A DNA stretch of 64,000 bases from Abditibacterium sp. (GTDB lineage Bacteria; Armatimonadota; Abditibacteriia; Abditibacteriales; Abditibacteriaceae), in assembly GCA_965199495.1 (NCBI GenBank), contig CBDASK010000003.1:1760001-1824000 (forward strand). The letters are read 5' to 3'. This document shows, one piece after another, positions 1-64,000 of the stretch (position 1 is the first letter of the stretch; each line of letters opens with the position of its first letter). The notes beneath the pieces were generated by a model. It was not told where the DNA came from. It was given only the letters and a program-made list of their open reading frames with translations, and did not search any database. The translations under genes and the position numbers were made by a program.

Positions 1-208
1 GTTACTTTACCTTGATTAGCCATTATATAAGGAGAAAATACGGGATTTCGAGGCCAAGTCTGACAGATGAAACCGCGCGCGGCTACTAACAAATTTCTAT
101 CGCAGTAGCTAACGTGCGCATTGACGGTTAAAAATTGAGCGGTTAATCCGCCTTTTCATACAGCATTCGGCTCGTAATTTCAAAGGTGCGTTTACGTTTC
201 ACATTCCC

Positions 209-305
209 GTAGAGACGCAGATTTATCGCATCTAAAACATTCAATTTCCTTCAACGTCGCGAAAAACCAGAAGAGATTTTAGACGCGATAAATCTGCGTC
301 TCTAC
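209..305. repeat. GTAG-type REP/REPIN-like inverted repeat
   Basis: gtagagacgcagatttatcgcatctaaaa ... ttttagacgcgataaatctgcgtctctac; supplies the TAG stop of the adjacent gene. Confidence 0.85.
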
Positions 306-2443
306 AAAGTCGCGCCCACCAATTCCCACAGCAACTGTTTCTCCGACGCGGGCATTTCGCCCTCCGACGGCGCGCCCAATAATGTGCCGTCCATAATGAC
401 GGTTCCGCGTCCGAAATAACCCGCGACAACGACGGCTTTATCCGATTTCGCCTCGCGCGCCAAAACGGTCGCATCCGGCGTGGCTGCTATGATGACGTGA
501 TCGCTGTAACCCTGCGTCACCGCGCCCGGCGTCACGTTCCAATTGTTGGCACCGACGATTATATTTTTGCCGTCCAAGCGTTCGACGCCGACGCCGATTT
601 CGGGAAACAAACGCTGATGCCAACGATAACCGACGGCGTCATGCGTCAAAATCAAGCGCCCGCCGTCGCTGACATATTGGCGCAAATCACGGATAACATC
701 GGGCGTCAAATCTTGCACATCGTTCAAATGCGGCACGATCAAAACTTTGGCGTTTTTCCACATTTCGGGTTTGAGCGCGTAAATTAATTCGGCGTCCACA
801 TCGGGCGCATCTTTGAGCGCTTTCATTAAACCCGCGCTCGCCTGTCCGCCCGCATAGACAGCCACGGCGCGCTGGTCGGGCGCGAAATGCGGTGGCAGAG
901 CGCGCGCTTTTAAATCGGACATCGCGCTTTCGCTCAAACCTTCGACGAACGGGCCGCGAATGGCGATTGGCCACGTTTTGCCGTTCGCGTCGGTCGCGGT
1001 GCCACGCAAAACCAATTGCGAAACGCCTGCAGCAACCGGAAATTCGTCGAGCGGTGTCAGGAATTGCGGGGAAAATTTGCCGCGACGCGACGAAACATCG
1101 GGCAATTCAATTGAGCCGCCCAAATTTGCCGTTTTGCCGCCGTTGTCGATTTCTAAGCGTGCGCTGGCGCTTTTCCACTCGCGTTGGTCTCCGGCGAATT
1201 CAACCGATACGAACATTTTGCCCCCACTCGCGAACGCCATCGGCGCGTCTTTGCGCTCGATGCCGCCAAGAACGCTCCACTGCGCGCGCGGCGCGCGATA
1301 ACTCGGAATCGCCGAAATCGCGTTCGCGGTTTTGATCGCCGCCAAAACCGCATCTATTTTATCGTCGTTGTAAGCAAACAAAACATATCCATCGGCGCCG
1401 TTTGCCCGCGCGATTTCGATTTGCCCCGCGACATCTTTTGGGTCTTTTATCAAATAATTCCCGATGCCCGCCGCGAACGCAATATGTCCGGCGACGCCCG
1501 GAATTTGCTCTTTCATATCGCTCTCGAAGCGCGCGTTGTCGGCGCTATAATCCATCGGCACCACGAAATCGAGCCAATTTTCGCGCGCCCATCTCGTCCA
1601 ATCTTGCTTGAGGGCCGCGCGATATTTACGATTCGCCCGCCACACCGCCGCCGAAACCATCACACGCGGCTTGCTCGCTTTGGTATTGGCATAAACGCGT
1701 TTAACCACGTCGTTGATATTCTCGCGCTCCCAGTCTTCGTATTCGGCTTTCAAGTGCCCCGAAAACACGTCGGCGGGCCAATTCGCGACTTTCATTCCGC
1801 GCGCTTTCTCGAACTCGAAGCGCGAAATTGGGCCGTAATCGAAATCGTAATTTTCTTTGCCGTCGCCGCCGATTTCGGTGTAGCGAATATAATCGAAATG
1901 CACGCCGTCCACATCGTAGTTGTCCACCAATTCTTTCATCACGTCGACTTCCAATTGTCGATTGCGCGGGTCGCCCGGATTAAGCGCCGTCGTTTGCACG
2001 CCGTTCACATCGCGCATCAAGCGGTCATCGGCCTTCATTTGGGTGAACATCGCGGCTGGCCCCTTCCCCGCGCGCATTCCGGCGCTGGCGTTGAAATTGA
2101 CTTTCCACGCATGAAATTCCAGCCCATTTCGATGCGCCGCCTCAATCATCGTTTTGAGTTCGTCGGTTCCTTTGCCGTCTTTCCACGCATCGGCGGCCCA
2201 ACCGTCCATCGGCAAAATCTTGGACGGATAAAGCGCATTCACGCCGCGCGCCACGCGCACGAACACGCAATTCAAACCGGCGTCGGCGATCTTTTTCATC
2301 ACGACATCCCAAGGTTGCGGGCTGTAAGTGTGAATCCAGATGCCGCGAATTTCGGGCGTCGCGGTTTCGCCTTGGGCGTGGCTCCAGTGTGGGGCGACTC
2401 CCGACAAAACGAACAACATCAACAATAAAATGAATTTCTTCAT
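302..2443 (-). CDS. Secreted GHL10/DUF187-like glycoside hydrolase with C-terminal glutamine-amidotransferase-like domain
   Basis: Signal peptide MKKFILLLML; EIRGIW, HRNGLEFHAW, YDVDGVHFDYIRY and VVPMDY motifs; start moved from the ORF track to ATG at 2443. Confidence 0.8.
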   Translation of the reverse strand: MKKFILLLMLFVLSGVAPHWSHAQGETATPEIRGIWIHTYSPQPWDVVMKKIADAGLNCVFVRVARGVNALYPSKILPMDGWAADAWKDGKGTDELKTMIEAAHRNGLEFHAWKVNFNASAGMRAGKGPAAMFTQMKADDRLMRDVNGVQTTALNPGDPRNRQLEVDVMKELVDNYDVDGVHFDYIRYTEIGGDGKENYDFDYGPISRFEFEKARGMKVANWPADVFSGHLKAEYEDWERENINDVVKRVYANTKASKPRVMVSAAVWRANRKYRAALKQDWTRWARENWLDFVVPMDYSADNARFESDMKEQIPGVAGHIAFAAGIGNYLIKDPKDVAGQIEIARANGADGYVLFAYNDDKIDAVLAAIKTANAISAIPSYRAPRAQWSVLGGIERKDAPMAFASGGKMFVSVEFAGDQREWKSASARLEIDNGGKTANLGGSIELPDVSSRRGKFSPQFLTPLDEFPVAAGVSQLVLRGTATDANGKTWPIAIRGPFVEGLSESAMSDLKARALPPHFAPDQRAVAVYAGGQASAGLMKALKDAPDVDAELIYALKPEMWKNAKVLIVPHLNDVQDLTPDVIRDLRQYVSDGGRLILTHDAVGYRWHQRLFPEIGVGVERLDGKNIIVGANNWNVTPGAVTQGYSDHVIIAATPDATVLAREAKSDKAVVVAGYFGRGTVIMDGTLLGAPSEGEMPASEKQLLWELVGATL

Positions 2444-2478
2444 GGAATTTTCGCGGGCATCGCGCCGCGAGAACAATT

Positions 2479-3501
2479 TCAATGAGCGCGCCAAGTCCAT
2501 TTCTCGTCCGCGCTCATTGCGCGTTCGATTTGCGTTTGCGCATTGGGATGCAATCGCAAAATGCCGTCTTTTTCGCTGCGCACGCGCACTTCGACAACCG
2601 CGCCGCCTTCGACACTCGCGCCGACGATAAATGCGCCCGCGCAACCAACGCCATCGAAACTCAGTTCGCTCCATGCGGGCGCAATCGCGGGCATAACGTG
2701 AATGCCATCGCTTTGCGATTGCACTAACAATCGGGTGAACGCCGCAAGGAAATCTAAGGTTGCATCCGTCGTGGCGCTGGCCTGGGCTTGTTTGAACAAC
2801 GCGGTATTCCATTGCCTTTGCAATTCTGCATTGGGCCAACGGACGCACGGCGCCGCGCGCCAGAATTGCTTCCAGTAATAAATCGGATTGATGTCGGGTT
2901 TGCGGCGCGCCCGCGAAACGGCGGCGCGCGCGGCCTCTTCGGTTTCGCCGCGCGCCGTGGCGAGGAACAACAAACCGTCGCGCTCGCGCACCATGGTCAC
3001 CAAACTTTCGTCGGCGTCCATTTCCCAAACCAAGCCGCATCCGTCGGCGATTTGAATTTCGAGCGGCGCCGAAATTTCGCGTTGCTCCAACGTTTCGCGG
3101 TTCGCTTGCCCGTCCGAACGCAGCAGCCACGGCGCGCCGCTGGCTCCATCCACCCACGCGATTTCTTCGTCCATCGCGCACTCGATGGAAACGGCGCGCC
3201 CCTCGCTGAGCGCGATTTGCAAAATTCCGTCGGGCCCCAGCGTTGCTGTGAGCGGGCGCGCTTCCTCGGCAAAGCGCAATTCCAAAATCGAACTGCCAAT
3301 TGGAAGTTGCCCGCGCGAATCTTCGTTTTCGAGTTCGGCGTCGCCAAAACCGGCGCGCATGATGGTCACACACAAACTTTCGTCGCCCCACACCGAAATT
3401 TTGAGAGTCCCGTTGCCTAACGTGATACCGCACTGCGGGCGCGCGAGCGGAAAGTCAAAGCGAATTTCGGGCGAAAAAGGGAAATTAAACACGCGATGCA
3501 A
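2479..3501 (-). CDS. GH95/GH65-like protein retaining beta-sandwich parts, catalytic barrel apparently missing
   Basis: GITLGNG near N-terminus; C-terminal LLVQSQSDGIHVMPAIAPAW..FDGVGCAGAFIV resembles the GH95 C-terminal domain; only 340 aa. Confidence 0.5.
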   Translation of the reverse strand: MHRVFNFPFSPEIRFDFPLARPQCGITLGNGTLKISVWGDESLCVTIMRAGFGDAELENEDSRGQLPIGSSILELRFAEEARPLTATLGPDGILQIALSEGRAVSIECAMDEEIAWVDGASGAPWLLRSDGQANRETLEQREISAPLEIQIADGCGLVWEMDADESLVTMVRERDGLLFLATARGETEEAARAAVSRARRKPDINPIYYWKQFWRAAPCVRWPNAELQRQWNTALFKQAQASATTDATLDFLAAFTRLLVQSQSDGIHVMPAIAPAWSELSFDGVGCAGAFIVGASVEGGAVVEVRVRSEKDGILRLHPNAQTQIERAMSADEKWTWRAH

Positions 3502-3505
3502 CCGG

Positions 3506-5935
3506 TTAAAGCTCGATCAAATGGCCCGACGTTTTATCACCGATCAACCGTTTGAGCGCCAACTCCGCCGAAATCAATTGTATCGGCATACCGATGCCCG
3601 GATTGGTATCGCCGCCGACATAAAGCAGATTCTCGACTTTCTTCGATTGATTATTGGGCCGCAAAATCGCGGTCTGTTGAATCGTGTGAGCCAATCCCAA
3701 AGCCGTGCCACCCAACTTGTTGTAATGCGTGGTGAAATCTTTCGCCGAAAACACGCGCTTATATAAAATACGTTCGCGCAAATCGGGAATGCACATCTCT
3801 TTGGCGATAATATCTAACATTCGGTTCGATTGTTCTTCTAACTCGGCGTCGGTATAATCCATACGAGGCGGAATCGGCACCAAAACAAATAAATTCTCGT
3901 CGCCTTCTGGTGCCACGGTCGGATCGGTTTTCGAGGGCGCGCAGATATAAAGTGACGGCTCGGACGGCCACTGCGGTGTATCGAAGATTTCGCCAAAGTT
4001 CTTTTTCCAATCGGTCGAAAACAATAAATTATGATGCGTCAAAGAATCAACTTTACCTTTGACACCCAAATACATAATAAGTGCCGAAGGTGCCAACGTG
4101 CGCTTGTCCCAGTATTTGTCCGAATGATCGCGATAAGGTTTCGGCAACAGGCTTTCGGTATGGTGAACCGGCGCATTAGAAACGACGATGTCGGCTTCCA
4201 AAATTTCGCCATCTTCGAGGGTCACGCCCTTCACCTTCGGGCCGCGTTTAGTGTTGATCGTTTTAACGCCAACGCCTGTGCGATACTTGACGCCATTCTT
4301 CTCGCCTATCTGCTTTAAAGCGAGCGGAATTTGGTGAATGCCGCCCTGCGGATAAAACACGCCCATATTAAAATCAATATGCGACATGATATTATATAAA
4401 GCGGGCGTATTGTATGGTGAAGAACCTAAGAAAACTAAAGTGTATTGCATCACTTTTTGCACTTCGTCAGTGCTAAAATGTTTGGCGACGTAATCGCTCA
4501 TTTTGGCGAAAACTTCCAATTCGCGGCCTTCGGTGGCGACTTGTTTGTTCAAAAAGTCGGTGACGTTATCGTAGTTTTTATACATGAAACCGCCCAGCGC
4601 GATTTCATATTGATACTTCGATTTCTCCAGATACTCTTTCAGTTTCGGGCCGGAACCGGGTTCGAGCATCTCGAAAGTCGGCAGGTCGCGCTCTAAATCC
4701 GAGTAGAAATCCAATGAGCGGCCTTTGCCCTGAAAGAAAATGCGATAGGATGGATCGAGCTGCGTCAAGTCCAAATAATCCTCGACTTTTTCGCCCAATA
4801 ACTCGAAATAGTTTTGGAAAACATCGGGCATCAAATACCAGGATGGCCCCATATCAAAGGTGAAACCTTCGGCTTCAAACTGGTTAGCCACGCCGCCCAA
4901 TTTGTCGTTTTTTTCTAAAACGGTGACATCGTAGCCAATCTTTCCGGCCAAAGCCGCGAACGCCAAACCGCCGATGCCGCCACCAATTACAATAAGTTTC
5001 TGATTCATGTTTTGTTCCCGACGCTCGGCACTCGTCAATTGATGCCGCAAATTTCCCTGACTCAAAGCGCGCGCCGCGCGCAACAACGCGACCTTCTCCA
5101 CGCCCGACGTGGCTGCTCGATTGGTAAAAGGATCGAAATCCTGCGCTTGCAACTTATCCAAAATCGCGCGATATAACGTCGAAGCCGACGAGACCGCGAA
5201 ACGCCCTTCTTTATTCAACAACTTGATTCCTTTGTTCGCCTCGTCATACAGCTGATGCGCCCGCTCGACTTGGAACTGCATGAACTCGCGAAATGCGGGA
5301 GAAAACTTTCGCTGTGCGATGTCTTCGTCGCTCAAACCAAATTGTTTTAACTCATCTTGCGGCATATAAACGCGGCCACGCTGCTGATAATCTTCGTCTA
5401 TATCGCGCAAGAAGTTGGTGAGCTGCATGGCATTTCCCAACTGAATCGCATAACTTAAAGTTTCTGGCTCGCTAAAACCGATAATATGCGACATCATTAA
5501 ACCAACACAAGAGGCCGATCCATACATATACCGTTCCAAATCTTCATAGTCGGCATAGCGCGTTTGCTCGGTGTCTTGAATCATCGCATGGAGAAACGAT
5601 TGCGAATACTCGAACGGCACACCATATTTATGAAAAATATGCGCGGCAAAATCGAGAATCTGGTCGCCCGAATCGCCAGTTTGATAAGCGTTTTTCCACG
5701 TTTCTAAAAAGTCGAGCAATTGCCCGCGCACAGCCGCAATTTCGTCCGGTGTTTCTTGCGGCGAATTATCCACGATTTCGTCGGGCAAACGCACGAACGC
5801 ATACAGCGCGCACGTCGCTTCCTGCAATTCACGCGGAAAAAGCCGCGTCGAAAAATAGTAGCTTTTGCCGTGCTGCTTTAAAAGCGCGCGCGCGGCGCGG
5901 TAAGCGGCGGAAAAATCGCGGGGAGAATCGGACAT
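3506..5935 (-). CDS. crtB-crtI: Fused phytoene synthase (CrtB) - phytoene desaturase (CrtI)
   Basis: N-half: GKSYYFS, LYAFVRLPDEIVD, AMQLTNFLRDIDED..RGRVYMP. C-half: IVIGGGIGGL, FTFDMGPSWY, LYVGGDTNPGIGMP. No stop between the halves. Confidence 0.9.
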   Translation of the reverse strand: MSDSPRDFSAAYRAARALLKQHGKSYYFSTRLFPRELQEATCALYAFVRLPDEIVDNSPQETPDEIAAVRGQLLDFLETWKNAYQTGDSGDQILDFAAHIFHKYGVPFEYSQSFLHAMIQDTEQTRYADYEDLERYMYGSASCVGLMMSHIIGFSEPETLSYAIQLGNAMQLTNFLRDIDEDYQQRGRVYMPQDELKQFGLSDEDIAQRKFSPAFREFMQFQVERAHQLYDEANKGIKLLNKEGRFAVSSASTLYRAILDKLQAQDFDPFTNRAATSGVEKVALLRAARALSQGNLRHQLTSAERREQNMNQKLIVIGGGIGGLAFAALAGKIGYDVTVLEKNDKLGGVANQFEAEGFTFDMGPSWYLMPDVFQNYFELLGEKVEDYLDLTQLDPSYRIFFQGKGRSLDFYSDLERDLPTFEMLEPGSGPKLKEYLEKSKYQYEIALGGFMYKNYDNVTDFLNKQVATEGRELEVFAKMSDYVAKHFSTDEVQKVMQYTLVFLGSSPYNTPALYNIMSHIDFNMGVFYPQGGIHQIPLALKQIGEKNGVKYRTGVGVKTINTKRGPKVKGVTLEDGEILEADIVVSNAPVHHTESLLPKPYRDHSDKYWDKRTLAPSALIMYLGVKGKVDSLTHHNLLFSTDWKKNFGEIFDTPQWPSEPSLYICAPSKTDPTVAPEGDENLFVLVPIPPRMDYTDAELEEQSNRMLDIIAKEMCIPDLRERILYKRVFSAKDFTTHYNKLGGTALGLAHTIQQTAILRPNNQSKKVENLLYVGGDTNPGIGMPIQLISAELALKRLIGDKTSGHLIEL

Positions 5936-5980
5936 AGGAGAGCGGCGCGCGAAGTTGCAAACTCGTCGCCGCGTCACAGT

Positions 5981-6775
5981 TTATTTCGCAATGTTCTCCA
6001 ATTCGTCCATTTCTTCCAAGTCTTTCTTCTGCTTGATCGTCACGAAAAAATCGGGGTCTAAACTCGGCGCGATCACGGCTTTGCCGGGCGAAACCGGTAA
6101 ATCGCGCCCGAAATCGCATTGCGCTTTGATTACACACTCGCCGCATTTGGGCCCGCCATTGCCGTCGGCGCGACAGCACACGCGTCCGTGCGCGATCATG
6201 TTGATGTGCAAATCCAATTTGTATGCGTCGGGCACCAAACTTTTACAAACGCGATGCGCTTCGTCAACACTCGCTTTCTCGCGAATCCAGCCCAACCGCC
6301 GCAAAATCCGAAAGACGTGCGTATCCACGGCAAACGCCGGTTTGTCGAGAAAGAACATCAACACACAGGCGATAGTTTTCGGCCCGACGCCGTGAAATTG
6401 ATTAAGATATTTTTCGCATTCATCGGCGGATTTGTCGTGCAAAAACGACAGATCGAAATCGCCCTGCTCTTCCCAGATTTGCCGCAGAATCTCTTTGATG
6501 CGCGCCGCCTTTTGATTGGCCAAGCCGCCGCACCGAATCGCATCGGCGATTTTTTCGGTCGGCGCGTCCAAGGCCAACTTCCAGTCGGGAAACGCCGCTT
6601 TGAGCGAAGTAAACGCGCGGTCGGTATTAATATCGTTGGTGGCCTGACTAAGTAGAATCAGAATTAAACCGTCGAGCGGATCGCGCGGGGACGGCGTGCG
6701 ATGGCCGAATTTTTCCAGTAATTTTTCGTGAACGATGCGCACGGTTTCGGGCGCGATGACGGGGTTTTCGGGCAT
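5981..6775 (-). CDS. nth: Endonuclease III (HhH-GPD, 4Fe-4S)
   Basis: ILLSQATND, GVGPKT, FAVDTHVFR, C-terminal Cys cluster. Confidence 0.88.
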   Translation of the reverse strand: MPENPVIAPETVRIVHEKLLEKFGHRTPSPRDPLDGLILILLSQATNDINTDRAFTSLKAAFPDWKLALDAPTEKIADAIRCGGLANQKAARIKEILRQIWEEQGDFDLSFLHDKSADECEKYLNQFHGVGPKTIACVLMFFLDKPAFAVDTHVFRILRRLGWIREKASVDEAHRVCKSLVPDAYKLDLHINMIAHGRVCCRADGNGGPKCGECVIKAQCDFGRDLPVSPGKAVIAPSLDPDFFVTIKQKKDLEEMDELENIAK

Positions 6776-6863
6776 TATTGGGCGTGCGGCAAAGGACGGG
6801 CCGAGATCAAGCGCGACTTGAAGTAGACTGCCTGATTCTGGAAGTCGCAATTAGAAAACTGAT

Positions 6864-7169
6864 ATGAAAAACCTCACCGAAGTCAATGCCGCCACCAAAA
6901 TATGCGCCGATATGCACCGCAAACATCCGGGGGGCGTTTTGATGACCACGCACGACTTCCAGCGCACCGCGATGCAGCAGTTCCAAACCGAATTCGCGCT
7001 CGATTTGCTGCCTTACATCAAAGAAAAAGACGCGCTTCAAGCCTTTACGCTGGAGTTTGGCAAGTGGCTCACCCATTATTTGATGGGCCACGCCACCAAA
7101 ACCGGGCGCGTCAAAACGAAAAATCTGCGCGGCGACATGACGGACAACCAGCAGTGGCACATCCCGTAA
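6864..7169 (+). CDS. Hypothetical protein
   Basis: 101-aa ORF with genome-like codon usage filling the intergenic gap. Confidence 0.6.
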   Translation: MKNLTEVNAATKICADMHRKHPGGVLMTTHDFQRTAMQQFQTEFALDLLPYIKEKDALQAFTLEFGKWLTHYLMGHATKTGRVKTKNLRGDMTDNQQWHIP

Positions 7170-7176
7170 ATCCGCT

Positions 7177-7821
7177 TTATAAAGCGCGTAGCGAGCGCAC
7201 GAGTTCAATCGAACGCGAATATAATTCGGCGTTTGGCCCGTCGGAATCGGCGAAAAATGCGGCTTCGAGTTCGTTTTCGAGGCGCGATGATGTCGCCCAA
7301 TGTTGTGCGGTTGGAGTATCCGGCCAATTGACCATCCATAACCAACGGGCAAGTGCGGGCAAATCGGCGTCGAGCCAAAGTTCGAGATGCGGCGCTAAAT
7401 CTTCTCCGACTTTGATAAGGAAATCGAGCGGCGGTTCGCCGCCATATTTCGCTAACGCTTCTCTTGTCCACGCCAAGAAAACTGCGCGCAACGCCACGAT
7501 TTCGGGCGCGGGCCAGGTCAGCCACTTCGTGTATTCGAGAGTTCCTTCCAGACGCCATTCATCCCACCAAAATTTGAAGTTTGTATCGGTTGCGTCGTCG
7601 CGCATCAACTCTAACCAACGCGGCAAAAAATGACGAAGCACATCCGCCTCAAGAAGCCGAACTTCCAAGTCGTTATCGTAACTGAGTTGGCACCAGTCAT
7701 TAACGCTCAAATTGCGCGGCCAATGCGGAACACCGTGCGCGTAAATAAAATCGCGCGGCGCATTATAACACGCGAAAACATCGTAAGCGTTGTCGAGCGC
7801 GTGGCGAAGTTCGGGCGTCAT
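7177..7821 (-). CDS. Hypothetical protein (Trp-rich, helical)
   Basis: 214-aa ORF with natural composition. Confidence 0.7.
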   Translation of the reverse strand: MTPELRHALDNAYDVFACYNAPRDFIYAHGVPHWPRNLSVNDWCQLSYDNDLEVRLLEADVLRHFLPRWLELMRDDATDTNFKFWWDEWRLEGTLEYTKWLTWPAPEIVALRAVFLAWTREALAKYGGEPPLDFLIKVGEDLAPHLELWLDADLPALARWLWMVNWPDTPTAQHWATSSRLENELEAAFFADSDGPNAELYSRSIELVRSLRAL

Positions 7822-7949
7822 ATCCGAAAATTTAAGCGTTATAAAGCGCGCAACGAGCGCAGGCGCGCTTCGGTTTCGGGCGGTAGTTCGAGGTTGAGCG
7901 TGATGAAATTTATTTACCTCGTTAAACAGTGCTACTCATCTACGATTGC

Positions 7950-8510
7950 TTATGACGTTTTCTGCTTTTTCGCGGGCGCGTCTTCGTAGAGATAAAACGG
8001 TTCGTTCAACCCAGCAATTTCGTCGAGAACGAACAATTGGCCGAAATAAGAATAAACGCCGCGCACGCGGAATTTGAGACGCATATCGGGTTCGGGCGTA
8101 ATCATCACCGAACCGTTCTCGGTTCTATCCACTTCGGCGATGGTGTAGAGGTACTTCGTCTTATGCAAAACGAGCGCGGAAGGTTTGTCGGCGTTTTCGC
8201 GCGTGTCTTCCCAACCGATGCGGTGCGGCGCGTTGTCGAGCGGCACGTCGTAAGAGTAAAAGCGCACGCCTTCAGTCTTGGGAACATCGTCGGGTTTGTC
8301 CAACAGATCGAAGGCGATTTCTAATTTGATCTCATCTGTGGACGCGCCGGGCAAAAGTTTGAGCGCCATGCCCGGTCGCCAGTTTTTCGCGACAACCTCT
8401 GGGCGTGGCCGCTCGAATTGAGCCTGCGCGATTTTAGCTTGTCCTATAAACGCGAAGCCGAGCAATGCACTCAAAACCATACGTTGCGACAATTTGATAA
8501 TTGGAAACAT
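7950..8510 (-). CDS. Hypothetical secreted protein
   Basis: Signal-peptide-like N-terminus ending AQA. Confidence 0.7.
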   Translation of the reverse strand: MFPIIKLSQRMVLSALLGFAFIGQAKIAQAQFERPRPEVVAKNWRPGMALKLLPGASTDEIKLEIAFDLLDKPDDVPKTEGVRFYSYDVPLDNAPHRIGWEDTRENADKPSALVLHKTKYLYTIAEVDRTENGSVMITPEPDMRLKFRVRGVYSYFGQLFVLDEIAGLNEPFYLYEDAPAKKQKTS

Positions 8511-8524
8511 AGCCGTTGATTGAG

Positions 8525-8556
8525 AAAAAGGCGCGGAGTTAATCTCCGCGCCTTTT
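8525..8556 (-). terminator. Intrinsic terminator after icd
   Basis: aaaaaggcgcggag-ttaat-ctccgcgcctttt hairpin. Confidence 0.8.
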
Positions 8557-8559
8557 AAT

Positions 8560-9786
8560 TTAGCTCATGTGTTCGATGATATTATCGCCGAACTCGGAGC
8601 ATTTGATTTTGGTCGCACCGTCCATCAAGCGCGCGAAATCATACGTCACGCGTTTGCTGGCGATGGCGCCGTCCAAGCCTTTGATGATCAAGTCGGCGGC
8701 TTCGCCCCAGCCCATGTAACGCAGCATCATTTCGCCGCTTAGCACGACCGAGCCGGGATTGACTTGATCCAGACCGGCGTATTTGGGCGCGGTGCCGTGT
8801 GTCGCCTCGAAAATCGCGGCGCCGGTGATGTAGTTGATGTTGCCGCCGGGCGCGATGCCGATGCCGCCGACCTGCGCGGCCAAAGCGTCCGACAGATAAT
8901 CGCCGTTGAGGTTCAAAGTCGCGATCACGTCGAAATCTTCGGGGCGCGTCAACACTTGCTGCAAAGTGATGTCGGCGATGGCGTCTTTAATCACGATGCC
9001 GCCCGGCAATTTGCACCACGGGCCGCCATCAATTTCGACGGCGCCGAACTCGGCCTTGGCGACTTCGTAACCCCAATCGCGAAAGGCGCCTTCGGTGAAT
9101 TTCATAATGTTGCCCTTGTGGACAAGCGTCACCGATTTTTGGTTTTGGTCAATGGCGTATTGAATCGCCGCGCGCACCAAACGCTTGGTTCCGGCCTCGG
9201 AAACTGGCTTGATGCCGACGCCGACGCTGTTGATGTCGTCGGCGCCAAAGCGGATTTTCTTGAACTCTTTGGGCAAGTTCGCTTTGATATATTCGAGCAA
9301 ACCGACGGCTTCGCTCGAACCGGCTTCAAAGTCAATTCCGGCGTAAATATCTTCGGTGTTCTCGCGGAAAATCGTCATGTCCACCTTTTCCGGTGCTTTC
9401 ACGGGCGAAGGCGTGCCCTGAAAATATTTGACCGGGCGCAAGCAAACATACAAATCGAGAATCTGACGCAGCGCCACATTCAGACTGCGAATGCCGCCGC
9501 CGACCGGCGTAGTGAGCGGGCCTTTGATGCCCACGAGATATGCGCGAAAAGCCTCGACGGTTTCGTCGGGCAACCAGTTGCCGGTCTGGTCGAAAGCGGT
9601 TTGTCCGGCCAGAACTTCGTGCCACTCGATCTTGCGCTCGCCCTTGTAGGCTTTTTCGACGGCGGCATCGAAAACGCGGACAGACGCGGCCCAGATGTCG
9701 GGGCCAGTGCCATCGCCCTGCACGAAGGGAATTGTCGGGTTGCTGGGAACTTGAAGCAGTTCGCCATCTTTGGTGATTTTAGCCAT
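8560..9786 (-). CDS. icd: NADP-dependent isocitrate dehydrogenase
   Basis: [57 protein letters not shown]. Confidence 0.97.
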
Positions 9787-9843
9787 GAAGATAGAGTTTT
9801 ACCAAAATGGCGCGGTGAGGTTAGTTTTGTGACTATGCCTCCT

Positions 9844-10128
9844 TCAAATCTCTTCGGCTAATGGCTTTCTAACGTGAGGAATCATATCCTCTTCACAGGC
9901 GCCAAAATCCACAAAATTGGTTCTGGCTTCTGTAAGACTGAGGCCACCATTTGGACCAGCTCTGGCGACATCGGCATCGTCGTCGTCTTGGCCGTCGTCT
10001 TCCCAATAGCATACTGGGCAAATCTCATAGTGATTGCGCCCATGAAGAGTTTTAAATTTGCAGCATGGACATCGGTAAGAAATGATGTCTTCCCACGGTT
10101 CTTCGTCAATTATGCTTCGTGCGGTCAT
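9844..10128 (-). CDS. Cys-rich CPCC family protein
   Basis: YRCPCC..YEICPVCYWEDD..GPNGGLSLTEARTNF. Confidence 0.88.
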   Translation of the reverse strand: MTARSIIDEEPWEDIISYRCPCCKFKTLHGRNHYEICPVCYWEDDGQDDDDADVARAGPNGGLSLTEARTNFVDFGACEEDMIPHVRKPLAEEI

Positions 10129-10141
10129 TGGAGTTACAAGT

Positions 10142-10651
10142 TTACTCGCGGAATCGGTCGCTTCGATAGAAGAACAGCGCGAACAGAAAATAAGTCGTGG
10201 CGTCGCTTTGGCGCACGCGATTCCAGGCGTCGAACGCTTCTTCGATTTCATCAATGAAGTTGAGCGTGTCGGTGCGATTGAAAGTGACTTGCAAATTATA
10301 ATCGGCAAGATGACGATTTTCTTGCGCTTCTGCAAAGCGTTGCGCAACGAGGCGCAAATCGGCATCGAGCGGCAACAACAAGCGCAGAGCGGGTGGCAAC
10401 GCGCCCGCACTAAAGGCGCGGCAGGCGCGGGCCATCGCGCCATGATCCAAAGTGCGCGCGGTGCGAGCTTGCAAATCGTTGCTATCACGCAGACCACGCA
10501 CCAGAGTCTTCGAGGCTTCATCGCTCAACAGATGGAATAGGGCGTAATAAGCGACCGAAACCGCGCGGCGCAGACTCGCCTGTTTGGGGCGCGTGCGCTC
10601 ACGCGTCGCCAGATGGCGCGCTTGTTCGAGATAATCGTTGGCGAGGCGCAT
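10142..10651 (-). CDS. HEPN-domain protein (putative toxin)
   Basis: DYLEQARHL..LRRAVSVAYYALFH..RHLADY pattern. Confidence 0.75.
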   Translation of the reverse strand: MRLANDYLEQARHLATRERTRPKQASLRRAVSVAYYALFHLLSDEASKTLVRGLRDSNDLQARTARTLDHGAMARACRAFSAGALPPALRLLLPLDADLRLVAQRFAEAQENRHLADYNLQVTFNRTDTLNFIDEIEEAFDAWNRVRQSDATTYFLFALFFYRSDRFRE

Positions 10652-10655
10652 GATT

Positions 10656-10976
10656 TTAGCGCAACGGCTCGCCAGACTCGATCTCTTTTTGGTCGGATTC
10701 GGAACGATAGGTTTTAAGCGGCCAGTAATCGGGCAGAGCTTCGCGCAAGGCATCGCTAATCGCTAAATCCCATTGGCGCGAAAGTTCACGAAAACGCGGC
10801 GTGTCGCTGATGCCGTCTTGCAGCACGAAAGTGACGTGGACGAGCGGGTCGCCCTGCCAGCCAGTTCGTGGCTGCGATGTCCAGCGAATAATATCGTCGG
10901 GCAAATTCAAGGCAGTCAAAGTTTCGTCCACGCGGCGCCCGATTTCTTCGAGCGATAATAATTTGGTTTCGAGCAT
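10656..10976 (-). CDS. Small protein coupled to the HEPN gene, putative degenerate MNT-like antitoxin
   Basis: Ends 4 nt before the HEPN start; GDPLVHVTFVL..WPLKTYRSESD. Confidence 0.55.
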   Translation of the reverse strand: MLETKLLSLEEIGRRVDETLTALNLPDDIIRWTSQPRTGWQGDPLVHVTFVLQDGISDTPRFRELSRQWDLAISDALREALPDYWPLKTYRSESDQKEIESGEPLR

Positions 10977-11041
10977 AACTTCAGTTTCCTCCAAAACGAA
11001 CAAAGGCGCTCGCGAATTCGCGAGCGCCTTTGTTGACAAAA

Positions 11042-12478
11042 TTAAGCCAACTTGCCGCTTAAATCGTATTCGTTGCAGCCGGTGATACGGACGCGAACGA
11101 ACGAGCCGGGCGGGTTTTCGCGGCGTTCGCGCGGCGACATTTTGACCCAGACGTTGCCATCCACTTCGGGCGCGTCGCGCTCGGCGCGGCCCATCGTGCC
11201 GCCGGGCTTTTCGGTTTCCAGCAAAACTTCCAAAGTCTGGCCGATGAAGCCGCGATTCTTTTGCAGCGAGACTTTCTGCTGCAATTTCTGCAACTCGTGA
11301 TAACGTTTTTCGATAACGTCTTGTGGCACTTTACAGTCGAGTCCAAACGACAGGGCGGAGTCTTCGTCGGAGAATTTGAAAACGCCGATGCGGTCGAACT
11401 TTTGCGCTTTAACGAACGCGCAGAGTTCGGCGAAATGTTCGTCGGTTTCGCCGGGAAAGCCGACGATGAACGATGTGCGAATGCCAATGCCGGGCGCTTG
11501 TTCGCGGAATTTATCCAGTAATTTCGCATACGATTCGGCATTGCCGCCGCGCCGCATCCGTTTCAACACGCCCTGCGCGGCGTGTTGAAGCGGAATATCC
11601 AAGTAGCGCGCGATGCGCGGCGCCGTGCATAAGGCTTCGATAAATTCGTCGTTGACCTGCGACGGATACGCATACAAAACGCGAATCCACTTCAGTTCTT
11701 CGACCTGCGACAAGGCTTGCAGCAAATCGCCCAGCGCCATTTTGCCGTAGCGGTCGAAGCCGTAGCGCGTCGAATCTTGCGCGACCAAGACGACTTCGCG
11801 CACGCCCGACGCGGCCAATTGGCGCGCCTCGGTCACGATGGATTCGATGGGCCGCGAACGAAACGGCCCGCGCAGTTGCGGAATAATACAAAACGAACAC
11901 GAATGATCGCAGCCCTCGGCGATTTTGATATAGGCGCTCCACGGCGGCGTGGCTCGCACGCGCGGGGTGGCGTGATCGTAAACGTAAGTATGCGCCGCCG
12001 TCGGCGTTACGTTAAGTTGAATCAAACCTCCATTGTCAATGCCGCTCGGCGCCACGAACGCGCCTTTGATTTTGGGTTTGAGCGCCGCATCAACGGCGCC
12101 GACGATGGCGCCGAAATCGGAGCTACCCAGAATCGCGTCAACGCCGGGCGCGCGGTCTTTGATGATTTGCGCGTCGCGTTGCGGCAAACAACCTGTCGCC
12201 ACAACCGCGCGGCATTTGCCCGACGTTTTGTGCGCGGCCATATCGTTGAGCGTTTGCAAACTCTCTTCGACCGCCGCGCCCAAAAAGCCGCAGGTATTGA
12301 CGATAATCGCGTCGGCATCAGCCACGTCGCCAGTGATGCGGTAGCCCGCGCCCTGCAATAAGCCGAGCATAACTTCGCTGTCAACCAAATTTTTCGAGCA
12401 ACCCAGCGAAACTAAGCCGACGGATTTTGCTTCTATATGTGCGCTCGCGGGGAGCGCTTCCAATTCTAATACGGACAT
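11042..12478 (-). CDS. rimO: Ribosomal protein S12 methylthiotransferase
   Basis: SLGCSKNLVDSE, NTCGF, AEGCDHSCSFCIIP, DAPEVDG, TRAM C-terminus. Confidence 0.95.
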   Translation of the reverse strand: MSVLELEALPASAHIEAKSVGLVSLGCSKNLVDSEVMLGLLQGAGYRITGDVADADAIIVNTCGFLGAAVEESLQTLNDMAAHKTSGKCRAVVATGCLPQRDAQIIKDRAPGVDAILGSSDFGAIVGAVDAALKPKIKGAFVAPSGIDNGGLIQLNVTPTAAHTYVYDHATPRVRATPPWSAYIKIAEGCDHSCSFCIIPQLRGPFRSRPIESIVTEARQLAASGVREVVLVAQDSTRYGFDRYGKMALGDLLQALSQVEELKWIRVLYAYPSQVNDEFIEALCTAPRIARYLDIPLQHAAQGVLKRMRRGGNAESYAKLLDKFREQAPGIGIRTSFIVGFPGETDEHFAELCAFVKAQKFDRIGVFKFSDEDSALSFGLDCKVPQDVIEKRYHELQKLQQKVSLQKNRGFIGQTLEVLLETEKPGGTMGRAERDAPEVDGNVWVKMSPRERRENPPGSFVRVRITGCNEYDLSGKLA

Positions 12479-12643
12479 TTGAGACACAGTTTGACGCCTT
12501 GGGCGCGCAAGGTGTCCCAATGGCGTCTAATTTCAAAATTTTACTATGGCAATTCCGTTGCTACATAAAGTTTCGTGGCGGCGAGGTTAGCCCAGAAAGC
12601 GAAACCGAAGTGCCCGCCTCAAAATTTAGGAGAATAAATACCC

Positions 12644-12808
12644 ATGATGAAACAATTTTTGCAGGAAGAAGAGGGCCAGACCCTCGTTGAATACGGCTTG
12701 CTGATCTCTTTGATCGCCTTAGTCGTCATCGCTGTTTTGACGCTCTTGGGCGGCAAAATCAAAGGTGTCTTCGGCACCGCGTCCAACTCCATCGTTACCA
12801 CCACCTAA
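12644..12808 (+). CDS. flp: Flp/type IVb pilin (not in ORF track)
   Basis: MMKQFLQEEEGQTLVEYGLLISLIALVVIAVLTLLGGKIKGVFGTASNSIVTTT; aggag RBS. Confidence 0.93.
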   Translation: MMKQFLQEEEGQTLVEYGLLISLIALVVIAVLTLLGGKIKGVFGTASNSIVTTT

Positions 12809-12819
12809 TCGGATCGAAC

Positions 12820-12867
12820 AAAAAGTAAGACCTTCGTTACGTATCGCGACGAAGGTCTTACTTTTTT
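12820..12867 (+). terminator. Strong bidirectional terminator after flp1
   Basis: aaaaagtaagaccttcgt ... acgaaggtcttactttttt. Confidence 0.85.
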
Positions 12868-13051
12868 GAATATTAAGCGTCTTTGGCAACTTTGATGAAT
12901 AGTATTACATTTGAGAGAAAGTGTAAGTTGGCGGCAACGACATCACAAAAAACGTCGAACTATGGAAACCTATTTCAATAGGATATATAGCGTCCGCACA
13001 CTGCATTGCGTCCAAGTTCTCTGAGGCGTAATGGCGGGAGGTGAACACATC

Positions 13052-13228
13052 ATGTTATATAAATTTTTAAAGGAAGAAGAGGGGCAAACGCTGGTGGAAT
13101 ATGGAATGTTGATCTCTCTGATTGCTCTGGTTGTCATTGCGGCGGTCACGGTCTTTGGCAGCAAAGTGGCCAACATGTGGGGCGGCAATGCCGAGAAATT
13201 CCCCGATCCGCCGCCCGAACTGCGTTGA
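13052..13228 (+). CDS. flp: Second Flp/type IVb pilin
   Basis: MLYKFLKEEEGQTLVEYGMLISLIALVVI; ggaggtg RBS. Confidence 0.93.
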   Translation: MLYKFLKEEEGQTLVEYGMLISLIALVVIAAVTVFGSKVANMWGGNAEKFPDPPPELR

Positions 13229-13290
13229 GGTTGAGTTCGCTCGCCAAATTCTCAGATTTCGCGTGACATATTGTGATTGACTGGGCGTCC

Positions 13291-15417
13291 ATGAATCTTC
13301 ACCGGGAACGCGCGCTCATCTGGTGGGGCGTCGCCGTGCCGTGCCTCGTTTTGATGCTCTGCCTGTTGTCGCCGACGGTAACGCGTGGCGGCGATTGCGG
13401 CGAACTCACCGCCGCGTCTTATACGCTGGGCATCGCGCATCCTTCGGGCTATCCGGTGTGGTGTCTGATTGGGCGCATTTTCGCGCTCATTCCCATCGGC
13501 GAAATCGGCTGGCGCTACAACCTGTTTTCTGCCGTTAGCGGTTCCCTCGCCACCGGCACCATCGCGCTGTGCGTTCATCGCTTGATAATAGCGAATTTCG
13601 CGCGCCAACCAGAACATAAATTACCAAACAATTCGACCGACGCCGTTGTCGCGCGTTGGTCGGCTTTGGGCGCGGGTTGGCTGTTGTCCGGCTTTTTCTA
13701 TGTCGGCACGCAGTTTCTCATCTCCGAGGTTTACGCCCTCGCCGCGCTGATGGGCGCGTTGTTGCTTTATTTCGCCATCGCCTGGCATCAAGACAACAAC
13801 TGGCGCGACGCTTATACCCTCGCGATTTTGGCCGGATTGGTTCCGGTTGTTCACTTATCGGGCGTCTTCTTCCTGCCGTTTTTGTTCGCTCTGGCCGTCT
13901 GGAAACGCGGACTGACCGCGCGCCACTACGCGCGCGTGGCTGCGTTCTTCATCTGCGCGCTGTTGCCAATTCTTTATTTGCCGATTCGCAGCGCGCAGTT
14001 CCCGGCGCCGCCGCCCACGACGATTGATAGTTCCTATTATTGGCCGCTCGATTGGTCGCATCCGGCGACGTTGGCGGGTCTAAAGCAGCACGTCACGGCG
14101 GCGCAATACCGGCGATTGCTGATGGAAAACACGACCGAAGTCGTGAACGGCCAAACCGTCGTCGTTAAGCATCTGGCGCAACCTCTCTCCGATATTCCGG
14201 GGCGCCTGCACGAATTAGGGATGTTCGTGGCACTTCAATATCTGTGGGCGACGCCGCTACTTTTCGTCGGTCTATGGCGTTCGTTCGCCGATAAACGCGT
14301 GGGCTGGGCGCTATCGCTCATTTTCCTTAGTAATCTGGCGACGCAAATTAATTATAAAGTTTCCGATCAATCGAATTTTTTCTTTCCGTGTTATTTGGTG
14401 ATGGCGCTGTGGATGGGTTTGGGATTGAGCGTGTTTTTGGGATGGATGTGGCGACGCGGCGGCATGGCGCGCGCCGCCGCGCCTTTGTTGGTTTTAGCGA
14501 CAGTCGGAGTGCAATGGGCGCTCTTTGCGCCGCCCGCTTCGCAACGAGGCGTGACACGCGTGCGCGACAGCGCCGTGCAGCAGGCGCGCGTCGCGCAAGC
14601 GGCTTCGCTAGACGGCAAACGTCCGGCGACGATTCTGTTTCATTCCGACGATGCGTTGTGGGCGTTCTGGTATGCCAAATTCGTCCTGAAACTGGCGCCC
14701 GATGTAGCCACGCCGTGGGGCCGCTTGGTTTTCCAACGCGCCCTCGATAACAATAACGCGCATCAATACGTCGAACAGTTGAAGCGGAGCGGCCCGGTTT
14801 TCGTCAACAGTTGGGACGCGGGCACCGATGCGCGTTTCCCTCTCCAAATGGTCACGCCATCGGGCGATTTGTTGCGCGCCACCGACCGCAAATTGCCCTT
14901 GCCCGCGCAACTCGCGCCCGCGACAAACGCGCCCAAAAGCACGCCCGGCCCACGCGGTTTGGAGCGCGCGCGCTTTCGGCGTATGGAATTGTGGAATAAC
15001 GGAGAAAGCGCCACAGCGCCCAATATTTCCATCGGTTCTCTGGCAGCGTTTGACGTGGATTTCCGCGTTCGGAATGACGAACTCAAAGCGAAGAACGAAG
15101 ATTACGTCGCCGGTCAAATCGAAGTTTTAATCGCGCCATTCGACACTTTTGCCAAGCGCGCCCCGGCGCCCGGCGAAAGCGCTCAGGCCGCGCAGGGTTT
15201 TAATGTCAATCGGATTTTGGTGACGCGCCAAAATCGCCGTTTGATATTGCCCGCCGCCGCCAAAGCGGGCGATCTTTATCGCATGAGCGTGCCCATCGAG
15301 CTAAACGCCGATAGCGTGGTGGGAAATTATCAGGTCTGGACGCGCATCCTCGCTCAGTCCAGCGATGCAGCCACGCCGTGGACATTGAGCGACGCAGTGT
15401 TTCTCACGCAACGATAA
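13291..15417 (+). CDS. DUF2723 (TMEM260-like GT-C) membrane glycosyltransferase
   Basis: PTVTRGGDCGELTAASYTLGIAHPSGYPVW, ISEVYAL, many TM helices. Confidence 0.85.
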   Translation: MNLHRERALIWWGVAVPCLVLMLCLLSPTVTRGGDCGELTAASYTLGIAHPSGYPVWCLIGRIFALIPIGEIGWRYNLFSAVSGSLATGTIALCVHRLIIANFARQPEHKLPNNSTDAVVARWSALGAGWLLSGFFYVGTQFLISEVYALAALMGALLLYFAIAWHQDNNWRDAYTLAILAGLVPVVHLSGVFFLPFLFALAVWKRGLTARHYARVAAFFICALLPILYLPIRSAQFPAPPPTTIDSSYYWPLDWSHPATLAGLKQHVTAAQYRRLLMENTTEVVNGQTVVVKHLAQPLSDIPGRLHELGMFVALQYLWATPLLFVGLWRSFADKRVGWALSLIFLSNLATQINYKVSDQSNFFFPCYLVMALWMGLGLSVFLGWMWRRGGMARAAAPLLVLATVGVQWALFAPPASQRGVTRVRDSAVQQARVAQAASLDGKRPATILFHSDDALWAFWYAKFVLKLAPDVATPWGRLVFQRALDNNNAHQYVEQLKRSGPVFVNSWDAGTDARFPLQMVTPSGDLLRATDRKLPLPAQLAPATNAPKSTPGPRGLERARFRRMELWNNGESATAPNISIGSLAAFDVDFRVRNDELKAKNEDYVAGQIEVLIAPFDTFAKRAPAPGESAQAAQGFNVNRILVTRQNRRLILPAAAKAGDLYRMSVPIELNADSVVGNYQVWTRILAQSSDAATPWTLSDAVFLTQR

Positions 15418-15440
15418 ATAGAGACATTTGGTGGGGCCAA

Positions 15441-16034
15441 TTAGCAATCGAACCAGTTTTGCCACTTCTCCTGCGTCCACATCGGCAATCCTACCTGCTC
15501 GCAGACGCGGATGGTATGCGCGGTGCCGCCGTTGTTGGGTTTGAGCGGATTGATCCAGAACAAACCCACGTTCGCCGGCGCGAAACCGGCGTTATCGTCG
15601 CCGGTAATTTTGAGCGTATCGCGCAACAGGTATTTGACTTTGGCCGCCGAAGCGTTGATGGAGCGCGCGCTAAAGAGACTCTGATAAATCGGCGAGGCGA
15701 GCAACGTCAGGCGGCTCAAATCGGCGTCGTCTTCGATGTCGTCGAGCGACAGGGCGCGCACGCCATCGGGGCGCTCGGACAAGCGATGGCGCGCGTAGGG
15801 CACCACAATTTCCAAGCGCGAGACATCGACATTGGCCACACCGCGCGCGAACGCCTGATCGCTGCCCGGAGCGTTGCCCGACCGGAAAATCGCGTCGGGA
15901 AAGCGCTCGGCCAATTGAGCCGCGAACTCTTCAACGCGCGGCGCGGCATCCGTTCCTAAAGCTCGCGTGCCCTCCAACAAAATAACGGGGCGCACCTGAG
16001 CTTCAACAGCAAGGGAAAATTCGGATGGAATCAT
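15441..16034 (-). CDS. SLOG/DprA-like Rossmann-fold protein
   Basis: LLEGTR, FRSGNAPGSDQAFARG, GGTAHTIRVC. Confidence 0.7.
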   Translation of the reverse strand: MIPSEFSLAVEAQVRPVILLEGTRALGTDAAPRVEEFAAQLAERFPDAIFRSGNAPGSDQAFARGVANVDVSRLEIVVPYARHRLSERPDGVRALSLDDIEDDADLSRLTLLASPIYQSLFSARSINASAAKVKYLLRDTLKITGDDNAGFAPANVGLFWINPLKPNNGGTAHTIRVCEQVGLPMWTQEKWQNWFDC

Positions 16035-16197
16035 AAACACGAATTGGCATTCGCCCGGCGCTTCAGCAAATTTTGAAACCTGACGCGTTGCTTTTTATAA
16101 GTATGGCTGTTGAATGCCCTGCAATTGCGTTTAATTTAAATAACAAATGTTTGTGTTACGTTGCAAAATCACACTTGCGCCCGAAATTTGACCCTTC

Positions 16198-16815
16198 TTA
16201 AATTATCTCATTTATTTTTTGAGCTAATTGTTTGACCGCGCGCGCCCGATGCGAAACGCCCGCTTTAATTTCGGGCGCGACTTCACCCATCGTGTGCCCA
16301 ACCCATTGCGCATCGGCGCCGGTGGCTAATGTGATCTCGAAGATCGGGTCATAGCCGAAACCGCCTTCGCCCTTAGTTTCCAAATGAATCGCGCCCTCGC
16401 ACACGCCTTCGGTTTCGAGCATGGCATTAAGATTACGCGGGTCGAACAAGCACAATGCGCACCGATAACGCGCGCCGCGATGTTCTTCGGGCACGCCTTC
16501 CAATTCTCGCAACAATGCTATCGTGCGGTCGGCATCGGAACCGGCGGCCCAGCGCGCCGAATGAATGCCGGGCGCGCCGTCCAAAGCGTCAACTTCCAGA
16601 CCGGAGTCGTCGGCCAGCACGCATTTGCCGAAATGTTGCGCGTAAAACTCGGCTTTGATGCGCGCGTTGGCTCGCATCGAATCGCCATCTTCTTCGGGCG
16701 CCTCAGTCGCCGGATATTGCGCGAGCGTTTCGAGGTGTAAATCGGGCAAATCGCGCAGCAGTTCGGCGATTTCTGCGGCTTTATGTTGGCTGGTCGTGGC
16801 GAGTAAAATTGTCAT
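16198..16815 (-). CDS. rdgB: Non-canonical purine NTP pyrophosphatase (Ham1)
   Basis: LATTSQHK, LADDSGLEVDALDGAPGIHSAR, GFGYDPIF, SHRARA. Confidence 0.95.
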   Translation of the reverse strand: MTILLATTSQHKAAEIAELLRDLPDLHLETLAQYPATEAPEEDGDSMRANARIKAEFYAQHFGKCVLADDSGLEVDALDGAPGIHSARWAAGSDADRTIALLRELEGVPEEHRGARYRCALCLFDPRNLNAMLETEGVCEGAIHLETKGEGGFGYDPIFEITLATGADAQWVGHTMGEVAPEIKAGVSHRARAVKQLAQKINEII

Positions 16816-16842
16816 CGCCCAGTAGTTTGCCCGTTTGTCCCA

Positions 16843-17028
16843 CCCGCCAAGGCACAATATCAAATCGCCGAGTTGTGGCGCCAGGAGTATCAGCCGCCGT
16901 AAGCAGCCACGCCGACCCCAATTGACCAAGAACCGTTTATCGAAATGTGGAGCGACCGCAAAAATTCATTCGACAGCTCACAAGCCATTCGCAATATGCG
17001 CAAATCCAAATGGGGCGAAAAGTCGTAA
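16843..17028 (+). pseudogene. Decayed DUF2281-like antitoxin, paralogue of 20388..20630
   Basis: PAKAQYQIAELWRQEYQPP*AATPTPIDQEPFIEMWSDRKNSFDSSQAIRNMRKSKWGE; internal stop, no start. Confidence 0.75.
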
Positions 17029-17108
17029 CGCTGGTTGACACCGATATTTTGATTGACGCGGCGCGCGGCATCCAAGACGCCGTTGATTATAAAGCAGGAC
17101 ATCTCTAA
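17010..17108 (+). pseudogene. Truncated VapC/PIN toxin N-terminus
   Basis: MGRKVVTLVDTDILIDAARGIQDAVDY then stop after 32 aa. Confidence 0.75.
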
Positions 17109-17137
17109 TCCGAATACGTTGAGTAAGAATGAAAGGC

Positions 17138-17270
17138 ATGGGCAAATGGCTCGCGTTCGGTTGGTATGGCGGCAAATATAGTCATCTTGATTGAATCTGC
17201 CGCTCTTGCCGCCGTCTCAGCATTTTTGTGATGTTTTCGGTGGCTCGGCTGGCGTATTAATCAATCGCTC
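17138..17270 (+). pseudogene. DNA adenine methylase (Dam/D12 class) N-terminal remnant
   Basis: MGKWLAFGWYGGKYSHLD* then frameshift to LPLLPPSQHFCDVFGGSAGVLINRS. Confidence 0.8.
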
Positions 17271-18236
17271 CCAGTTGCCCGACGCGATTTTGATTTTGTC
17301 GTCGTCGCTCAAATTCGCGTTTTCCAGAAAGCGGCGCGGCGCGTCGTCGCCAGAGTAAACGTAGGGATAATCGGTCGAATAGAGAATCCGTTCGACGCCC
17401 AAAACTTCGATGGCCCACGCGAGATAACGCTCGCTCCAAATGCCGCTCGGCGTGACAGAAACGTTGGTGCGAAAATAATCGGCGACCGGACGCTCCAAGT
17501 TTTTGGCGGCCCGCGACATCCGATCAATGCGCTCCAAATAAAATAACACGACTTCGCCCCAATGCCCGGTGATGATTTGCAAATCGGGAAAACGGTCGAA
17601 AACACCCGACAAAACCAGCCGCAAAATCTGAATGCCGGTTTCGTAATGCCAACCGATGCCAGCCGTGGCGAACATCGGGTCTAACTCGCCAAAGCCGGAA
17701 TAATAAGCGTCGCGAACGCCTTCAACCGGACATTGCGGATGAACGTAAAGCGGCGCGCCCAAACGCGCGGCGGTCTGGTAAATCGGGAAATAGCGCGCGT
17801 CGTCCATGTTGATTTCGCGCGTGCGCCCGCACAGCATGGCGCCCTGCATTCCCAGTTCGCCAATCGCGCGTTCGAGTTCGCGCGCGGCTTCTTCGGGCGC
17901 GGGCGTCGGCAAAGTCGCAAACGCCTGAAAGCGGTCGGGATGCGCCCCGACCGCACGAGCAGCCACGTCGTTGGCCGCGCGCGCCAATTCGACGGCTTGC
18001 GACGCTTCCATATTCTGCGTGCCCGGCGTGGTTAATGATAAAACCTGCACGTCCACGCCGCTTTTGTCCATCGCCTGAATGCGCGTTTGGGCGAGGTCTT
18101 GCAACCGATTTTCGATTTCGTCTTTGCCGGGGCCAAACATTTTGTTGCTCACGTCCTGAAATTGCGGGGCGAGTTTGGCCCACGCATCGTTGATTTCGGG
18201 CGTGCTGTAATGCTCTTCAAGCGCGATAATTTTCAT
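17217..18236 (-). CDS. Amidohydrolase_2 family decarboxylase (resorcylate/ACMSD-like)
   Basis: IIALEEH, LYVHP, IITGHWGE, ILYSTDYPY. Confidence 0.9.
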   Translation of the reverse strand: MKIIALEEHYSTPEINDAWAKLAPQFQDVSNKMFGPGKDEIENRLQDLAQTRIQAMDKSGVDVQVLSLTTPGTQNMEASQAVELARAANDVAARAVGAHPDRFQAFATLPTPAPEEAARELERAIGELGMQGAMLCGRTREINMDDARYFPIYQTAARLGAPLYVHPQCPVEGVRDAYYSGFGELDPMFATAGIGWHYETGIQILRLVLSGVFDRFPDLQIITGHWGEVVLFYLERIDRMSRAAKNLERPVADYFRTNVSVTPSGIWSERYLAWAIEVLGVERILYSTDYPYVYSGDDAPRRFLENANLSDDDKIKIASGNWERLINTPAEPPKTSQKC

Positions 18237-18347
18237 GGCGTCGCGCCTTGTTCTCAAATTCGAGACCGCACAAGACGACGCGCGCCCTGAAAATTCACAG
18301 GTATTGAAATCCCAACTTTGGATGGTCTCTTTTAAACTACTTTTAAG

Positions 18348-18551
18348 ATGAATTTAAGCAAAGTTTTCCGGCAGATTAAATTTCAAACTCTGGTCGGTTG
18401 GACGGCGGGTTACGTGGCGGGCATCGTCTTCAACGTGATTTTAAAGGGCAAATTCGACAATCGTTTCTGGCTTTCGCTGGGCGCCGTTCTCATCGTGCGC
18501 ATCGCGGTTGATGTGGCGTTCGCCGTCAAAGACGCGCGCGAGGCGCGTTGA
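18348..18551 (+). CDS. Small two-TM membrane protein
   Basis: 67 aa with two hydrophobic segments. Confidence 0.55.
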   Translation: MNLSKVFRQIKFQTLVGWTAGYVAGIVFNVILKGKFDNRFWLSLGAVLIVRIAVDVAFAVKDAREAR

Positions 18552-18651
18552 AGCATCGGACAAATCGAGAATAGCGCGATTACGTTTACTCGTTCCAGCC
18601 AGCTCCAGCGCGCGTCCACCAACGCGGCGAACGAATCGAGATCGTGCGACA

Positions 18652-19560
18652 TCATTGCAAGCCTCCCAAAAACGCGCGTATCGCCTCGGCGATTGGCACG
18701 GCATGAGTTTCCAAAGCGAAGTGCCCGGTTTCCAAAAACTGCACCTGCGCATTGGGATTATCCCGCGAAAAACTTTCGGCTCCGGCGGGCAAAAAGAACG
18801 GATCGTTGCGCCCCCAAATCGCCAAAAGCGGCGGCTGATACTCGCGAAAATACGCATGGAACTGCGGGTAAAGCGCGACATTACTGCGGTAATCGAGGAA
18901 CAAATCGAGCTGCATTTCGGCGTTGTCCGCGCGCTCCAACAAAGCCTGATCGAGCGTGTAACTTTCGGGCGCGATTTGCGTTTCGTCGGGCGTGCCGTGC
19001 GTGTATTGCCAACGCGTTGTCTGCGGTTGCAAAAACGCGCGCAACGCCTGACGATTGGCGTCGCTCGGCTCCTCCCAATAGGCGCGAATCGGATTCCATC
19101 CCTCGCTAAGTCCTTCCTCGTAAGCGTTGCCGTTTTGCGAGATAATCGCGCGAACTCTTTGCGGATGCGCCATCGCCAACCGGAAACCAACCGGCGCACC
19201 GTAATCGAAAACATAAAGCGCGAACCTGTCGAGTTCCAGAGCGCGCACAAATGCCTCGGTCACGCGGGTCAACTCCTCGAAAGTCAGCGCCGGTTGGCCC
19301 GCGCGCTCGATTTCGGTAAAGCCAAAACCCGGCAAGTCGGGCGCGATGACGCGGAATTCGCTCGACAGAAGCGGCATCAAATGGCGGAACATATGCGACG
19401 AAGTCGGAAAGCCGTGCAACAACAGCAAAACCGGCGCATCCGAGGCGCCCGCCTCGCGGTAAAACACTTTGGCGCCCTCGACTTCGATGGTGCCAAAGCG
19501 CACGCGTTGCGAAGCAGGACTTGCCTGCTTCGAGTCAAAATTCTCTTTTGGTGTGTTCAT
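18652..19560 (-). CDS. Alpha/beta hydrolase (epoxide hydrolase/dehalogenase-like)
   Basis: LLHGFPTSS, APDLPGFG, FDYGAP, GHFALE. Confidence 0.92.
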   Translation of the reverse strand: MNTPKENFDSKQASPASQRVRFGTIEVEGAKVFYREAGASDAPVLLLLHGFPTSSHMFRHLMPLLSSEFRVIAPDLPGFGFTEIERAGQPALTFEELTRVTEAFVRALELDRFALYVFDYGAPVGFRLAMAHPQRVRAIISQNGNAYEEGLSEGWNPIRAYWEEPSDANRQALRAFLQPQTTRWQYTHGTPDETQIAPESYTLDQALLERADNAEMQLDLFLDYRSNVALYPQFHAYFREYQPPLLAIWGRNDPFFLPAGAESFSRDNPNAQVQFLETGHFALETHAVPIAEAIRAFLGGLQ

Positions 19561-19669
19561 GATTCTCTGGGTTCCTCGCGGCCTTTGTAACCGTCTAATC
19601 AGCCGTTAGATAGAATTATACGATTCGTCGTGTAACCTGTCAATATAAATTTTGGAGGTTACGTAGAAT

Positions 19670-20281
19670 ATGGAAGAATTTGTTTACGTTGGCGAATCGC
19701 CCGCGCTTGATTTTGTGAACACGGAATCGGTGGAGTCGGGTCGTAGGCGCGATGATTTGTCGGGCTTTGGCGCCTTGGTAAGTTGGAGCGTGGGTGCGGG
19801 CCTGATAAGCGCGACAGAGGCGAGCGCGTTGTCTGCGTTCGATGGCACGGCTGAGGGCGAATCGGCGCTCCATTGCGCGCGCGAGTTGCGCGCGCAACTG
19901 CGCGGCGCGTTGCAACTGTTGGCGGCGGGGCAACGCATAGACGAGCGCGCGGTGCCTTTGGTCAACGCGTTGTTAAATTCGTGCGCCGGTCATTTGGCGT
20001 TGGAAGTGGCCGAAGCGGGCGCTCCATTTCGTTTGCGCTACACGATGTCCTTGTCTGACCCGATGCAGTTAGTCGCGCATATAGCCGAAAACGCGGCGCA
20101 ACTGCTGTGTTCGCAGGCATCGAGCCACATCAAAAAGTGCGAGAATCCGGCTTGCGTTTTGATGTTTCTCGATGTCAGCAAGAACAAGAAGCGGCGCTGG
20201 TGCAGCATGGCGATGTGCGGAAACCGCCACAAAGTCGCATCGCACCGCCGCCGCAAAGCGCAGGAGCAGAGTGGAATTTAA
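19670..20281 (+). CDS. ABATE/CGNR zinc-finger regulator
   Basis: ALDFVNT; CENPAC..FLDVSKNKKRRWCSMAMCGNR; divergent from the hydrolase. Confidence 0.92.
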   Translation: MEEFVYVGESPALDFVNTESVESGRRRDDLSGFGALVSWSVGAGLISATEASALSAFDGTAEGESALHCARELRAQLRGALQLLAAGQRIDERAVPLVNALLNSCAGHLALEVAEAGAPFRLRYTMSLSDPMQLVAHIAENAAQLLCSQASSHIKKCENPACVLMFLDVSKNKKRRWCSMAMCGNRHKVASHRRRKAQEQSGI

Positions 20282-20387
20282 AAGTTTGCAATTGGCATAG
20301 TTTCGACGCCGAAAGCGGCGTGGTTAATGGCCTTCATGTGCGCGATTGATATGATAAAATAAAATAAAGGAACAAAAGGAGAACACG

Positions 20388-20630
20388 ATGACCCCCCAAC
20401 TTATCAACGAAATCAATGCGTTGCCCGCCGAAGCACAACGTCAACTCGCCGACTTCGCCGAATTTTTGCGCCAAAAGTATCGCAACGCTCCGACATCACA
20501 ACCGACCAAAGCCACCGAGTTCGACAAAGAGCCGTTCATCGGAATGTGGAGTGACCGCGAAGACGTGGCTGATAGTTCGCAAGTGGTGCGCGAACTCCGC
20601 AAATCTGAATGGGGCGAAATGTTGTCTTGA
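20388..20630 (+). CDS. DUF2281-like antitoxin (orphan)
   Basis: LPAEAQRQLADFAEFLRQKY..EPFIGMWSDRED; aaaggag RBS. Confidence 0.75.
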   Translation: MTPQLINEINALPAEAQRQLADFAEFLRQKYRNAPTSQPTKATEFDKEPFIGMWSDREDVADSSQVVRELRKSEWGEMLS

Positions 20631-20731
20631 ATTTGCTGGCGTATCTATACATTTGTCTGTGCAACGCTTACTCAGTCGTTTTAGCCAGAAATAGAACGAC
20701 TGAGTAGAGAGCGTTTTATGACACAGTTCAC

Positions 20732-20875
20732 TTAATGAATCCAATGGTCAGTAATCATTCTCATGACTTCTAATGCGTAATTCGCATTCGTGGTATGATA
20801 CAGAAATACCGCAGCCAAGACAATACACAAAACCATGACCAACTGCGACTTTAATAAATTAGCCACTATTTTCAT
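20732..20875 (-). CDS. Small single-TM peptide, 47 aa (not in ORF track)
   Basis: MKIVANLLKSQLVMVLCIVLAAVFLYHTTNANYALEVMRMITDHWIH; aaaaaggag RBS. Confidence 0.65.
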   Translation of the reverse strand: MKIVANLLKSQLVMVLCIVLAAVFLYHTTNANYALEVMRMITDHWIH

Positions 20876-21052
20876 AATTTCTCCTTTTTATAGGATTTTT
20901 TATCCCATAAACCTCTTATGACCCTAAACATCACGCTCTATAAATTGGTGATTGCGTGATGTTGTGAAATCAGCAAAATAATTTTCGTTTTCATCCTTCT
21001 GGTATTGGGTGGCCCCCTCGCTAAGTATCCAGTTTTTATAATCATGTGCTGT

Positions 21053-21081
21053 ATTATACCATATTTTCATTTCTTTGTCAA
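21053..21081 (-). promoter_or_regulatory. Consensus sigma70 promoter upstream of the small peptide gene
   Basis: TTGACA-17 nt-TATAAT with extended -10 TG on the minus strand. Confidence 0.8.
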
Positions 21082-21239
21082 ATTCAATTTAATATCCTAT
21101 AAAGGTAGATTCTTACATGAATGTCTGAGCGCAGCTCGTTCTGTGGACTTTCGGTATTTATCCGTCGCAGAACATCAATTTTTAGCATCTGCCTTCCCGC
21201 TTTGCGCTCGCTTGGTAAAATATAAGGGATACGCGTCTC

Positions 21240-24140
21240 ATGATGAACACTTCCACCGACCCCGCCGTTGCAAACGGCGTCGCACTTAACGGCTCGCACG
21301 CCAACGGCAGCCACGCCGACGGCGGCGCGCCTTCCGAAATCGAGAATATCGAGAATCAGGAATGGCTCGAATCGCTCGATTACGTTTTCCAAAACGCTGG
21401 CCCCGACCGCGTGGCTGCACTTCTCGAACGCCTCGAAACGCACGCGCATAAACTCGGCGTTTCGATTCCGTTTTCGGCCAATACGCCTTATATCAACACC
21501 ATTTTGCCCGGCGAACAGCCCGATTATCCAGGCGATTTGGAACTCGAACGCACGATTCGCAATCTGGTGCGCTGGAACGCGATGGCGATGGTGGTGCGCG
21601 CCAACAAAGCCTCCGATGGCGTGGGCGGGCACATCTCGACCTTCGCTTCGTCGGCCACGCTTTACGAAGTCGCGCAAAACCATTTCTTCAAAGGCAAAGA
21701 CCATCCCGATGGCGGCGACCAAATCTTCTTTCAGGGCCACGCCTCGCCCGGTATGTATGCGCGCGCTTTTCTCGAAGGCCGCTTGTCCGAAGCGAATTTG
21801 ACCAATTTTCGGCAGGAACTGCGCGAAGATACGTTCGGACTTTCTTCTTATCCGCATCCCTGGCTGATGCCCGATTTCTGGGAATTCCCGACGGTTTCGA
21901 TGGGACTGGGGCCGATTGGCTCGATTTATCAGGCGAGATTTAATCGTTATCTGGAAAATCGCGGTTTGAAAGATACGTCCAAGCAGCGCGTGTGGTGTTT
22001 CATCGGCGACGGCGAAACCGACGAACCCGAAACGCTGGGCGCGATTTCTCTGGCCGCGCGCGAGAAATTGGACAATTTGACCTTCGTCATCAACTGCAAC
22101 TTGCAGCGTTTGGATGGGCCGGTGCGCGGCAACAGCAAAATCATTCAGGAACTCGAAACGATTTTCAAGGGCGCCGGTTGGAACGTGATTAAAGTCATCT
22201 GGGGCAGCGATTGGGATCCGCTTTTGGAAATGGACAACGGCGATTTGATCGAGCAGATGGGCCGCATCGTGGACGGCCAATATCAGAAGTATTCGGTTTC
22301 GAGCGGCGAATACGTGCGCGAGCATTTCTTTGGCGCGACCGAAAAAACGCGCGAAATCGGCGCGACCATGACCGACGAACAAATCCGCACCATCAAGCGC
22401 GGCGGCCACGATCCGGTCAAGGTTTACACCGCCTACGACGCCGCGCAAAAGTGCAAAGGCCAGCCGACGGTGATTCTGGCCAAGACCATCAAAGGCTACG
22501 GTTTGGGTGAGGCGGGCGAAGGAAAAAACGTCGCGCACAACCAGAAGAAAGTCAACGAGAACGAATTGCGCGCTTTCCGCGAACGTTTTCATATCCCGAT
22601 TTCCGACGAAGATGTGGACAAGGCGCCGTTTTACCGGCCCGCCGACGATTCGCCGGAAATGAAGTATCTGCTCAAAAAGCGCGAAGAGTTGGGCGGTTTC
22701 GTGCCCTCGCGCCGCGATATTTCGCCGTGCTTGCCCGCGCCCGATGACAAGATTTTCGCGCAGTTCATGAAGGGCACCGACCCCAAATCGGACAAGCAAC
22801 CCTCGACCACGCAGGTCATGGTTTCGATTATGCAGAACCTGCTGCGCGACGAAAGTCTGGGCAAATATATCGTGCCGATTGTGCCCGATGAAGCGCGCAC
22901 TTTCGGCATGGAGGGTTTGATTGGGCGCTTTGGCATTTACGCTTCGACCGGCCAGCTTTACGAGCCGGTTGACCGTCAAAACGTGATGTATTATAAGGAG
23001 GCCAAGGACGGTCAGATTTTGGAAGAGGGCATCAACGAAGCCGGTTCGATGGCGAGCTTTATCGCCGCCGGAACCGCTTACGCCACGCACGGCGTGCCGA
23101 TGATTCCGCTTTACATTTACTACTCGATGTTCGGTTTGCAGCGAGTGGGCGACCAGTTCTGGCTGGCCGGAGACATTCGCGCCAAAGGTTTTCTCATCGG
23201 CGGCACGGCGGGCCGCACCACGCTCAACGGCGAGGGCTTGCAGCACCAAGACGGCCATTCGCAGCTTTACGCTTACTCCGTTCCCAACATGATGGCCTAC
23301 GATCCGGCTTATGCTTACGAATTGGCGGTCATCGTTCAAGACGGCATCAAGCGGATGTTCACCGACGGCGAGAACATCTTCTATTATCTGACGGTGATGA
23401 ACGAGCAATACGTCATGCCGACGATGCCCGACCGCGCGGAAACGCGCGAGGGAATTCTGAAAGGTTTGTATCTGCTGCGCACCTCGGACGAAGCAGCCAC
23501 GTCCGACCTGGCTGCATCATCGGACGACACGATTTCCGCCGACGCGATGGAACAAAGCGCGGGCGCGGGCACCGCCGCAACCGGCAGTTCGACGCCCTCG
23601 AAAAACAAAAAAGCCGCCGTCAAAAGCGCGCCCAGAGTCGAATCGAAACTGCGCGCGCAACTGTTTGGTAGCGGCACGATTTTGAACGAAGTCGTCAAAG
23701 CGCAAAGTTTGCTCGCCAAATACAACGTCGAGGCCGACGTGTGGAGCGTGACGAGTTATCAGCAACTGTATCGCGATTGCATTCAGACCGAGCGTTACAA
23801 TCTGCTGCATCCGGGCGCCGAGCCGAAATTGTCTTACGTCGAGCAGATGCTCAAAGACAAGGGCGATGTCGTCGTCGCGTCGAGCGATTATCTCAAGGCG
23901 TTGCCCGAAAGCATCGCGCAATACGTGCCGCACCCGATGGCGTGTCTGGGAACCGATGGCTTCGGTCGCTCCGACGGTCGCGGCGCTTTGCGCGATTTCT
24001 TCGAGGTGGACGCGCGCTATGTCGCGCTGGCGGCGCTGACCGAGTTGGCGAAAATCGGCAAGTTGGAGTGGAGCGTGGTGCAGGGCGCGATGAAGGATTT
24101 TGGTATTGCGGAAGGTAAGAAAAATCCGTTATTGGTTTAA
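21240..24140 (+). CDS. aceE: Pyruvate dehydrogenase E1, homodimeric type
   Basis: GGHIST, FQGHASPG, FPTVSMGLG, GDGETDEPE, NCNLQRLDGPVRGN, GLQHQDG. Confidence 0.97.
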   Translation: MMNTSTDPAVANGVALNGSHANGSHADGGAPSEIENIENQEWLESLDYVFQNAGPDRVAALLERLETHAHKLGVSIPFSANTPYINTILPGEQPDYPGDLELERTIRNLVRWNAMAMVVRANKASDGVGGHISTFASSATLYEVAQNHFFKGKDHPDGGDQIFFQGHASPGMYARAFLEGRLSEANLTNFRQELREDTFGLSSYPHPWLMPDFWEFPTVSMGLGPIGSIYQARFNRYLENRGLKDTSKQRVWCFIGDGETDEPETLGAISLAAREKLDNLTFVINCNLQRLDGPVRGNSKIIQELETIFKGAGWNVIKVIWGSDWDPLLEMDNGDLIEQMGRIVDGQYQKYSVSSGEYVREHFFGATEKTREIGATMTDEQIRTIKRGGHDPVKVYTAYDAAQKCKGQPTVILAKTIKGYGLGEAGEGKNVAHNQKKVNENELRAFRERFHIPISDEDVDKAPFYRPADDSPEMKYLLKKREELGGFVPSRRDISPCLPAPDDKIFAQFMKGTDPKSDKQPSTTQVMVSIMQNLLRDESLGKYIVPIVPDEARTFGMEGLIGRFGIYASTGQLYEPVDRQNVMYYKEAKDGQILEEGINEAGSMASFIAAGTAYATHGVPMIPLYIYYSMFGLQRVGDQFWLAGDIRAKGFLIGGTAGRTTLNGEGLQHQDGHSQLYAYSVPNMMAYDPAYAYELAVIVQDGIKRMFTDGENIFYYLTVMNEQYVMPTMPDRAETREGILKGLYLLRTSDEAATSDLAASSDDTISADAMEQSAGAGTAATGSSTPSKNKKAAVKSAPRVESKLRAQLFGSGTILNEVVKAQSLLAKYNVEADVWSVTSYQQLYRDCIQTERYNLLHPGAEPKLSYVEQMLKDKGDVVVASSDYLKALPESIAQYVPHPMACLGTDGFGRSDGRGALRDFFEVDARYVALAALTELAKIGKLEWSVVQGAMKDFGIAEGKKNPLLV

Positions 24141-24152
24141 CTCCTATTGCTA

Positions 24153-24186
24153 AAAAGAGGAATGTGAGAAATCGCATTCCTCTTTC
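24153..24186 (+). terminator. Terminator after aceE
   Basis: aaagaggaatgtga-gaaa-tcgcattcctcttt. Confidence 0.7.
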
Positions 24187-24228
24187 TGTAAACACTGTCT
24201 ATTTTTCAACAAGAATCCTCTGAGCAAA

Positions 24229-27200
24229 ATGCAATACTATTTTAACGAGCTATCCCCGGAAAAATTCCAACGCTTAATCAATGTGATTTTAACAGCGCGT
24301 TTCGGAGAAAAAGCACGTCTCACTCCGTTGCGTGGTTCGGATGGTGGGCGCGATGGAGAAACTGCATTTGATCAACCGGGACAAGAATTTATAGAATTCC
24401 AGTTGCCTGCTGTAACTCGTCCTCGCTCGCCTTTTATTGCTCCTGAACCTGGTCGTTATTTATTTCAAGTCAAGCATCATCGCACCAACGAATCTCGCCC
24501 TCAAGATTCGCGGGCGAAAGTTGTATCAGATTTTGGAGAAGAACTCACCGGCAACGTTTTGTCGCGTTCGGGCGATGAGCGCGTCAACTTCTTTTACCTA
24601 ATCACCAACGTTTCTTCGAGCGAAGAAGCAATGGTGAAGATAGACGATAGAAAGAGGGTTCTCACTCCGCGCGCTCGTCCACTCTTTGCAGATGTCTGGT
24701 GGCAAGAACAGATTGTTGCTTTTTTAGATCAAATGCCCTCTCTTTGGGCTGCGTATCCCGAACTGTTCGCGGGTGGAGTTGTGCCGTTACTGGGACAAAT
24801 TGCCACTCTTCAACCCAAAGGGATCCCATTGGCTATTCGTTTGGCTTTAAGCAAGCAGACCAATCGCGACAAACAGATCAAATTTAGGCAAATCGATTTG
24901 CAGAGAGATTTAGCGGCCTTGTTCGTTGATCTTGATGTTGCACTCGGCGCATTGGATAAATCTACGAGAATAGATTTACTGGGTTCACATGGTCGCCAAC
25001 ATCTCTTTGATATGCGTCAACACGGTCTCCATCAGGAAGCTCAAGTAGAAATGGAAAGTTCCGAAGCGGAATCAGATGAAGAAGATTTGATCTTCGACAT
25101 GGTAGATTACGACGAAGAAACAGACGAGCCGCATTTAAGCGCGTTGTGGCTTCTGCTCAACGAGAGTTCTCATTGTGCGCGTAAAATCATTCTCGAAGGC
25201 GGCCCAGGACAAGGCAAATCAACCATCACTCAGATGGCCGCTCAAATTTATAGAGAGAATTTGTTAGCGCCACAATTTCCGATGAAAGCCGAAGGACGTT
25301 GGCAGTCACCAGAGAAATCTCGGTTGGTTTTACGTTTGGAACTGCGTGATTTCGCCGAGTGGTTTCGTAGTAAATCAGCAGAAGAGAAGGATACGGAAGC
25401 TGGCAGTGTGGAAGAATTTCTGTCCAAAGAACTTCAACGCGAAGCTGGTGGCGCGACCGTCACCGTTGAAGATATTCATGGGTTGGCTGGCGCGACTCCG
25501 TTGCTACTCATTTTCGATGGATTAGATGAAGTCGCCAGCGATGAGTTGCGAGATCGCACTTTGGCCCGAATTGATGATTGTGTGGCCCGACTGGAGCAGG
25601 CAGAAGCGGATTTGCGCGTCATCGTCACCACGCGCCCTCCTGCCATCGCTGGACGTGGAGAACGCCTCTCTGAGTTCCATCGCTTCACCCTCTCGCCTCT
25701 TTCGGCGCGACGTATCGAAGAGTATTTGCAACGATGGTTGGCAGTTCAAGCTCCCGAAGAGGACGAAAGCCGCCGCATCCGCAATGCTTATCTTAACCGG
25801 CGCGCGGACGATTACGTTCAAGCCTTGGCGCGTAATCCAATGCAACTTTCGGTATTGCTGCACTTCATTCGCTTGAAAGGAGAAGCCTTTCCTTCGCAAC
25901 GCGCCGAATTATATCGCGATTACTTCCAAGTAGTAATTGACCGAGATGTGGAGAAAAACTCCTATTTGCGCGACCACAGAAAACTCATTGAAGAACTGCA
26001 CGGGGTTTTGGCTTTTCGCATTCATGCTCTGACTGAAACGGAACAGGCTGACCGCTCGTTAGCTTACCCGCAACTCTTGAAGATCGTGCGTTCCTGGTTG
26101 CATAAGCAAGGCGAAAGCGAGGACATGGCCGAAAGCCTCTTCAAAGTGGGCAACGAAAGATTGGGGTTAGTGGTGGCTCTACGCGGCGAGGGGCATGACA
26201 CTCGCTACGGTTTTTCCATTCAGCCCATCCAGGAGTATTTCGCGGCGGCTTTCATCAACGAACACTTCGCCCTGGATAAGGCACATAGTTTGTTTGAAGA
26301 GATGGCGCGTCGGCCCTACTGGCAAGAAGTCGCTCTATTTCTCGGAGGTCTGCGTCGCTCCACGGAAAAAGCAGACCTACTCGCACGTTGCAAACAATTG
26401 GACGATCCCAATGTGGTTCCCTGGCGTGGCAACGGTTACATCACTGCTTTGCGGATGTTGCAGGATGGCATTCTGTCTCAACGCCATTTGGCCGCAGACG
26501 CTCTCGACTTCTTACTCGATCTTTATGACTCGAACTCGACAACCGCCCAAAGCGACATCTTAGATACCTTTGGCAACACCTTAATTTCGATAGAAAAGTT
26601 GCTTCCTTATGGACGCAAAGAGCAACATATAAAACGTATTGAAAGCATTTTTCTCACGCTTTGGGAAAGGTCAGATTTATCTCAGTTCCGCAATCGGCTT
26701 TACTGCCTCGCTCATTTGTTATTGCACGCTCAGGATGAGCAAGAAACCGTTCAGTTTCTCGAATCTATCGAAGCAAAAACTGCGACTCAATTCCGCATGT
26801 TACCTTATTTGAGGTTGACCGTGCCTCTTGCTCTGGAGTTACCCGTTGAAGGACGAGACTCTTTTCCAGACGATCTGAGTTCCGAACTTTGGTCATCAGG
26901 ACAGGGTAATCTAAATACAAAACGCTGGGCATCCGCATGGTGGACTGGAAGAGCGCGCGCCAGCGGCGTAGTGGCCCCAGAGGAGTTTCATCAAGCCTTA
27001 GCTTACGAGTTCGCCATAAACCCGCTTCATGACGCGCGAATAATGGGATTGAGCAGTTGCAAACCTTTGTCATCTTGGGCGATTTGGCACTTAGTTGCGC
27101 TCAACAATTTTCTTTCGCTTCAAACCTTCCGGCAGTTCCCAGCAAAAGAGTGGAACAGAATCAGCAGTGAGATCAAGCCTAACAGTTGCGACATCGAGCT

Positions 27201-28380
27201 GAATTACGATGGTTTGGAACCAGCCACGGCGCACGCTATAAAGGATTTAATCGCAATCTGTTGTGCGTGTGCCGCCTGCCTCCAATCGGAGTTTAGTGAC
27301 GACAACGGTTTTGTAGAAACCGATTTAGAAGACGACTACGAGGCAAATCGGTATTCTGATTTGCCTTCAGCCGATGAAGAAGTCAGAGAAGACAACCAAA
27401 CTACAAGATTCGCTCATTTGGAAGAAGTTGTGTTCTCGCATCTCGATACTTTACAGAAACTGCTCCAAGAACCCGAACACATCGGATGGATGGCGGCGCT
27501 TATCGGGGCAACCCTATTTCGCACGGTCTTCTTCAACTATCGTGGTAGCCACGCCCTTATGAGCGCCGAACACGCGGACGATTTTCAAAACATTTTCAAT
27601 ATTCGTCCTGAATGTATGGCGTTGTGGAAGATGTTGCGTCCCTATTACGACGTAAATTGGGACAAATTACAGATCGAGTTTTCAGGAGAAATCGGTGATG
27701 ATTTGCGCCGATTTCTTTTCGAGGGTCGCTATCATGGGCGCTCGCCGCTTAGAGTTCGGACTGACGAACAAGACTTACGTTTAGTCACAGATGTGTTTCG
27801 CCAACAAGCTCTGAGTTTAGAGGAGAATGACCGCGGCCAATCAAGTTGGATTTCGACGATACCGTTGGAGTTGGAACATATCGGAGCCTTTTTTTGTATT
27901 GAAACAGATGATGCCACAACGATAAAGCAGCTACTTCAATTTTTGGGAAGTTCTTCAACAACAAGCATAGGTAAGAGAGGTTTTGCGGATAGCTTGCCTC
28001 AAGATTTGGTTGATCTCATCATTTCCATAATGCGTGAGGATGATGACGCGAATCTATGGCGAGGTGCGTTCATCGCGTTGAGTGGAAGTAACTACGTTTC
28101 AAATTTAACTGTGGAAGAGCTGCTTCGAATTATCGGAAGCGCGAAGCGCCGTGGGGTTGAAGTTCAGATGCTATTTAACCGTCACCACGCTCAGATCAGA
28201 AATAGTAGCGAACACGGAAGTAGTTTTGAGAAGTTAATTGAAGTGGCTCAGAAAATTTGTGAATTACGAAACACATTCGATTCGGAAACTGTGCGCACTG
28301 CCTCCCAGTTTCTTTCCAGTAATATCCCCGTTGATCTTGCGCCTTTATCAAAAAAGATAGAGCAGGAACAGATGCTTTGA
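24229..28380 (+). CDS. NACHT/STAND NTPase with N-terminal Mrr/REase-like domain, putative antiphage protein
   Basis: N-terminal FQRL..GSDGGRDG..FQVKH; Walker A GGPGQGKST; Walker B LLIFDGLDEV; VIVTTRP; NPMQL; IQEYFAA; atypical codon usage. Confidence 0.85.
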   Translation: MQYYFNELSPEKFQRLINVILTARFGEKARLTPLRGSDGGRDGETAFDQPGQEFIEFQLPAVTRPRSPFIAPEPGRYLFQVKHHRTNESRPQDSRAKVVSDFGEELTGNVLSRSGDERVNFFYLITNVSSSEEAMVKIDDRKRVLTPRARPLFADVWWQEQIVAFLDQMPSLWAAYPELFAGGVVPLLGQIATLQPKGIPLAIRLALSKQTNRDKQIKFRQIDLQRDLAALFVDLDVALGALDKSTRIDLLGSHGRQHLFDMRQHGLHQEAQVEMESSEAESDEEDLIFDMVDYDEETDEPHLSALWLLLNESSHCARKIILEGGPGQGKSTITQMAAQIYRENLLAPQFPMKAEGRWQSPEKSRLVLRLELRDFAEWFRSKSAEEKDTEAGSVEEFLSKELQREAGGATVTVEDIHGLAGATPLLLIFDGLDEVASDELRDRTLARIDDCVARLEQAEADLRVIVTTRPPAIAGRGERLSEFHRFTLSPLSARRIEEYLQRWLAVQAPEEDESRRIRNAYLNRRADDYVQALARNPMQLSVLLHFIRLKGEAFPSQRAELYRDYFQVVIDRDVEKNSYLRDHRKLIEELHGVLAFRIHALTETEQADRSLAYPQLLKIVRSWLHKQGESEDMAESLFKVGNERLGLVVALRGEGHDTRYGFSIQPIQEYFAAAFINEHFALDKAHSLFEEMARRPYWQEVALFLGGLRRSTEKADLLARCKQLDDPNVVPWRGNGYITALRMLQDGILSQRHLAADALDFLLDLYDSNSTTAQSDILDTFGNTLISIEKLLPYGRKEQHIKRIESIFLTLWERSDLSQFRNRLYCLAHLLLHAQDEQETVQFLESIEAKTATQFRMLPYLRLTVPLALELPVEGRDSFPDDLSSELWSSGQGNLNTKRWASAWWTGRARASGVVAPEEFHQALAYEFAINPLHDARIMGLSSCKPLSSWAIWHLVALNNFLSLQTFRQFPAKEWNRISSEIKPNSCDIELNYDGLEPATAHAIKDLIAICCACAACLQSEFSDDNGFVETDLEDDYEANRYSDLPSADEEVREDNQTTRFAHLEEVVFSHLDTLQKLLQEPEHIGWMAALIGATLFRTVFFNYRGSHALMSAEHADDFQNIFNIRPECMALWKMLRPYYDVNWDKLQIEFSGEIGDDLRRFLFEGRYHGRSPLRVRTDEQDLRLVTDVFRQQALSLEENDRGQSSWISTIPLELEHIGAFFCIETDDATTIKQLLQFLGSSSTTSIGKRGFADSLPQDLVDLIISIMREDDDANLWRGAFIALSGSNYVSNLTVEELLRIIGSAKRRGVEVQMLFNRHHAQIRNSSEHGSSFEKLIEVAQKICELRNTFDSETVRTASQFLSSNIPVDLAPLSKKIEQEQML

Positions 28381-28442
28381 GATTTGTAGAGAAGAAATAG
28401 AGAGTAAGTGGTTATCTGAATTGCCGGTGCAAATCAACAATC

Positions 28443-29855
28443 ATGTCACGTTTTTCCTGCATCCGCTTTCTATCACTGATAATCCTACCATTCCTCGGTT
28501 GCGCCGCGCCCAAAACCGCGCCCGCCGTTTTAACCATTGATTCCACGCCGCAACAGACGATTCGCGGCTGGGGCATTTATCCCTGCACGATTCGTAACGA
28601 CCGCCCAAACGCCGAACTTTATACGTTGTGGAAACGCCCTAACGCCGCGCGTTTGATCTGGCGCGATTTGAACGCGACTTACTGGCGCAGCGAAATTCTG
28701 CCCGGCTCCTACGACGCGCGGCGCGACGACGGCTCGCTCGACCTTAAATATCTCGATCAATCGTTGGTGCGCGAAATCAAACTGGCGAAATTCTACGGCC
28801 AAACGCGCTACATTTTGTCGGTCTGGTCGCCGCCCGCGCCGTTTAAGTCGCCGACGACGACGTTGGGCGTTGACCCGAAAACCAAACGAACCGCCGTGTT
28901 GCGGCCTTCGCGCGAAGCCGATTATTGCCGTTTCGTCGCGCGCGTCTTAAAGCATTTGCAAACCCAAAAGTTGCCGTTGCCGTTCGCTTTAAGCGTGCAA
29001 AACGAGCCGAATTACGCGCCCGAATTATGGAATGGCACGCGCTTATCGCCCGCGCAATGGCAACGATTGACCATTGAAATGCGCGCCGAATTGGATGAAA
29101 ATGGATTTAAAAATATCCAACTCATCGGGCCGGAAGGTGGCAGTTACCGCGATAGCGTCGAGTTCGTGGGCGGCGTGGCTGCATCGGCGCTGAAGAATGC
29201 GCAGTTTGATAAAGCGTTGGGCGGTTTCGCGTTTCATGGTTATACGGCGCTTTCCAAACATCAACCGGACTTGGATAATCTGCGCGCCGTCGCCACAAAA
29301 ATGCAGCGCGCGGGCAAAAGCGTGTGGCAAAGCGAATGGTCAATTCCGGGCGATAAACCCGACGCTTTGAATCACGTTTTGGAAACCGCGCAACGGTTGG
29401 GGCGCGAGACGACGTTTGTTCCGTGCAACTATTGGAGTTGGTGGCAAGGCTATTACCCACGCCATTCCAAAGGCGAAGTTTTGCTCACCTGCGCGGATGA
29501 CGCGCATTTGCATATCTCGAAAACTTTTCGATTCCTTCAATGCTTATGGAAAAACGCGCCCGCAGGAAGCGTTGTCCATCGCGTGGAATCGAGCGATGCG
29601 CAGTTGTCAGGATTCGACGCGCAAAAGGTGCAATGCGTGGCATTTGAAAACGGCGCGCGACAAACGATTCTGTTGGTGAATCCGACCGATAAAGCTAAAG
29701 TGATAGAACTTCGCGGCTTACATGCAGCCACGGCGACGCCTTATTTGACCGACCAAACGCGCGATATGGAGATGCAAAGTCCGATTGCGGCAAAAAATGG
29801 CGCGGCGAGTTGGAGTTTGCCAGTGCGCTGCGTTTGCGTTTTGGTGGCGCACTGA
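28443..29855 (+). CDS. GH30-like glycoside hydrolase, lipoprotein
   Basis: FLGC lipobox; QTIRGWG, SVWSPP, SVQNEP, WQSEW. Confidence 0.8.
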   Translation: MSRFSCIRFLSLIILPFLGCAAPKTAPAVLTIDSTPQQTIRGWGIYPCTIRNDRPNAELYTLWKRPNAARLIWRDLNATYWRSEILPGSYDARRDDGSLDLKYLDQSLVREIKLAKFYGQTRYILSVWSPPAPFKSPTTTLGVDPKTKRTAVLRPSREADYCRFVARVLKHLQTQKLPLPFALSVQNEPNYAPELWNGTRLSPAQWQRLTIEMRAELDENGFKNIQLIGPEGGSYRDSVEFVGGVAASALKNAQFDKALGGFAFHGYTALSKHQPDLDNLRAVATKMQRAGKSVWQSEWSIPGDKPDALNHVLETAQRLGRETTFVPCNYWSWWQGYYPRHSKGEVLLTCADDAHLHISKTFRFLQCLWKNAPAGSVVHRVESSDAQLSGFDAQKVQCVAFENGARQTILLVNPTDKAKVIELRGLHAATATPYLTDQTRDMEMQSPIAAKNGAASWSLPVRCVCVLVAH

Positions 29856-29971
29856 ATCCAACAGTTTTGCGTTCGGGCATAAACTCTAATTTCTCTTGTT
29901 CCACTTGCCAAGAATAAACTTTAAAGCTAAAAGTTGACTAAATCTATAATAACCTGTAGAATTTTTCTGTT

Positions 29972-30796
29972 ATGCCTGAACCTAAACTTATTAATAAACT
30001 TATGGCCGAATTCCTCGGCACGCTCTGGCTGACCTTTGGCGGCTGCGGCAGCGCCGTTTTGGCCGCGAAATTCATCGCTCAAGAAGGCTCGACGCCGCTC
30101 AACCTCGGCATCGGCTTAGTCGGTGTTTCGCTCGCTTTTGGTCTCACCGTTTTGACGATGGCGTTCGCCGTCGGCCACATTTCGGGCGGCCATTTCAATC
30201 CGGCGGTTTCCCTCGGCCTCGTCGTCGGCAAGCGATTTCCCGCCGCGCAACTGCTGCCCTACTGGATCGCGCAGGTCGTCGGTGCCACCGTGGGCGCGCT
30301 GATTTTGTATGTCATCGCGTCGGGCGCCAAAGATTTTTCCAGCGCCGGTTTCGCCGGGGCAGGCGGTTTCGCCACCAACGGCTACGGCGATTTATCGCCC
30401 GGCGGCTTTTCAATGATTTCGTGTTTGGTCGCCGAAGTCGTGCTGACGGCGTTCTTTTTGATCATCATTTTGGGCGCGACCGACGCGCGCGCGCCGCAGG
30501 GATTCGCGCCCATCGCCATCGGTCTGGGCCTGACGCTGATTCATCTCATCGGCATTCCCGTGACCAACCTGAGCGTTAATCCGGCGCGCTCGACTGGCCC
30601 GGCGCTCTTCGCGGGCGCAAATCACATCGCGCAGTTGTGGCTGTTTTGGCTGGCGCCCTTGTTGGGCGCGGCGATTGGCGGCTTTATCTATCCGATCATG
30701 GCGGGCGACGCGGGCACGCGCGTGATTGACACGCAGACGCAACCCGGTCTGGATTCGGGCGCGCCCGTCGAACCGCTGGGCGAACGCGCGGCTTAG
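29972..30796 (+). CDS. aqpZ: Aquaporin Z
   Basis: [25 protein letters not shown]. Confidence 0.95.
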
Positions 30797-30905
30797 TTTC
30801 GATTCAACTTACAAGGAGAAAATTTGCCAAACGGCGCCGAGACTTACCTCGGCGCCGTTTGCTTTGCGAGACTGTTGTTGCTTCGTCGTTGTCGAAAACT
30901 GGCTT

Positions 30906-31682
30906 ATGAAACAACTTTTGCTTCTCACGTTATTGCTCGCTTTGGGCGGCGCCGCCAACGCGCAAACGGCGGCGCAAAAGTCGGTGGCGCGCCAGACTTT
31001 CGCGCAATTTCGGGCGCTCAATCAAAGCCAAAAACTAAATACAAACGCCGCGCGCGCCCTCGTGACGGGCGAGGCCAAAGAATACGTTAAGTCGCCGCAA
31101 CTCGGCCCGATGTCGGCGCCCGATGCGCTGGTTTTCCCCTCGCCCACGCGCGCTGTCGCGCGCGTTCAGGCGTTGGATGACAAAGGCAAACCGATGATGG
31201 ACATTTACTTCACGCTGCAACGGGAAGGCGCCCATTGGAAAGTCGGCGCCCTACGCGCGCTGGCGTTAACCGGCATGATAGAAGGCGCGCGCGACGAACT
31301 CAAAGCCAAGAAAAACCTGACGGCGCAAGAGCGCGATGAACTGGCGAACATGAATTTGGTGTTGTCGCTCGACGCCGATTTGAAGCGCCATTTCACGACG
31401 AACCAGAGCGCGTTCGAGCAACTCGCGCGACTGGCAAACCAGCCCAAACCTTCGGCTGGGGCGCAAAAGCAGTTGAAAGATTTGCAGCGCCAATTGCATC
31501 TCAATCAAGGCGCGCCGCTCGCGGGCAAAGACGGCGCGCGCGAGTTTGTCATCGGCGGCATCAGCGATAATTTGGTCGGCTACGGATATTCAAAATCGGG
31601 CGCGTTGCCGCCGATTTCGACCGAAGATTATATCTGGGTCGAACGATTGGCGCCGCACTGGTATTTTTTCCGCACAACATAA
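30906..31682 (+). CDS. Hypothetical secreted protein
   Basis: Signal peptide MKQLLLLTLLLALGGAANA; ends HWYFFRTT. Confidence 0.75.
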   Translation: MKQLLLLTLLLALGGAANAQTAAQKSVARQTFAQFRALNQSQKLNTNAARALVTGEAKEYVKSPQLGPMSAPDALVFPSPTRAVARVQALDDKGKPMMDIYFTLQREGAHWKVGALRALALTGMIEGARDELKAKKNLTAQERDELANMNLVLSLDADLKRHFTTNQSAFEQLARLANQPKPSAGAQKQLKDLQRQLHLNQGAPLAGKDGAREFVIGGISDNLVGYGYSKSGALPPISTEDYIWVERLAPHWYFFRTT

Positions 31683-31732
31683 ACGTTGTTGCGGGCATCT
31701 CGCTTGCCGTATTAAGCGCGCTTTATTTTCTT

Positions 31733-32401
31733 ATGCGAACGTCGTTCTTAACTTCTATTTTCCGCCAAGCCATGATCGGTATGGTTCTTGTTGTCGTTTC
31801 GCTACCGGTATTATTTCTGGCGCATAACGCGATGGGATTGGGCAAGCCGCCCCTGCCCGGCCTGATTTTATTGAGCGCATCCGTCGTAATTTCGATGGCC
31901 ATCGCCGGCGCGATTGGCGCAACGATGGCGCGGGCCAATGGCAACATCGTCGGCGCCGGTGTTATCGGTCTCATACTGGGGTTTATCGTCTGCACCGTCG
32001 TCGCGCCGCTTTACGGCGGCCTGATCATTGACAATCTCACGCGCCAAGCGAGCATGGCCGTGGCTGGCACGGTGCTGGGCCAAGACCCGGCAACTTTCGC
32101 GCGCGAAAAAGCCCTTGATGCGGGCAAGCAAACTCTAAGCGCCGCGCGCGAAGGCCGTTTGCGCGAAGAATTGGACAATTTGCGAATTCAAGCCCGCAAT
32201 GCAGCCACGCCGATGGCGCGCAAGCAAGCGGTGGATCGGGCGCAGCAAATTGTCAAAGAATTGGCGGCGGGGGGCAAAGATACCGGCGTGTCTCTGCTCA
32301 AATCGGGCGTCGCACAATTGTCGGCGTTCACGCTGCTGGTCTGGGCTTTAATCGGCCCACCAATGGGCGCGGCGTGGGAATGCCACAAAACTAAAAGATA
32401 A
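31733..32401 (+). CDS. Hypothetical membrane protein
   Basis: Three N-terminal and one C-terminal hydrophobic segments. Confidence 0.7.
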   Translation: MRTSFLTSIFRQAMIGMVLVVVSLPVLFLAHNAMGLGKPPLPGLILLSASVVISMAIAGAIGATMARANGNIVGAGVIGLILGFIVCTVVAPLYGGLIIDNLTRQASMAVAGTVLGQDPATFAREKALDAGKQTLSAAREGRLREELDNLRIQARNAATPMARKQAVDRAQQIVKELAAGGKDTGVSLLKSGVAQLSAFTLLVWALIGPPMGAAWECHKTKR

Positions 32402-32486
32402 TTGTCATCTTCACAATCGCGTTGTCTTGCCCGGCGAACTTCACTAAAATATGGGAATCTCAGCTTATCTGAGAGCTTTCTTAAAA

Positions 32487-33263
32487 ATGGATTTTTCTTG
32501 GATAAATAGCCCCGCCGGTTGGATCGCGCTTTTGACTTTAACTTTGCTCGAAATCGTTCTGGGCATTGATAACGTCATTTTCATCTCGATATTATCGGGC
32601 AAACTGCCGCTCGAACAACGCGACAAAGCGCGCAAATTAGGTTTGACGCTGGCGCTCGTCACGCGCATTTTGCTGTTGCTTGGCATCTCGTGGATCGCCA
32701 AATTGACGACGCCCTTATTCGAGTTACCTTTGGCGTGGGCGGGCATGGGCGAAGAACAGCGCGGCATTTCGGGCCGCGATATTATTCTTATCGTCGGCGG
32801 ATTATTTCTGCTGGCGAAGTCGGTTCACGAGATTCATCACAAACTCGAAGGCCACGATGACCCCGAATTAGCCAGCGTGGCTGCATCGTTCGCCTCGGTC
32901 ATCGCACAAATTTTGGTTTTGGATGTGGTGTTTTCGCTCGATAGCGTCATCACCGCCGTAGGCATGGCCGACAACATGACGATAATGATTGCAGCCGTGA
33001 TGATCGCCATCGGTTTCATGTTAATATTCGCCGGGCCGATCTCGAATTTCGTCGAAAAACATCCAACGGTCAAAATGCTGGCGCTTTCGTTTTTGCTGCT
33101 CATCGGCATGACTTTGGTCGCCGAAGGTTTCGAGCAACACATTCCCAAAGGCTACATTTACTTCGCGATGGCATTCGCCGTTATGGTTGAACTGTTGAAT
33201 TTGCGCTTGCGCAAACCAAACGATAAAGCGGTGGAGTTGCACGAACCGGATTCGGTAGGCTAA
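32487..33263 (+). CDS. terC: TerC family membrane protein
   Basis: LEIVLGIDN, DVVFSLDSVITAVG, HIPKGYIYFAMAF. Confidence 0.92.
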   Translation: MDFSWINSPAGWIALLTLTLLEIVLGIDNVIFISILSGKLPLEQRDKARKLGLTLALVTRILLLLGISWIAKLTTPLFELPLAWAGMGEEQRGISGRDIILIVGGLFLLAKSVHEIHHKLEGHDDPELASVAASFASVIAQILVLDVVFSLDSVITAVGMADNMTIMIAAVMIAIGFMLIFAGPISNFVEKHPTVKMLALSFLLLIGMTLVAEGFEQHIPKGYIYFAMAFAVMVELLNLRLRKPNDKAVELHEPDSVG

Positions 33264-33272
33264 TTCAAACAC

Positions 33273-33310
33273 AGAAAACCCCGCCGCTCTTTCGAGCGAC
33301 GGGGTTTTCT
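33273..33310. terminator. Bidirectional terminator between terC and fusA
   Basis: agaaaaccccgccgctc-tttc-gagcgacggggttttct. Confidence 0.85.
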
Positions 33311-33326
33311 ACATTCACGCAACGAA

Positions 33327-35450
33327 CTAACGCTTGACGCCGTTGACTGCTTCCAGAATTTCGGTCTGGACATTACTCGGCACCTGCGCGTATTTGCTCG
33401 GCTCCATCGTATACGTTGCGCGGCCCTGCGTCATCGAACGCATCGAGGTCGCGTAGCCGAACAGTTCCGACAACGGCACTTCGGCCTTGACGATTTGGGC
33501 GCCGCCTTTGTCGGGACGCATTTCGACGATCATGCCGCGACGAGAACTCAGGTCGCCGATGATGTCGCCCATGTTTGCTTCGGGCGTCACGACTTCCATC
33601 GCCATGATCGGCTCCAGAATCACCGGATTGGCTTTGCGAGCCGCCTCGCGCAGACCTTCGGCACCCGCCAACTCGAACGTCATCGCGTTGGAGTCCACGT
33701 CATGATACGAGCCGTGAACTAATTCGACGCGCACGTTTTCCAGCGGATAGCCCGCGATAATGCCGCGTTCCATCGCCGCTTTGCAGCCTTTTTCGACCGG
33801 CCCCCAGAACTCGCGCGGCACCACGCCGCCGACGACTTTGCTCTCGAACTCGAACGGCGCGCGCACGCCGTCTTCGTTTGGCTCGGTCGGCATCACGTTG
33901 ATGACGATGTCGGCGAACTGACCCGAACCGCCCGTCTGCTTCTTGTGAACGTAGCGATACTGGTCAACCGATTTGGTAATCGCCTCGCGATACGCCACTT
34001 GCGGCGCGCCGATGTTGGCCTCGACGTTGTATTCGCGCTTCATGCGATCCACCATGATTTCAAGGTGCAACTCGCCCATGCCGCCGATAATCGTCTGACC
34101 GGTTTCGGCGTCGTTGCGCACGCGGAAGGTCGGGTCTTCGCCCGCCAATTTCACCATCGCGTCGGTCATCTTCTGCTCGTCGGCCTTGGTTTTGGCCTCG
34201 ATGGACTGAAAGATAACCGGCTCGGCGAAGTTGATGTTTTCGAGCAGAATCGGGTTGTTCTCGTCGCAAATCGTGTCGCCCGTGACGGTGTCGGACATTC
34301 CGATGGCGGCGACGATGTCACCGGCTTCGGCGTAATCCAAATCCTTGCGGGTGTTGGCGTGCATCTGAAGGATGCGCGAGATGCGCTCTTTCTTGCCCTT
34401 GCCCGAATTCAAGACATACGAACCCTTCTGCAAGCGGCCCGAATAAACGCGAATGTAGGTCAGGCGACCGAACTTGTCCGAGACGATTTTGAACGCCAGC
34501 GCCGAGAATGGCTCGTCGGGCGAGGGCAGACGCGAAGTCGAATCTTCCGTGCCGGGGACGGTGCCCATGATGGCGGGCGTGTCAATCGGCGACGGCAAAA
34601 ACTCGATAACCGCGTCCAACATCGGCTGCACGCCCTTGTTCTTGTAGGACGAGCCGCAGACGACGCCGATGATGTCGGTTTTGAGCGTGGCGGCGCGGAT
34701 GCCCTTGCGGATTTCCTCTTCGGTCAGCTCGACGCCTTCCAGATATTTCTCCATCAATTCGTCGTCGGCCTCGGCAGCCACGTCCACCAACTGCGCGCGC
34801 AATTCGACGGCTTTGTCCATCAAATCGGCGGGAATTTCGCTTTCCGAAAACGTCGAACCCAACTTGTCGGATTCGGTGTAGCGGACGGCTTTCATGGTGA
34901 TCAAATCAACGACGCCCGCGAAATCGGCTTCGGCGCCGATGGGAATCTGAAGCGGGACGGGATTAGCGCCCAGACGCTCTTTCAACTGGCCCACGACTTC
35001 GTAGAAGTTGGCGCCATCGCGATCCATTTTGTTGATGTAGGCGATGCGCGGCACGCCGTAACGGTTGGCCTGACGCCACACGGTTTCGGATTGCGGCTGC
35101 ACGCCGCCCACGGCACAAAACACCGCGACGAGTCCGTCCAAAACGCGCAGGCTGCGCTCGACTTCGACGGTGAAGTCAACGTGTCCGGGCGTGTCGATGA
35201 TGTTGATGGTGTGCTGGGGGAACTGCTTTTTGGAGCCGTCCCAGAAGCACGCCGTGGCTGCACTTGTAATGGTGATGCCGCGTTCCTGTTCCTGGGCCAT
35301 CCAGTCCATCGTGGCGGCTCCGTCGTGGACTTCGCCGATGCGGTGGCTGACGCCGGTGTAGAACAAAATGCGTTCGGTTGTGGTAGTTTTACCGGCGTCG
35401 ATGTGAGCAGCGATACCGATGTTGCGAGTCAAAGAGAGGTCTTTCGCCAT
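33327..35450 (-). CDS. fusA: Elongation factor G
   Basis: [40 protein letters not shown]. Confidence 0.98.
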
Positions 35451-35866
35451 GATGTTGGGGTTTCCTTGGGCCGTCTAAAAATTACGCGACGGCGAGAGTT
35501 GATTGTGAAATTGGTTGGTTACGGGCCAGTGGCCCCGGTTAGCAGACAAACAAAAACCGCAGAGAGATATTCCGTATTTGGATAGCGAGCGCACGAAGAT
35601 GAGACAAGTCGAAAAGCGAGTCGGCTTTAGATTAAGCCGTCTGCCCCGTTGTCGTCATCGTCGTCGCTGTCCATTGGATTATCTCGTCTGCGGTTTGAAA
35701 CGTTTGTCTGAAACTGTCGCGCCGCGCGTAACGCGGCACAAAACCGAGTTACATACGCGCAAAGCCGTTAAAGGTTGCGTGATTTTGTGGCGTTTGTCAA
35801 GGGCGTGGGATTCCTGATGATCTTGCGTTTTAACTTTTCTTCAGATGAATATTTTGTTTTACTGGG

Positions 35867-36169
35867 ATGATGCTTGGAACAATCCAAATTGACGGCAAAG
35901 AACTCTTGAAAGATGTGACTGTTTCCATCAGAGAGTTTGAAGATTTCGACTCACCATTGAAAGATTGTTATGGCTCTTTTCGTTTATCATCCTTTGAGAT
36001 TATACATACGCAAGAATTTGTTGAATTTTGCAATAGTGTTTATAATAACATCAGCCCTGTTAAGTTGAATTTAGAAGATGAGCATTCCTTTATTATAATG
36101 ATTGAAGATTGCCGACCCAGTGCATCTACTTCTCTTATTTACTTCAAAGTTTTAGAAGTATTAATTTAG
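35867..36169 (+). CDS. Hypothetical protein in AT-rich islet
   Basis: 100-aa ORF in AT-rich DNA. Confidence 0.5.
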   Translation: MMLGTIQIDGKELLKDVTVSIREFEDFDSPLKDCYGSFRLSSFEIIHTQEFVEFCNSVYNNISPVKLNLEDEHSFIIMIEDCRPSASTSLIYFKVLEVLI

Positions 36170-36183
36170 GAATCAAGAGAAAC

Positions 36184-36564
36184 ATGACCTTCAAAACAAA
36201 AAAATTCAACAAACGTAAATTCTTTGTCTCAGCATTATCGATTGTAGCCCTCATCTCTTTGACATCGTGCGCAAAGGAAGAGAAGTCCTATACAGTTGTG
36301 TATGAAGTGACAGGAACAGCTAAAAGTGTAGATATATTTTACACGACAGATAGTGTCAACAAAGATGCTGCAAACTCAGTTTCTTTGCCTTGGACTAAAA
36401 CTGTGACCGCCAAGTCCGAAACACCAATAGCAATGGCTATTCAGAATGTATCTGATGGAGGAACCATCGAGGGTAGAATCACTGTTAACGATCAAGAGGT
36501 GAAAACTTGTAGCTCAACTGGGCCAGATTCAATTGCAGAATGTGGAGCAGGATTGTTAGAGTGA
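36184..36564 (+). CDS. MmpS-like lipoprotein
   Basis: LTSC lipobox; VVYEVTG..SLPWTKTV..GRITVND..C. Confidence 0.7.
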   Translation: MTFKTKKFNKRKFFVSALSIVALISLTSCAKEEKSYTVVYEVTGTAKSVDIFYTTDSVNKDAANSVSLPWTKTVTAKSETPIAMAIQNVSDGGTIEGRITVNDQEVKTCSSTGPDSIAECGAGLLE

Positions 36565-36582
36565 AGTGAGAGGCTTTGCCTT

Positions 36583-36834
36583 TCATTCCGTTTTGCGGGC
36601 GCGACGCAAATTGTCCAACGTTTTGCGCGTGCCGGGATTGGCTCGATTTTCTTCGCGCGCGCGATTCGCAGCAGCCACGTCGCGTTCGTCCTCCAACTCT
36701 TCGCGTTCTTCATCTCTCAGAGTGGAAACCGCCAAACGCCGCGCGATTTCGGCTTCGACCGAAACGCCGCGCTCGGCGGCTTGCTCGCGCGGGCGCGCTT
36801 CGAGTTGCGGTTCGATTTCGATGGTGAGTGACAT
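36583..36834 (-). CDS. Putative antitoxin-like small protein
   Basis: MSLTIEIEPQLEAR..QAAERGVSVE pattern with acidic middle. Confidence 0.55.
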   Translation of the reverse strand: MSLTIEIEPQLEARPREQAAERGVSVEAEIARRLAVSTLRDEEREELEDERDVAAANRAREENRANPGTRKTLDNLRRARKTE

Positions 36835-36843
36835 AATCTAAAT

Positions 36844-37310
36844 TTACCTTTTCGCTTTCCAATAATCCCGGAAGGCGCGCAGACGTTCCAGCGATTCGCG
36901 GTCTTTGCGGCGGTTGGCGGCTTCTTTGGAGCCGATAATATCGTCGGGATGGCAGACCATAAAACCCTCGACTTCGACGCGACGGGCCAAGCGTCTTCAA
37001 AGCGTTCGATGCCGTCGGGCGCGAAAATCAAATCTAAATCGAATGGGCCGTTTTTCAGTTGAACGAAATCTTTGCCCTGCCGAATCCACATTTGGTCGTT
37101 TTCGTCCAGCTCAAATTCGAGTTCTTCCAATGCGGACACTAATGCCTCGCCGTTTTCGGGCGACTTCTCGACGTAAACGTCGGCGTCTTGGGTTGTGTCG
37201 GGATAGCCCAACAAAATCGCGCCCGATTTGCCGATGAACAAATATTTCACGCCGTGTTTGGTGAACGTGTCGCGGATTTCCTCGGCTTGCCGATATTCAA
37301 AAGTCGCCAT
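36844..37310 (-). pseudogene. Frameshifted nucleotidyltransferase-like (DUF6036/AbiEii-like) gene
   Basis: YLFIGKSGAILLGYPDTTQDADV..DLIFAPDGIERFEDAW, then 1-nt loss near 36987; the other frame continues RRVEVEGFMVCHPDDIIGSKEAANRRKDRESLERL. Confidence 0.75.
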
Positions 37311-37311
37311 T

Positions 37312-37518
37312 TTATTTGCGGCTGTAACCCAACCAATCGGGCAAATTGTCTTCGCACCATTGGCGGTATTCTTCCATCGTTTCCCACGAGCGCGACGGCG
37401 CATCGTCTAAGACCGGTTTGTAGGTTTTGATGAACGCGTATTTGAAACGCTGCTTGAGCGGGCGGCGCGCGGCGGCCTCAAATTCGGCGAGCCATTCATC
37501 GGGAATCGGTTTAGACAT
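37312..37518 (-). CDS. Small partner protein upstream of the nucleotidyltransferase
   Basis: 68 aa, ends 1 nt before the NTase start; aggag RBS. Confidence 0.7.
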   Translation of the reverse strand: MSKPIPDEWLAEFEAAARRPLKQRFKYAFIKTYKPVLDDAPSRSWETMEEYRQWCEDNLPDWLGYSRK

Positions 37519-37625
37519 GAAAATTTAGCTCATCGCTCCTTTTCCTCTTTGATAGTTTAACGCGCCAATTCTACGGGAGCGAATTTATTTCGCATACGTA
37601 TATTTAGTAGGCTTACTAAATTTCG

Positions 37626-38045
37626 ATGGAAGAAACTCGCATTATTTCGCGCATCGGGCGCATTCGTAAAGCGCTCAAGCGCGAGTTCGAGTTGCGGGCG
37701 GCGCCGCTCGAAATTACGTCGTCGCAGTTGCAGGTTTTGCGGCGATTGTGGCAAGGCGATGGTATCACGACTTCGGTTTTGACCTGCGAGTGCGCGTCCG
37801 ATGGCGGAACGGTGACTGGCATTTTGGATCGGCTGGAGCGCAAAGAGTTGATTCGACGCGAGCGTAGCCACGCCGACCGGCGCGTGGTGCAAATTTGGCT
37901 CACCGATGCGGGCCGCGACTTGCAAGAGCCGTTGACCAACATCATCGAAGAAATCAATCAAACGGCTCTGACGGGGTTAAATGAAAAAGAGCGAGAACAA
38001 TTAATTGAGGCGTTGGAGAAAGTCGCGGACAATCTCGATGCTTAA
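37626..38045 (+). CDS. MarR family regulator
   Basis: TVTGILDRLERKELIRR..DRRVVQIWLTDAG. Confidence 0.92.
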   Translation: MEETRIISRIGRIRKALKREFELRAAPLEITSSQLQVLRRLWQGDGITTSVLTCECASDGGTVTGILDRLERKELIRRERSHADRRVVQIWLTDAGRDLQEPLTNIIEEINQTALTGLNEKEREQLIEALEKVADNLDA

Positions 38046-38071
38046 ACGCTTCGTGCGTAATTTATGGAAAC

Positions 38072-38187
38072 CCCGTAGAGACACCGACCGGGTGCCCTTT
38101 GGGCGGATGTCTAAGATGTCAGAGTCGCAGCAACATTTACGTTTTTAGACATCCGTCCAAAGGGCACCGGGTCGGTGTCTCTACGGG
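38072..38187. repeat. GTAG-type REP-like inverted repeat
   Basis: cccgtagagacaccgaccgggtgccctttgggcggatgtctaa ... ttagacatccgtccaaagggcaccgggtcggtgtctctacggg. Confidence 0.85.
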
Positions 38188-38219
38188 AAGGCAGCATCTC
38201 GAAGAATAGATTAAACATT

Positions 38220-39554
38220 ATGACACCCAACCAAACTTCGCCCAATCGCGTGCAATTTATGCTGCGCGCGCTGCAACATCGCAATTATCGGCTGTTTTTC
38301 GGCGGGCAACTCGTGTCGCTGGTCGGCAACTGGATGACGCAGATCGCCATGACGTGGCTGGTCTATAAGCTCACCCATTCGGCCTGGACGCTCGGTTTGG
38401 TCGGCTTTTCCGGCCAGATTCCCGCGTTTTTGCTCGGCCCGTTCGCGGGCGTTATCGTTGACCGTTTGCCGCGTCACCGTTTGTTGGTTGTCACGCAAAT
38501 TGCGGCGATGATTCAGTCGGGGATTTTGGCGATTCTAACTTTAACGAATCATATTACCGTTCCACATATCATCGTTTTAATTGTGATTCAGGGAGTTATC
38601 AACGCATTCGATATTCCGGCGCGGCAGGCGTTTGTCGTTGAAATGGTGGACAACAAAGACGACCTGAGCAACGCCATCGCGCTCAACTCTTCAATGTTCA
38701 ATCTGGCGCGTCTGGCCGGGCCTGCCGTCGGCGGCCTTCTCATCGCTGCCGTGGGAGAAGGTTGGTGTTTCGCGCTCGATGCACTCAGTTATATTGCGGT
38801 GATTATCGCTCTGTTAATGATGCGCGTGGCGCCGCACGTCACGCAGTCGAAGCGCGGCAACGCCGTGCAGGAATTGCGCGAAGGTTTGGCTTACGTGGTG
38901 AAATCGGCGCCGATTAGCGCGATTTTGATTTTGCTGGCAGCCATGAGTTTGTTCGCCATGCCCTACGGCGTTTTGACGCCGATTGTCGCGGGCAAAACTC
39001 TGGGGGGCGGCCCGAATGTTCTGGGATATTTGATGGCGGCTTCGGGTTTTGGCGCGTTGTCTGCCGCCTTGGTTTTGGCGGCGCGCGCCAGCATTCGCGG
39101 ATTGGGCCGCCAAATTCCCTATTGCGTTGCCGCGTTTGGAATTGGCTTAATTGGCTTCGGATTTTCGACCAACTTGTATCTTTCGATGGCGCTTTTGTGG
39201 GTGATGGGTTTCGCGGGCATGACGCAGATGGCTTCGTGCAACACGATTTTGCAGACGATTGTCGAGGACGCCAAGCGCGGTCGCGTGATGAGTTTTTACA
39301 CGATGGCGTTCATGGGCGTGATGCCGTTTGGCAGTCTGGGCGCGGGCGCTCTGGCCGATCACATCGGCGTTTCACACACGCTCTTAATTGGCGGCATCGG
39401 TTGCCTCGCCGTGGCTGCGTGGTTCGGCACGCGCTATCCGGTTTTGCGCGACATCGTGCGCCCGATTTACGACCAAATGGGCATTGCGCCCGCCATCGCG
39501 CGCGGTCTGGATGACGCGGCAGAATTGAATACGCCGCCGGTCAGATCAGCGTAG
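38220..39554 (+). CDS. MFS transporter
   Basis: RNYRLFFGGQLVS, GVIVDRLPRHR, NAIALNS, RGRVMS. Confidence 0.9.
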   Translation: MTPNQTSPNRVQFMLRALQHRNYRLFFGGQLVSLVGNWMTQIAMTWLVYKLTHSAWTLGLVGFSGQIPAFLLGPFAGVIVDRLPRHRLLVVTQIAAMIQSGILAILTLTNHITVPHIIVLIVIQGVINAFDIPARQAFVVEMVDNKDDLSNAIALNSSMFNLARLAGPAVGGLLIAAVGEGWCFALDALSYIAVIIALLMMRVAPHVTQSKRGNAVQELREGLAYVVKSAPISAILILLAAMSLFAMPYGVLTPIVAGKTLGGGPNVLGYLMAASGFGALSAALVLAARASIRGLGRQIPYCVAAFGIGLIGFGFSTNLYLSMALLWVMGFAGMTQMASCNTILQTIVEDAKRGRVMSFYTMAFMGVMPFGSLGAGALADHIGVSHTLLIGGIGCLAVAAWFGTRYPVLRDIVRPIYDQMGIAPAIARGLDDAAELNTPPVRSA

Positions 39555-39579
39555 GTTTACAAATTCAAGGTAATTTTCT

Positions 39580-41181
39580 ATGGCAACTCAAACACTCGCT
39601 CAAAACGTGAACGATGAAGAAGAACTCAATCCCTATCGCTGGATCATTCTGTTTGGTCTGGTCACGGCGGCGATTTTGGAAGTTCTCGATACCACAATTG
39701 TCAACGTGGCGTTGCCGCAAATGGCGGGCAATCTGGGCGCGACTTTTCAGGAGATTAGTTGGGTTTCGACCGGCTACATTTTGTCCAACGTCGTGGTCTT
39801 GCCGATGACGGCGTGGCTGGCGGCGCGCTTCGGGCGCAAACGCTATCTGGCCGCCTCGATTTTGCTGTTTATGATCGCGTCGGCGCTCTGTGGCACGTCG
39901 CGGTCGCTGGGCGAATTGGTTTTGTGGCGCATCATGCAGGGCGCGGGCGGCGCGGCTTTGCTTTCGACGGCGCAATCCACCATCCGCGAAATTTTCCCGT
40001 TTGAACAGCAGGGCATGGTGCAGTCCATTTACGTGATGGGCCTGATTTGCGCGCCCACCGTTGGGCCGACATTGGGCGGCTGGATTACCGATAATTATTC
40101 GTGGCCGTGGGTCTTTTTCGTCAACATTCCCATCGGCATCATCTCTTTTTTCACCGTCACCAGCTTTTTGCAGGACAGCAAATTTAGCGTTGACGCCGGT
40201 AAAGTGGATTGGTGGGGCATCGGATTTTTGGCGGTCGGATTGTCGTCGCTGCAATACGTTTTGGAAGAAGGCAACCGCGAAGATTGGTTCGCCAGCACGC
40301 TCATCGTGCGGCTCTCGATTGTGTCGGCCATCAACATCGCGCTGTTTCTGTGGTGGGAACTTTCGTCCAAAAACAAACAGCCGATTGTCAATCTGCGCGT
40401 CTTGAAAAACCGCGATTTGAGCGCGGCGATGGCGCTGTTTCTGGCGCTGGGCTTTGGGCTTTACGGCGGCGTTTTCATCTTCCCATTGTTCGCCCAAAAC
40501 ATCCTGCATTTCACGCCGACGATCACCGGTTTGGTGTTGATGCCGGGCGCCATAGCCACCGGCGTCGCGGCGATTCTTTCCGGGCGTTTGCTCAACGGCG
40601 CCACGCAACGCATCAGCCCGCGCTATATCATTATTTTCGGCATGATCCTGTTCATCACCTCGATGTGGGATTTGGGCCATCTCACCATTTTTAGCGGCGA
40701 ACCCGACGTGCGAATCGCGCTGATTATTCGTGGCTTTGGTTTGGGCTGTCTGTTTTCGCCGATCAATCTGGCGGCGCTTTCTTCGCTGCGAGGCGCCGAA
40801 ATCCCGCAGGGCGTGAGCCTGCTCAACCTGATGCGACAGTTGGGCGGCTCGTTTGGTATCGCGTATTTAAGCACGCACATCGCCAACATGACGCAGAGGC
40901 ATCACGCCGATTTGGTGCAAAATATCTATCCCGGCAACCCCGCCTTTGAAGAGCGCATGAGCGCCATGACGGGCGCCTTCGTCGCCCGTGGCTACGATGC
41001 CGTTGATGCGCACACGGCGGCGCTGGCCAGCATCGCGGGCATGGTTCAAACGCAAGCCGCCGTGATGAGTTATAACGACGCGTTCTTGCTCATCGGTTTG
41101 GCGACGCTCATCGTTTCGCCGTGCGTTTTTCTGTTGCGCGCCAAGTTCACCAAAGTCGCGGGCGCCGATGCTGGACACTAA
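39580..41181 (+). CDS. DHA2/EmrB-type efflux MFS transporter
   Basis: LDTTIVNVALP, ARFGRKR, GPTLGGWIT, RQLGGSFG. Confidence 0.92.
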   Translation: MATQTLAQNVNDEEELNPYRWIILFGLVTAAILEVLDTTIVNVALPQMAGNLGATFQEISWVSTGYILSNVVVLPMTAWLAARFGRKRYLAASILLFMIASALCGTSRSLGELVLWRIMQGAGGAALLSTAQSTIREIFPFEQQGMVQSIYVMGLICAPTVGPTLGGWITDNYSWPWVFFVNIPIGIISFFTVTSFLQDSKFSVDAGKVDWWGIGFLAVGLSSLQYVLEEGNREDWFASTLIVRLSIVSAINIALFLWWELSSKNKQPIVNLRVLKNRDLSAAMALFLALGFGLYGGVFIFPLFAQNILHFTPTITGLVLMPGAIATGVAAILSGRLLNGATQRISPRYIIIFGMILFITSMWDLGHLTIFSGEPDVRIALIIRGFGLGCLFSPINLAALSSLRGAEIPQGVSLLNLMRQLGGSFGIAYLSTHIANMTQRHHADLVQNIYPGNPAFEERMSAMTGAFVARGYDAVDAHTAALASIAGMVQTQAAVMSYNDAFLLIGLATLIVSPCVFLLRAKFTKVAGADAGH

Positions 41182-43208
41182 TTTTTTGCGCCGGTTTTCG
41201 CGGCATCGAAGAAGATGGCGCTCAGTGCCGCGTTGCTTTTGCTCTGATTTATCACGCGCAATTTGACGTGCCCCTGCACATTCCACCCGTAATAAACGCC
41301 TTCGTCAAAGCCGTTCAGGTTGCGCTTATCCAACAGCGCGTCGGTCGCGGCGTCGCGTACTTCGACGGTTTGATCGCGCCCGTTTCTGTCCCAATCGAGC
41401 GCGTAAAGCGCGATTTGGTGCATTTGGCCGTCGGTCAAATTGAAGTCAAATTCGACGGAATCGCCGCCGATTTGCGCCGCGATGCGTTCGTTATCGTTCG
41501 CCTTTTGTAGTGCGCGCCCATCGTCCGTCTCCTGTGCCCACGAATACGTCCAGCCCTTCGTTGTCACCGTTCCATACGTCGGAGCTTTGGCCGCGCCGCT
41601 ATTGTCGTTGAAAATCGTGGCGCCCTGCGCGCCGTAAACGCCCTTCCAGTTGCCCTGCGTTTTGGTATCCGCCCCGACAAAATGCGCGAACGTCGCGTTT
41701 TTGTCGGGCGATTCCCTCGCCGTCAGGCTCACTAAATTGTAGCCGCCGCTCTCCTGAACCCATTTCAAAACGTGGTCGCCGCTCGAAAGCACCACGGGTT
41801 TGGGCGCTTTCACCGTCACGGTTTTGCCGCCGGTCGCGGGCACAGCCAGCGTGCCGGTCAAGTCGCGCCCGCTTTCGTCTTCGAGATGAAACTTGCCGCT
41901 CGATTTGGGCGCCTTGACGATAAAACTAAAATCATAAGTGCCGCCGGTCGGCACATTCACCGAATATTTATACCATTGCCCCGCGCTCGTCGCGCCGACG
42001 CTTTTGCCATCTGTCGCGCCGCTATTATCGGCGCGATAGCCGGTCAATTTCGCCGCCACCATTTGATGAAACGCGACATTGGCGCCGCCTTTGTCGTAAT
42101 CCGCCGCCCGAATTGTGCCGGGCAAACTCGCGTTTTTGAATGGCTCCAGACCGCCCCCGCTCAGGTAAACGCGGCTGTAATCCCACTCGAAAAATTTGTC
42201 TTTGAGAAGCGCCGCGTCCATCGTTTTATTCACGCTGCCAATTTGGTTATGGCCCCAGCCGCCGTCGAACAGAAAGCTCATATCAATCGGTTCGTCGTCT
42301 TTTTTGTTGCCGAAAGTCCACCAGTAATCGGCGCCCTGCTGGATGAGCTTGCCGTCCACATACATCGCAAAGCTGTTGTCGGCGCGATAGAGCCACGTCC
42401 AAACATGATACTGCGACCCATCGAAATCCGAAATGCCGCGCTCTTTCATGGTGCCACCCCAATCCCAGAAATTCCACGCGTCCTTGCTCGGCTCGGCGAC
42501 CGAATTGGAATGAAAAAAGCGACCGTCGAAGTTGGTATTGCCGCCGCCGTTATCATAGCCGAAACTCTCGACCAAATCGTGTTCGGCGCCCTGAGCGTGC
42601 CCGTCCCATTTCCACTTGTTGCCCGCCGTCCAAATCGCGAACCAAAAATAAGGCGGCGTCACATAACGCGCTCGCGTTTCCCACACGATGTCGCGCCCCA
42701 ACAACGAGCCGCCCCTTGGCAATTTCCATTTCGCCATAAACGAACCGTTGCCGACGTTGTGTTGAACCGGCGAAACCTGCGTCGCGCCATCGAGCGGCGT
42801 CAAATAGGTGACCAACGAATCGGCGGTGAACTGGCGCGTAGGCGCGCTATTGACGCCTTCGACGGGTTGACCGCCAATCGCCGTGGCTGCATCGGGCGCG
42901 ACGGTGTTCGAGCCATAGTTGCCGCCGTTATTAAAGGTGCCGAACTGATCGTGATAGAAAAAATTGGCGCTCATATCGGCGATATTTCGGATGGTGCCAT
43001 TGGCGCCGAAATCCCAATTTTTCACCAAAACCATCTTATCGCCACCCAATTGATAAGAGGGCGCGGGGCCAACCGCCGGATTGGTCACCGTGCCCTCGCC
43101 AATTGTCGCGGGCGCCTTGCCCTGCGCATTGACGTGCGGCACGGCGCAACCGGCCAAGGTTCCAAACAGAAAAAAGAGAGTTCTACGCGCGAAAATTTGA
43201 GTTTTCAT
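41178..43208 (-). CDS. Lipoprotein with divergent GH16-like domain, CBM6-like module and C-terminal beta domain
   Basis: LAGC lipobox; EHDLVE (ExDxxE); LPGTIRAADYDKGG..GQWYKYSVNV. Confidence 0.7.
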   Translation of the reverse strand: MKTQIFARRTLFFLFGTLAGCAVPHVNAQGKAPATIGEGTVTNPAVGPAPSYQLGGDKMVLVKNWDFGANGTIRNIADMSANFFYHDQFGTFNNGGNYGSNTVAPDAATAIGGQPVEGVNSAPTRQFTADSLVTYLTPLDGATQVSPVQHNVGNGSFMAKWKLPRGGSLLGRDIVWETRARYVTPPYFWFAIWTAGNKWKWDGHAQGAEHDLVESFGYDNGGGNTNFDGRFFHSNSVAEPSKDAWNFWDWGGTMKERGISDFDGSQYHVWTWLYRADNSFAMYVDGKLIQQGADYWWTFGNKKDDEPIDMSFLFDGGWGHNQIGSVNKTMDAALLKDKFFEWDYSRVYLSGGGLEPFKNASLPGTIRAADYDKGGANVAFHQMVAAKLTGYRADNSGATDGKSVGATSAGQWYKYSVNVPTGGTYDFSFIVKAPKSSGKFHLEDESGRDLTGTLAVPATGGKTVTVKAPKPVVLSSGDHVLKWVQESGGYNLVSLTARESPDKNATFAHFVGADTKTQGNWKGVYGAQGATIFNDNSGAAKAPTYGTVTTKGWTYSWAQETDDGRALQKANDNERIAAQIGGDSVEFDFNLTDGQMHQIALYALDWDRNGRDQTVEVRDAATDALLDKRNLNGFDEGVYYGWNVQGHVKLRVINQSKSNAALSAIFFDAAKTGAKN

Positions 43209-43382
43209 GGTGCCGTAATTTGAACAAGAGAAACGCAGCAGAGTTTCTCCTATGCGCCCCTTCAGTCCCCATTTCAAAATTTCACGGAGTTTACGCGGAA
43301 CTTATATTGATATTAGGTTTCTAAAGTTCGAGCGGCTTACAAATTGATGATAACAAATGAAGATTTTGCAAGAGCCGCAGCG

Positions 43383-45944
43383 ATGATGCAAACCACTCAA
43401 AAAATTCTGTTACTGGCCTTGTTCGCGATAGGCGGCGGGACTTCGATGAAGAGCGCGCTTGCGGCGCCGCGCCGTGCGAGCGGTGCCCAGACCAAACGGG
43501 CGAAGGCCAACGAAAAAACGCCCGCAGTCGGCGGCGAACTGCGACTGATTAACGCCAAAGACGAGGCGTTGTTTTCGGCGCTCAGGCATACCGATGTCAA
43601 AGCCCAAATTTCGGGCGGCATCGTTTTGGTCACCGTCGAGCAACAGTTTTCCAATCCATCGAAGGTGCCGGTCGAGGCGGTTTATACCTTTCCCCTGCCC
43701 GACGATGCCGCCGTCAACGCGATGGAATTTCGCGTCGGCAACCGGCGCATCGTCGGCGAAATCAAGCGCCGCGAAGAGGCACGCCAGATTTACGACCAAG
43801 CCAAAAGCGAGGGCAAACGCACGGCATTGCTCGATCAGGAGCGGCCCAATGTCTTCACGCAATCGGTCGCCAACGTCATGCCGGGCGACGATTTACGCGT
43901 CCGAATTTCGTTCGTGCAACGCCTGAAATACAAAGGTGGCGCCTACGAATGGGCATTTCCAACCGTCGTCGGGCCGCGCTATGCGGCGAGTGGCGGCTAC
44001 GCCCAAACCGGACAGCGTGGCGTCGGCGTGGCTGCTAATGTCACGCCGCCGATTGCGCCGCCGCCCACGCGTTCGGGCCATGATCTGTCGCTGAGCGTGG
44101 GCATTGACGCGGGCGTGCCGATTACGAGCATTCGCTCCGAGTTGCATCCGATTGACGTTCGCAAAAACGGCGCGCGCGCGACGGTAAAATTGAAAGACGA
44201 AAACACTCTGCCCAACCGCGATTTCATTTTGCGTTACGCGGTCGCGGGCGGCGAAATCCAGAGCGGTGTGCTATTGCAACGCGACGGCAAAGGCGGCTAT
44301 TTCTCGCTCGTGATGCAGCCACCGGCACGGCCCAAGTCCGACCAGATTTCGCCGCGCGAACTGGTTTTCGTGGTTGACCAGACCGGTTCGCAAGGCGGTT
44401 GGCCCATCGAAAAAGCCAAAGAAACCATGCGTTACGCCTTGGATAAATTGCGGGCGGGCGATACCTTTCAGGTGCTGGGATTTAATACCGGCGTCTATCC
44501 GTGTTTCGATAAACCGGTGAAGCCGACCGCCGCGAATCTGAAAAAGGCGCGCGCTTTCATCAATGGTTTGCAAGCGCAGGGCGGCACGGATATTTTGCAG
44601 GCGTTACAGGCCGCGCTCAAAATTCCGCTCGACCGCGACCGCCTGCGCGTCGTGGTTTATCTGACCGATGGCTTCGTGAATAACGATATGACCGTGGTGG
44701 ATTATCTGCGCAAAAATCGCGGCACCACGCGCGTTTTTACCTTTGGCATGGGCAACAGCGTCAATCGGTTTTTATTGGACAACATGGCGCGCGAAGGGCG
44801 CGGCGAAGCCGAATACGTCACGGTTGATCCGCAGGGAACGCGGCCCGATAACGCGGACGAAGCGCAAGATGCCGTCGCGCGATTTTACCAGAAAATCGCG
44901 ACGCCGGTTTTGATCGATCCGCAGGTTGATTGGGGGAATTTGCCCGTCACAGATATGCAGCCGCAGATTATTCCCGATGTGTTCGAGAACGGGCCAGTCG
45001 TGGTGACGGGCCGCTTTTCCAAACCCGCCAAAGGCACGGTTATGCTGCGCGGCTGGGCCGGAGGCAAGCGCGTGACTCAGCGCGTGGCTGTGGATTTTGG
45101 CGCCGCGAAAGCCGATAATCCGGCGCTCGAAGCGTTGTGGGCGCGCGAGAAAATCGAGCAATTGCAAGCGCAAGATTATCAGGGCGCGCAGAATAACAAT
45201 CCCGATGCGAAAATCAAAGAGCAGATCGTGCAGACCGCGCTCGATCACCATTTGATGTCGCAGTGGACGAGCTTTGTCGCCGTCGAGCAGCGCGTCGTCA
45301 ACCCCGGCGGCCAAAACGCCAAAAACGATGTGCCCGTCGAAGTGCCCGATGGCGTGGATTACGAAAAGGCGACCGGATTGTCCGCGCCCCCAACCAATCC
45401 GTCGCTGCGTTACGGTTTGAGTTCCAACGGTTCGCGTTTCGCAGCGCGGCCCGGCGACCCGTTGATTCGGATTTTCGCGCCCCAAACCGCGCGTCGCGTC
45501 GTGGCGATCTTGCCCGATGGACAAATTCTGCCGCTCACATGGAACATCCAAACCAAAGCGTGGGAAGCGCGCTTCGATGTGCCCGGCTACGTCGCCGATG
45601 GCGCCTATCGCGTCGCGGTTCTTATCGAAAACGGCGAGGGCAAACGCTCGCGGTTCGAGCTGATTTATCAAGTCGACACCAAAAGTCCGAGCGGCGACGC
45701 GGGCATTCAGGTGATCGGCGGACGCGTTCAATTGCAGTTGGCGGCGGGCGCCGACGTGCAACGCGTCACGGCGATTACTCCGTGGAATCAGCGCGTCGAA
45801 TTGAAGCGCGGCACGCTCGCTTCGGCGTGGAGCGGCGCCGTCGAAGTGCCGCAAAACTGGCAGGGCACCGCCGCGCAGGTGCGGTTTGTCTTGACCGACG
45901 CGGCGCATAATCGCACGACAATCGAAGTGGATTGGAGCCGGTAA
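43383..45944 (+). CDS. Secreted VIT-vWA domain protein
   Basis: EAVYTFPLP, NVFTQSVAN, FVVDQTGSQ, GGTDI, LTDG, SQWTSFVAV. Confidence 0.9.
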   Translation: MMQTTQKILLLALFAIGGGTSMKSALAAPRRASGAQTKRAKANEKTPAVGGELRLINAKDEALFSALRHTDVKAQISGGIVLVTVEQQFSNPSKVPVEAVYTFPLPDDAAVNAMEFRVGNRRIVGEIKRREEARQIYDQAKSEGKRTALLDQERPNVFTQSVANVMPGDDLRVRISFVQRLKYKGGAYEWAFPTVVGPRYAASGGYAQTGQRGVGVAANVTPPIAPPPTRSGHDLSLSVGIDAGVPITSIRSELHPIDVRKNGARATVKLKDENTLPNRDFILRYAVAGGEIQSGVLLQRDGKGGYFSLVMQPPARPKSDQISPRELVFVVDQTGSQGGWPIEKAKETMRYALDKLRAGDTFQVLGFNTGVYPCFDKPVKPTAANLKKARAFINGLQAQGGTDILQALQAALKIPLDRDRLRVVVYLTDGFVNNDMTVVDYLRKNRGTTRVFTFGMGNSVNRFLLDNMAREGRGEAEYVTVDPQGTRPDNADEAQDAVARFYQKIATPVLIDPQVDWGNLPVTDMQPQIIPDVFENGPVVVTGRFSKPAKGTVMLRGWAGGKRVTQRVAVDFGAAKADNPALEALWAREKIEQLQAQDYQGAQNNNPDAKIKEQIVQTALDHHLMSQWTSFVAVEQRVVNPGGQNAKNDVPVEVPDGVDYEKATGLSAPPTNPSLRYGLSSNGSRFAARPGDPLIRIFAPQTARRVVAILPDGQILPLTWNIQTKAWEARFDVPGYVADGAYRVAVLIENGEGKRSRFELIYQVDTKSPSGDAGIQVIGGRVQLQLAAGADVQRVTAITPWNQRVELKRGTLASAWSGAVEVPQNWQGTAAQVRFVLTDAAHNRTTIEVDWSR

Positions 45945-46006
45945 AATCGCCAGCGCGAGTTCATTAAAACTCTGGCATACGTCATTTTTGAGCGTGATTT
46001 TAAGTG

Positions 46007-46114
46007 CGCGCTCTGTAGAGCAGCGAGGCTGACGCACCCTTCCAATCGGTGAACTTTTCTTCGAGCAAATACCGATTGGAAGGGTGCGTCAGCCCCGCTG
46101 TTCTACAGAGCGCG
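46007..46114. repeat. GTAG-type REP-like inverted repeat
   Basis: cgcgctctgtagagcagcgaggctgacgcacccttccaatcggt ... accgattggaagggtgcgtcagccccgctgttctacagagcgcg. Confidence 0.85.
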
Positions 46115-46160
46115 GTCTGAGGCAAGAGGTCTATTGTAAATTCAGGGACGAGCTTTAATT

Positions 46161-47711
46161 ATGTTTCGCATTTTTCGTATTTCTATTTTGCCGTTGTTGT
46201 TCGTCGCATTGGCGGTGGCTTCGTGCCGCAACATCGAAACGCCCAACGCTTCGGCGCCCGCGCCGATTTACGCGCCGATGGTTGAGCCAACTCAAAACGC
46301 GATTTTCACCGCGACGAACGAAGTTCGCGCGCTCGATTGGGACGGCACGGCGCTTTGGGCAGCCACGGCGGGCGGCGTGTTGCGCATCGAAGGCGAGAAA
46401 ACAACCAAATGGACGCGCCAAAACGGTTTGCCCTCGAACGAAGCGTTCGATTTAGAACGCGAAAACGGAAATTTAGTCGCGCGTTTTCCGACGGCGCGCG
46501 CCATGTGGAATGGGCAAAATTGGGATTCGCAAAATGCAGCCGAATGGCAAAAACGCGCGCCAACGGTCGAATGGAACGGTCGAAAAATCACGGCAAATTT
46601 GGACATTTTGCAAATCGGCAACGAGAAATTCGATCTGCCACCGCAGGCGAGCGGCACGCATATTTCGGCGCTTTTGCCGCGCGAAAAGTTTTTACTCGTC
46701 GCGGTTTTCGGCGATGGTTTATGGCAATTCGACGGCAAAACATGGACGCGCGGGCCGCTCGTCCCCGACGATGCGCGCGAGATTTTATCGTTGGCGGGCG
46801 ATAACAAAACGCTGTTTTTAGGCACGCGCCGCAACGGCATTTTCGAGCGCGACGGCGCGATTTGGAAACCGTTAAAATCGGATGATGAACCGTTCGGCCA
46901 TAACGTGCAAAATTTGGCCGAATTTGACGGAGTGTTGTGGACTTCGACTTTAGACGACGGTTTAATTGCGCGGACGGGAAAAGGTTGGCGACACGTTTCG
47001 CCGCCGCAGATTTCATCGAGCGCGCCGCGTCAAATGCTGAATTGGCGTGACAAATTATACGTGCGTCACGGCAACGGAATTGTGGACGCGTTCGATGGCG
47101 CGAATTGGGAAAAAGACGCGCTCAAATCCATTCCGCGTCGCGGCGTTTACGCGCTCGCGGGCGACGATAAACATTTGCTGGCGGCAGGTTGGGGCGGTTG
47201 GAGCGAATGGGACGGCCAAAATTGGATGCCGCATTATGATTTGCCCGCATTGAAAGGCGTGCCGATCATGAATTTGGCGATGCAGGGCGATGACGTTTGG
47301 GTTGGCACGCAAAGTCGCGGCGTGGCAAAATGGACGAGCGCGACAAACCAAATTAAGTTTTTCGACGAACGCGACGGCCTCAACGACGATTGGATTACCG
47401 CGCTTTTAGTGGATGGCGAGCGCGTCTGGGCCGGAACGTTCGTCGGAGGTTTGCACGTTTACGAAGACGGCAAATGGCGCGCGTTCGAGGAAACCAAAGG
47501 CGAAAATATCACGGCAATTGTATCGGATAAAAGCGGCGGCGTTTGGGCAACCACGCGCCGTGGCTTGTTGAGCGCGCGCGGCGAAACCGCCGAGAAAGTC
47601 AGCGAAAGTTGGCTCGATGACGAACAGCAAGCGTTATGCACCGACGAAAATGGGTTGTGGATTGGTGCGCGCACGAGCCTGAATTATTTAATTACTCGCC
47701 CAAAGAGTTGA
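46161..47711 (+). CDS. Beta-propeller lipoprotein (regulator-propeller-like repeats)
   Basis: VASC lipobox; repeated LW(A/V)(A/G)T..GL blades, GLPSN, GLNDDWI. Confidence 0.8.
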   Translation: MFRIFRISILPLLFVALAVASCRNIETPNASAPAPIYAPMVEPTQNAIFTATNEVRALDWDGTALWAATAGGVLRIEGEKTTKWTRQNGLPSNEAFDLERENGNLVARFPTARAMWNGQNWDSQNAAEWQKRAPTVEWNGRKITANLDILQIGNEKFDLPPQASGTHISALLPREKFLLVAVFGDGLWQFDGKTWTRGPLVPDDAREILSLAGDNKTLFLGTRRNGIFERDGAIWKPLKSDDEPFGHNVQNLAEFDGVLWTSTLDDGLIARTGKGWRHVSPPQISSSAPRQMLNWRDKLYVRHGNGIVDAFDGANWEKDALKSIPRRGVYALAGDDKHLLAAGWGGWSEWDGQNWMPHYDLPALKGVPIMNLAMQGDDVWVGTQSRGVAKWTSATNQIKFFDERDGLNDDWITALLVDGERVWAGTFVGGLHVYEDGKWRAFEETKGENITAIVSDKSGGVWATTRRGLLSARGETAEKVSESWLDDEQQALCTDENGLWIGARTSLNYLITRPKS

Positions 47712-48486
47712 CGCGTTGACGCGCCAGAATCACCCATTTCTCGTCGGCTTCGATTCCGATAAAGCGTCGTTTCAACTTTTGCGCCGCAACCAAACTCGAA
47801 CCCGAACCGCAAAATGGATCGAGAACTACGTCATCAACGCGCGACGAAGACGCGATAATCCGCTCCAAAACCGCCAAAGGTTTTTGCGTCGGATGCCCAA
47901 CTTTTTCTTTTGACGAACCTTTAAGCGACGGCACGCGCCACAAATTGGTGGCAAACTTACCTTTTTCGAGATATTCGCGCCGCTTTTCTTTATCCAAATA
48001 ACGCCGATCGCGCAGATACCGCGCGCGCGTGGTTGCATCGTAAGGCTCGCGCACCGCGTCTTTATCGAAACGCGGCGGCGCGCCGGATTGCTTCAAAACT
48101 AAAATTTGCTCGTAAGCCGGAGAAAACGAATCGCGCCTGTCATAACCGACGGCGCGATCCCAAACAATCAAATCGTGAAACTCGAACTCGGCAGTTGCCC
48201 GCGACATCAAATGCAACCAAACGTGTTCGCGTCTGCCAACTTGCCCGAAGATGTAGCACAATCCGCCCGGCACCAAAGTCCGCATCGCCAGACGCAGCCA
48301 CGTCGCCGACCAATCGAGATAAGCCGCTTCGTCAGGCCATTGGTTGTCCCAACTTTCCTTCAAAACGCGAAAATAAGGCGGATCGGCGACGATCAATCCA
48401 ACCGACGCGGATGGCAAATTCGGCAAAACGTCGAGACAATCGCCGTGATGAATGATATTAATTGTCTTCGTCCAAAAGCGCCGCAA
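47692..48486 (-). CDS. Orphan N4/N6 DNA methyltransferase (beta class)
   Basis: GDCL, ADPPY, HPTQKP, VLDPFCGSGS; start uncertain (TTG inside parE). Confidence 0.85.
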   Translation of the reverse strand: MRRFWTKTINIIHHGDCLDVLPNLPSASVGLIVADPPYFRVLKESWDNQWPDEAAYLDWSATWLRLAMRTLVPGGLCYIFGQVGRREHVWLHLMSRATAEFEFHDLIVWDRAVGYDRRDSFSPAYEQILVLKQSGAPPRFDKDAVREPYDATTRARYLRDRRYLDKEKRREYLEKGKFATNLWRVPSLKGSSKEKVGHPTQKPLAVLERIIASSSRVDDVVLDPFCGSGSSLVAAQKLKRRFIGIEADEKWVILARQRVNSLGE

Positions 48487-48757
48487 TATGGCGCGCGCCG
48501 CTTAAAACGCGCACAATTTCAATTCTTTCTTCGGTCGACTGATAGAAAATCAAGAAGCCCCCAACGGCAAAACTGCCCAAACCTTCGCGCAACTCGCTTC
48601 TCTGTTGCCCAGAATTTGGAATTGATTGGAACATCTGAAATTGGTTGGTGATCGCATCAATCAAACGGCCAGCAACTTCTGCATCACAAGATGCAACAGA
48701 AGTCCAGATGTCGTCCAAATCTGTTTCGGCATCAGGCGAGACAAAGAGCAAAAGCAT
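48458..48757 (-). CDS. parE: ParE/RelE family toxin
   Basis: SPDAETDLDDIW..PNSGQQRSEL..FLIFY..IEIVRVLSGARH. Confidence 0.88.
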   Translation of the reverse strand: MLLLFVSPDAETDLDDIWTSVASCDAEVAGRLIDAITNQFQMFQSIPNSGQQRSELREGLGSFAVGGFLIFYQSTEERIEIVRVLSGARHIAALLDEDN

Positions 48758-49047
48758 TAGTGCGCACCCACTTTGTTGTCGTTTGCCAAACGCGCACGAC
48801 CTCTACTTTTGATTTCTTCAGCTAACTCCGCCGCCGAATTATAGCGGATTCCTTCGCCGCGCTCCAGCGAATCAATGCCTTTCTGAATTTCGGCGCGCAA
48901 TTCGTTGAGGCGAATCTCGCGCAACTGATCTTGCTCGCGCACCAAACGCAAGCCCTCGCGCACAACTTCCGAAGCCGAATTGTAAAGTCCGCTCTTGACC
49001 TTTTCGGCCACCATCGCCTCAAGTTCGGGCGTTAATGAAACGTTCAT
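48757..49047 (-). CDS. parD: ParD antitoxin
   Basis: MNVSLTPELE..VKSGLYNSASEVVREGLR. Confidence 0.92.
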   Translation of the reverse strand: MNVSLTPELEAMVAEKVKSGLYNSASEVVREGLRLVREQDQLREIRLNELRAEIQKGIDSLERGEGIRYNSAAELAEEIKSRGRARLANDNKVGAH

Positions 49048-49057
49048 AAACTCAATT

Positions 49058-50596
49058 TTACGAATTATCGAGATCGATGTCAATCTTTGTTATGGCCAAA
49101 TTCGCAAAATACCGATTGATAAGTTGCAAAATTTTGCTTTCTTCGTCATTTATTGAACCATCCATCTGCGCAATATTGCGCGCTTGAACCGCGACGTATT
49201 CGACGAACTCACCGTCGAGTTGCGGCAACAATTCTTCCAAAGATTTCGGCGACTCCAAACCGCTCTCGATTGTTTCAATCGAAGCGTCGCTAAAATCCAT
49301 TTCGCGCAGTGCGGCCAATAATTTCGCTTTATCGGTTGCAGGCCGACCCGCCAAAACGACGTGCAACAAAACCTGATCGGCGATTTGTTTCTGTGTTGCC
49401 GAGCTTTCGAGATAAAGTTCCGTGTCTCGCTTAACGAATTTCATCGCTTCGTCAGTGGCACCGACGTTCAAGCGTTTTTCATAGAAGCTGCACGCTGCGT
49501 TGCCCAGCGCATAAATAATGGCGGCGTTGGCCGTGGCTCCTATCGCCGCGCCCATCAATGGCACGTTGCGCAAAACGCCCAATCCGATTTTCTCGACCGG
49601 AACTTTGGTGACGGCGTTCAAACCTTTGGCCGCCAATTCCGAATTGCGAAACAGTTCCAGTCCGGCTTTGCCCGCTTTGTTGCCGCCCAGAACGCAACCG
49701 AAAACCGCCAACATTTCGCCTTTGCGCGCGGGATCGTCCAAATCCAAACCATAAACCGCCGCGATTTGCAACACGAGTTCAGCCTGCAACAGCGAAGTCG
49801 CCGCCACATCGAGCGCGAGCATCGGAATGGCGAGACCGGGCAAACTCGTCGAAAGCCCGACGCCGCCCGCATAAAGCGCCTTTTGCGTAATCAAACGCCG
49901 CGCGATTTGCCGATTCGATTCAGCGGGAAACTCGTTTTTAAGATTCGCCACAACCCGCGCGGCTTTTTCGAGATCGACGTGGCTGCTGATGTCGAGCCAC
50001 TGCTCCAAATTAAACGCCTTCGCCACGCGCCGCAACGGCGAATGATTGGTAATTGACTCGGTAATATTTCCTGCTCGCTCGGTCAACCCGACCAGCAGCG
50101 GCATCGCGCGTTCATCGACAGTTTCGCGCGTTTTGGCGCCGACGCTGCCCGCGATTTCGCCGACCGCGCCATAAGCATTGACGGCTGTATCGGCGACAAA
50201 ATGCCCCGAAGTCGCCGCCGCTCCGCCAATCGCCGACGCCAAATCGCCCGCCTTATCTTTCGCCGCGCCAGCAGCAGCCACGGCGCCGCTGGGCACGCGT
50301 TGCAACCAACTTAATTCGGCTTCATCGTCGCGCACGATGTGCGCAAGCGGCAACGGCGCCAAAGAATAAGTCGTGCCGTTATCTAAACTTTCTTCGATCT
50401 CTTTCGCCGAAGCCGTCTGCAAAAACTGCTGCACCGCCGTTTGCAATTCCGCCCGCGCTTCGACTTCGCCCTCGGCGCGCACGGAAATATCGAGTTCAGG
50501 GCAAGTCGCTTCCCAAAACGTTCTGCGCCATTTCGTGCCGCGATGAACAAGCGCCGTCAGAGCCAGAGAATCGAGGGGAACAATCGCGTCATCCAT
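49058..50596 (-). CDS. HicB-like / EcsC-like / TerB-like multidomain protein
   Basis: N-terminal EATCPELDI..EARAELQTAV; central IAAVYGLD..RKGEML, VPLMGAAIGATAN; C-terminal IAQMDGSINDEESKIL. Confidence 0.7.
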   Translation of the reverse strand: MDDAIVPLDSLALTALVHRGTKWRRTFWEATCPELDISVRAEGEVEARAELQTAVQQFLQTASAKEIEESLDNGTTYSLAPLPLAHIVRDDEAELSWLQRVPSGAVAAAGAAKDKAGDLASAIGGAAATSGHFVADTAVNAYGAVGEIAGSVGAKTRETVDERAMPLLVGLTERAGNITESITNHSPLRRVAKAFNLEQWLDISSHVDLEKAARVVANLKNEFPAESNRQIARRLITQKALYAGGVGLSTSLPGLAIPMLALDVAATSLLQAELVLQIAAVYGLDLDDPARKGEMLAVFGCVLGGNKAGKAGLELFRNSELAAKGLNAVTKVPVEKIGLGVLRNVPLMGAAIGATANAAIIYALGNAACSFYEKRLNVGATDEAMKFVKRDTELYLESSATQKQIADQVLLHVVLAGRPATDKAKLLAALREMDFSDASIETIESGLESPKSLEELLPQLDGEFVEYVAVQARNIAQMDGSINDEESKILQLINRYFANLAITKIDIDLDNS

Positions 50597-50657
50597 GAGC
50601 CAAATTTAACCGAGCCGCGCGCAAAAAAGCCCGCCTCGAAAGAGACTGGCTTTTTCA

Positions 50658-50870
50658 TCAAGCATCGGCCAAACACGCTTTGATTTCGGCGGGCGAAGCA
50701 ATTTCCAAGAAACCTTCGACCGCTTCCGAAAGCATAACTCGCGCTTCGTCGGCGTTAAAGCCTTGAGAAGCCACGCCGAGTTCGGGGCAGAGCGCCACCC
50801 AAACAGGCGAACCGTCGGAGAGTTTCTCTTTGTGAACGAGCGCGGAGAGCGGCGGAATTGTGAGTGTCAT
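50658..50870 (-). CDS. HicB-like antitoxin
   Basis: WVALCPELGVASQGFNADEARVMLSEAVEGFL. Confidence 0.85.
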   Translation of the reverse strand: MTLTIPPLSALVHKEKLSDGSPVWVALCPELGVASQGFNADEARVMLSEAVEGFLEIASPAEIKACLADA

Positions 50871-50889
50871 CTTAGCTGAGATTTTGATA

Positions 50890-51906
50890 CTATTCTATCC
50901 TTTTGCGGCTTTCCTGCACCATCTGCGACAAAGAAGAATCACTTTCCTTTGCCGCTTGCTGCATCAGCAAACCTAAAGTTCCAATTTGCAATGGTTTTGA
51001 AGAATGTGCTTTTGCAATTTTCCCTTTCTGCGGAATTCTTTTGCCCCGCTTCTTCGGAGGCTTCTTTGAAGGGGTAGTTGGCAACTCAACTTTCACCGCC
51101 TCAGTCTTTAAAGTTTCGACCTTCAAAGCCTCTGACCTACCTTTGTGGTTCGACTTCAATTCCCGAAGCAAAGGATGAAGTGTGCTCTCTTTTAAAGTTT
51201 CACGCCATTCATCGCTCGTTTGCGCTCCTCCTAATATAAACGGAATCTGATTAGTGGCTCTGCTATCCCTACAATTGCGAGATGCTGCGAATCTCTTCCA
51301 ATCATAAATAAATTCTGACTTCAAGGAGTTGATACCTCCAAGTTTTTTAACTTTATGCAAGTTGAGCAACTCGCAACACAACACAAAAGCAAATTTCCCG
51401 TCTATGGGTTTGCGAAGCTGAAAAGCCAACTCTATCAAAAGAGGAAAGCTACTTACGCGAAATCTACCAGTGCTGTCAGGAAAATTCAAACAGGCGTAAT
51501 GACAATGGCAAAGGAACTCGAATATGAGTGCGAGATCTTCCCTACTGGCCTCTTCACTTACTGCTCTATTTTCAAGTCCTGCCAAGTGAATTAAAAGATA
51601 TTGTTCCTCAGGTAGAGGATTGAAACGATACTCCGCTCTCAACCAACAAAGATAGCAATGTCTCTGTCGTGCAGTCAAAACCTCGTAAGATTCAGGGCGT
51701 CCGCTCAATGGTTCGGAACAATCGCAGCTTTCGCGATCTAAATTTAAATAGACTACAAAGGAAGGAATAGATTCCTCGTTGCTACGACAGAAGTAAAATA
51801 ACTTCTTATCATCCCAGACTACTCGATCTGCGCCATCGCTTTTGAAATCTTTGTTCAGCAAATGATCATCGAAATTCTTCGCACCTTTGACACCGGGCCA
51901 ACTCAT
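50890..51906 (-). CDS. TerB N-terminal (TerB_N)-like domain protein
   Basis: SYEVLTARQRHCYLCWL..YLLIHLAGLENR; AT-rich. Confidence 0.6.
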   Translation of the reverse strand: MSWPGVKGAKNFDDHLLNKDFKSDGADRVVWDDKKLFYFCRSNEESIPSFVVYLNLDRESCDCSEPLSGRPESYEVLTARQRHCYLCWLRAEYRFNPLPEEQYLLIHLAGLENRAVSEEASREDLALIFEFLCHCHYACLNFPDSTGRFRVSSFPLLIELAFQLRKPIDGKFAFVLCCELLNLHKVKKLGGINSLKSEFIYDWKRFAASRNCRDSRATNQIPFILGGAQTSDEWRETLKESTLHPLLRELKSNHKGRSEALKVETLKTEAVKVELPTTPSKKPPKKRGKRIPQKGKIAKAHSSKPLQIGTLGLLMQQAAKESDSSLSQMVQESRKRIE

Positions 51907-51971
51907 GTTCTGCACCTCGTAGAAAAGATTTATCAGTAATTTTAACAGGCCGAAAATCAAACGTCAAGCAC

Positions 51972-52006
51972 AAAAAAAGCCCGTCTCTTTCGAGACGGGC
52001 TTTTTT
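51972..52006 (-). terminator. rRNA operon terminator
   Basis: aaaaaaagcccgtctc-tttc-gagacgggctttttt. Confidence 0.85.
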
Positions 52007-52014
52007 CAAAAAAT

Positions 52015-52131
52015 CGCGGCGGCGACCTACTTTCCCACAAAGACAACCTTGCAGTATCATCGGCGCTGAGGGGCTTGACTTCCGTGTTCGGAATGGGAAC
52101 GGGTATTTCCCCCTCGCCAAAACCACCGCAA
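52015..52131 (-). rRNA. rrf: 5S rRNA
   Basis: Reverse complement of cccgttcccattccgaacacggaagtcaag..gggaaagtaggtcgccgcc. Confidence 0.95.
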
Positions 52132-52227
52132 ACTGATAGAGTTGAGACTTTAAAAAAGTCTTCACCCTGAAAACTGCGTAGAGTGTGAGCCATACATCTT
52201 CGTTCGATGCGTGTTTGTATAAGGCAA

Positions 52228-55444
<3,217 letters not shown>

Positions 55445-55815
55445 GCAAAACCGGTATCGCTACCGGCTTCCGCATCTTTAGTTCTTGGTTCTAGTTCAAT
55501 ACTATCATCCAGATTCTATCAACGCAAAATGTTGTTTCTTTACCTTATTTATTCACACGAGTTATCCATCTCAACCTAATGAAAGATTAAGTGGGAACAA
55601 TCTCGAACGAAAATGTATTTCTCACACTCTATGCAGTTTTCAAGGTGCCCAGCATCGAAATTCATCCAAGCCCAAACAGGCTTTTCATAAACTCCGGCTG
55701 ATGAGAACGAGTCGCTCGGACTCGCTCTAATCAACCGTTTCTCTCGCTGTATTTCGTTTCACTTCAAGGTTCGCGCCTCTGCTTTCGGAAAGCTCTTCGT
55801 CAGGGGCAAGAAGAA

Positions 55816-55844
55816 ATTATACGCTAACTCGCTCGGCTTGTCAA
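55816..55844 (-). promoter_or_regulatory. rRNA promoter P2
   Basis: TTGACA-17 nt-TATAAT. Confidence 0.85.
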
Positions 55845-56087
55845 GGGGCTGGTTCAAACTTTTTTCGCAGTTCCTACTGCGTGGTTGTTGAGCCTCTCTG
55901 CCAGAGCGGGTTATCTAAACGTAAGGCGAAAAACCGGGTTCCAAGATTTTTAAAAATCTTTTTTGGAAAGTTTTTCGACTGACTTATCTTCTTGCTCGCT
56001 GATTCAAAGCTGATGGCTCCAGTTCAGGTCGCAACTCGCTATTCGTTTTCTCTCAAGGAACAAGGCCGCTCGAAGCGGCGAAGAGAA

Positions 56088-56116
56088 ATTCTACGGAAGT
56101 TTGGGCAGGGCGTCAA
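56088..56116 (-). promoter_or_regulatory. rRNA promoter P1
   Basis: TTGACG-17 nt-TAGAAT with AT-rich UP-like tract upstream. Confidence 0.75.
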
Positions 56117-56339
56117 GGGTTTCTCGGAAAAATTTTAAATTTAATTTTTTCATCCGAGAATTTGCAGAGTAAAGCCAAATTTTGCGCTTGCATTGACACT
56201 TTCTCTAAGATAAGTTTTGATACAGCAATTTTTCCCTTGTGTGCATTCGAGGCAACAAAGTGGAAAAATTCATTATTTGGAATGACGCTTAGCCAGAATG
56301 TATCGGCGACGCAAATTCCCCAAAATTACGGAGATTCTC

Positions 56340-57095
56340 ATGATCAAAACTCTCCCTCTGTTGGCGCTCACTCTATTTGCATCAACTCCCCTACTGGCGC
56401 AAACCGTCGAGACACCCGCAGAAAAACCCGCGAAAAAGCCCGCCGCTAAGAAAACTGCCGCCGCGAAAAAGACGACGACCGTCGCCGGTATCGCCCACGT
56501 CCGCTTTTTGCACGCTGCGCCCGGTGCTGGAGCTGTTGACATTTATGCGCGCGGCGACGAAAAAATCAAAACCGGCATGACTTACAAGGAACTGACGAAT
56601 TATACAGAAGTCAAATCCGGCAAGATGCCGCTCAAAATTACAGCCACCGGCAAAACCGACGCGCTGATTAGCGGCGCCGTGACTTTAACCAAAGACAAAT
56701 GGTATACGGTCGCGGCTTATATGGACGGCGCGACGCCCGCCGTTATCGGCATCAACGAATCGAGCGGCGTCGAAATGCCCGACAAAGCGCGCGTTCGCGT
56801 AGTGAATTTGGTGTCCGGCTCCGACGGCGTGGCTGTGACCAAGCCCTCGAAACGTGCCGCCGATGGCAGCGCCAATTTCATTGCTAAACCGGTGTTATTT
56901 GGCAAATCGTCGTCGAAGACGCTCAAACCCGCGACCGAGACGATTCAATTCCGCGATTCGGCGGGCAAAATGCTGAAGGAAATGCCCGATATGAAGCTCG
57001 ATGCAAATATGCGTTACACGGTGTTCATCATCGGCAAAGCCGGAGGAACCGGCGGCGATGCGGTTGATGTAATCGTCAAAGACGCCGCGAAGTAA
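56340..57095 (+). CDS. DUF4397 domain secreted protein
   Basis: Signal peptide; AHVRFLHAAPGAGAVDIY and ARVRVVNL repeats. Confidence 0.85.
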   Translation: MIKTLPLLALTLFASTPLLAQTVETPAEKPAKKPAAKKTAAAKKTTTVAGIAHVRFLHAAPGAGAVDIYARGDEKIKTGMTYKELTNYTEVKSGKMPLKITATGKTDALISGAVTLTKDKWYTVAAYMDGATPAVIGINESSGVEMPDKARVRVVNLVSGSDGVAVTKPSKRAADGSANFIAKPVLFGKSSSKTLKPATETIQFRDSAGKMLKEMPDMKLDANMRYTVFIIGKAGGTGGDAVDVIVKDAAK

Positions 57096-57109
57096 TGCGA
57101 TTGCTTCCC

Positions 57110-57203
57110 GTAGAGACACCGACTTGTCGTGTCTAAAACGTAAATAAACCACGATGTTTGTGGGCGCCATCACGTTTTAGACACGATAAATCGTTGTCTC
57201 CAC
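57110..57203. repeat. GTAG-type REP-like inverted repeat (degenerate)
   Basis: gtagagacaccgacttgtcgtgtctaaaacgt ... acgttttagacacgataaatcgttgtctccac. Confidence 0.8.
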
Positions 57204-57228
57204 AAACGGCGCTAAACTTTGCGCTCTT

Positions 57229-58509
57229 ATGCAAAGAGTCGAAGGCACATCAGCCACGCGCGCGGCCATCCAAACCGCCAACGCCGCGCGCGCGTTCACG
57301 GCGTCGCCGCAAATCGAAGCCGCCGTGCGCCAAATTTGCGACGACGTTCGCGCACGCGGCGACGACGCCGTCATCGAAAACTGCCGTCAATTCGATTGCC
57401 CCGATTTACAAATCGAAAATTTGCGCGTCACCGAAGCCGAAATCGAAGCCGCTTGGAACGCGCTGCCCAACAACGCACAAAACGCTTTACAGCGCGCGGC
57501 CAAAAATCTCGAAGCGTTTCACCGCGCGCAAAAGCCGCAGGATTTCACTTTCGATTCACCCGATGGCGCGCGTTTGGGCAATCGTTGGACGCCGATTGTG
57601 CGCGCCGGAATTTACGCGCCCAACGGTCGCGCGGCTTATCCATCAACCGTTTTAATGTTAGCGATACCAGCGCGCGTGGCTGGTGTGAAGGACCTTGTTC
57701 TCGCTACGCCCGCCGGAAAAGATGGCAACGCGCACCCCGTAATATTAGCCGCCGCTTATGTCGCCGGAATTTCGGAAATCTACAAAGTTGGCGCCGCCGC
57801 CGCGATGGCGGCTTTGGCCTACGGCACCGACATAATCCCGCGCGTGGACAAACTCGTCGGCCCCGGCTCGATTTGGATGACGCTGGCGAAAAAACACCTG
57901 TTTGGCGTCGTCGGCATTGACGGTTTATACGGCCCCTCCGAAGTCGCCATTGTCGCCAACAAAGGCGCCGATGCCGCGCAAATTGCCGCCGATTTGCTGG
58001 CGCAGGCCGAACATGGCGCCGATAGTTTCGTGGCGTTTCTGACGCCTTCTCACGATTTAATTAACCAAGTCGAAAGCGAAATAGAAGCGCAATCACAAAG
58101 TTCGCCGCGCGCGAAATTGGCGCGCGCGGCGCTGGAAAACTCGCTTCTGTGCCGCGTCGAAAGCATGGAAGCGGCGTGCGAGTTGTGCGATTTAATCGCC
58201 GCCGAACACGTCGAAATTTGGAGCGACGACGCGCCCAAATGGGCCGCTCAAATTCCCAACGCGGGCGCGATTTTCCTCAATTGTCCGGTTCCCTTGGGCG
58301 ACTATATCATCGGTCCGTCGCACACGTTGCCAACGGGAGCCACGGCGCGCTTCGCGTCGGGCGTGGGCGTTGATACGTTTCTCAAGCGCACTTCGATAAT
58401 TGAAGCGCCCAAAGCGAGCATCGCGCAGTTGGCCGACGATTTGGAAACGATTGCGTTATTGGAAGAGTTGCCGGGACACGCGGCGGCGGTGAAGCGCGCG
58501 GCGAATTAG
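57229..58509 (+). CDS. hisD: Histidinol dehydrogenase
   Basis: AAYPSTVLM, DKLVGPG, GPSEV, DLLAQAEH, AAEH, GDY..GPSHTLPT. Confidence 0.95.
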   Translation: MQRVEGTSATRAAIQTANAARAFTASPQIEAAVRQICDDVRARGDDAVIENCRQFDCPDLQIENLRVTEAEIEAAWNALPNNAQNALQRAAKNLEAFHRAQKPQDFTFDSPDGARLGNRWTPIVRAGIYAPNGRAAYPSTVLMLAIPARVAGVKDLVLATPAGKDGNAHPVILAAAYVAGISEIYKVGAAAAMAALAYGTDIIPRVDKLVGPGSIWMTLAKKHLFGVVGIDGLYGPSEVAIVANKGADAAQIAADLLAQAEHGADSFVAFLTPSHDLINQVESEIEAQSQSSPRAKLARAALENSLLCRVESMEAACELCDLIAAEHVEIWSDDAPKWAAQIPNAGAIFLNCPVPLGDYIIGPSHTLPTGATARFASGVGVDTFLKRTSIIEAPKASIAQLADDLETIALLEELPGHAAAVKRAAN

Positions 58510-58961
58510 CGCACCGTCGGATGAAGTTCGGCCTGTTTCTGTTGCCAATCTTGCGCGTGCCATACGATGAGTTCGTCTTTGTCCATTTTGCCGGCGATAT
58601 CCGAACTTTTCAACTCCAGCATAAATGATTTATTACCAACCGAAAAATCGGTCGGATCGAGCAATCCTGTTCCCATTGTCCAGATAATTTTCTGCGTTAC
58701 GCCATTCGCGGTTACGACGAAATTTTCGTAAACGAAACCGTTGGGATAATTTTTGACTTTAACGTGCGTTTGCCCCCCGAATTTCAAACTAAAATCAGCG
58801 AACTGAAGCGCCTGACCTTTGGCAAAGCGCACTTTTTGCCCGTAAGGTTGAACCGCATTTTTGGAGCTTGGATTTGAAGAAGGCATAACCGTTTTTGATT
58901 GCGAACACGAGACACCCCAAATCGGCGCGCTGACAAACAGCAGCCACGTCGCGCGTTTCAA
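58506..58961 (-). CDS. Hypothetical lipoprotein
   Basis: GVSC lipobox-like; overlaps the stop of the upstream gene. Confidence 0.65.
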   Translation of the reverse strand: MKRATWLLFVSAPIWGVSCSQSKTVMPSSNPSSKNAVQPYGQKVRFAKGQALQFADFSLKFGGQTHVKVKNYPNGFVYENFVVTANGVTQKIIWTMGTGLLDPTDFSVGNKSFMLELKSSDIAGKMDKDELIVWHAQDWQQKQAELHPTVR

Positions 58962-59953
58962 TCCTCGCCGCCCATGAGTTTCTCAAATTTGCGGCGATCC
59001 TGACGGCGTTTCCACACGCGAAGCGGATTTAAATTGCTCAGGGTAAATTTGTCGTCAAGCGGTTTGTTTTTGGCGCCGCCATTTATCAGGCGCAAGCGCG
59101 GCAATCTCACTCCCGCACGCGCGGGCGCGGCGCCCCAACTTCCCGCGCCTGTGGCTCGCTCTTCTTCCCAAACTTCGTCGGCCATTTGGCGCAGGTTCAT
59201 GCGCGTTTGGTAACAGTAGAAAAACAGCGATCCCATCAAAAACATCATGAAAAGGTTGCCCAACGAAATCAGGAAAATTCCGCCCGCCGTTATCATGCCC
59301 ACGATGCAAGCGACGTTAGTCGCCTGATAAAATCCCAGTTTCGGCCACAAAGCGCACTGCAAAATGCGCCCGAAATCGAGCGGAAAAATCGGCAGCAAGT
59401 TAAATAGGAAAAGTCCCATGCTGGTCGAATAAATCCACCATAAATAGTAAGCGGCGGTTGACGACATTTCCATCCAACCGCCGGTCGCACTGCCGAGATA
59501 AGGCGCGAGAGGGTTGCCCAAAACCCAAGTGCCCTGAATGACACGCAACAACACGGCGCAAATCAGACAAATTATCACGTTGGTGAGCGGCCCGCCCGCC
59601 GTGCCGACAAACGAAGGCCACGGACGGCGCGGCGTCTGAATGAAGGCCAATCCGCCCAAGGGCCACAGCAAAACGTCGTCGCCGCGCCCGCCGACGGCGC
59701 GCGCGGCAAAACAATGCCCGAACTCGTGTAGCAGAATGACCCCAAACAAAATCACGCTCGAAGTTAAGGCGTTGCGCCAGCCGGTCACGCCCGCCGACAG
59801 CAAGTTGAAGGCGAGCAGAATCACCAGCGAAACGTGAATCCGAATTTTGATTCCAAACAGATGGCCGATAGTGAAATCGCCCATAAACAACTGCAACAAT
59901 GGATTGCCGCCGCCTCTGCCCGAACGATTGTAGTCCCGATCTTGAATTCCCAT
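58958..59953 (-). CDS. Site-2 protease (M50 family)
   Basis: LLHEFGH, AGGPLTN, FNLLPIFPLDFGRI. Confidence 0.9.
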   Translation of the reverse strand: MGIQDRDYNRSGRGGGNPLLQLFMGDFTIGHLFGIKIRIHVSLVILLAFNLLSAGVTGWRNALTSSVILFGVILLHEFGHCFAARAVGGRGDDVLLWPLGGLAFIQTPRRPWPSFVGTAGGPLTNVIICLICAVLLRVIQGTWVLGNPLAPYLGSATGGWMEMSSTAAYYLWWIYSTSMGLFLFNLLPIFPLDFGRILQCALWPKLGFYQATNVACIVGMITAGGIFLISLGNLFMMFLMGSLFFYCYQTRMNLRQMADEVWEEERATGAGSWGAAPARAGVRLPRLRLINGGAKNKPLDDKFTLSNLNPLRVWKRRQDRRKFEKLMGGED

Positions 59954-60088
59954 AAGATAAAAGCACCCGAAAAAGCCGCAGAATTAGACGCCAAACGCCC
60001 GCGCGCGTGCCGCGTCAAACCGATTCCATGTAACCCCCGCGCGCCTTTGGCGTCAGTTGAAAGTTCGATTTTACCGGAACAAAACGTC

Positions 60089-61525
60089 ATGCCCGCTTCA
60101 CCCCTCGTTTCGCCGCCCGCCCGCAAATACAAAAATCAAGTCGAAGAACAAGAACTCGTGCGCATCGAACGCGACAACAAACGCCGCGCCGCCGGATTGG
60201 GCGACATTATGCGTCAAGGCGTCGAAATTAGCGAAATCGAACCCGATTCCATCGCCGAAGAGTTGGGATTGCAACCCGGCGACCGACTTCTGGAAATTGA
60301 CGGCGAACGCGCGCGCGATATTATTCAACTCAAGAAAGCCGATCTGGGCGAAATTATCAATTTGACGGTTTTAACCGGCGACGAAATTGCGCAGTTCGAC
60401 ATCGAAAAAGATGTGATCGAAAGCATCGGAATCGGCGTGGACAGCGAATTATTCGACGGCGTGACGCGTTGCCAGAACAAATGTCCGTTTTGCTTTGTGG
60501 ATCAATTGCCGCCGCGCGTCAAAGGCGGCGACAATTTGCGCCGCACGCTTTATGTGCGCGACGACGATTATCGTTTGTCGTTTCTGCACGGCCATTACAT
60601 TACGCTGACGAACCTCAAGGCGCACGATTACGAGCGCATTATCGAAGAGAAATTGACGCCGCTTTGTGTTTCGGTTCATGCGACCGACCCAGCCACGCGC
60701 ATCAAGATGGTCGGCAACAAAAGCGGCGGCGATATTTTAGAGAAGCTGAAATATCTCAACGACAACGGCATTCGCGTCAACGCGCAAATCGTGCTGTGTC
60801 CCGGCTGGAACGACGGCGAAATTCTGCGCCAATCGGTCGAAGATTTAATGGCGCTTTATCCCAATGTCGAATCAATGGCGGTCGTGCCCGCCGGTTTGAC
60901 CAAATTTATGCCGACCGACCGAGGCATGAATTTGGTCAAACCCGAAGAAGCGCAGCAATGCTTGGAACAGCTCGAACCGTTTCAGAAAATGGCGCGCAAA
61001 AAGTGGGGCGTTCGTTTTGTTTACGCCTCGGACGAAATGTATTTGCTGGCCGGGCAGGAAGTTCCCCATGCCGCTTTTTACGACGGTTTTCCGCAATACG
61101 CCAATGGCGTTGGCATGATTCGTTCGTTTTTGGACGACGTGAAAAAAGTGAAACGCCGCAAAAATAAAGTCGGGCGCGCGCCCAAAATCACGATGGCGAC
61201 GGGAAGTTTGGCGGCTCCGGCGTTGCGCGAACTCGCTCAGGTTTTGCGCGAGAAAAATTTGGCCGACGCGCACGTTTTGGAAATCCATAATACCTACTGG
61301 GGCGGCAACGTGGCCTGCGCCGGTCTGATTATGGGACAGGAATTGGTCGCGCAAAGCAAAGGTTTGAATTTGGGCGAGATGTTGTTTTTGCCGCCCGACG
61401 CCGTTGACGGCAAACGCCGAATGTTGGACGATATTACGCTCGATACGTTGAGCGGGCGTTTGAATACGATGGTGCGCTCAGATGCCAATGGGCCGTTGGA
61501 TTTGGCGGATATTTTGAGCGTTTAA
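60089..61525 (+). CDS. DUF512 PDZ/radical-SAM-like protein
   Basis: SIAEELGLQPGD, CQNKCPFCFVDQLP, DDDYRLSFL, QYANGVG. Confidence 0.9.
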   Translation: MPASPLVSPPARKYKNQVEEQELVRIERDNKRRAAGLGDIMRQGVEISEIEPDSIAEELGLQPGDRLLEIDGERARDIIQLKKADLGEIINLTVLTGDEIAQFDIEKDVIESIGIGVDSELFDGVTRCQNKCPFCFVDQLPPRVKGGDNLRRTLYVRDDDYRLSFLHGHYITLTNLKAHDYERIIEEKLTPLCVSVHATDPATRIKMVGNKSGGDILEKLKYLNDNGIRVNAQIVLCPGWNDGEILRQSVEDLMALYPNVESMAVVPAGLTKFMPTDRGMNLVKPEEAQQCLEQLEPFQKMARKKWGVRFVYASDEMYLLAGQEVPHAAFYDGFPQYANGVGMIRSFLDDVKKVKRRKNKVGRAPKITMATGSLAAPALRELAQVLREKNLADAHVLEIHNTYWGGNVACAGLIMGQELVAQSKGLNLGEMLFLPPDAVDGKRRMLDDITLDTLSGRLNTMVRSDANGPLDLADILSV

Positions 61526-61657
61526 TTTCACACAAAGAACACGAAGATCACACAAAGGGCACAAAGAGAATTAAATTCAACTTTTCTATTTTACAAATCA
61601 GTTGCTTTATTTTCTTTGTGTTCCCTTGTGCGATTTTTGTGTTCTTTGTGTGAAATT
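61524..61657. repeat. Long inverted repeat with internal CACAAAG units between convergent genes
   Basis: aatttcacacaaagaacacgaagatcacacaaagggcacaaaga ... tctttgtgttcccttgtgcgatttttgtgttctttgtgtgaaatt. Confidence 0.8.
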
Positions 61658-62922
61658 TATTTCCTTACCAGCCGCGCCATATAAAACCCGTCAAAACCGG
61701 TTTGCGCCGCCGAAATCACGCGTTCCTTGCGCAAGTTCCATTCGGGAAATTCGCCAACAAACCACGCGATTTGTTCTTGATTCTCGCTCGGCAAAATCGA
61801 ACACGTCGCATAAATAATTTCGCCGTCGGGCGCGACTAAATCGCGATAACTCGTCAAAATTTCGCGTTGCGTGGCGCGCAATCGCTCCAACCAATCGGGC
61901 GATAATCGCCATTTCAAATCGGGTTGACGACGCAAAGTTCCCGTTCCCGAACACGGCATATCGAGAACTAAAAGGTCGGCCCAACCGCGCAATTGTTGCA
62001 AAGATTTCTCGTTCGCCAGCGCAACTTGCACCTTCGCTCCGGCGCGCGCCGCGCGGCGTGACAATTCGTCCAGCTTCGATGCAGCCACGTCGAGCGCGCG
62101 CAGTTCGCCTTCGTTGTTCATTTGCGCCGCCAGATGTAACGTTTTTCCGCCCGCTCCGGCGCACGCGTCCAAAACTTTCAGGCCCGACGTGGCTGCTGCG
62201 AACGGCGCGACCATTTGCGACGCGGCATCTTGAATCTCGAATAATCCCGCTTTGTAGAGTTCAGTTCGCGTCACGGCTTTGCGCTCGACCAATTGCAACG
62301 CGTCGGGCAAATATGGGCGGACGGGGCTGGCGCCCTCTTCCAATCGGGATTCCGCCTCCGCACCAAGATTGGAAGCGGGCGCAAGCCCCGCTCCTCTATC
62401 TTCAACTAAAACAGTCTCGAAGCCCAATTCGTTTAACTGCGCGCGCAATTCGTCGCGCGCAATTTTTAGCGTGTTGGCGCGCAAAACAACGGGCGCCGTC
62501 TGATTTAACGCCGCGACTTCGGCGCCCCAACGTTCGCCTAATTCGCGCGCGCCCAATTCATCGAGCCAATCGGGAATGGATTGCGCAATCGCTCGTTCGA
62601 TTTCGGGAATTTGCAAACGCGTGCGCATCCACGCGGCGTTGGTATTTTTAAATTCGTCCCAAGCGGGCAATTCTTGATTTGTGCGCGCCAATTGCGCGGA
62701 TAACAGCGCCCAATTATTTTCGTCTTGCGCGGCGAATTCGAGCAAGCGGCGCCAACGCACAATTTCATAAACCGTTTCGGCGACAAACGAACGGTCGCGT
62801 TTGCCCCACTTTGGGTGCGCCTCGAACGATGCAGCCACGGCGCGCTCGGCGACGGCGTTGTTGTCGAAAATTTCGGATAATGTGGCGACGATGGCTTCGG
62901 CCAAATTGCGATGCAGTTTCAC
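61657..62922 (-). CDS. RsmB/NOP family RNA m5C methyltransferase
   Basis: EIQDAASQ, DACAGAGGKT, DMPCSGTG, YATCSI, DGFYMA. Confidence 0.93.
   Translation of the reverse strand: MKLHRNLAEAIVATLSEIFDNNAVAERAVAASFEAHPKWGKRDRSFVAETVYEIVRWRRLLEFAAQDENNWALLSAQLARTNQELPAWDEFKNTNAAWMRTRLQIPEIERAIAQSIPDWLDELGARELGERWGAEVAALNQTAPVVLRANTLKIARDELRAQLNELGFETVLVEDRGAGLAPASNLGAEAESRLEEGASPVRPYLPDALQLVERKAVTRTELYKAGLFEIQDAASQMVAPFAAATSGLKVLDACAGAGGKTLHLAAQMNNEGELRALDVAASKLDELSRRAARAGAKVQVALANEKSLQQLRGWADLLVLDMPCSGTGTLRRQPDLKWRLSPDWLERLRATQREILTSYRDLVAPDGEIIYATCSILPSENQEQIAWFVGEFPEWNLRKERVISAAQTGFDGFYMARLVRK
62312..62400. repeat. REP-like palindrome inside the RsmB-like CDS
   Basis: cggggctggcgccctcttccaatc ... 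gattggaagcgggcgcaagccccg; encodes DRGAGLAPASNLGAEAESRLEEGASPVRPY. Confidence 0.8.
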
Positions 62923-62952
62923 GAGGGACAGTGTGACGGATTAGACGAGCAT

Positions 62953-63660
62953 TTATTTTTCTGTTAGCACCGACGTATGCCTGTAAGCCCAATCGCCGAT
63001 GCGCTCTATACGTTCACCGGGCAATCGCGTGGGATATTTCCGATCAGAAAAATAATCTAACGATTCGTAGCTCAAAGCAAATCCTGTTCGCACGCGCAAA
63101 GTGTAAAATTGCAGTGCGCCATCGCCCCAATCGGCGCGCGAATAGCGAAAATCGGGATACGAGACCATGCCCGTTTGCGGCACGCGCGCGATGTAGTTTG
63201 GCACCAATGCTTGCAAACTTTCGGGCGCGTGACCTTTATCGGTTTTGTAACTTTCGATAGCAGCAATTAAAGGTTTGGCGTGCGCCACTGCCGCTTCCAA
63301 TCCAGCACGGCGTGTGGGCCAACAGGAAGGCAAATAAGAGAGCATATAGAATAGGGGCGACACGACAATTATGCAAAACAAAACGGCAAGGTAAAATTTG
63401 AGCGGTGGCAATCGGCGATTCTGAAACGCCTCAATCGCGCTCGCCACAGCGACGCAAAATGCACAAAAAGTTAGCAAAGTCCCCAGCAAAAACTGCATAA
63501 CCGACGCATGAGGATCAAACAATATCGCCCAAATTGGCGCGACATCGTGCGTTGAAATCGCGTAACCAACGATAACATTAAGCTGACTCAAATAAAGCGC
63601 CAACGCAATGCAAAGCGTGCCCAAAATAAACGGTTTTGCGCGGCGCCAAAATGTTTTCAT
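62953..63660 (-). CDS. Hypothetical membrane protein with pseudopilin-like C-terminal part
   Basis: Three TM segments, then LIAAIESYKTDKGHAPESLQALVPNYI. Confidence 0.65.
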   Translation of the reverse strand: MKTFWRRAKPFILGTLCIALALYLSQLNVIVGYAISTHDVAPIWAILFDPHASVMQFLLGTLLTFCAFCVAVASAIEAFQNRRLPPLKFYLAVLFCIIVVSPLFYMLSYLPSCWPTRRAGLEAAVAHAKPLIAAIESYKTDKGHAPESLQALVPNYIARVPQTGMVSYPDFRYSRADWGDGALQFYTLRVRTGFALSYESLDYFSDRKYPTRLPGERIERIGDWAYRHTSVLTEK

Positions 63661-63740
63661 CTCTTCTAATTTGACATTTGTGCGGAGCAAACTCAAGCAC
63701 TTGAGTGTCGCGATTCCAACAACTGAGTTAAGCTCTGATT

Positions 63741-64000
63741 ATGAAACGCGGTTTTACTCTGCTCGAAGTTCTGGTCGTGCTTTTTGTCGTCTGCATTTTG
63801 GCGGCGTTCTTGTTTCCAGTCGGCAGCAGGTCGCGTGAAAGTGCGCGGCGCATTTCGTGTCAGTCGAACTTAAAGCAAATCGGATTGGGCTTCCTACAAT
63901 ACGAGCGCGATTACGACGAAAAACATCCGCTCGCCTACGCCGACGATGATGCTTCGGGCACTTACGACGCCAGTCTTGATCGCGGTTGGATGCAGATCGT
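63741..64000 (+). CDS. DUF1559 prepilin-type N-terminal cleavage/methylation protein (partial)
   Basis: MKRGFTLLEVLVV..ILAAFLFP..RESARRISCQSNLKQIGLG..QY..DYDE. Confidence 0.9.
   Translation, partial: MKRGFTLLEVLVVLFVVCILAAFLFPVGSRSRESARRISCQSNLKQIGLGFLQYERDYDEKHPLAYADDDASGTYDASLDRGWMQI

Follow-up and report, generated by a model that had tools for sequence, protein, structure and literature searches.

The closest described systems are the DNA uptake sequences of Neisseriaceae (DUS) and Pasteurellaceae (USS), the crossover hotspot instigator Chi, the cyanobacterial word HIP1 (GCGATCGC) and the REP/REPIN elements. Chi is read by RecBCD or AddAB, REP and REPIN elements are mobilised by RAYT (Y1) transposases, and Frye et al. 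are said to have described DUS dialects in 2013. The accessible part of PMC1939737 reports that about 10% of uptake sequences lie in inverted repeats, that orientation does not affect uptake, and that one-off forms of an uptake sequence number 947 (86 expected); it also gives 1,008 copies of Chi (151 expected) and, for HIP1, 5,648 perfect copies and 1,830 one-off forms (160 expected). According to the accessible part of PMC5861425, HIP1 is enriched 15-300x, uses non-preferred codons and is conserved above control octamers.

The word described here, GCAGCCACG, resembles DUS and USS, as far as the accessible text on them goes, in being short, non-palindromic, present in thousands of copies, equal on both strands and free of replichore skew, in lying within genes against codon preference and being sparse on foreign DNA, and in having some inverted pairs and a spacing more even than random; restriction to a clade with a flank dialect is a likeness to the dialects reportedly known. 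It differs in its phylum (its relatives are labelled Abditibacteriaceae / Armatimonadota), in one-off forms that are not enriched, in an exclusion zone confined to the same orientation and in an uptake role that is putative. With Chi it shares an asymmetric 8-nt core, a similar density (one per 1.5-2.7 kb), a species-specific sequence and a meaning that probably depends on orientation, although it is far more enriched and overrides codon usage more strongly. The likeness to HIP1, within the accessible parts of both sources, consists of hyper-abundance, non-preferred codons, conservation beyond coding constraint (PMC5861425), non-random spacing and a sharp perfect-to-one-off ratio; HIP1, however, is palindromic and without orientation, has a periodicity of tens of kb rather than an exclusion of about 1 kb, and is phylum-wide rather than restricted to a young sub-genus clade (PMC5861425).

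Results

The window, the whole stretch of 64,000 nucleotides analysed, contains 29 exact copies of GCAGCCACG (16 on the + strand and 13 on the - strand; Table 1). In 100 dinucleotide-preserving shuffles 0.78 copies were expected (sd 0.94, largest 5), and none of the 100 reached 29. An earlier note on this DNA had counted at least 27 copies by eye, with fewer than one expected and about ten more matching only the 8-mer. All 27 coordinates were right, two copies were overlooked (21307 on + and 49978 on -), and the core CAGCCACG occurs 41 times, giving 12 core-only copies. The extension to ATGCAGCCACG, which the note ascribed to many copies, is found in the 8 of 29 that have AT before the word; genome-wide an A-G flank is commoner (position -2 is A in 0.49 and T in 0.21), and the wider consensus is a-G-C-AGCCAC-G-n-C-G. 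As the note described, several frames are used (9 sense A-A-T, 12 antisense V-A-A, 6 other, 2 outside called genes), and the Ala codons involved are uncommon (GCA 6% and GCT 10% of Ala codons). Its statement that the word is absent from the NACHT and TerB_N genes and the rRNA holds for the 9-mer and not for the core, which has a copy at 27221-27228 in the NACHT ORF. The genome of the window (G000) holds 1,783 copies of the 9-mer, equally divided between the strands (917 and 863), and 3,083 chromosomal copies of the core, confirming that the hyper-abundance is real in both window and genome.

Table 1. Copies of the word and of its core in the window
Motif	Position	Strand	Location and frame
9-mer, context TAGCAGCCACGCCG	479..487	-	outside called genes; within ORF 302-3433(-), GHL10 domain
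9-mer	3123..3131	+	antisense, gene 2479-3501(-), frame P-W-L-L
9-mer	5108..5116	-	sense A-A-T-S, gene 3506-5977(-), phytoene/squalene synthase-oxidase fusion
9-mer	10867..10875	-	outside called genes
9-mer	13935..13943	-	antisense R-V-A-A, gene 13273-15417(+)
9-mer	15367..15375	+	sense A-A-T-P, gene 13273-15417(+)
9-mer	16903..16911	+	antisense, frame R-G-C-L, gene 16198-16929(-) (Ham1)
9-mer	17959..17967	+	antisense D-V-A-A, gene 17217-18257(-)
9-mer, absent from earlier list	21307..21315	+	sense frame G-S-H-A, PDH E1 gene 21240-24140(+)
9-mer	21410..21418	-	antisense R-V-A-A, PDH E1 gene 21240-24140(+)
9-mer	23493..23501	+	sense A-A-T-S, PDH E1 gene 21240-24140(+)
9-mer	29174..29182	-	antisense G-V-A-A, gene 28443-29855(+)
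9-mer	29724..29732	+	sense A-A-T-A, gene 28443-29855(+)
9-mer	32201..32209	+	sense A-A-T-P, gene 31733-32401(+)
9-mer	32876..32884	-	antisense S-V-A-A, TerC gene 32451-33263(+)
9-mer	34774..34782	+	antisense D-V-A-A, fusA 33327-35450(-)
9-mer	35253..35261	-	sense A-A-T-A, fusA 33327-35450(-)
9-mer	36671..36679	+	antisense D-V-A-A, small gene 36583-36834(-)
9-mer	39410..39418	-	antisense A-V-A-A, MFS gene 38175-39554(+)
9-mer	42882..42890	-	sense A-A-T-A, gene 41178-43277(-)
9-mer	44027..44035	-	antisense G-V-A-A, VIT/VWA gene 43344-45944(+)
9-mer	46359..46367	+	sense A-A-T-A, gene 46161-47711(+)
9-mer	48294..48302	+	antisense frame T-W-L-R, N6/N4 DNA methylase gene 47692-48486(-)
9-mer, absent from earlier list	49978..49986	-	sense frame S-S-H-V, gene 49058-50596(-)
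9-mer	50274..50282	+	antisense A-V-A-A, gene 49058-50596(-)
9-mer	58940..58948	+	antisense frame T-W-L-L, gene 58506-58961(-)
9-mer	62081..62089	+	antisense D-V-A-A, RsmB/F-type gene 61657-62922(-)
9-mer	62188..62196	-	sense A-A-T-S, RsmB/F-type gene 61657-62922(-); 107 bp from opposite-orientation 62081 copy
9-mer	62831..62839	+	antisense A-V-A-A, RsmB/F-type gene 61657-62922(-)
core-only CAGCCACG, context ACAGCCACGGCG	859..866	+	
core-only CAGCCACG	12319..12326	+	
core-only CAGCCACG	20564..20571	-	
core-only CAGCCACG	27221..27228	+	sole copy inside NACHT ORF 24229-28380(+)
core-only CAGCCACG	32059..32066	-	
core-only CAGCCACG	38353..38360	-	
core-only CAGCCACG	39812..39819	-	
core-only CAGCCACG	45083..45090	-	
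core-only CAGCCACG	56828..56835	-	
core-only CAGCCACG	57251..57258	+	
core-only CAGCCACG	57675..57682	-	
core-only CAGCCACG	60690..60697	+	

Called genes contain 780 sense and 833 antisense 9-mers, compared with 45 and 54 after synonymous-codon shuffling; synonymous and codon-order shuffles together gave 20-54. Ala-Ala-Thr is spelt GCAGCCACG in 561 of 1,399 tripeptides (12.1 expected) and VAA is spelt GTGGCTGCT in 401 of 1,776 (6.4 expected), codon usage being overridden about 46-fold. AAT tripeptides are commoner than TAA (763), and VAA (1,786 in this comparison) than AAV (827); therefore the protein sequences were altered as well. Against an order-3 Markov model the 9-mer is enriched 23x and the 8-mer 13x, and the enrichment of the 13-mer is about 600x, so that the excess survives both the codon-preserving and the Markov nulls that the note had proposed. 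In G000 91% of core copies fall within called genes and, different from DUS and USS, the word is denser in coding (0.62-0.79/kb) than in non-coding DNA (0.35/kb). Substitutions within AGCCAC stand at background level (0.2-1.5x), flank variants hold 2-13x, and one-off 8-mer forms occur at 1.18/kb in G000 and at 0.99-1.12/kb in four word-free congeners. The word is a DNA-level signal with a sharp core.

Same-orientation copies avoid one another within about 1 kb, whereas opposite-orientation copies are independent. For pairs in the same orientation the ratio lies at 0.1-0.3 at distances under 400 bp, climbs to about 0.45 at 400-600 bp and reaches 1.0 past 1.5 kb, and the exclusion persists across gene borders; pairs in opposite orientation keep a ratio of about 1.0 at all distances, except for a 2.3-3x excess below 25 bp. 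The word's pair ratios of 0.31 (same) and 0.96 (opposite) compare with 1.14-2.43 and 0.84-1.24 for all 25 control 8-mers of similar abundance. In the congener G011 there were 12 same-orientation pairs vs. 37.5 expected and 43 opposite-orientation pairs vs. 35.6 expected.

No replication-oriented skew was found among the 3,083 chromosomal core copies (1,584, or 51.4%, in one replichore orientation, p = 0.13), whereas 83 of 116 Chi sites (72%) in a 450-kb sample of E. coli point one way. The chromosome-wide spread is slightly more even than Poisson (variance-to-mean ratio 0.86 per 10 kb). Core density is 0.65/kb on the chromosome and 0.08 and 0.09/kb on two small contigs, about 7-fold less on extrachromosomal DNA, and the motif-free gaps match low-GC stretches and the CRISPR array. 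The skew of Chi or KOPS type and the macrodomain clustering that the note had named as contrary evidence are thus not seen, and the depletion in foreign DNA and the DUS/USS-like traits it proposed (equal strands, location within core genes) were borne out. Its exclusion of Chi by lack of skew applies to Chi proper and does not extend to Chi-like, strand-specific reading by another enzyme.

Enrichment was found in 3 of 13 congeners (G000, G004 and G011) and in 0 of 28 genomes outside the genus, the comparison with related genomes that had been suggested; the word is confined to one clade, with a dialect. G004 keeps the core with different flanks (cgAcAC-CAGCCACG-TCCta), and its inverted word pairs form hairpins in intergenic DNA. 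Between G000 and G011 65.7% of word sites are conserved, compared with 36.5% for all 8-mers; 58 sites are present only in G000 and 31 only in G011, and these differences arose by point substitution, not insertion. Core density is lowest in G011 (0.54/kb vs. 0.65-0.67).

RecC was not found in any of five genomes tested. An AddB-like gene beside a UvrD-type AddA occurs in 10 of the 13 congeners, exactly the word-free set, and none was detected in the carriers; a Dna2-like nuclease-helicase occurs, among the 13, in exactly these three. In all these respects the carriers differ from the Chi systems. The G000 enzyme (1,421 aa; G000:C3:4111365-4115630(-)) is a single chain of no curated family, comprising a Cas4/AddB-type Fe-S nuclease, an exonuclease-fold domain and an SF1B helicase, and DNA2 chains are the solved structures that it matches best in sequence (E 3e-26). 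The middle part is modelled as a DEDD/RNase-H-type exonuclease fold (pLDDT 85; VIA Z 11.9-8), with YLDAGLD, not DxE, as first exonuclease motif. In G011 truncation has left residues 680-1421 of the enzyme in a gene that is also frameshifted, and both the word and its spacing persist there although no intact enzyme is encoded. Across the phylum sample the enzyme has a scattered distribution (16 of 301 genomes), a pattern typical of defence genes; G047 has two copies of the family, with no comparable word in 400 kb scanned. In another genus 1 of 6 genomes (G017) has the enzyme; a word unrelated to that of G000, GTACGGTCGA, occurs 2,981 times in this genome and 0-11 times in the other 26 family genomes.

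Discussion

These data strongly support a lineage-specific, protein-read word that marks self-DNA, with a by-product of coding excluded. Even spacing on each strand over thousands of genic copies argues for some machine that reads an own-DNA mark. We infer that the word is read inside the cell, on a single strand and by the Dna2-like enzyme; strand-specific intracellular reading with Chi-like logic is given a probability of about 0.35, which makes it a slight favourite over a cell-surface uptake signal that is nearly as likely. The word would have entered the chromosome through point substitutions that were later favoured, and a protein would read one orientation, that is, one strand or one direction of travel. 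A machine for processing the ends or single strands of broken chromosomal or incoming linear DNA would alter its behaviour on meeting the word on the tracked strand, as a helicase-nuclease does at Chi, telling own from foreign linear DNA: DNA with a word every 1-3 kb per strand would be spared or recombined and word-free DNA would not. The strand-wise spacing would arise because a second same-strand copy within about 1 kb adds nothing, and the strength of the enrichment because the process is self-driving, if word-bearing alleles are preferentially recombined. The clade-specific 1,421-aa enzyme is a candidate reader, though a doubtful one. Its co-occurrence with the word is observed, as are a second enzyme-bearing lineage with its own hyper-abundant word and a broken gene in the carrier of lowest core density; this link must be read as two lineages with one evolutionary event each, a pattern that many other genes presumably share. 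The patchiness of the enzyme, its departure from DxE, the wordless copies in G047 and the word retained in G011 speak against it.

Same-orientation exclusion with indifference to the opposite orientation, the contrast in density between own and foreign DNA and the Dna2-like enzyme found in carriers, where no AddB-like gene was found, favour strand-specific reading; the missing skew and an enrichment that exceeds that of E. coli Chi by a wide margin do not. In the 450-kb E. coli sample, same-orientation Chi pairs at 25-600 bp number 16 vs. 10.6 expected, so exclusion is what theory would predict of a directional signal at saturation and not a documented trait of Chi. Nearly as likely is an uptake signal, in which a receptor at the surface or in the periplasm, belonging to the type IV pilus or competence machinery, would prefer word-bearing DNA and biased uptake with homologous recombination (molecular drive) would fill the genome, as for DUS and USS. 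It would account for a hyper-abundant, strand-balanced word without skew, for its chromosome-wide spread, genic location, codon override and altered peptides, its scarcity on extrachromosomal and low-GC DNA, its young clade and flank dialect and the G004 hairpins, which uptake sequences also form; the enrichment is also nearer to uptake sequences than to Chi in the accessible table of PMC1939737. A receptor for double-stranded DNA, however, should make a neighbour in either orientation redundant, and one-off forms are not enriched. The search for competence genes that the note proposed found ComEC (862 aa), ComEA and 8 secretin matches in G000, but word-free G006 and G012 possess them to the same extent, and ComP_DUS gave no match (best E = 1.0). 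The note's inference of a self-DNA uptake signal or protein-binding site is supported in part, strongly for a protein-read word and less so for uptake specifically. Less likely than either is a HIP1-like site, which selection or a ratchet of repair or methylation would maintain for some role at the level of the chromosome (structure, repair, methylation-directed mismatch correction) without recognition of DNA ends or uptake. The sharp profile with few degenerate copies (accessible part of PMC1939737), the range of enrichment and conservation beyond codon constraint (accessible part of PMC5861425) and the long, evenly spaced G017 palindrome recall HIP1, but a symmetric binding or methylation site predicts neither a non-palindromic word nor strand-specific spacing. 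The one methylase compared (47692-48486 in the window) does not track the word, since five word-free congeners have orthologues at 56-70% and word-rich G004 has none that is close, and the proposal explains little because HIP1's own function is unknown.

That the word is a by-product of a common peptide, of codon or dinucleotide bias or of small mobile element copies (REP/REPIN, MITE) is very improbable. Although 76% of genic 9-mers sit in two Ala-rich frames, every one of the six frames is used, as is non-coding DNA, with rare Ala codons, and the equal one-off density in word-free congeners indicates the same codon world. Y1 transposase genes occur in G000, G004 and G011, and a separate REPIN-like family, GTAGAGACACCGA, is present in G000; the word of G000 and G011, unlike REP elements, is a single non-palindromic, genic, substitution-born unit, and for G000 this explanation is rejected by the shuffles, the Markov model and the substitution origin of orthologue differences. 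Its possible reach is the hairpin sub-families of G004 and G017, whose hairpin, palindrome and tandem forms are mainly non-coding and number hundreds to thousands. The G004 pairs, with a reverse complement beginning GTAGG..., are mostly intergenic like REP elements, whereas G017 gave no Y1 transposase match. Most copies of the G017 word (270 of 374) take the form of a 24-bp palindrome in non-coding DNA; the palindrome is evenly spaced, and this word may represent an element of another kind than the G000 word.

Results

All 27 positions that the earlier note had listed by eye for the 9-mer GCAGCCACG were recovered by exact count in the window, but the list was incomplete, with copies at 21307 (+) and 49978 (-) overlooked. 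The 64-kb window (G000:C3:1760001-1824000) contains 29 copies, 16 on the forward strand and 13 on the reverse, together with 41 copies of the 8-mer core CAGCCACG. The expectation for the 9-mer was 0.78 with a largest count of 5, and 29 was reached in none of 100 dinucleotide-preserving shuffles. The whole genome of this Abditibacterium sp. (G000; GCA_965199495.1; 4.81 Mb in three contigs) has 1,783 copies, 919 and 864 per strand: 917 and 863 on the 4.72-Mb chromosome, one on the 24.7-kb contig and two on the 64.6-kb contig. For the core, the chromosome has 3,083 copies (0.65/kb), and density on the small contigs is 0.08 and 0.09/kb. The 9-mer lies within the logo a-G-C-AGCCAC-G-n-C-G, in which C reaches 0.82 at position +9 and G 0.75 at +10. 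Substitutions in AGCCAC reduce abundance to background, and the outer logo positions tolerate change. Every one of the most over-represented 8-mers of the genome derives from this word. It is non-palindromic, and only 4% of core copies have an inverted partner within 25 bp.

Genes were called with a self-trained ORF caller, whose 3,488 genes (83% of the chromosome) are crude calls in that foreign-looking genes are missed and starts are untrimmed. By these calls, 1,611 of the 1,780 chromosomal 9-mers are genic. The sense frame GCA-GCC-ACG (A-A-T) holds 560 of them and the antisense frame GTG-GCT-GCx (V-A-A) 668, and 383 are spread over the remaining four, so that all six frames are used where the earlier note had spoken of several. 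Its remark on uncommon codons was also correct, as GCA makes up merely 6% of Ala codons. Enrichment over codon-preserving shuffles and a Markov model, which the note had proposed as a check, holds. After synonymous-codon shuffling within genes (n=20), the 780 sense and 833 antisense copies observed fell to 45 and 54, and codon-order shuffles left 20 and 37. Relative to an order-3 Markov model the 8-mer is enriched 13-fold and the 9-mer 23-fold, and AGCAGCCACGGCG was observed 349 times against 0.6 expected. AAT tripeptides are spelt GCAGCCACG in 561 of 1,399 cases (12.1 expected), and VAA tripeptides are encoded by GTGGCTGCT in 401 of 1,776 (6.4 expected). The tripeptides themselves are about twice as common as their reversals (AAT 1,399 vs. 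TAA 763; VAA 1,786 vs. AAV 827), which indicates that the proteins have been altered too. The word is a DNA-level signal.

The dnaA gene lies at 2.03 Mb, where the very weak GC skew is at its minimum. Of the 3,083 core copies, 1,584 have the G-rich form on the leading strand (51.4%, p = 0.13); thus there is no skew of the Chi or KOPS type, and the replichore check suggested in the earlier note came out balanced. Counts per 10 kb are a little more even than Poisson (variance-to-mean ratio 0.86). Density is 0.62-0.79/kb in each gene codon-score quintile and 0.35/kb outside called genes. The longest word-free gaps are a cluster at 1.12-1.26 Mb, low-GC stretches and a CRISPR array. With skew absent and density uniform, a replichore or macrodomain signal of the KOPS or AIMS type was ruled out. 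Exact counting bore out that the window's NACHT ORF, TerB_N ORF and 23S/5S genes contain no 9-mer. Both ORFs are of lower GC and escape the codon-trained caller, consistent with recent acquisition. A phage with the same word was sought by scanning viral contigs with a 14-mer and was rejected: in 80 of at least 120 matching loci, only one (L268) was dense. It has 12 core copies within one 5-kb stretch, 10 in the same orientation, and no similarity to G000; this is not the same phenomenon as the genome-wide word.

The copies follow a strand-wise spacing rule. Same-orientation copies avoid one another: observed/expected pair ratios of 0.1-0.3 at distances under 400 bp rise to about 0.45 for 400-600 bp and about 0.8 as far as 1.25 kb, reaching 1.0 past 1.5 kb, and the avoidance persists between copies in different genes. 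Opposite-orientation copies are independent of one another, their ratio staying close to 1.0 at every distance except below 25 bp, where a 2.3- to 3-fold excess reflects small hairpin-forming pairs, mostly genic. Over 25-600 bp the ratios are 0.31 for the same and 0.96 for the opposite orientation, whereas all 25 control 8-mers of like abundance showed mild clustering (same 1.14-2.43, opposite 0.84-1.24). The congener G011 gave 12 same-orientation pairs against 37.5 expected and 43 opposite against 35.6. Whatever reads the word therefore tells its orientation apart, and for each strand a single copy suffices over about 1 kb. No such rule for words of this kind was found in the passages of PMC1939737 and PMC5861425 consulted. 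The rule constrains the mechanism.

By source label, EF-G relatives of 79-80% identity were from Abditibacterium, those of 69-74% from Abditibacteriaceae and those of 63-65% from Armatimonadota. In a comparison of relatives, as the earlier note had advised, 41 genomes were counted, and the 9-mer was enriched in only three of 13 congeners, G000 (1,783), G011 (1,411) and G004 (972), and in none of 28 genomes outside the genus; the other ten congeners and these 28 stood at the level of the reversed-word control. Samples of relatives covered 180-400 kb apiece. Four word-free congeners (G006 and G012, 400 kb each; G009 and G010, 180 kb each) yielded no comparable word peculiar to them, and the other six were counted for GCAGCCACG only. 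The nearest kin of G000 are G011 (84.9% DNA identity) and G004 (80.5%) over about 240 kb aligned. G000 and G011 have a common logo. In G004 the core density is the same, at 0.67/kb, with flanks changed to cgAcAC-CAGCCACG-TCCta; this new type accounts for 43% of its copies and the G000 type for 13%, the remainder being hybrids. Many new-type copies in G004 form inverted pairs 25-50 bp apart (42 vs. 2.2 expected) and short tandem arrays, and 72 of 115 lie outside called genes, as against 30 of 36 G000-type copies that are genic. Word sites of G000 were kept in G011 at 65.7% vs. 36.5% for all 8-mers, and in G004 at 27.1% vs. 28.3%.

The proposed search for competence genes succeeded in part. ComEC, ComEA (HHH_3) and secretins (6-8 matches in the word-rich three) were present in five of five genomes tested, but they are not discriminating, being equally present in the word-free G006 and G012. 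ComP_DUS (PF16732) gave no match above cut-off in these five (best E = 1.0), and neither did RecC (PF04257). An AddB-like gene adjoining a UvrD-type AddA gene turned up in every word-free congener (10 of the 13); neither an AddB-like query nor PF12705 found one in the word-rich three. Among congeners, these three alone have a Dna2-like protein, which in G011 is reduced to residues 680-1421 and frameshifted. It comprises a Cas4/AddB-type PD-(D/E)XK nuclease domain with conserved cysteines and an SF1B helicase, for which DNA2 chains are the top sequence matches among solved structures (E 3e-26); no curated family scored above cut-off. The middle part (model pLDDT 85.2) is predicted to adopt a DEDD/RNase-H-type exonuclease fold (Z 11.9-8) whose first motif is non-canonical. 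For this region Foldseek gave no PDB match at E <= 0.001, and VIA-align matched it to exonuclease folds and, in part, to Dna2, with no RecC- or AddB-like scanning domain among the matches listed.

The Dna2-like family is patchy, being carried by 16 of the 301 phylum-sample genomes; besides G000, G004, G011 and G017 these are G016, G038, G039, G047, G074, G086, G098, G101, G139, G203, G237 and G295, whereas G020 and G022 are without the enzyme. Beyond the clade, the closest relatives share about 40% identity and bear the label Chloroflexota. A metagenome scan for relatives of the enzyme, with a generic P-loop pattern, gave at least two loci among the matches listed, and raw word counts on 20-kb pieces were undiscriminating. 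G017 is the sole carrier of the enzyme among six genomes of another Abditibacteriaceae genus. It has 2,981 copies of an unrelated 10-mer, GTACGGTCGA, in 3.6 Mb; the remaining 26 genomes of the family have 0-11. These copies lie mostly within the 24-bp palindrome AGTACGGTCGAATTCGACCGTACT, are 72% non-coding and are strongly evenly spaced (sample C14:400001-800000). The palindrome contains GAATTC, TCGA and GTAC sites. A RAYT link for the G017 word was ruled out, as no Y1 transposase (Y1_Tnp) match was found in that genome. Another enzyme carrier, G047, had no comparable word in 400 kb.

Discussion

To our knowledge, hyper-abundant self-DNA words have been described for a few groups only, as DUS, USS, Chi and HIP1, and their origin and function are still debated. 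A full-text literature search with the word strings gave no trace of the present word, the titles of the matches listed being unrelated. With its word, its dialect and ten congeners free of the word, this young clade provides a comparison set in a little-studied phylum, and the question of a surface versus an intracellular reader for such words becomes directly testable by experiment here.

The shuffles, the use of six frames and the order-3 Markov excess rule out a codon or peptide by-product. REP/REPIN are extragenic palindromic units copied by a RAYT transposase. Y1_Tnp matches occur in all three word-rich genomes, but 2,802 of the 3,083 core copies in G000 are in called genes, and word sites differ between orthologues by point substitutions whereas REP/REPIN propagate as copies. 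A by-product of coding or a small mobile element is thus an almost negligible prospect. A surface uptake signal of the DUS/USS type, the candidate put forward in the earlier note, accounts for abundance, strand symmetry, dialect, depletion on foreign DNA and hairpin pairs. Like DUS and USS, the word is hyper-abundant, non-palindromic, strand-equal and without replichore skew; it is independent of coding, occupying several frames against codon usage, and lineage-restricted with dialects. The known DUS receptor is a ComP-type minor pilin, which had no match in our five genomes, although an unrelated receptor is possible. However, an uptake signal does not predict orientation-specific exclusion, nor the lack of enrichment in one-off forms (single-mismatch versions of the core). 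These occur at 1.05-1.18/kb in the word-rich congeners vs. 0.99-1.12/kb in four word-free ones, whereas for an uptake sequence they were over-represented, 947 vs. 86 expected, in the table of PMC1939737. We give surface uptake a probability only slightly below that of the reading favoured in the next paragraph.

A chromosome-level role like that of HIP1 is improbable. HIP1-type words are palindromic, as is the 24-bp unit of G017, but GCAGCCACG is not. Of candidate cognate methyltransferases, the N6/N4 methylase of the window was the one compared; its distribution is out of step with the word, and it was rejected as driver. Chi is read by RecBCD or AddAB, attenuates the helicase-nuclease and stimulates recombination in one orientation. 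Orientation dependence and the pattern of gene presence agree with a Chi-like role here. Chi proper fails on the reader, as the word carriers lack RecC or AddB-like matches, and on skew: in a 450-kb E. coli benchmark Chi had 83 forward and 33 reverse sites (83/116), and the word is balanced. The same benchmark had 16 same-orientation pairs at 25-600 bp vs. 10.6 expected, so same-orientation exclusion is not a known Chi property, and enrichment of our word is far above that of Chi. The misfits of surface uptake and the failures of Chi together favour an intracellular reader, one that would be strand-specific in its action on single-stranded DNA or DNA ends and might involve self-reinforcing transmission; we give this a probability of about one in three.

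That the Dna2-like enzyme is this intracellular reader is rather unlikely; it is a concrete and testable candidate, and its presence tracks two unrelated words. The pattern in two lineages amounts to two events only, and many other genes must share the enzyme's phyletic distribution. Equally speculative is a novel Chi-like self-recognition system run by this single chain of Fe-S nuclease, exonuclease-fold domain and SF1B helicase. Such an enzyme would be gained patchily, like a defence gene, would read a lineage-specific word on one strand, would force or drive the host genome to bear one copy of that word per strand in about every 1-3 kb, and would spare only word-marked DNA. If so, such a system would have its first examples in two independent Abditibacteriaceae lineages whose words are unrelated, and some uptake-like words elsewhere may be read intracellularly rather than at the cell surface.

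Other sequence features

Positions of genes and elements in the window, on the G000 chromosome (C3) and in G004
Feature	Location	Strand	Remarks
NACHT-domain ORF	window 24229-28380	+	1,383 aa
GTAGAGACACCGA pair	window 38075-38184		copies at 38075 and 38172
Second dispersed element	window about 46021-46102		about 80 bp
TerB_N-like ORF	window 50890-51960	-	
rRNA genes	window 52014-55442	-	no 16S adjoining
5S rRNA	window 52014-52130	-	
23S rRNA	window 52228-55442	-	
DUF4397 protein gene	window 56298-57095		next gene upstream of 23S/5S
GTAGAGACACCGA single copy	window 57110-57122		
CRISPR-like array	G000:C3:2766475-2775000		131 copies of repeat ending CAAGACCCGATTAAAAC, spacing about 65 bp; matches the position of one of the longest gaps without the word
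Dna2-like gene	G000:C3:4111365-4115630	-	1,421 aa
Bacterial type IB topoisomerase gene	G000:C3:4115908-4117038 (L195:10908-12038)	-	directly upstream of Dna2-like gene
fusA-like DNA	G004:C8:1736070-1747717		matches several nearby G004 places, 93% and 85-86% identity

The type IB topoisomerase gene adjoins the Dna2-like gene in G000 and G011 and is not adjacent to it in G004, G017 or G047. The 23S match spans 3,215 nt against a 2,925-position model, so the gene probably holds an insertion. The fusA-like matches in G004 suggest that duplicates or fragments lie close to the orthologous locus. A REPIN-like family separate from the word, GTAGAGACACCGA, has 153 copies on the G000 chromosome, mostly as inverted pairs 80-110 bp apart; its segment in the window, like the second dispersed element, has many matches on both strands in G004 and G011. 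In 22.7-kb control fusA loci from named Actinomycetota genomes, other 9-mers were prominent by raw count: CGACGGTGC in L071 (52 over both strands, about 26 sites) and GCGGCATAC in L059 (30, about 15 sites). Each may represent a tandem repeat or another abundant word.
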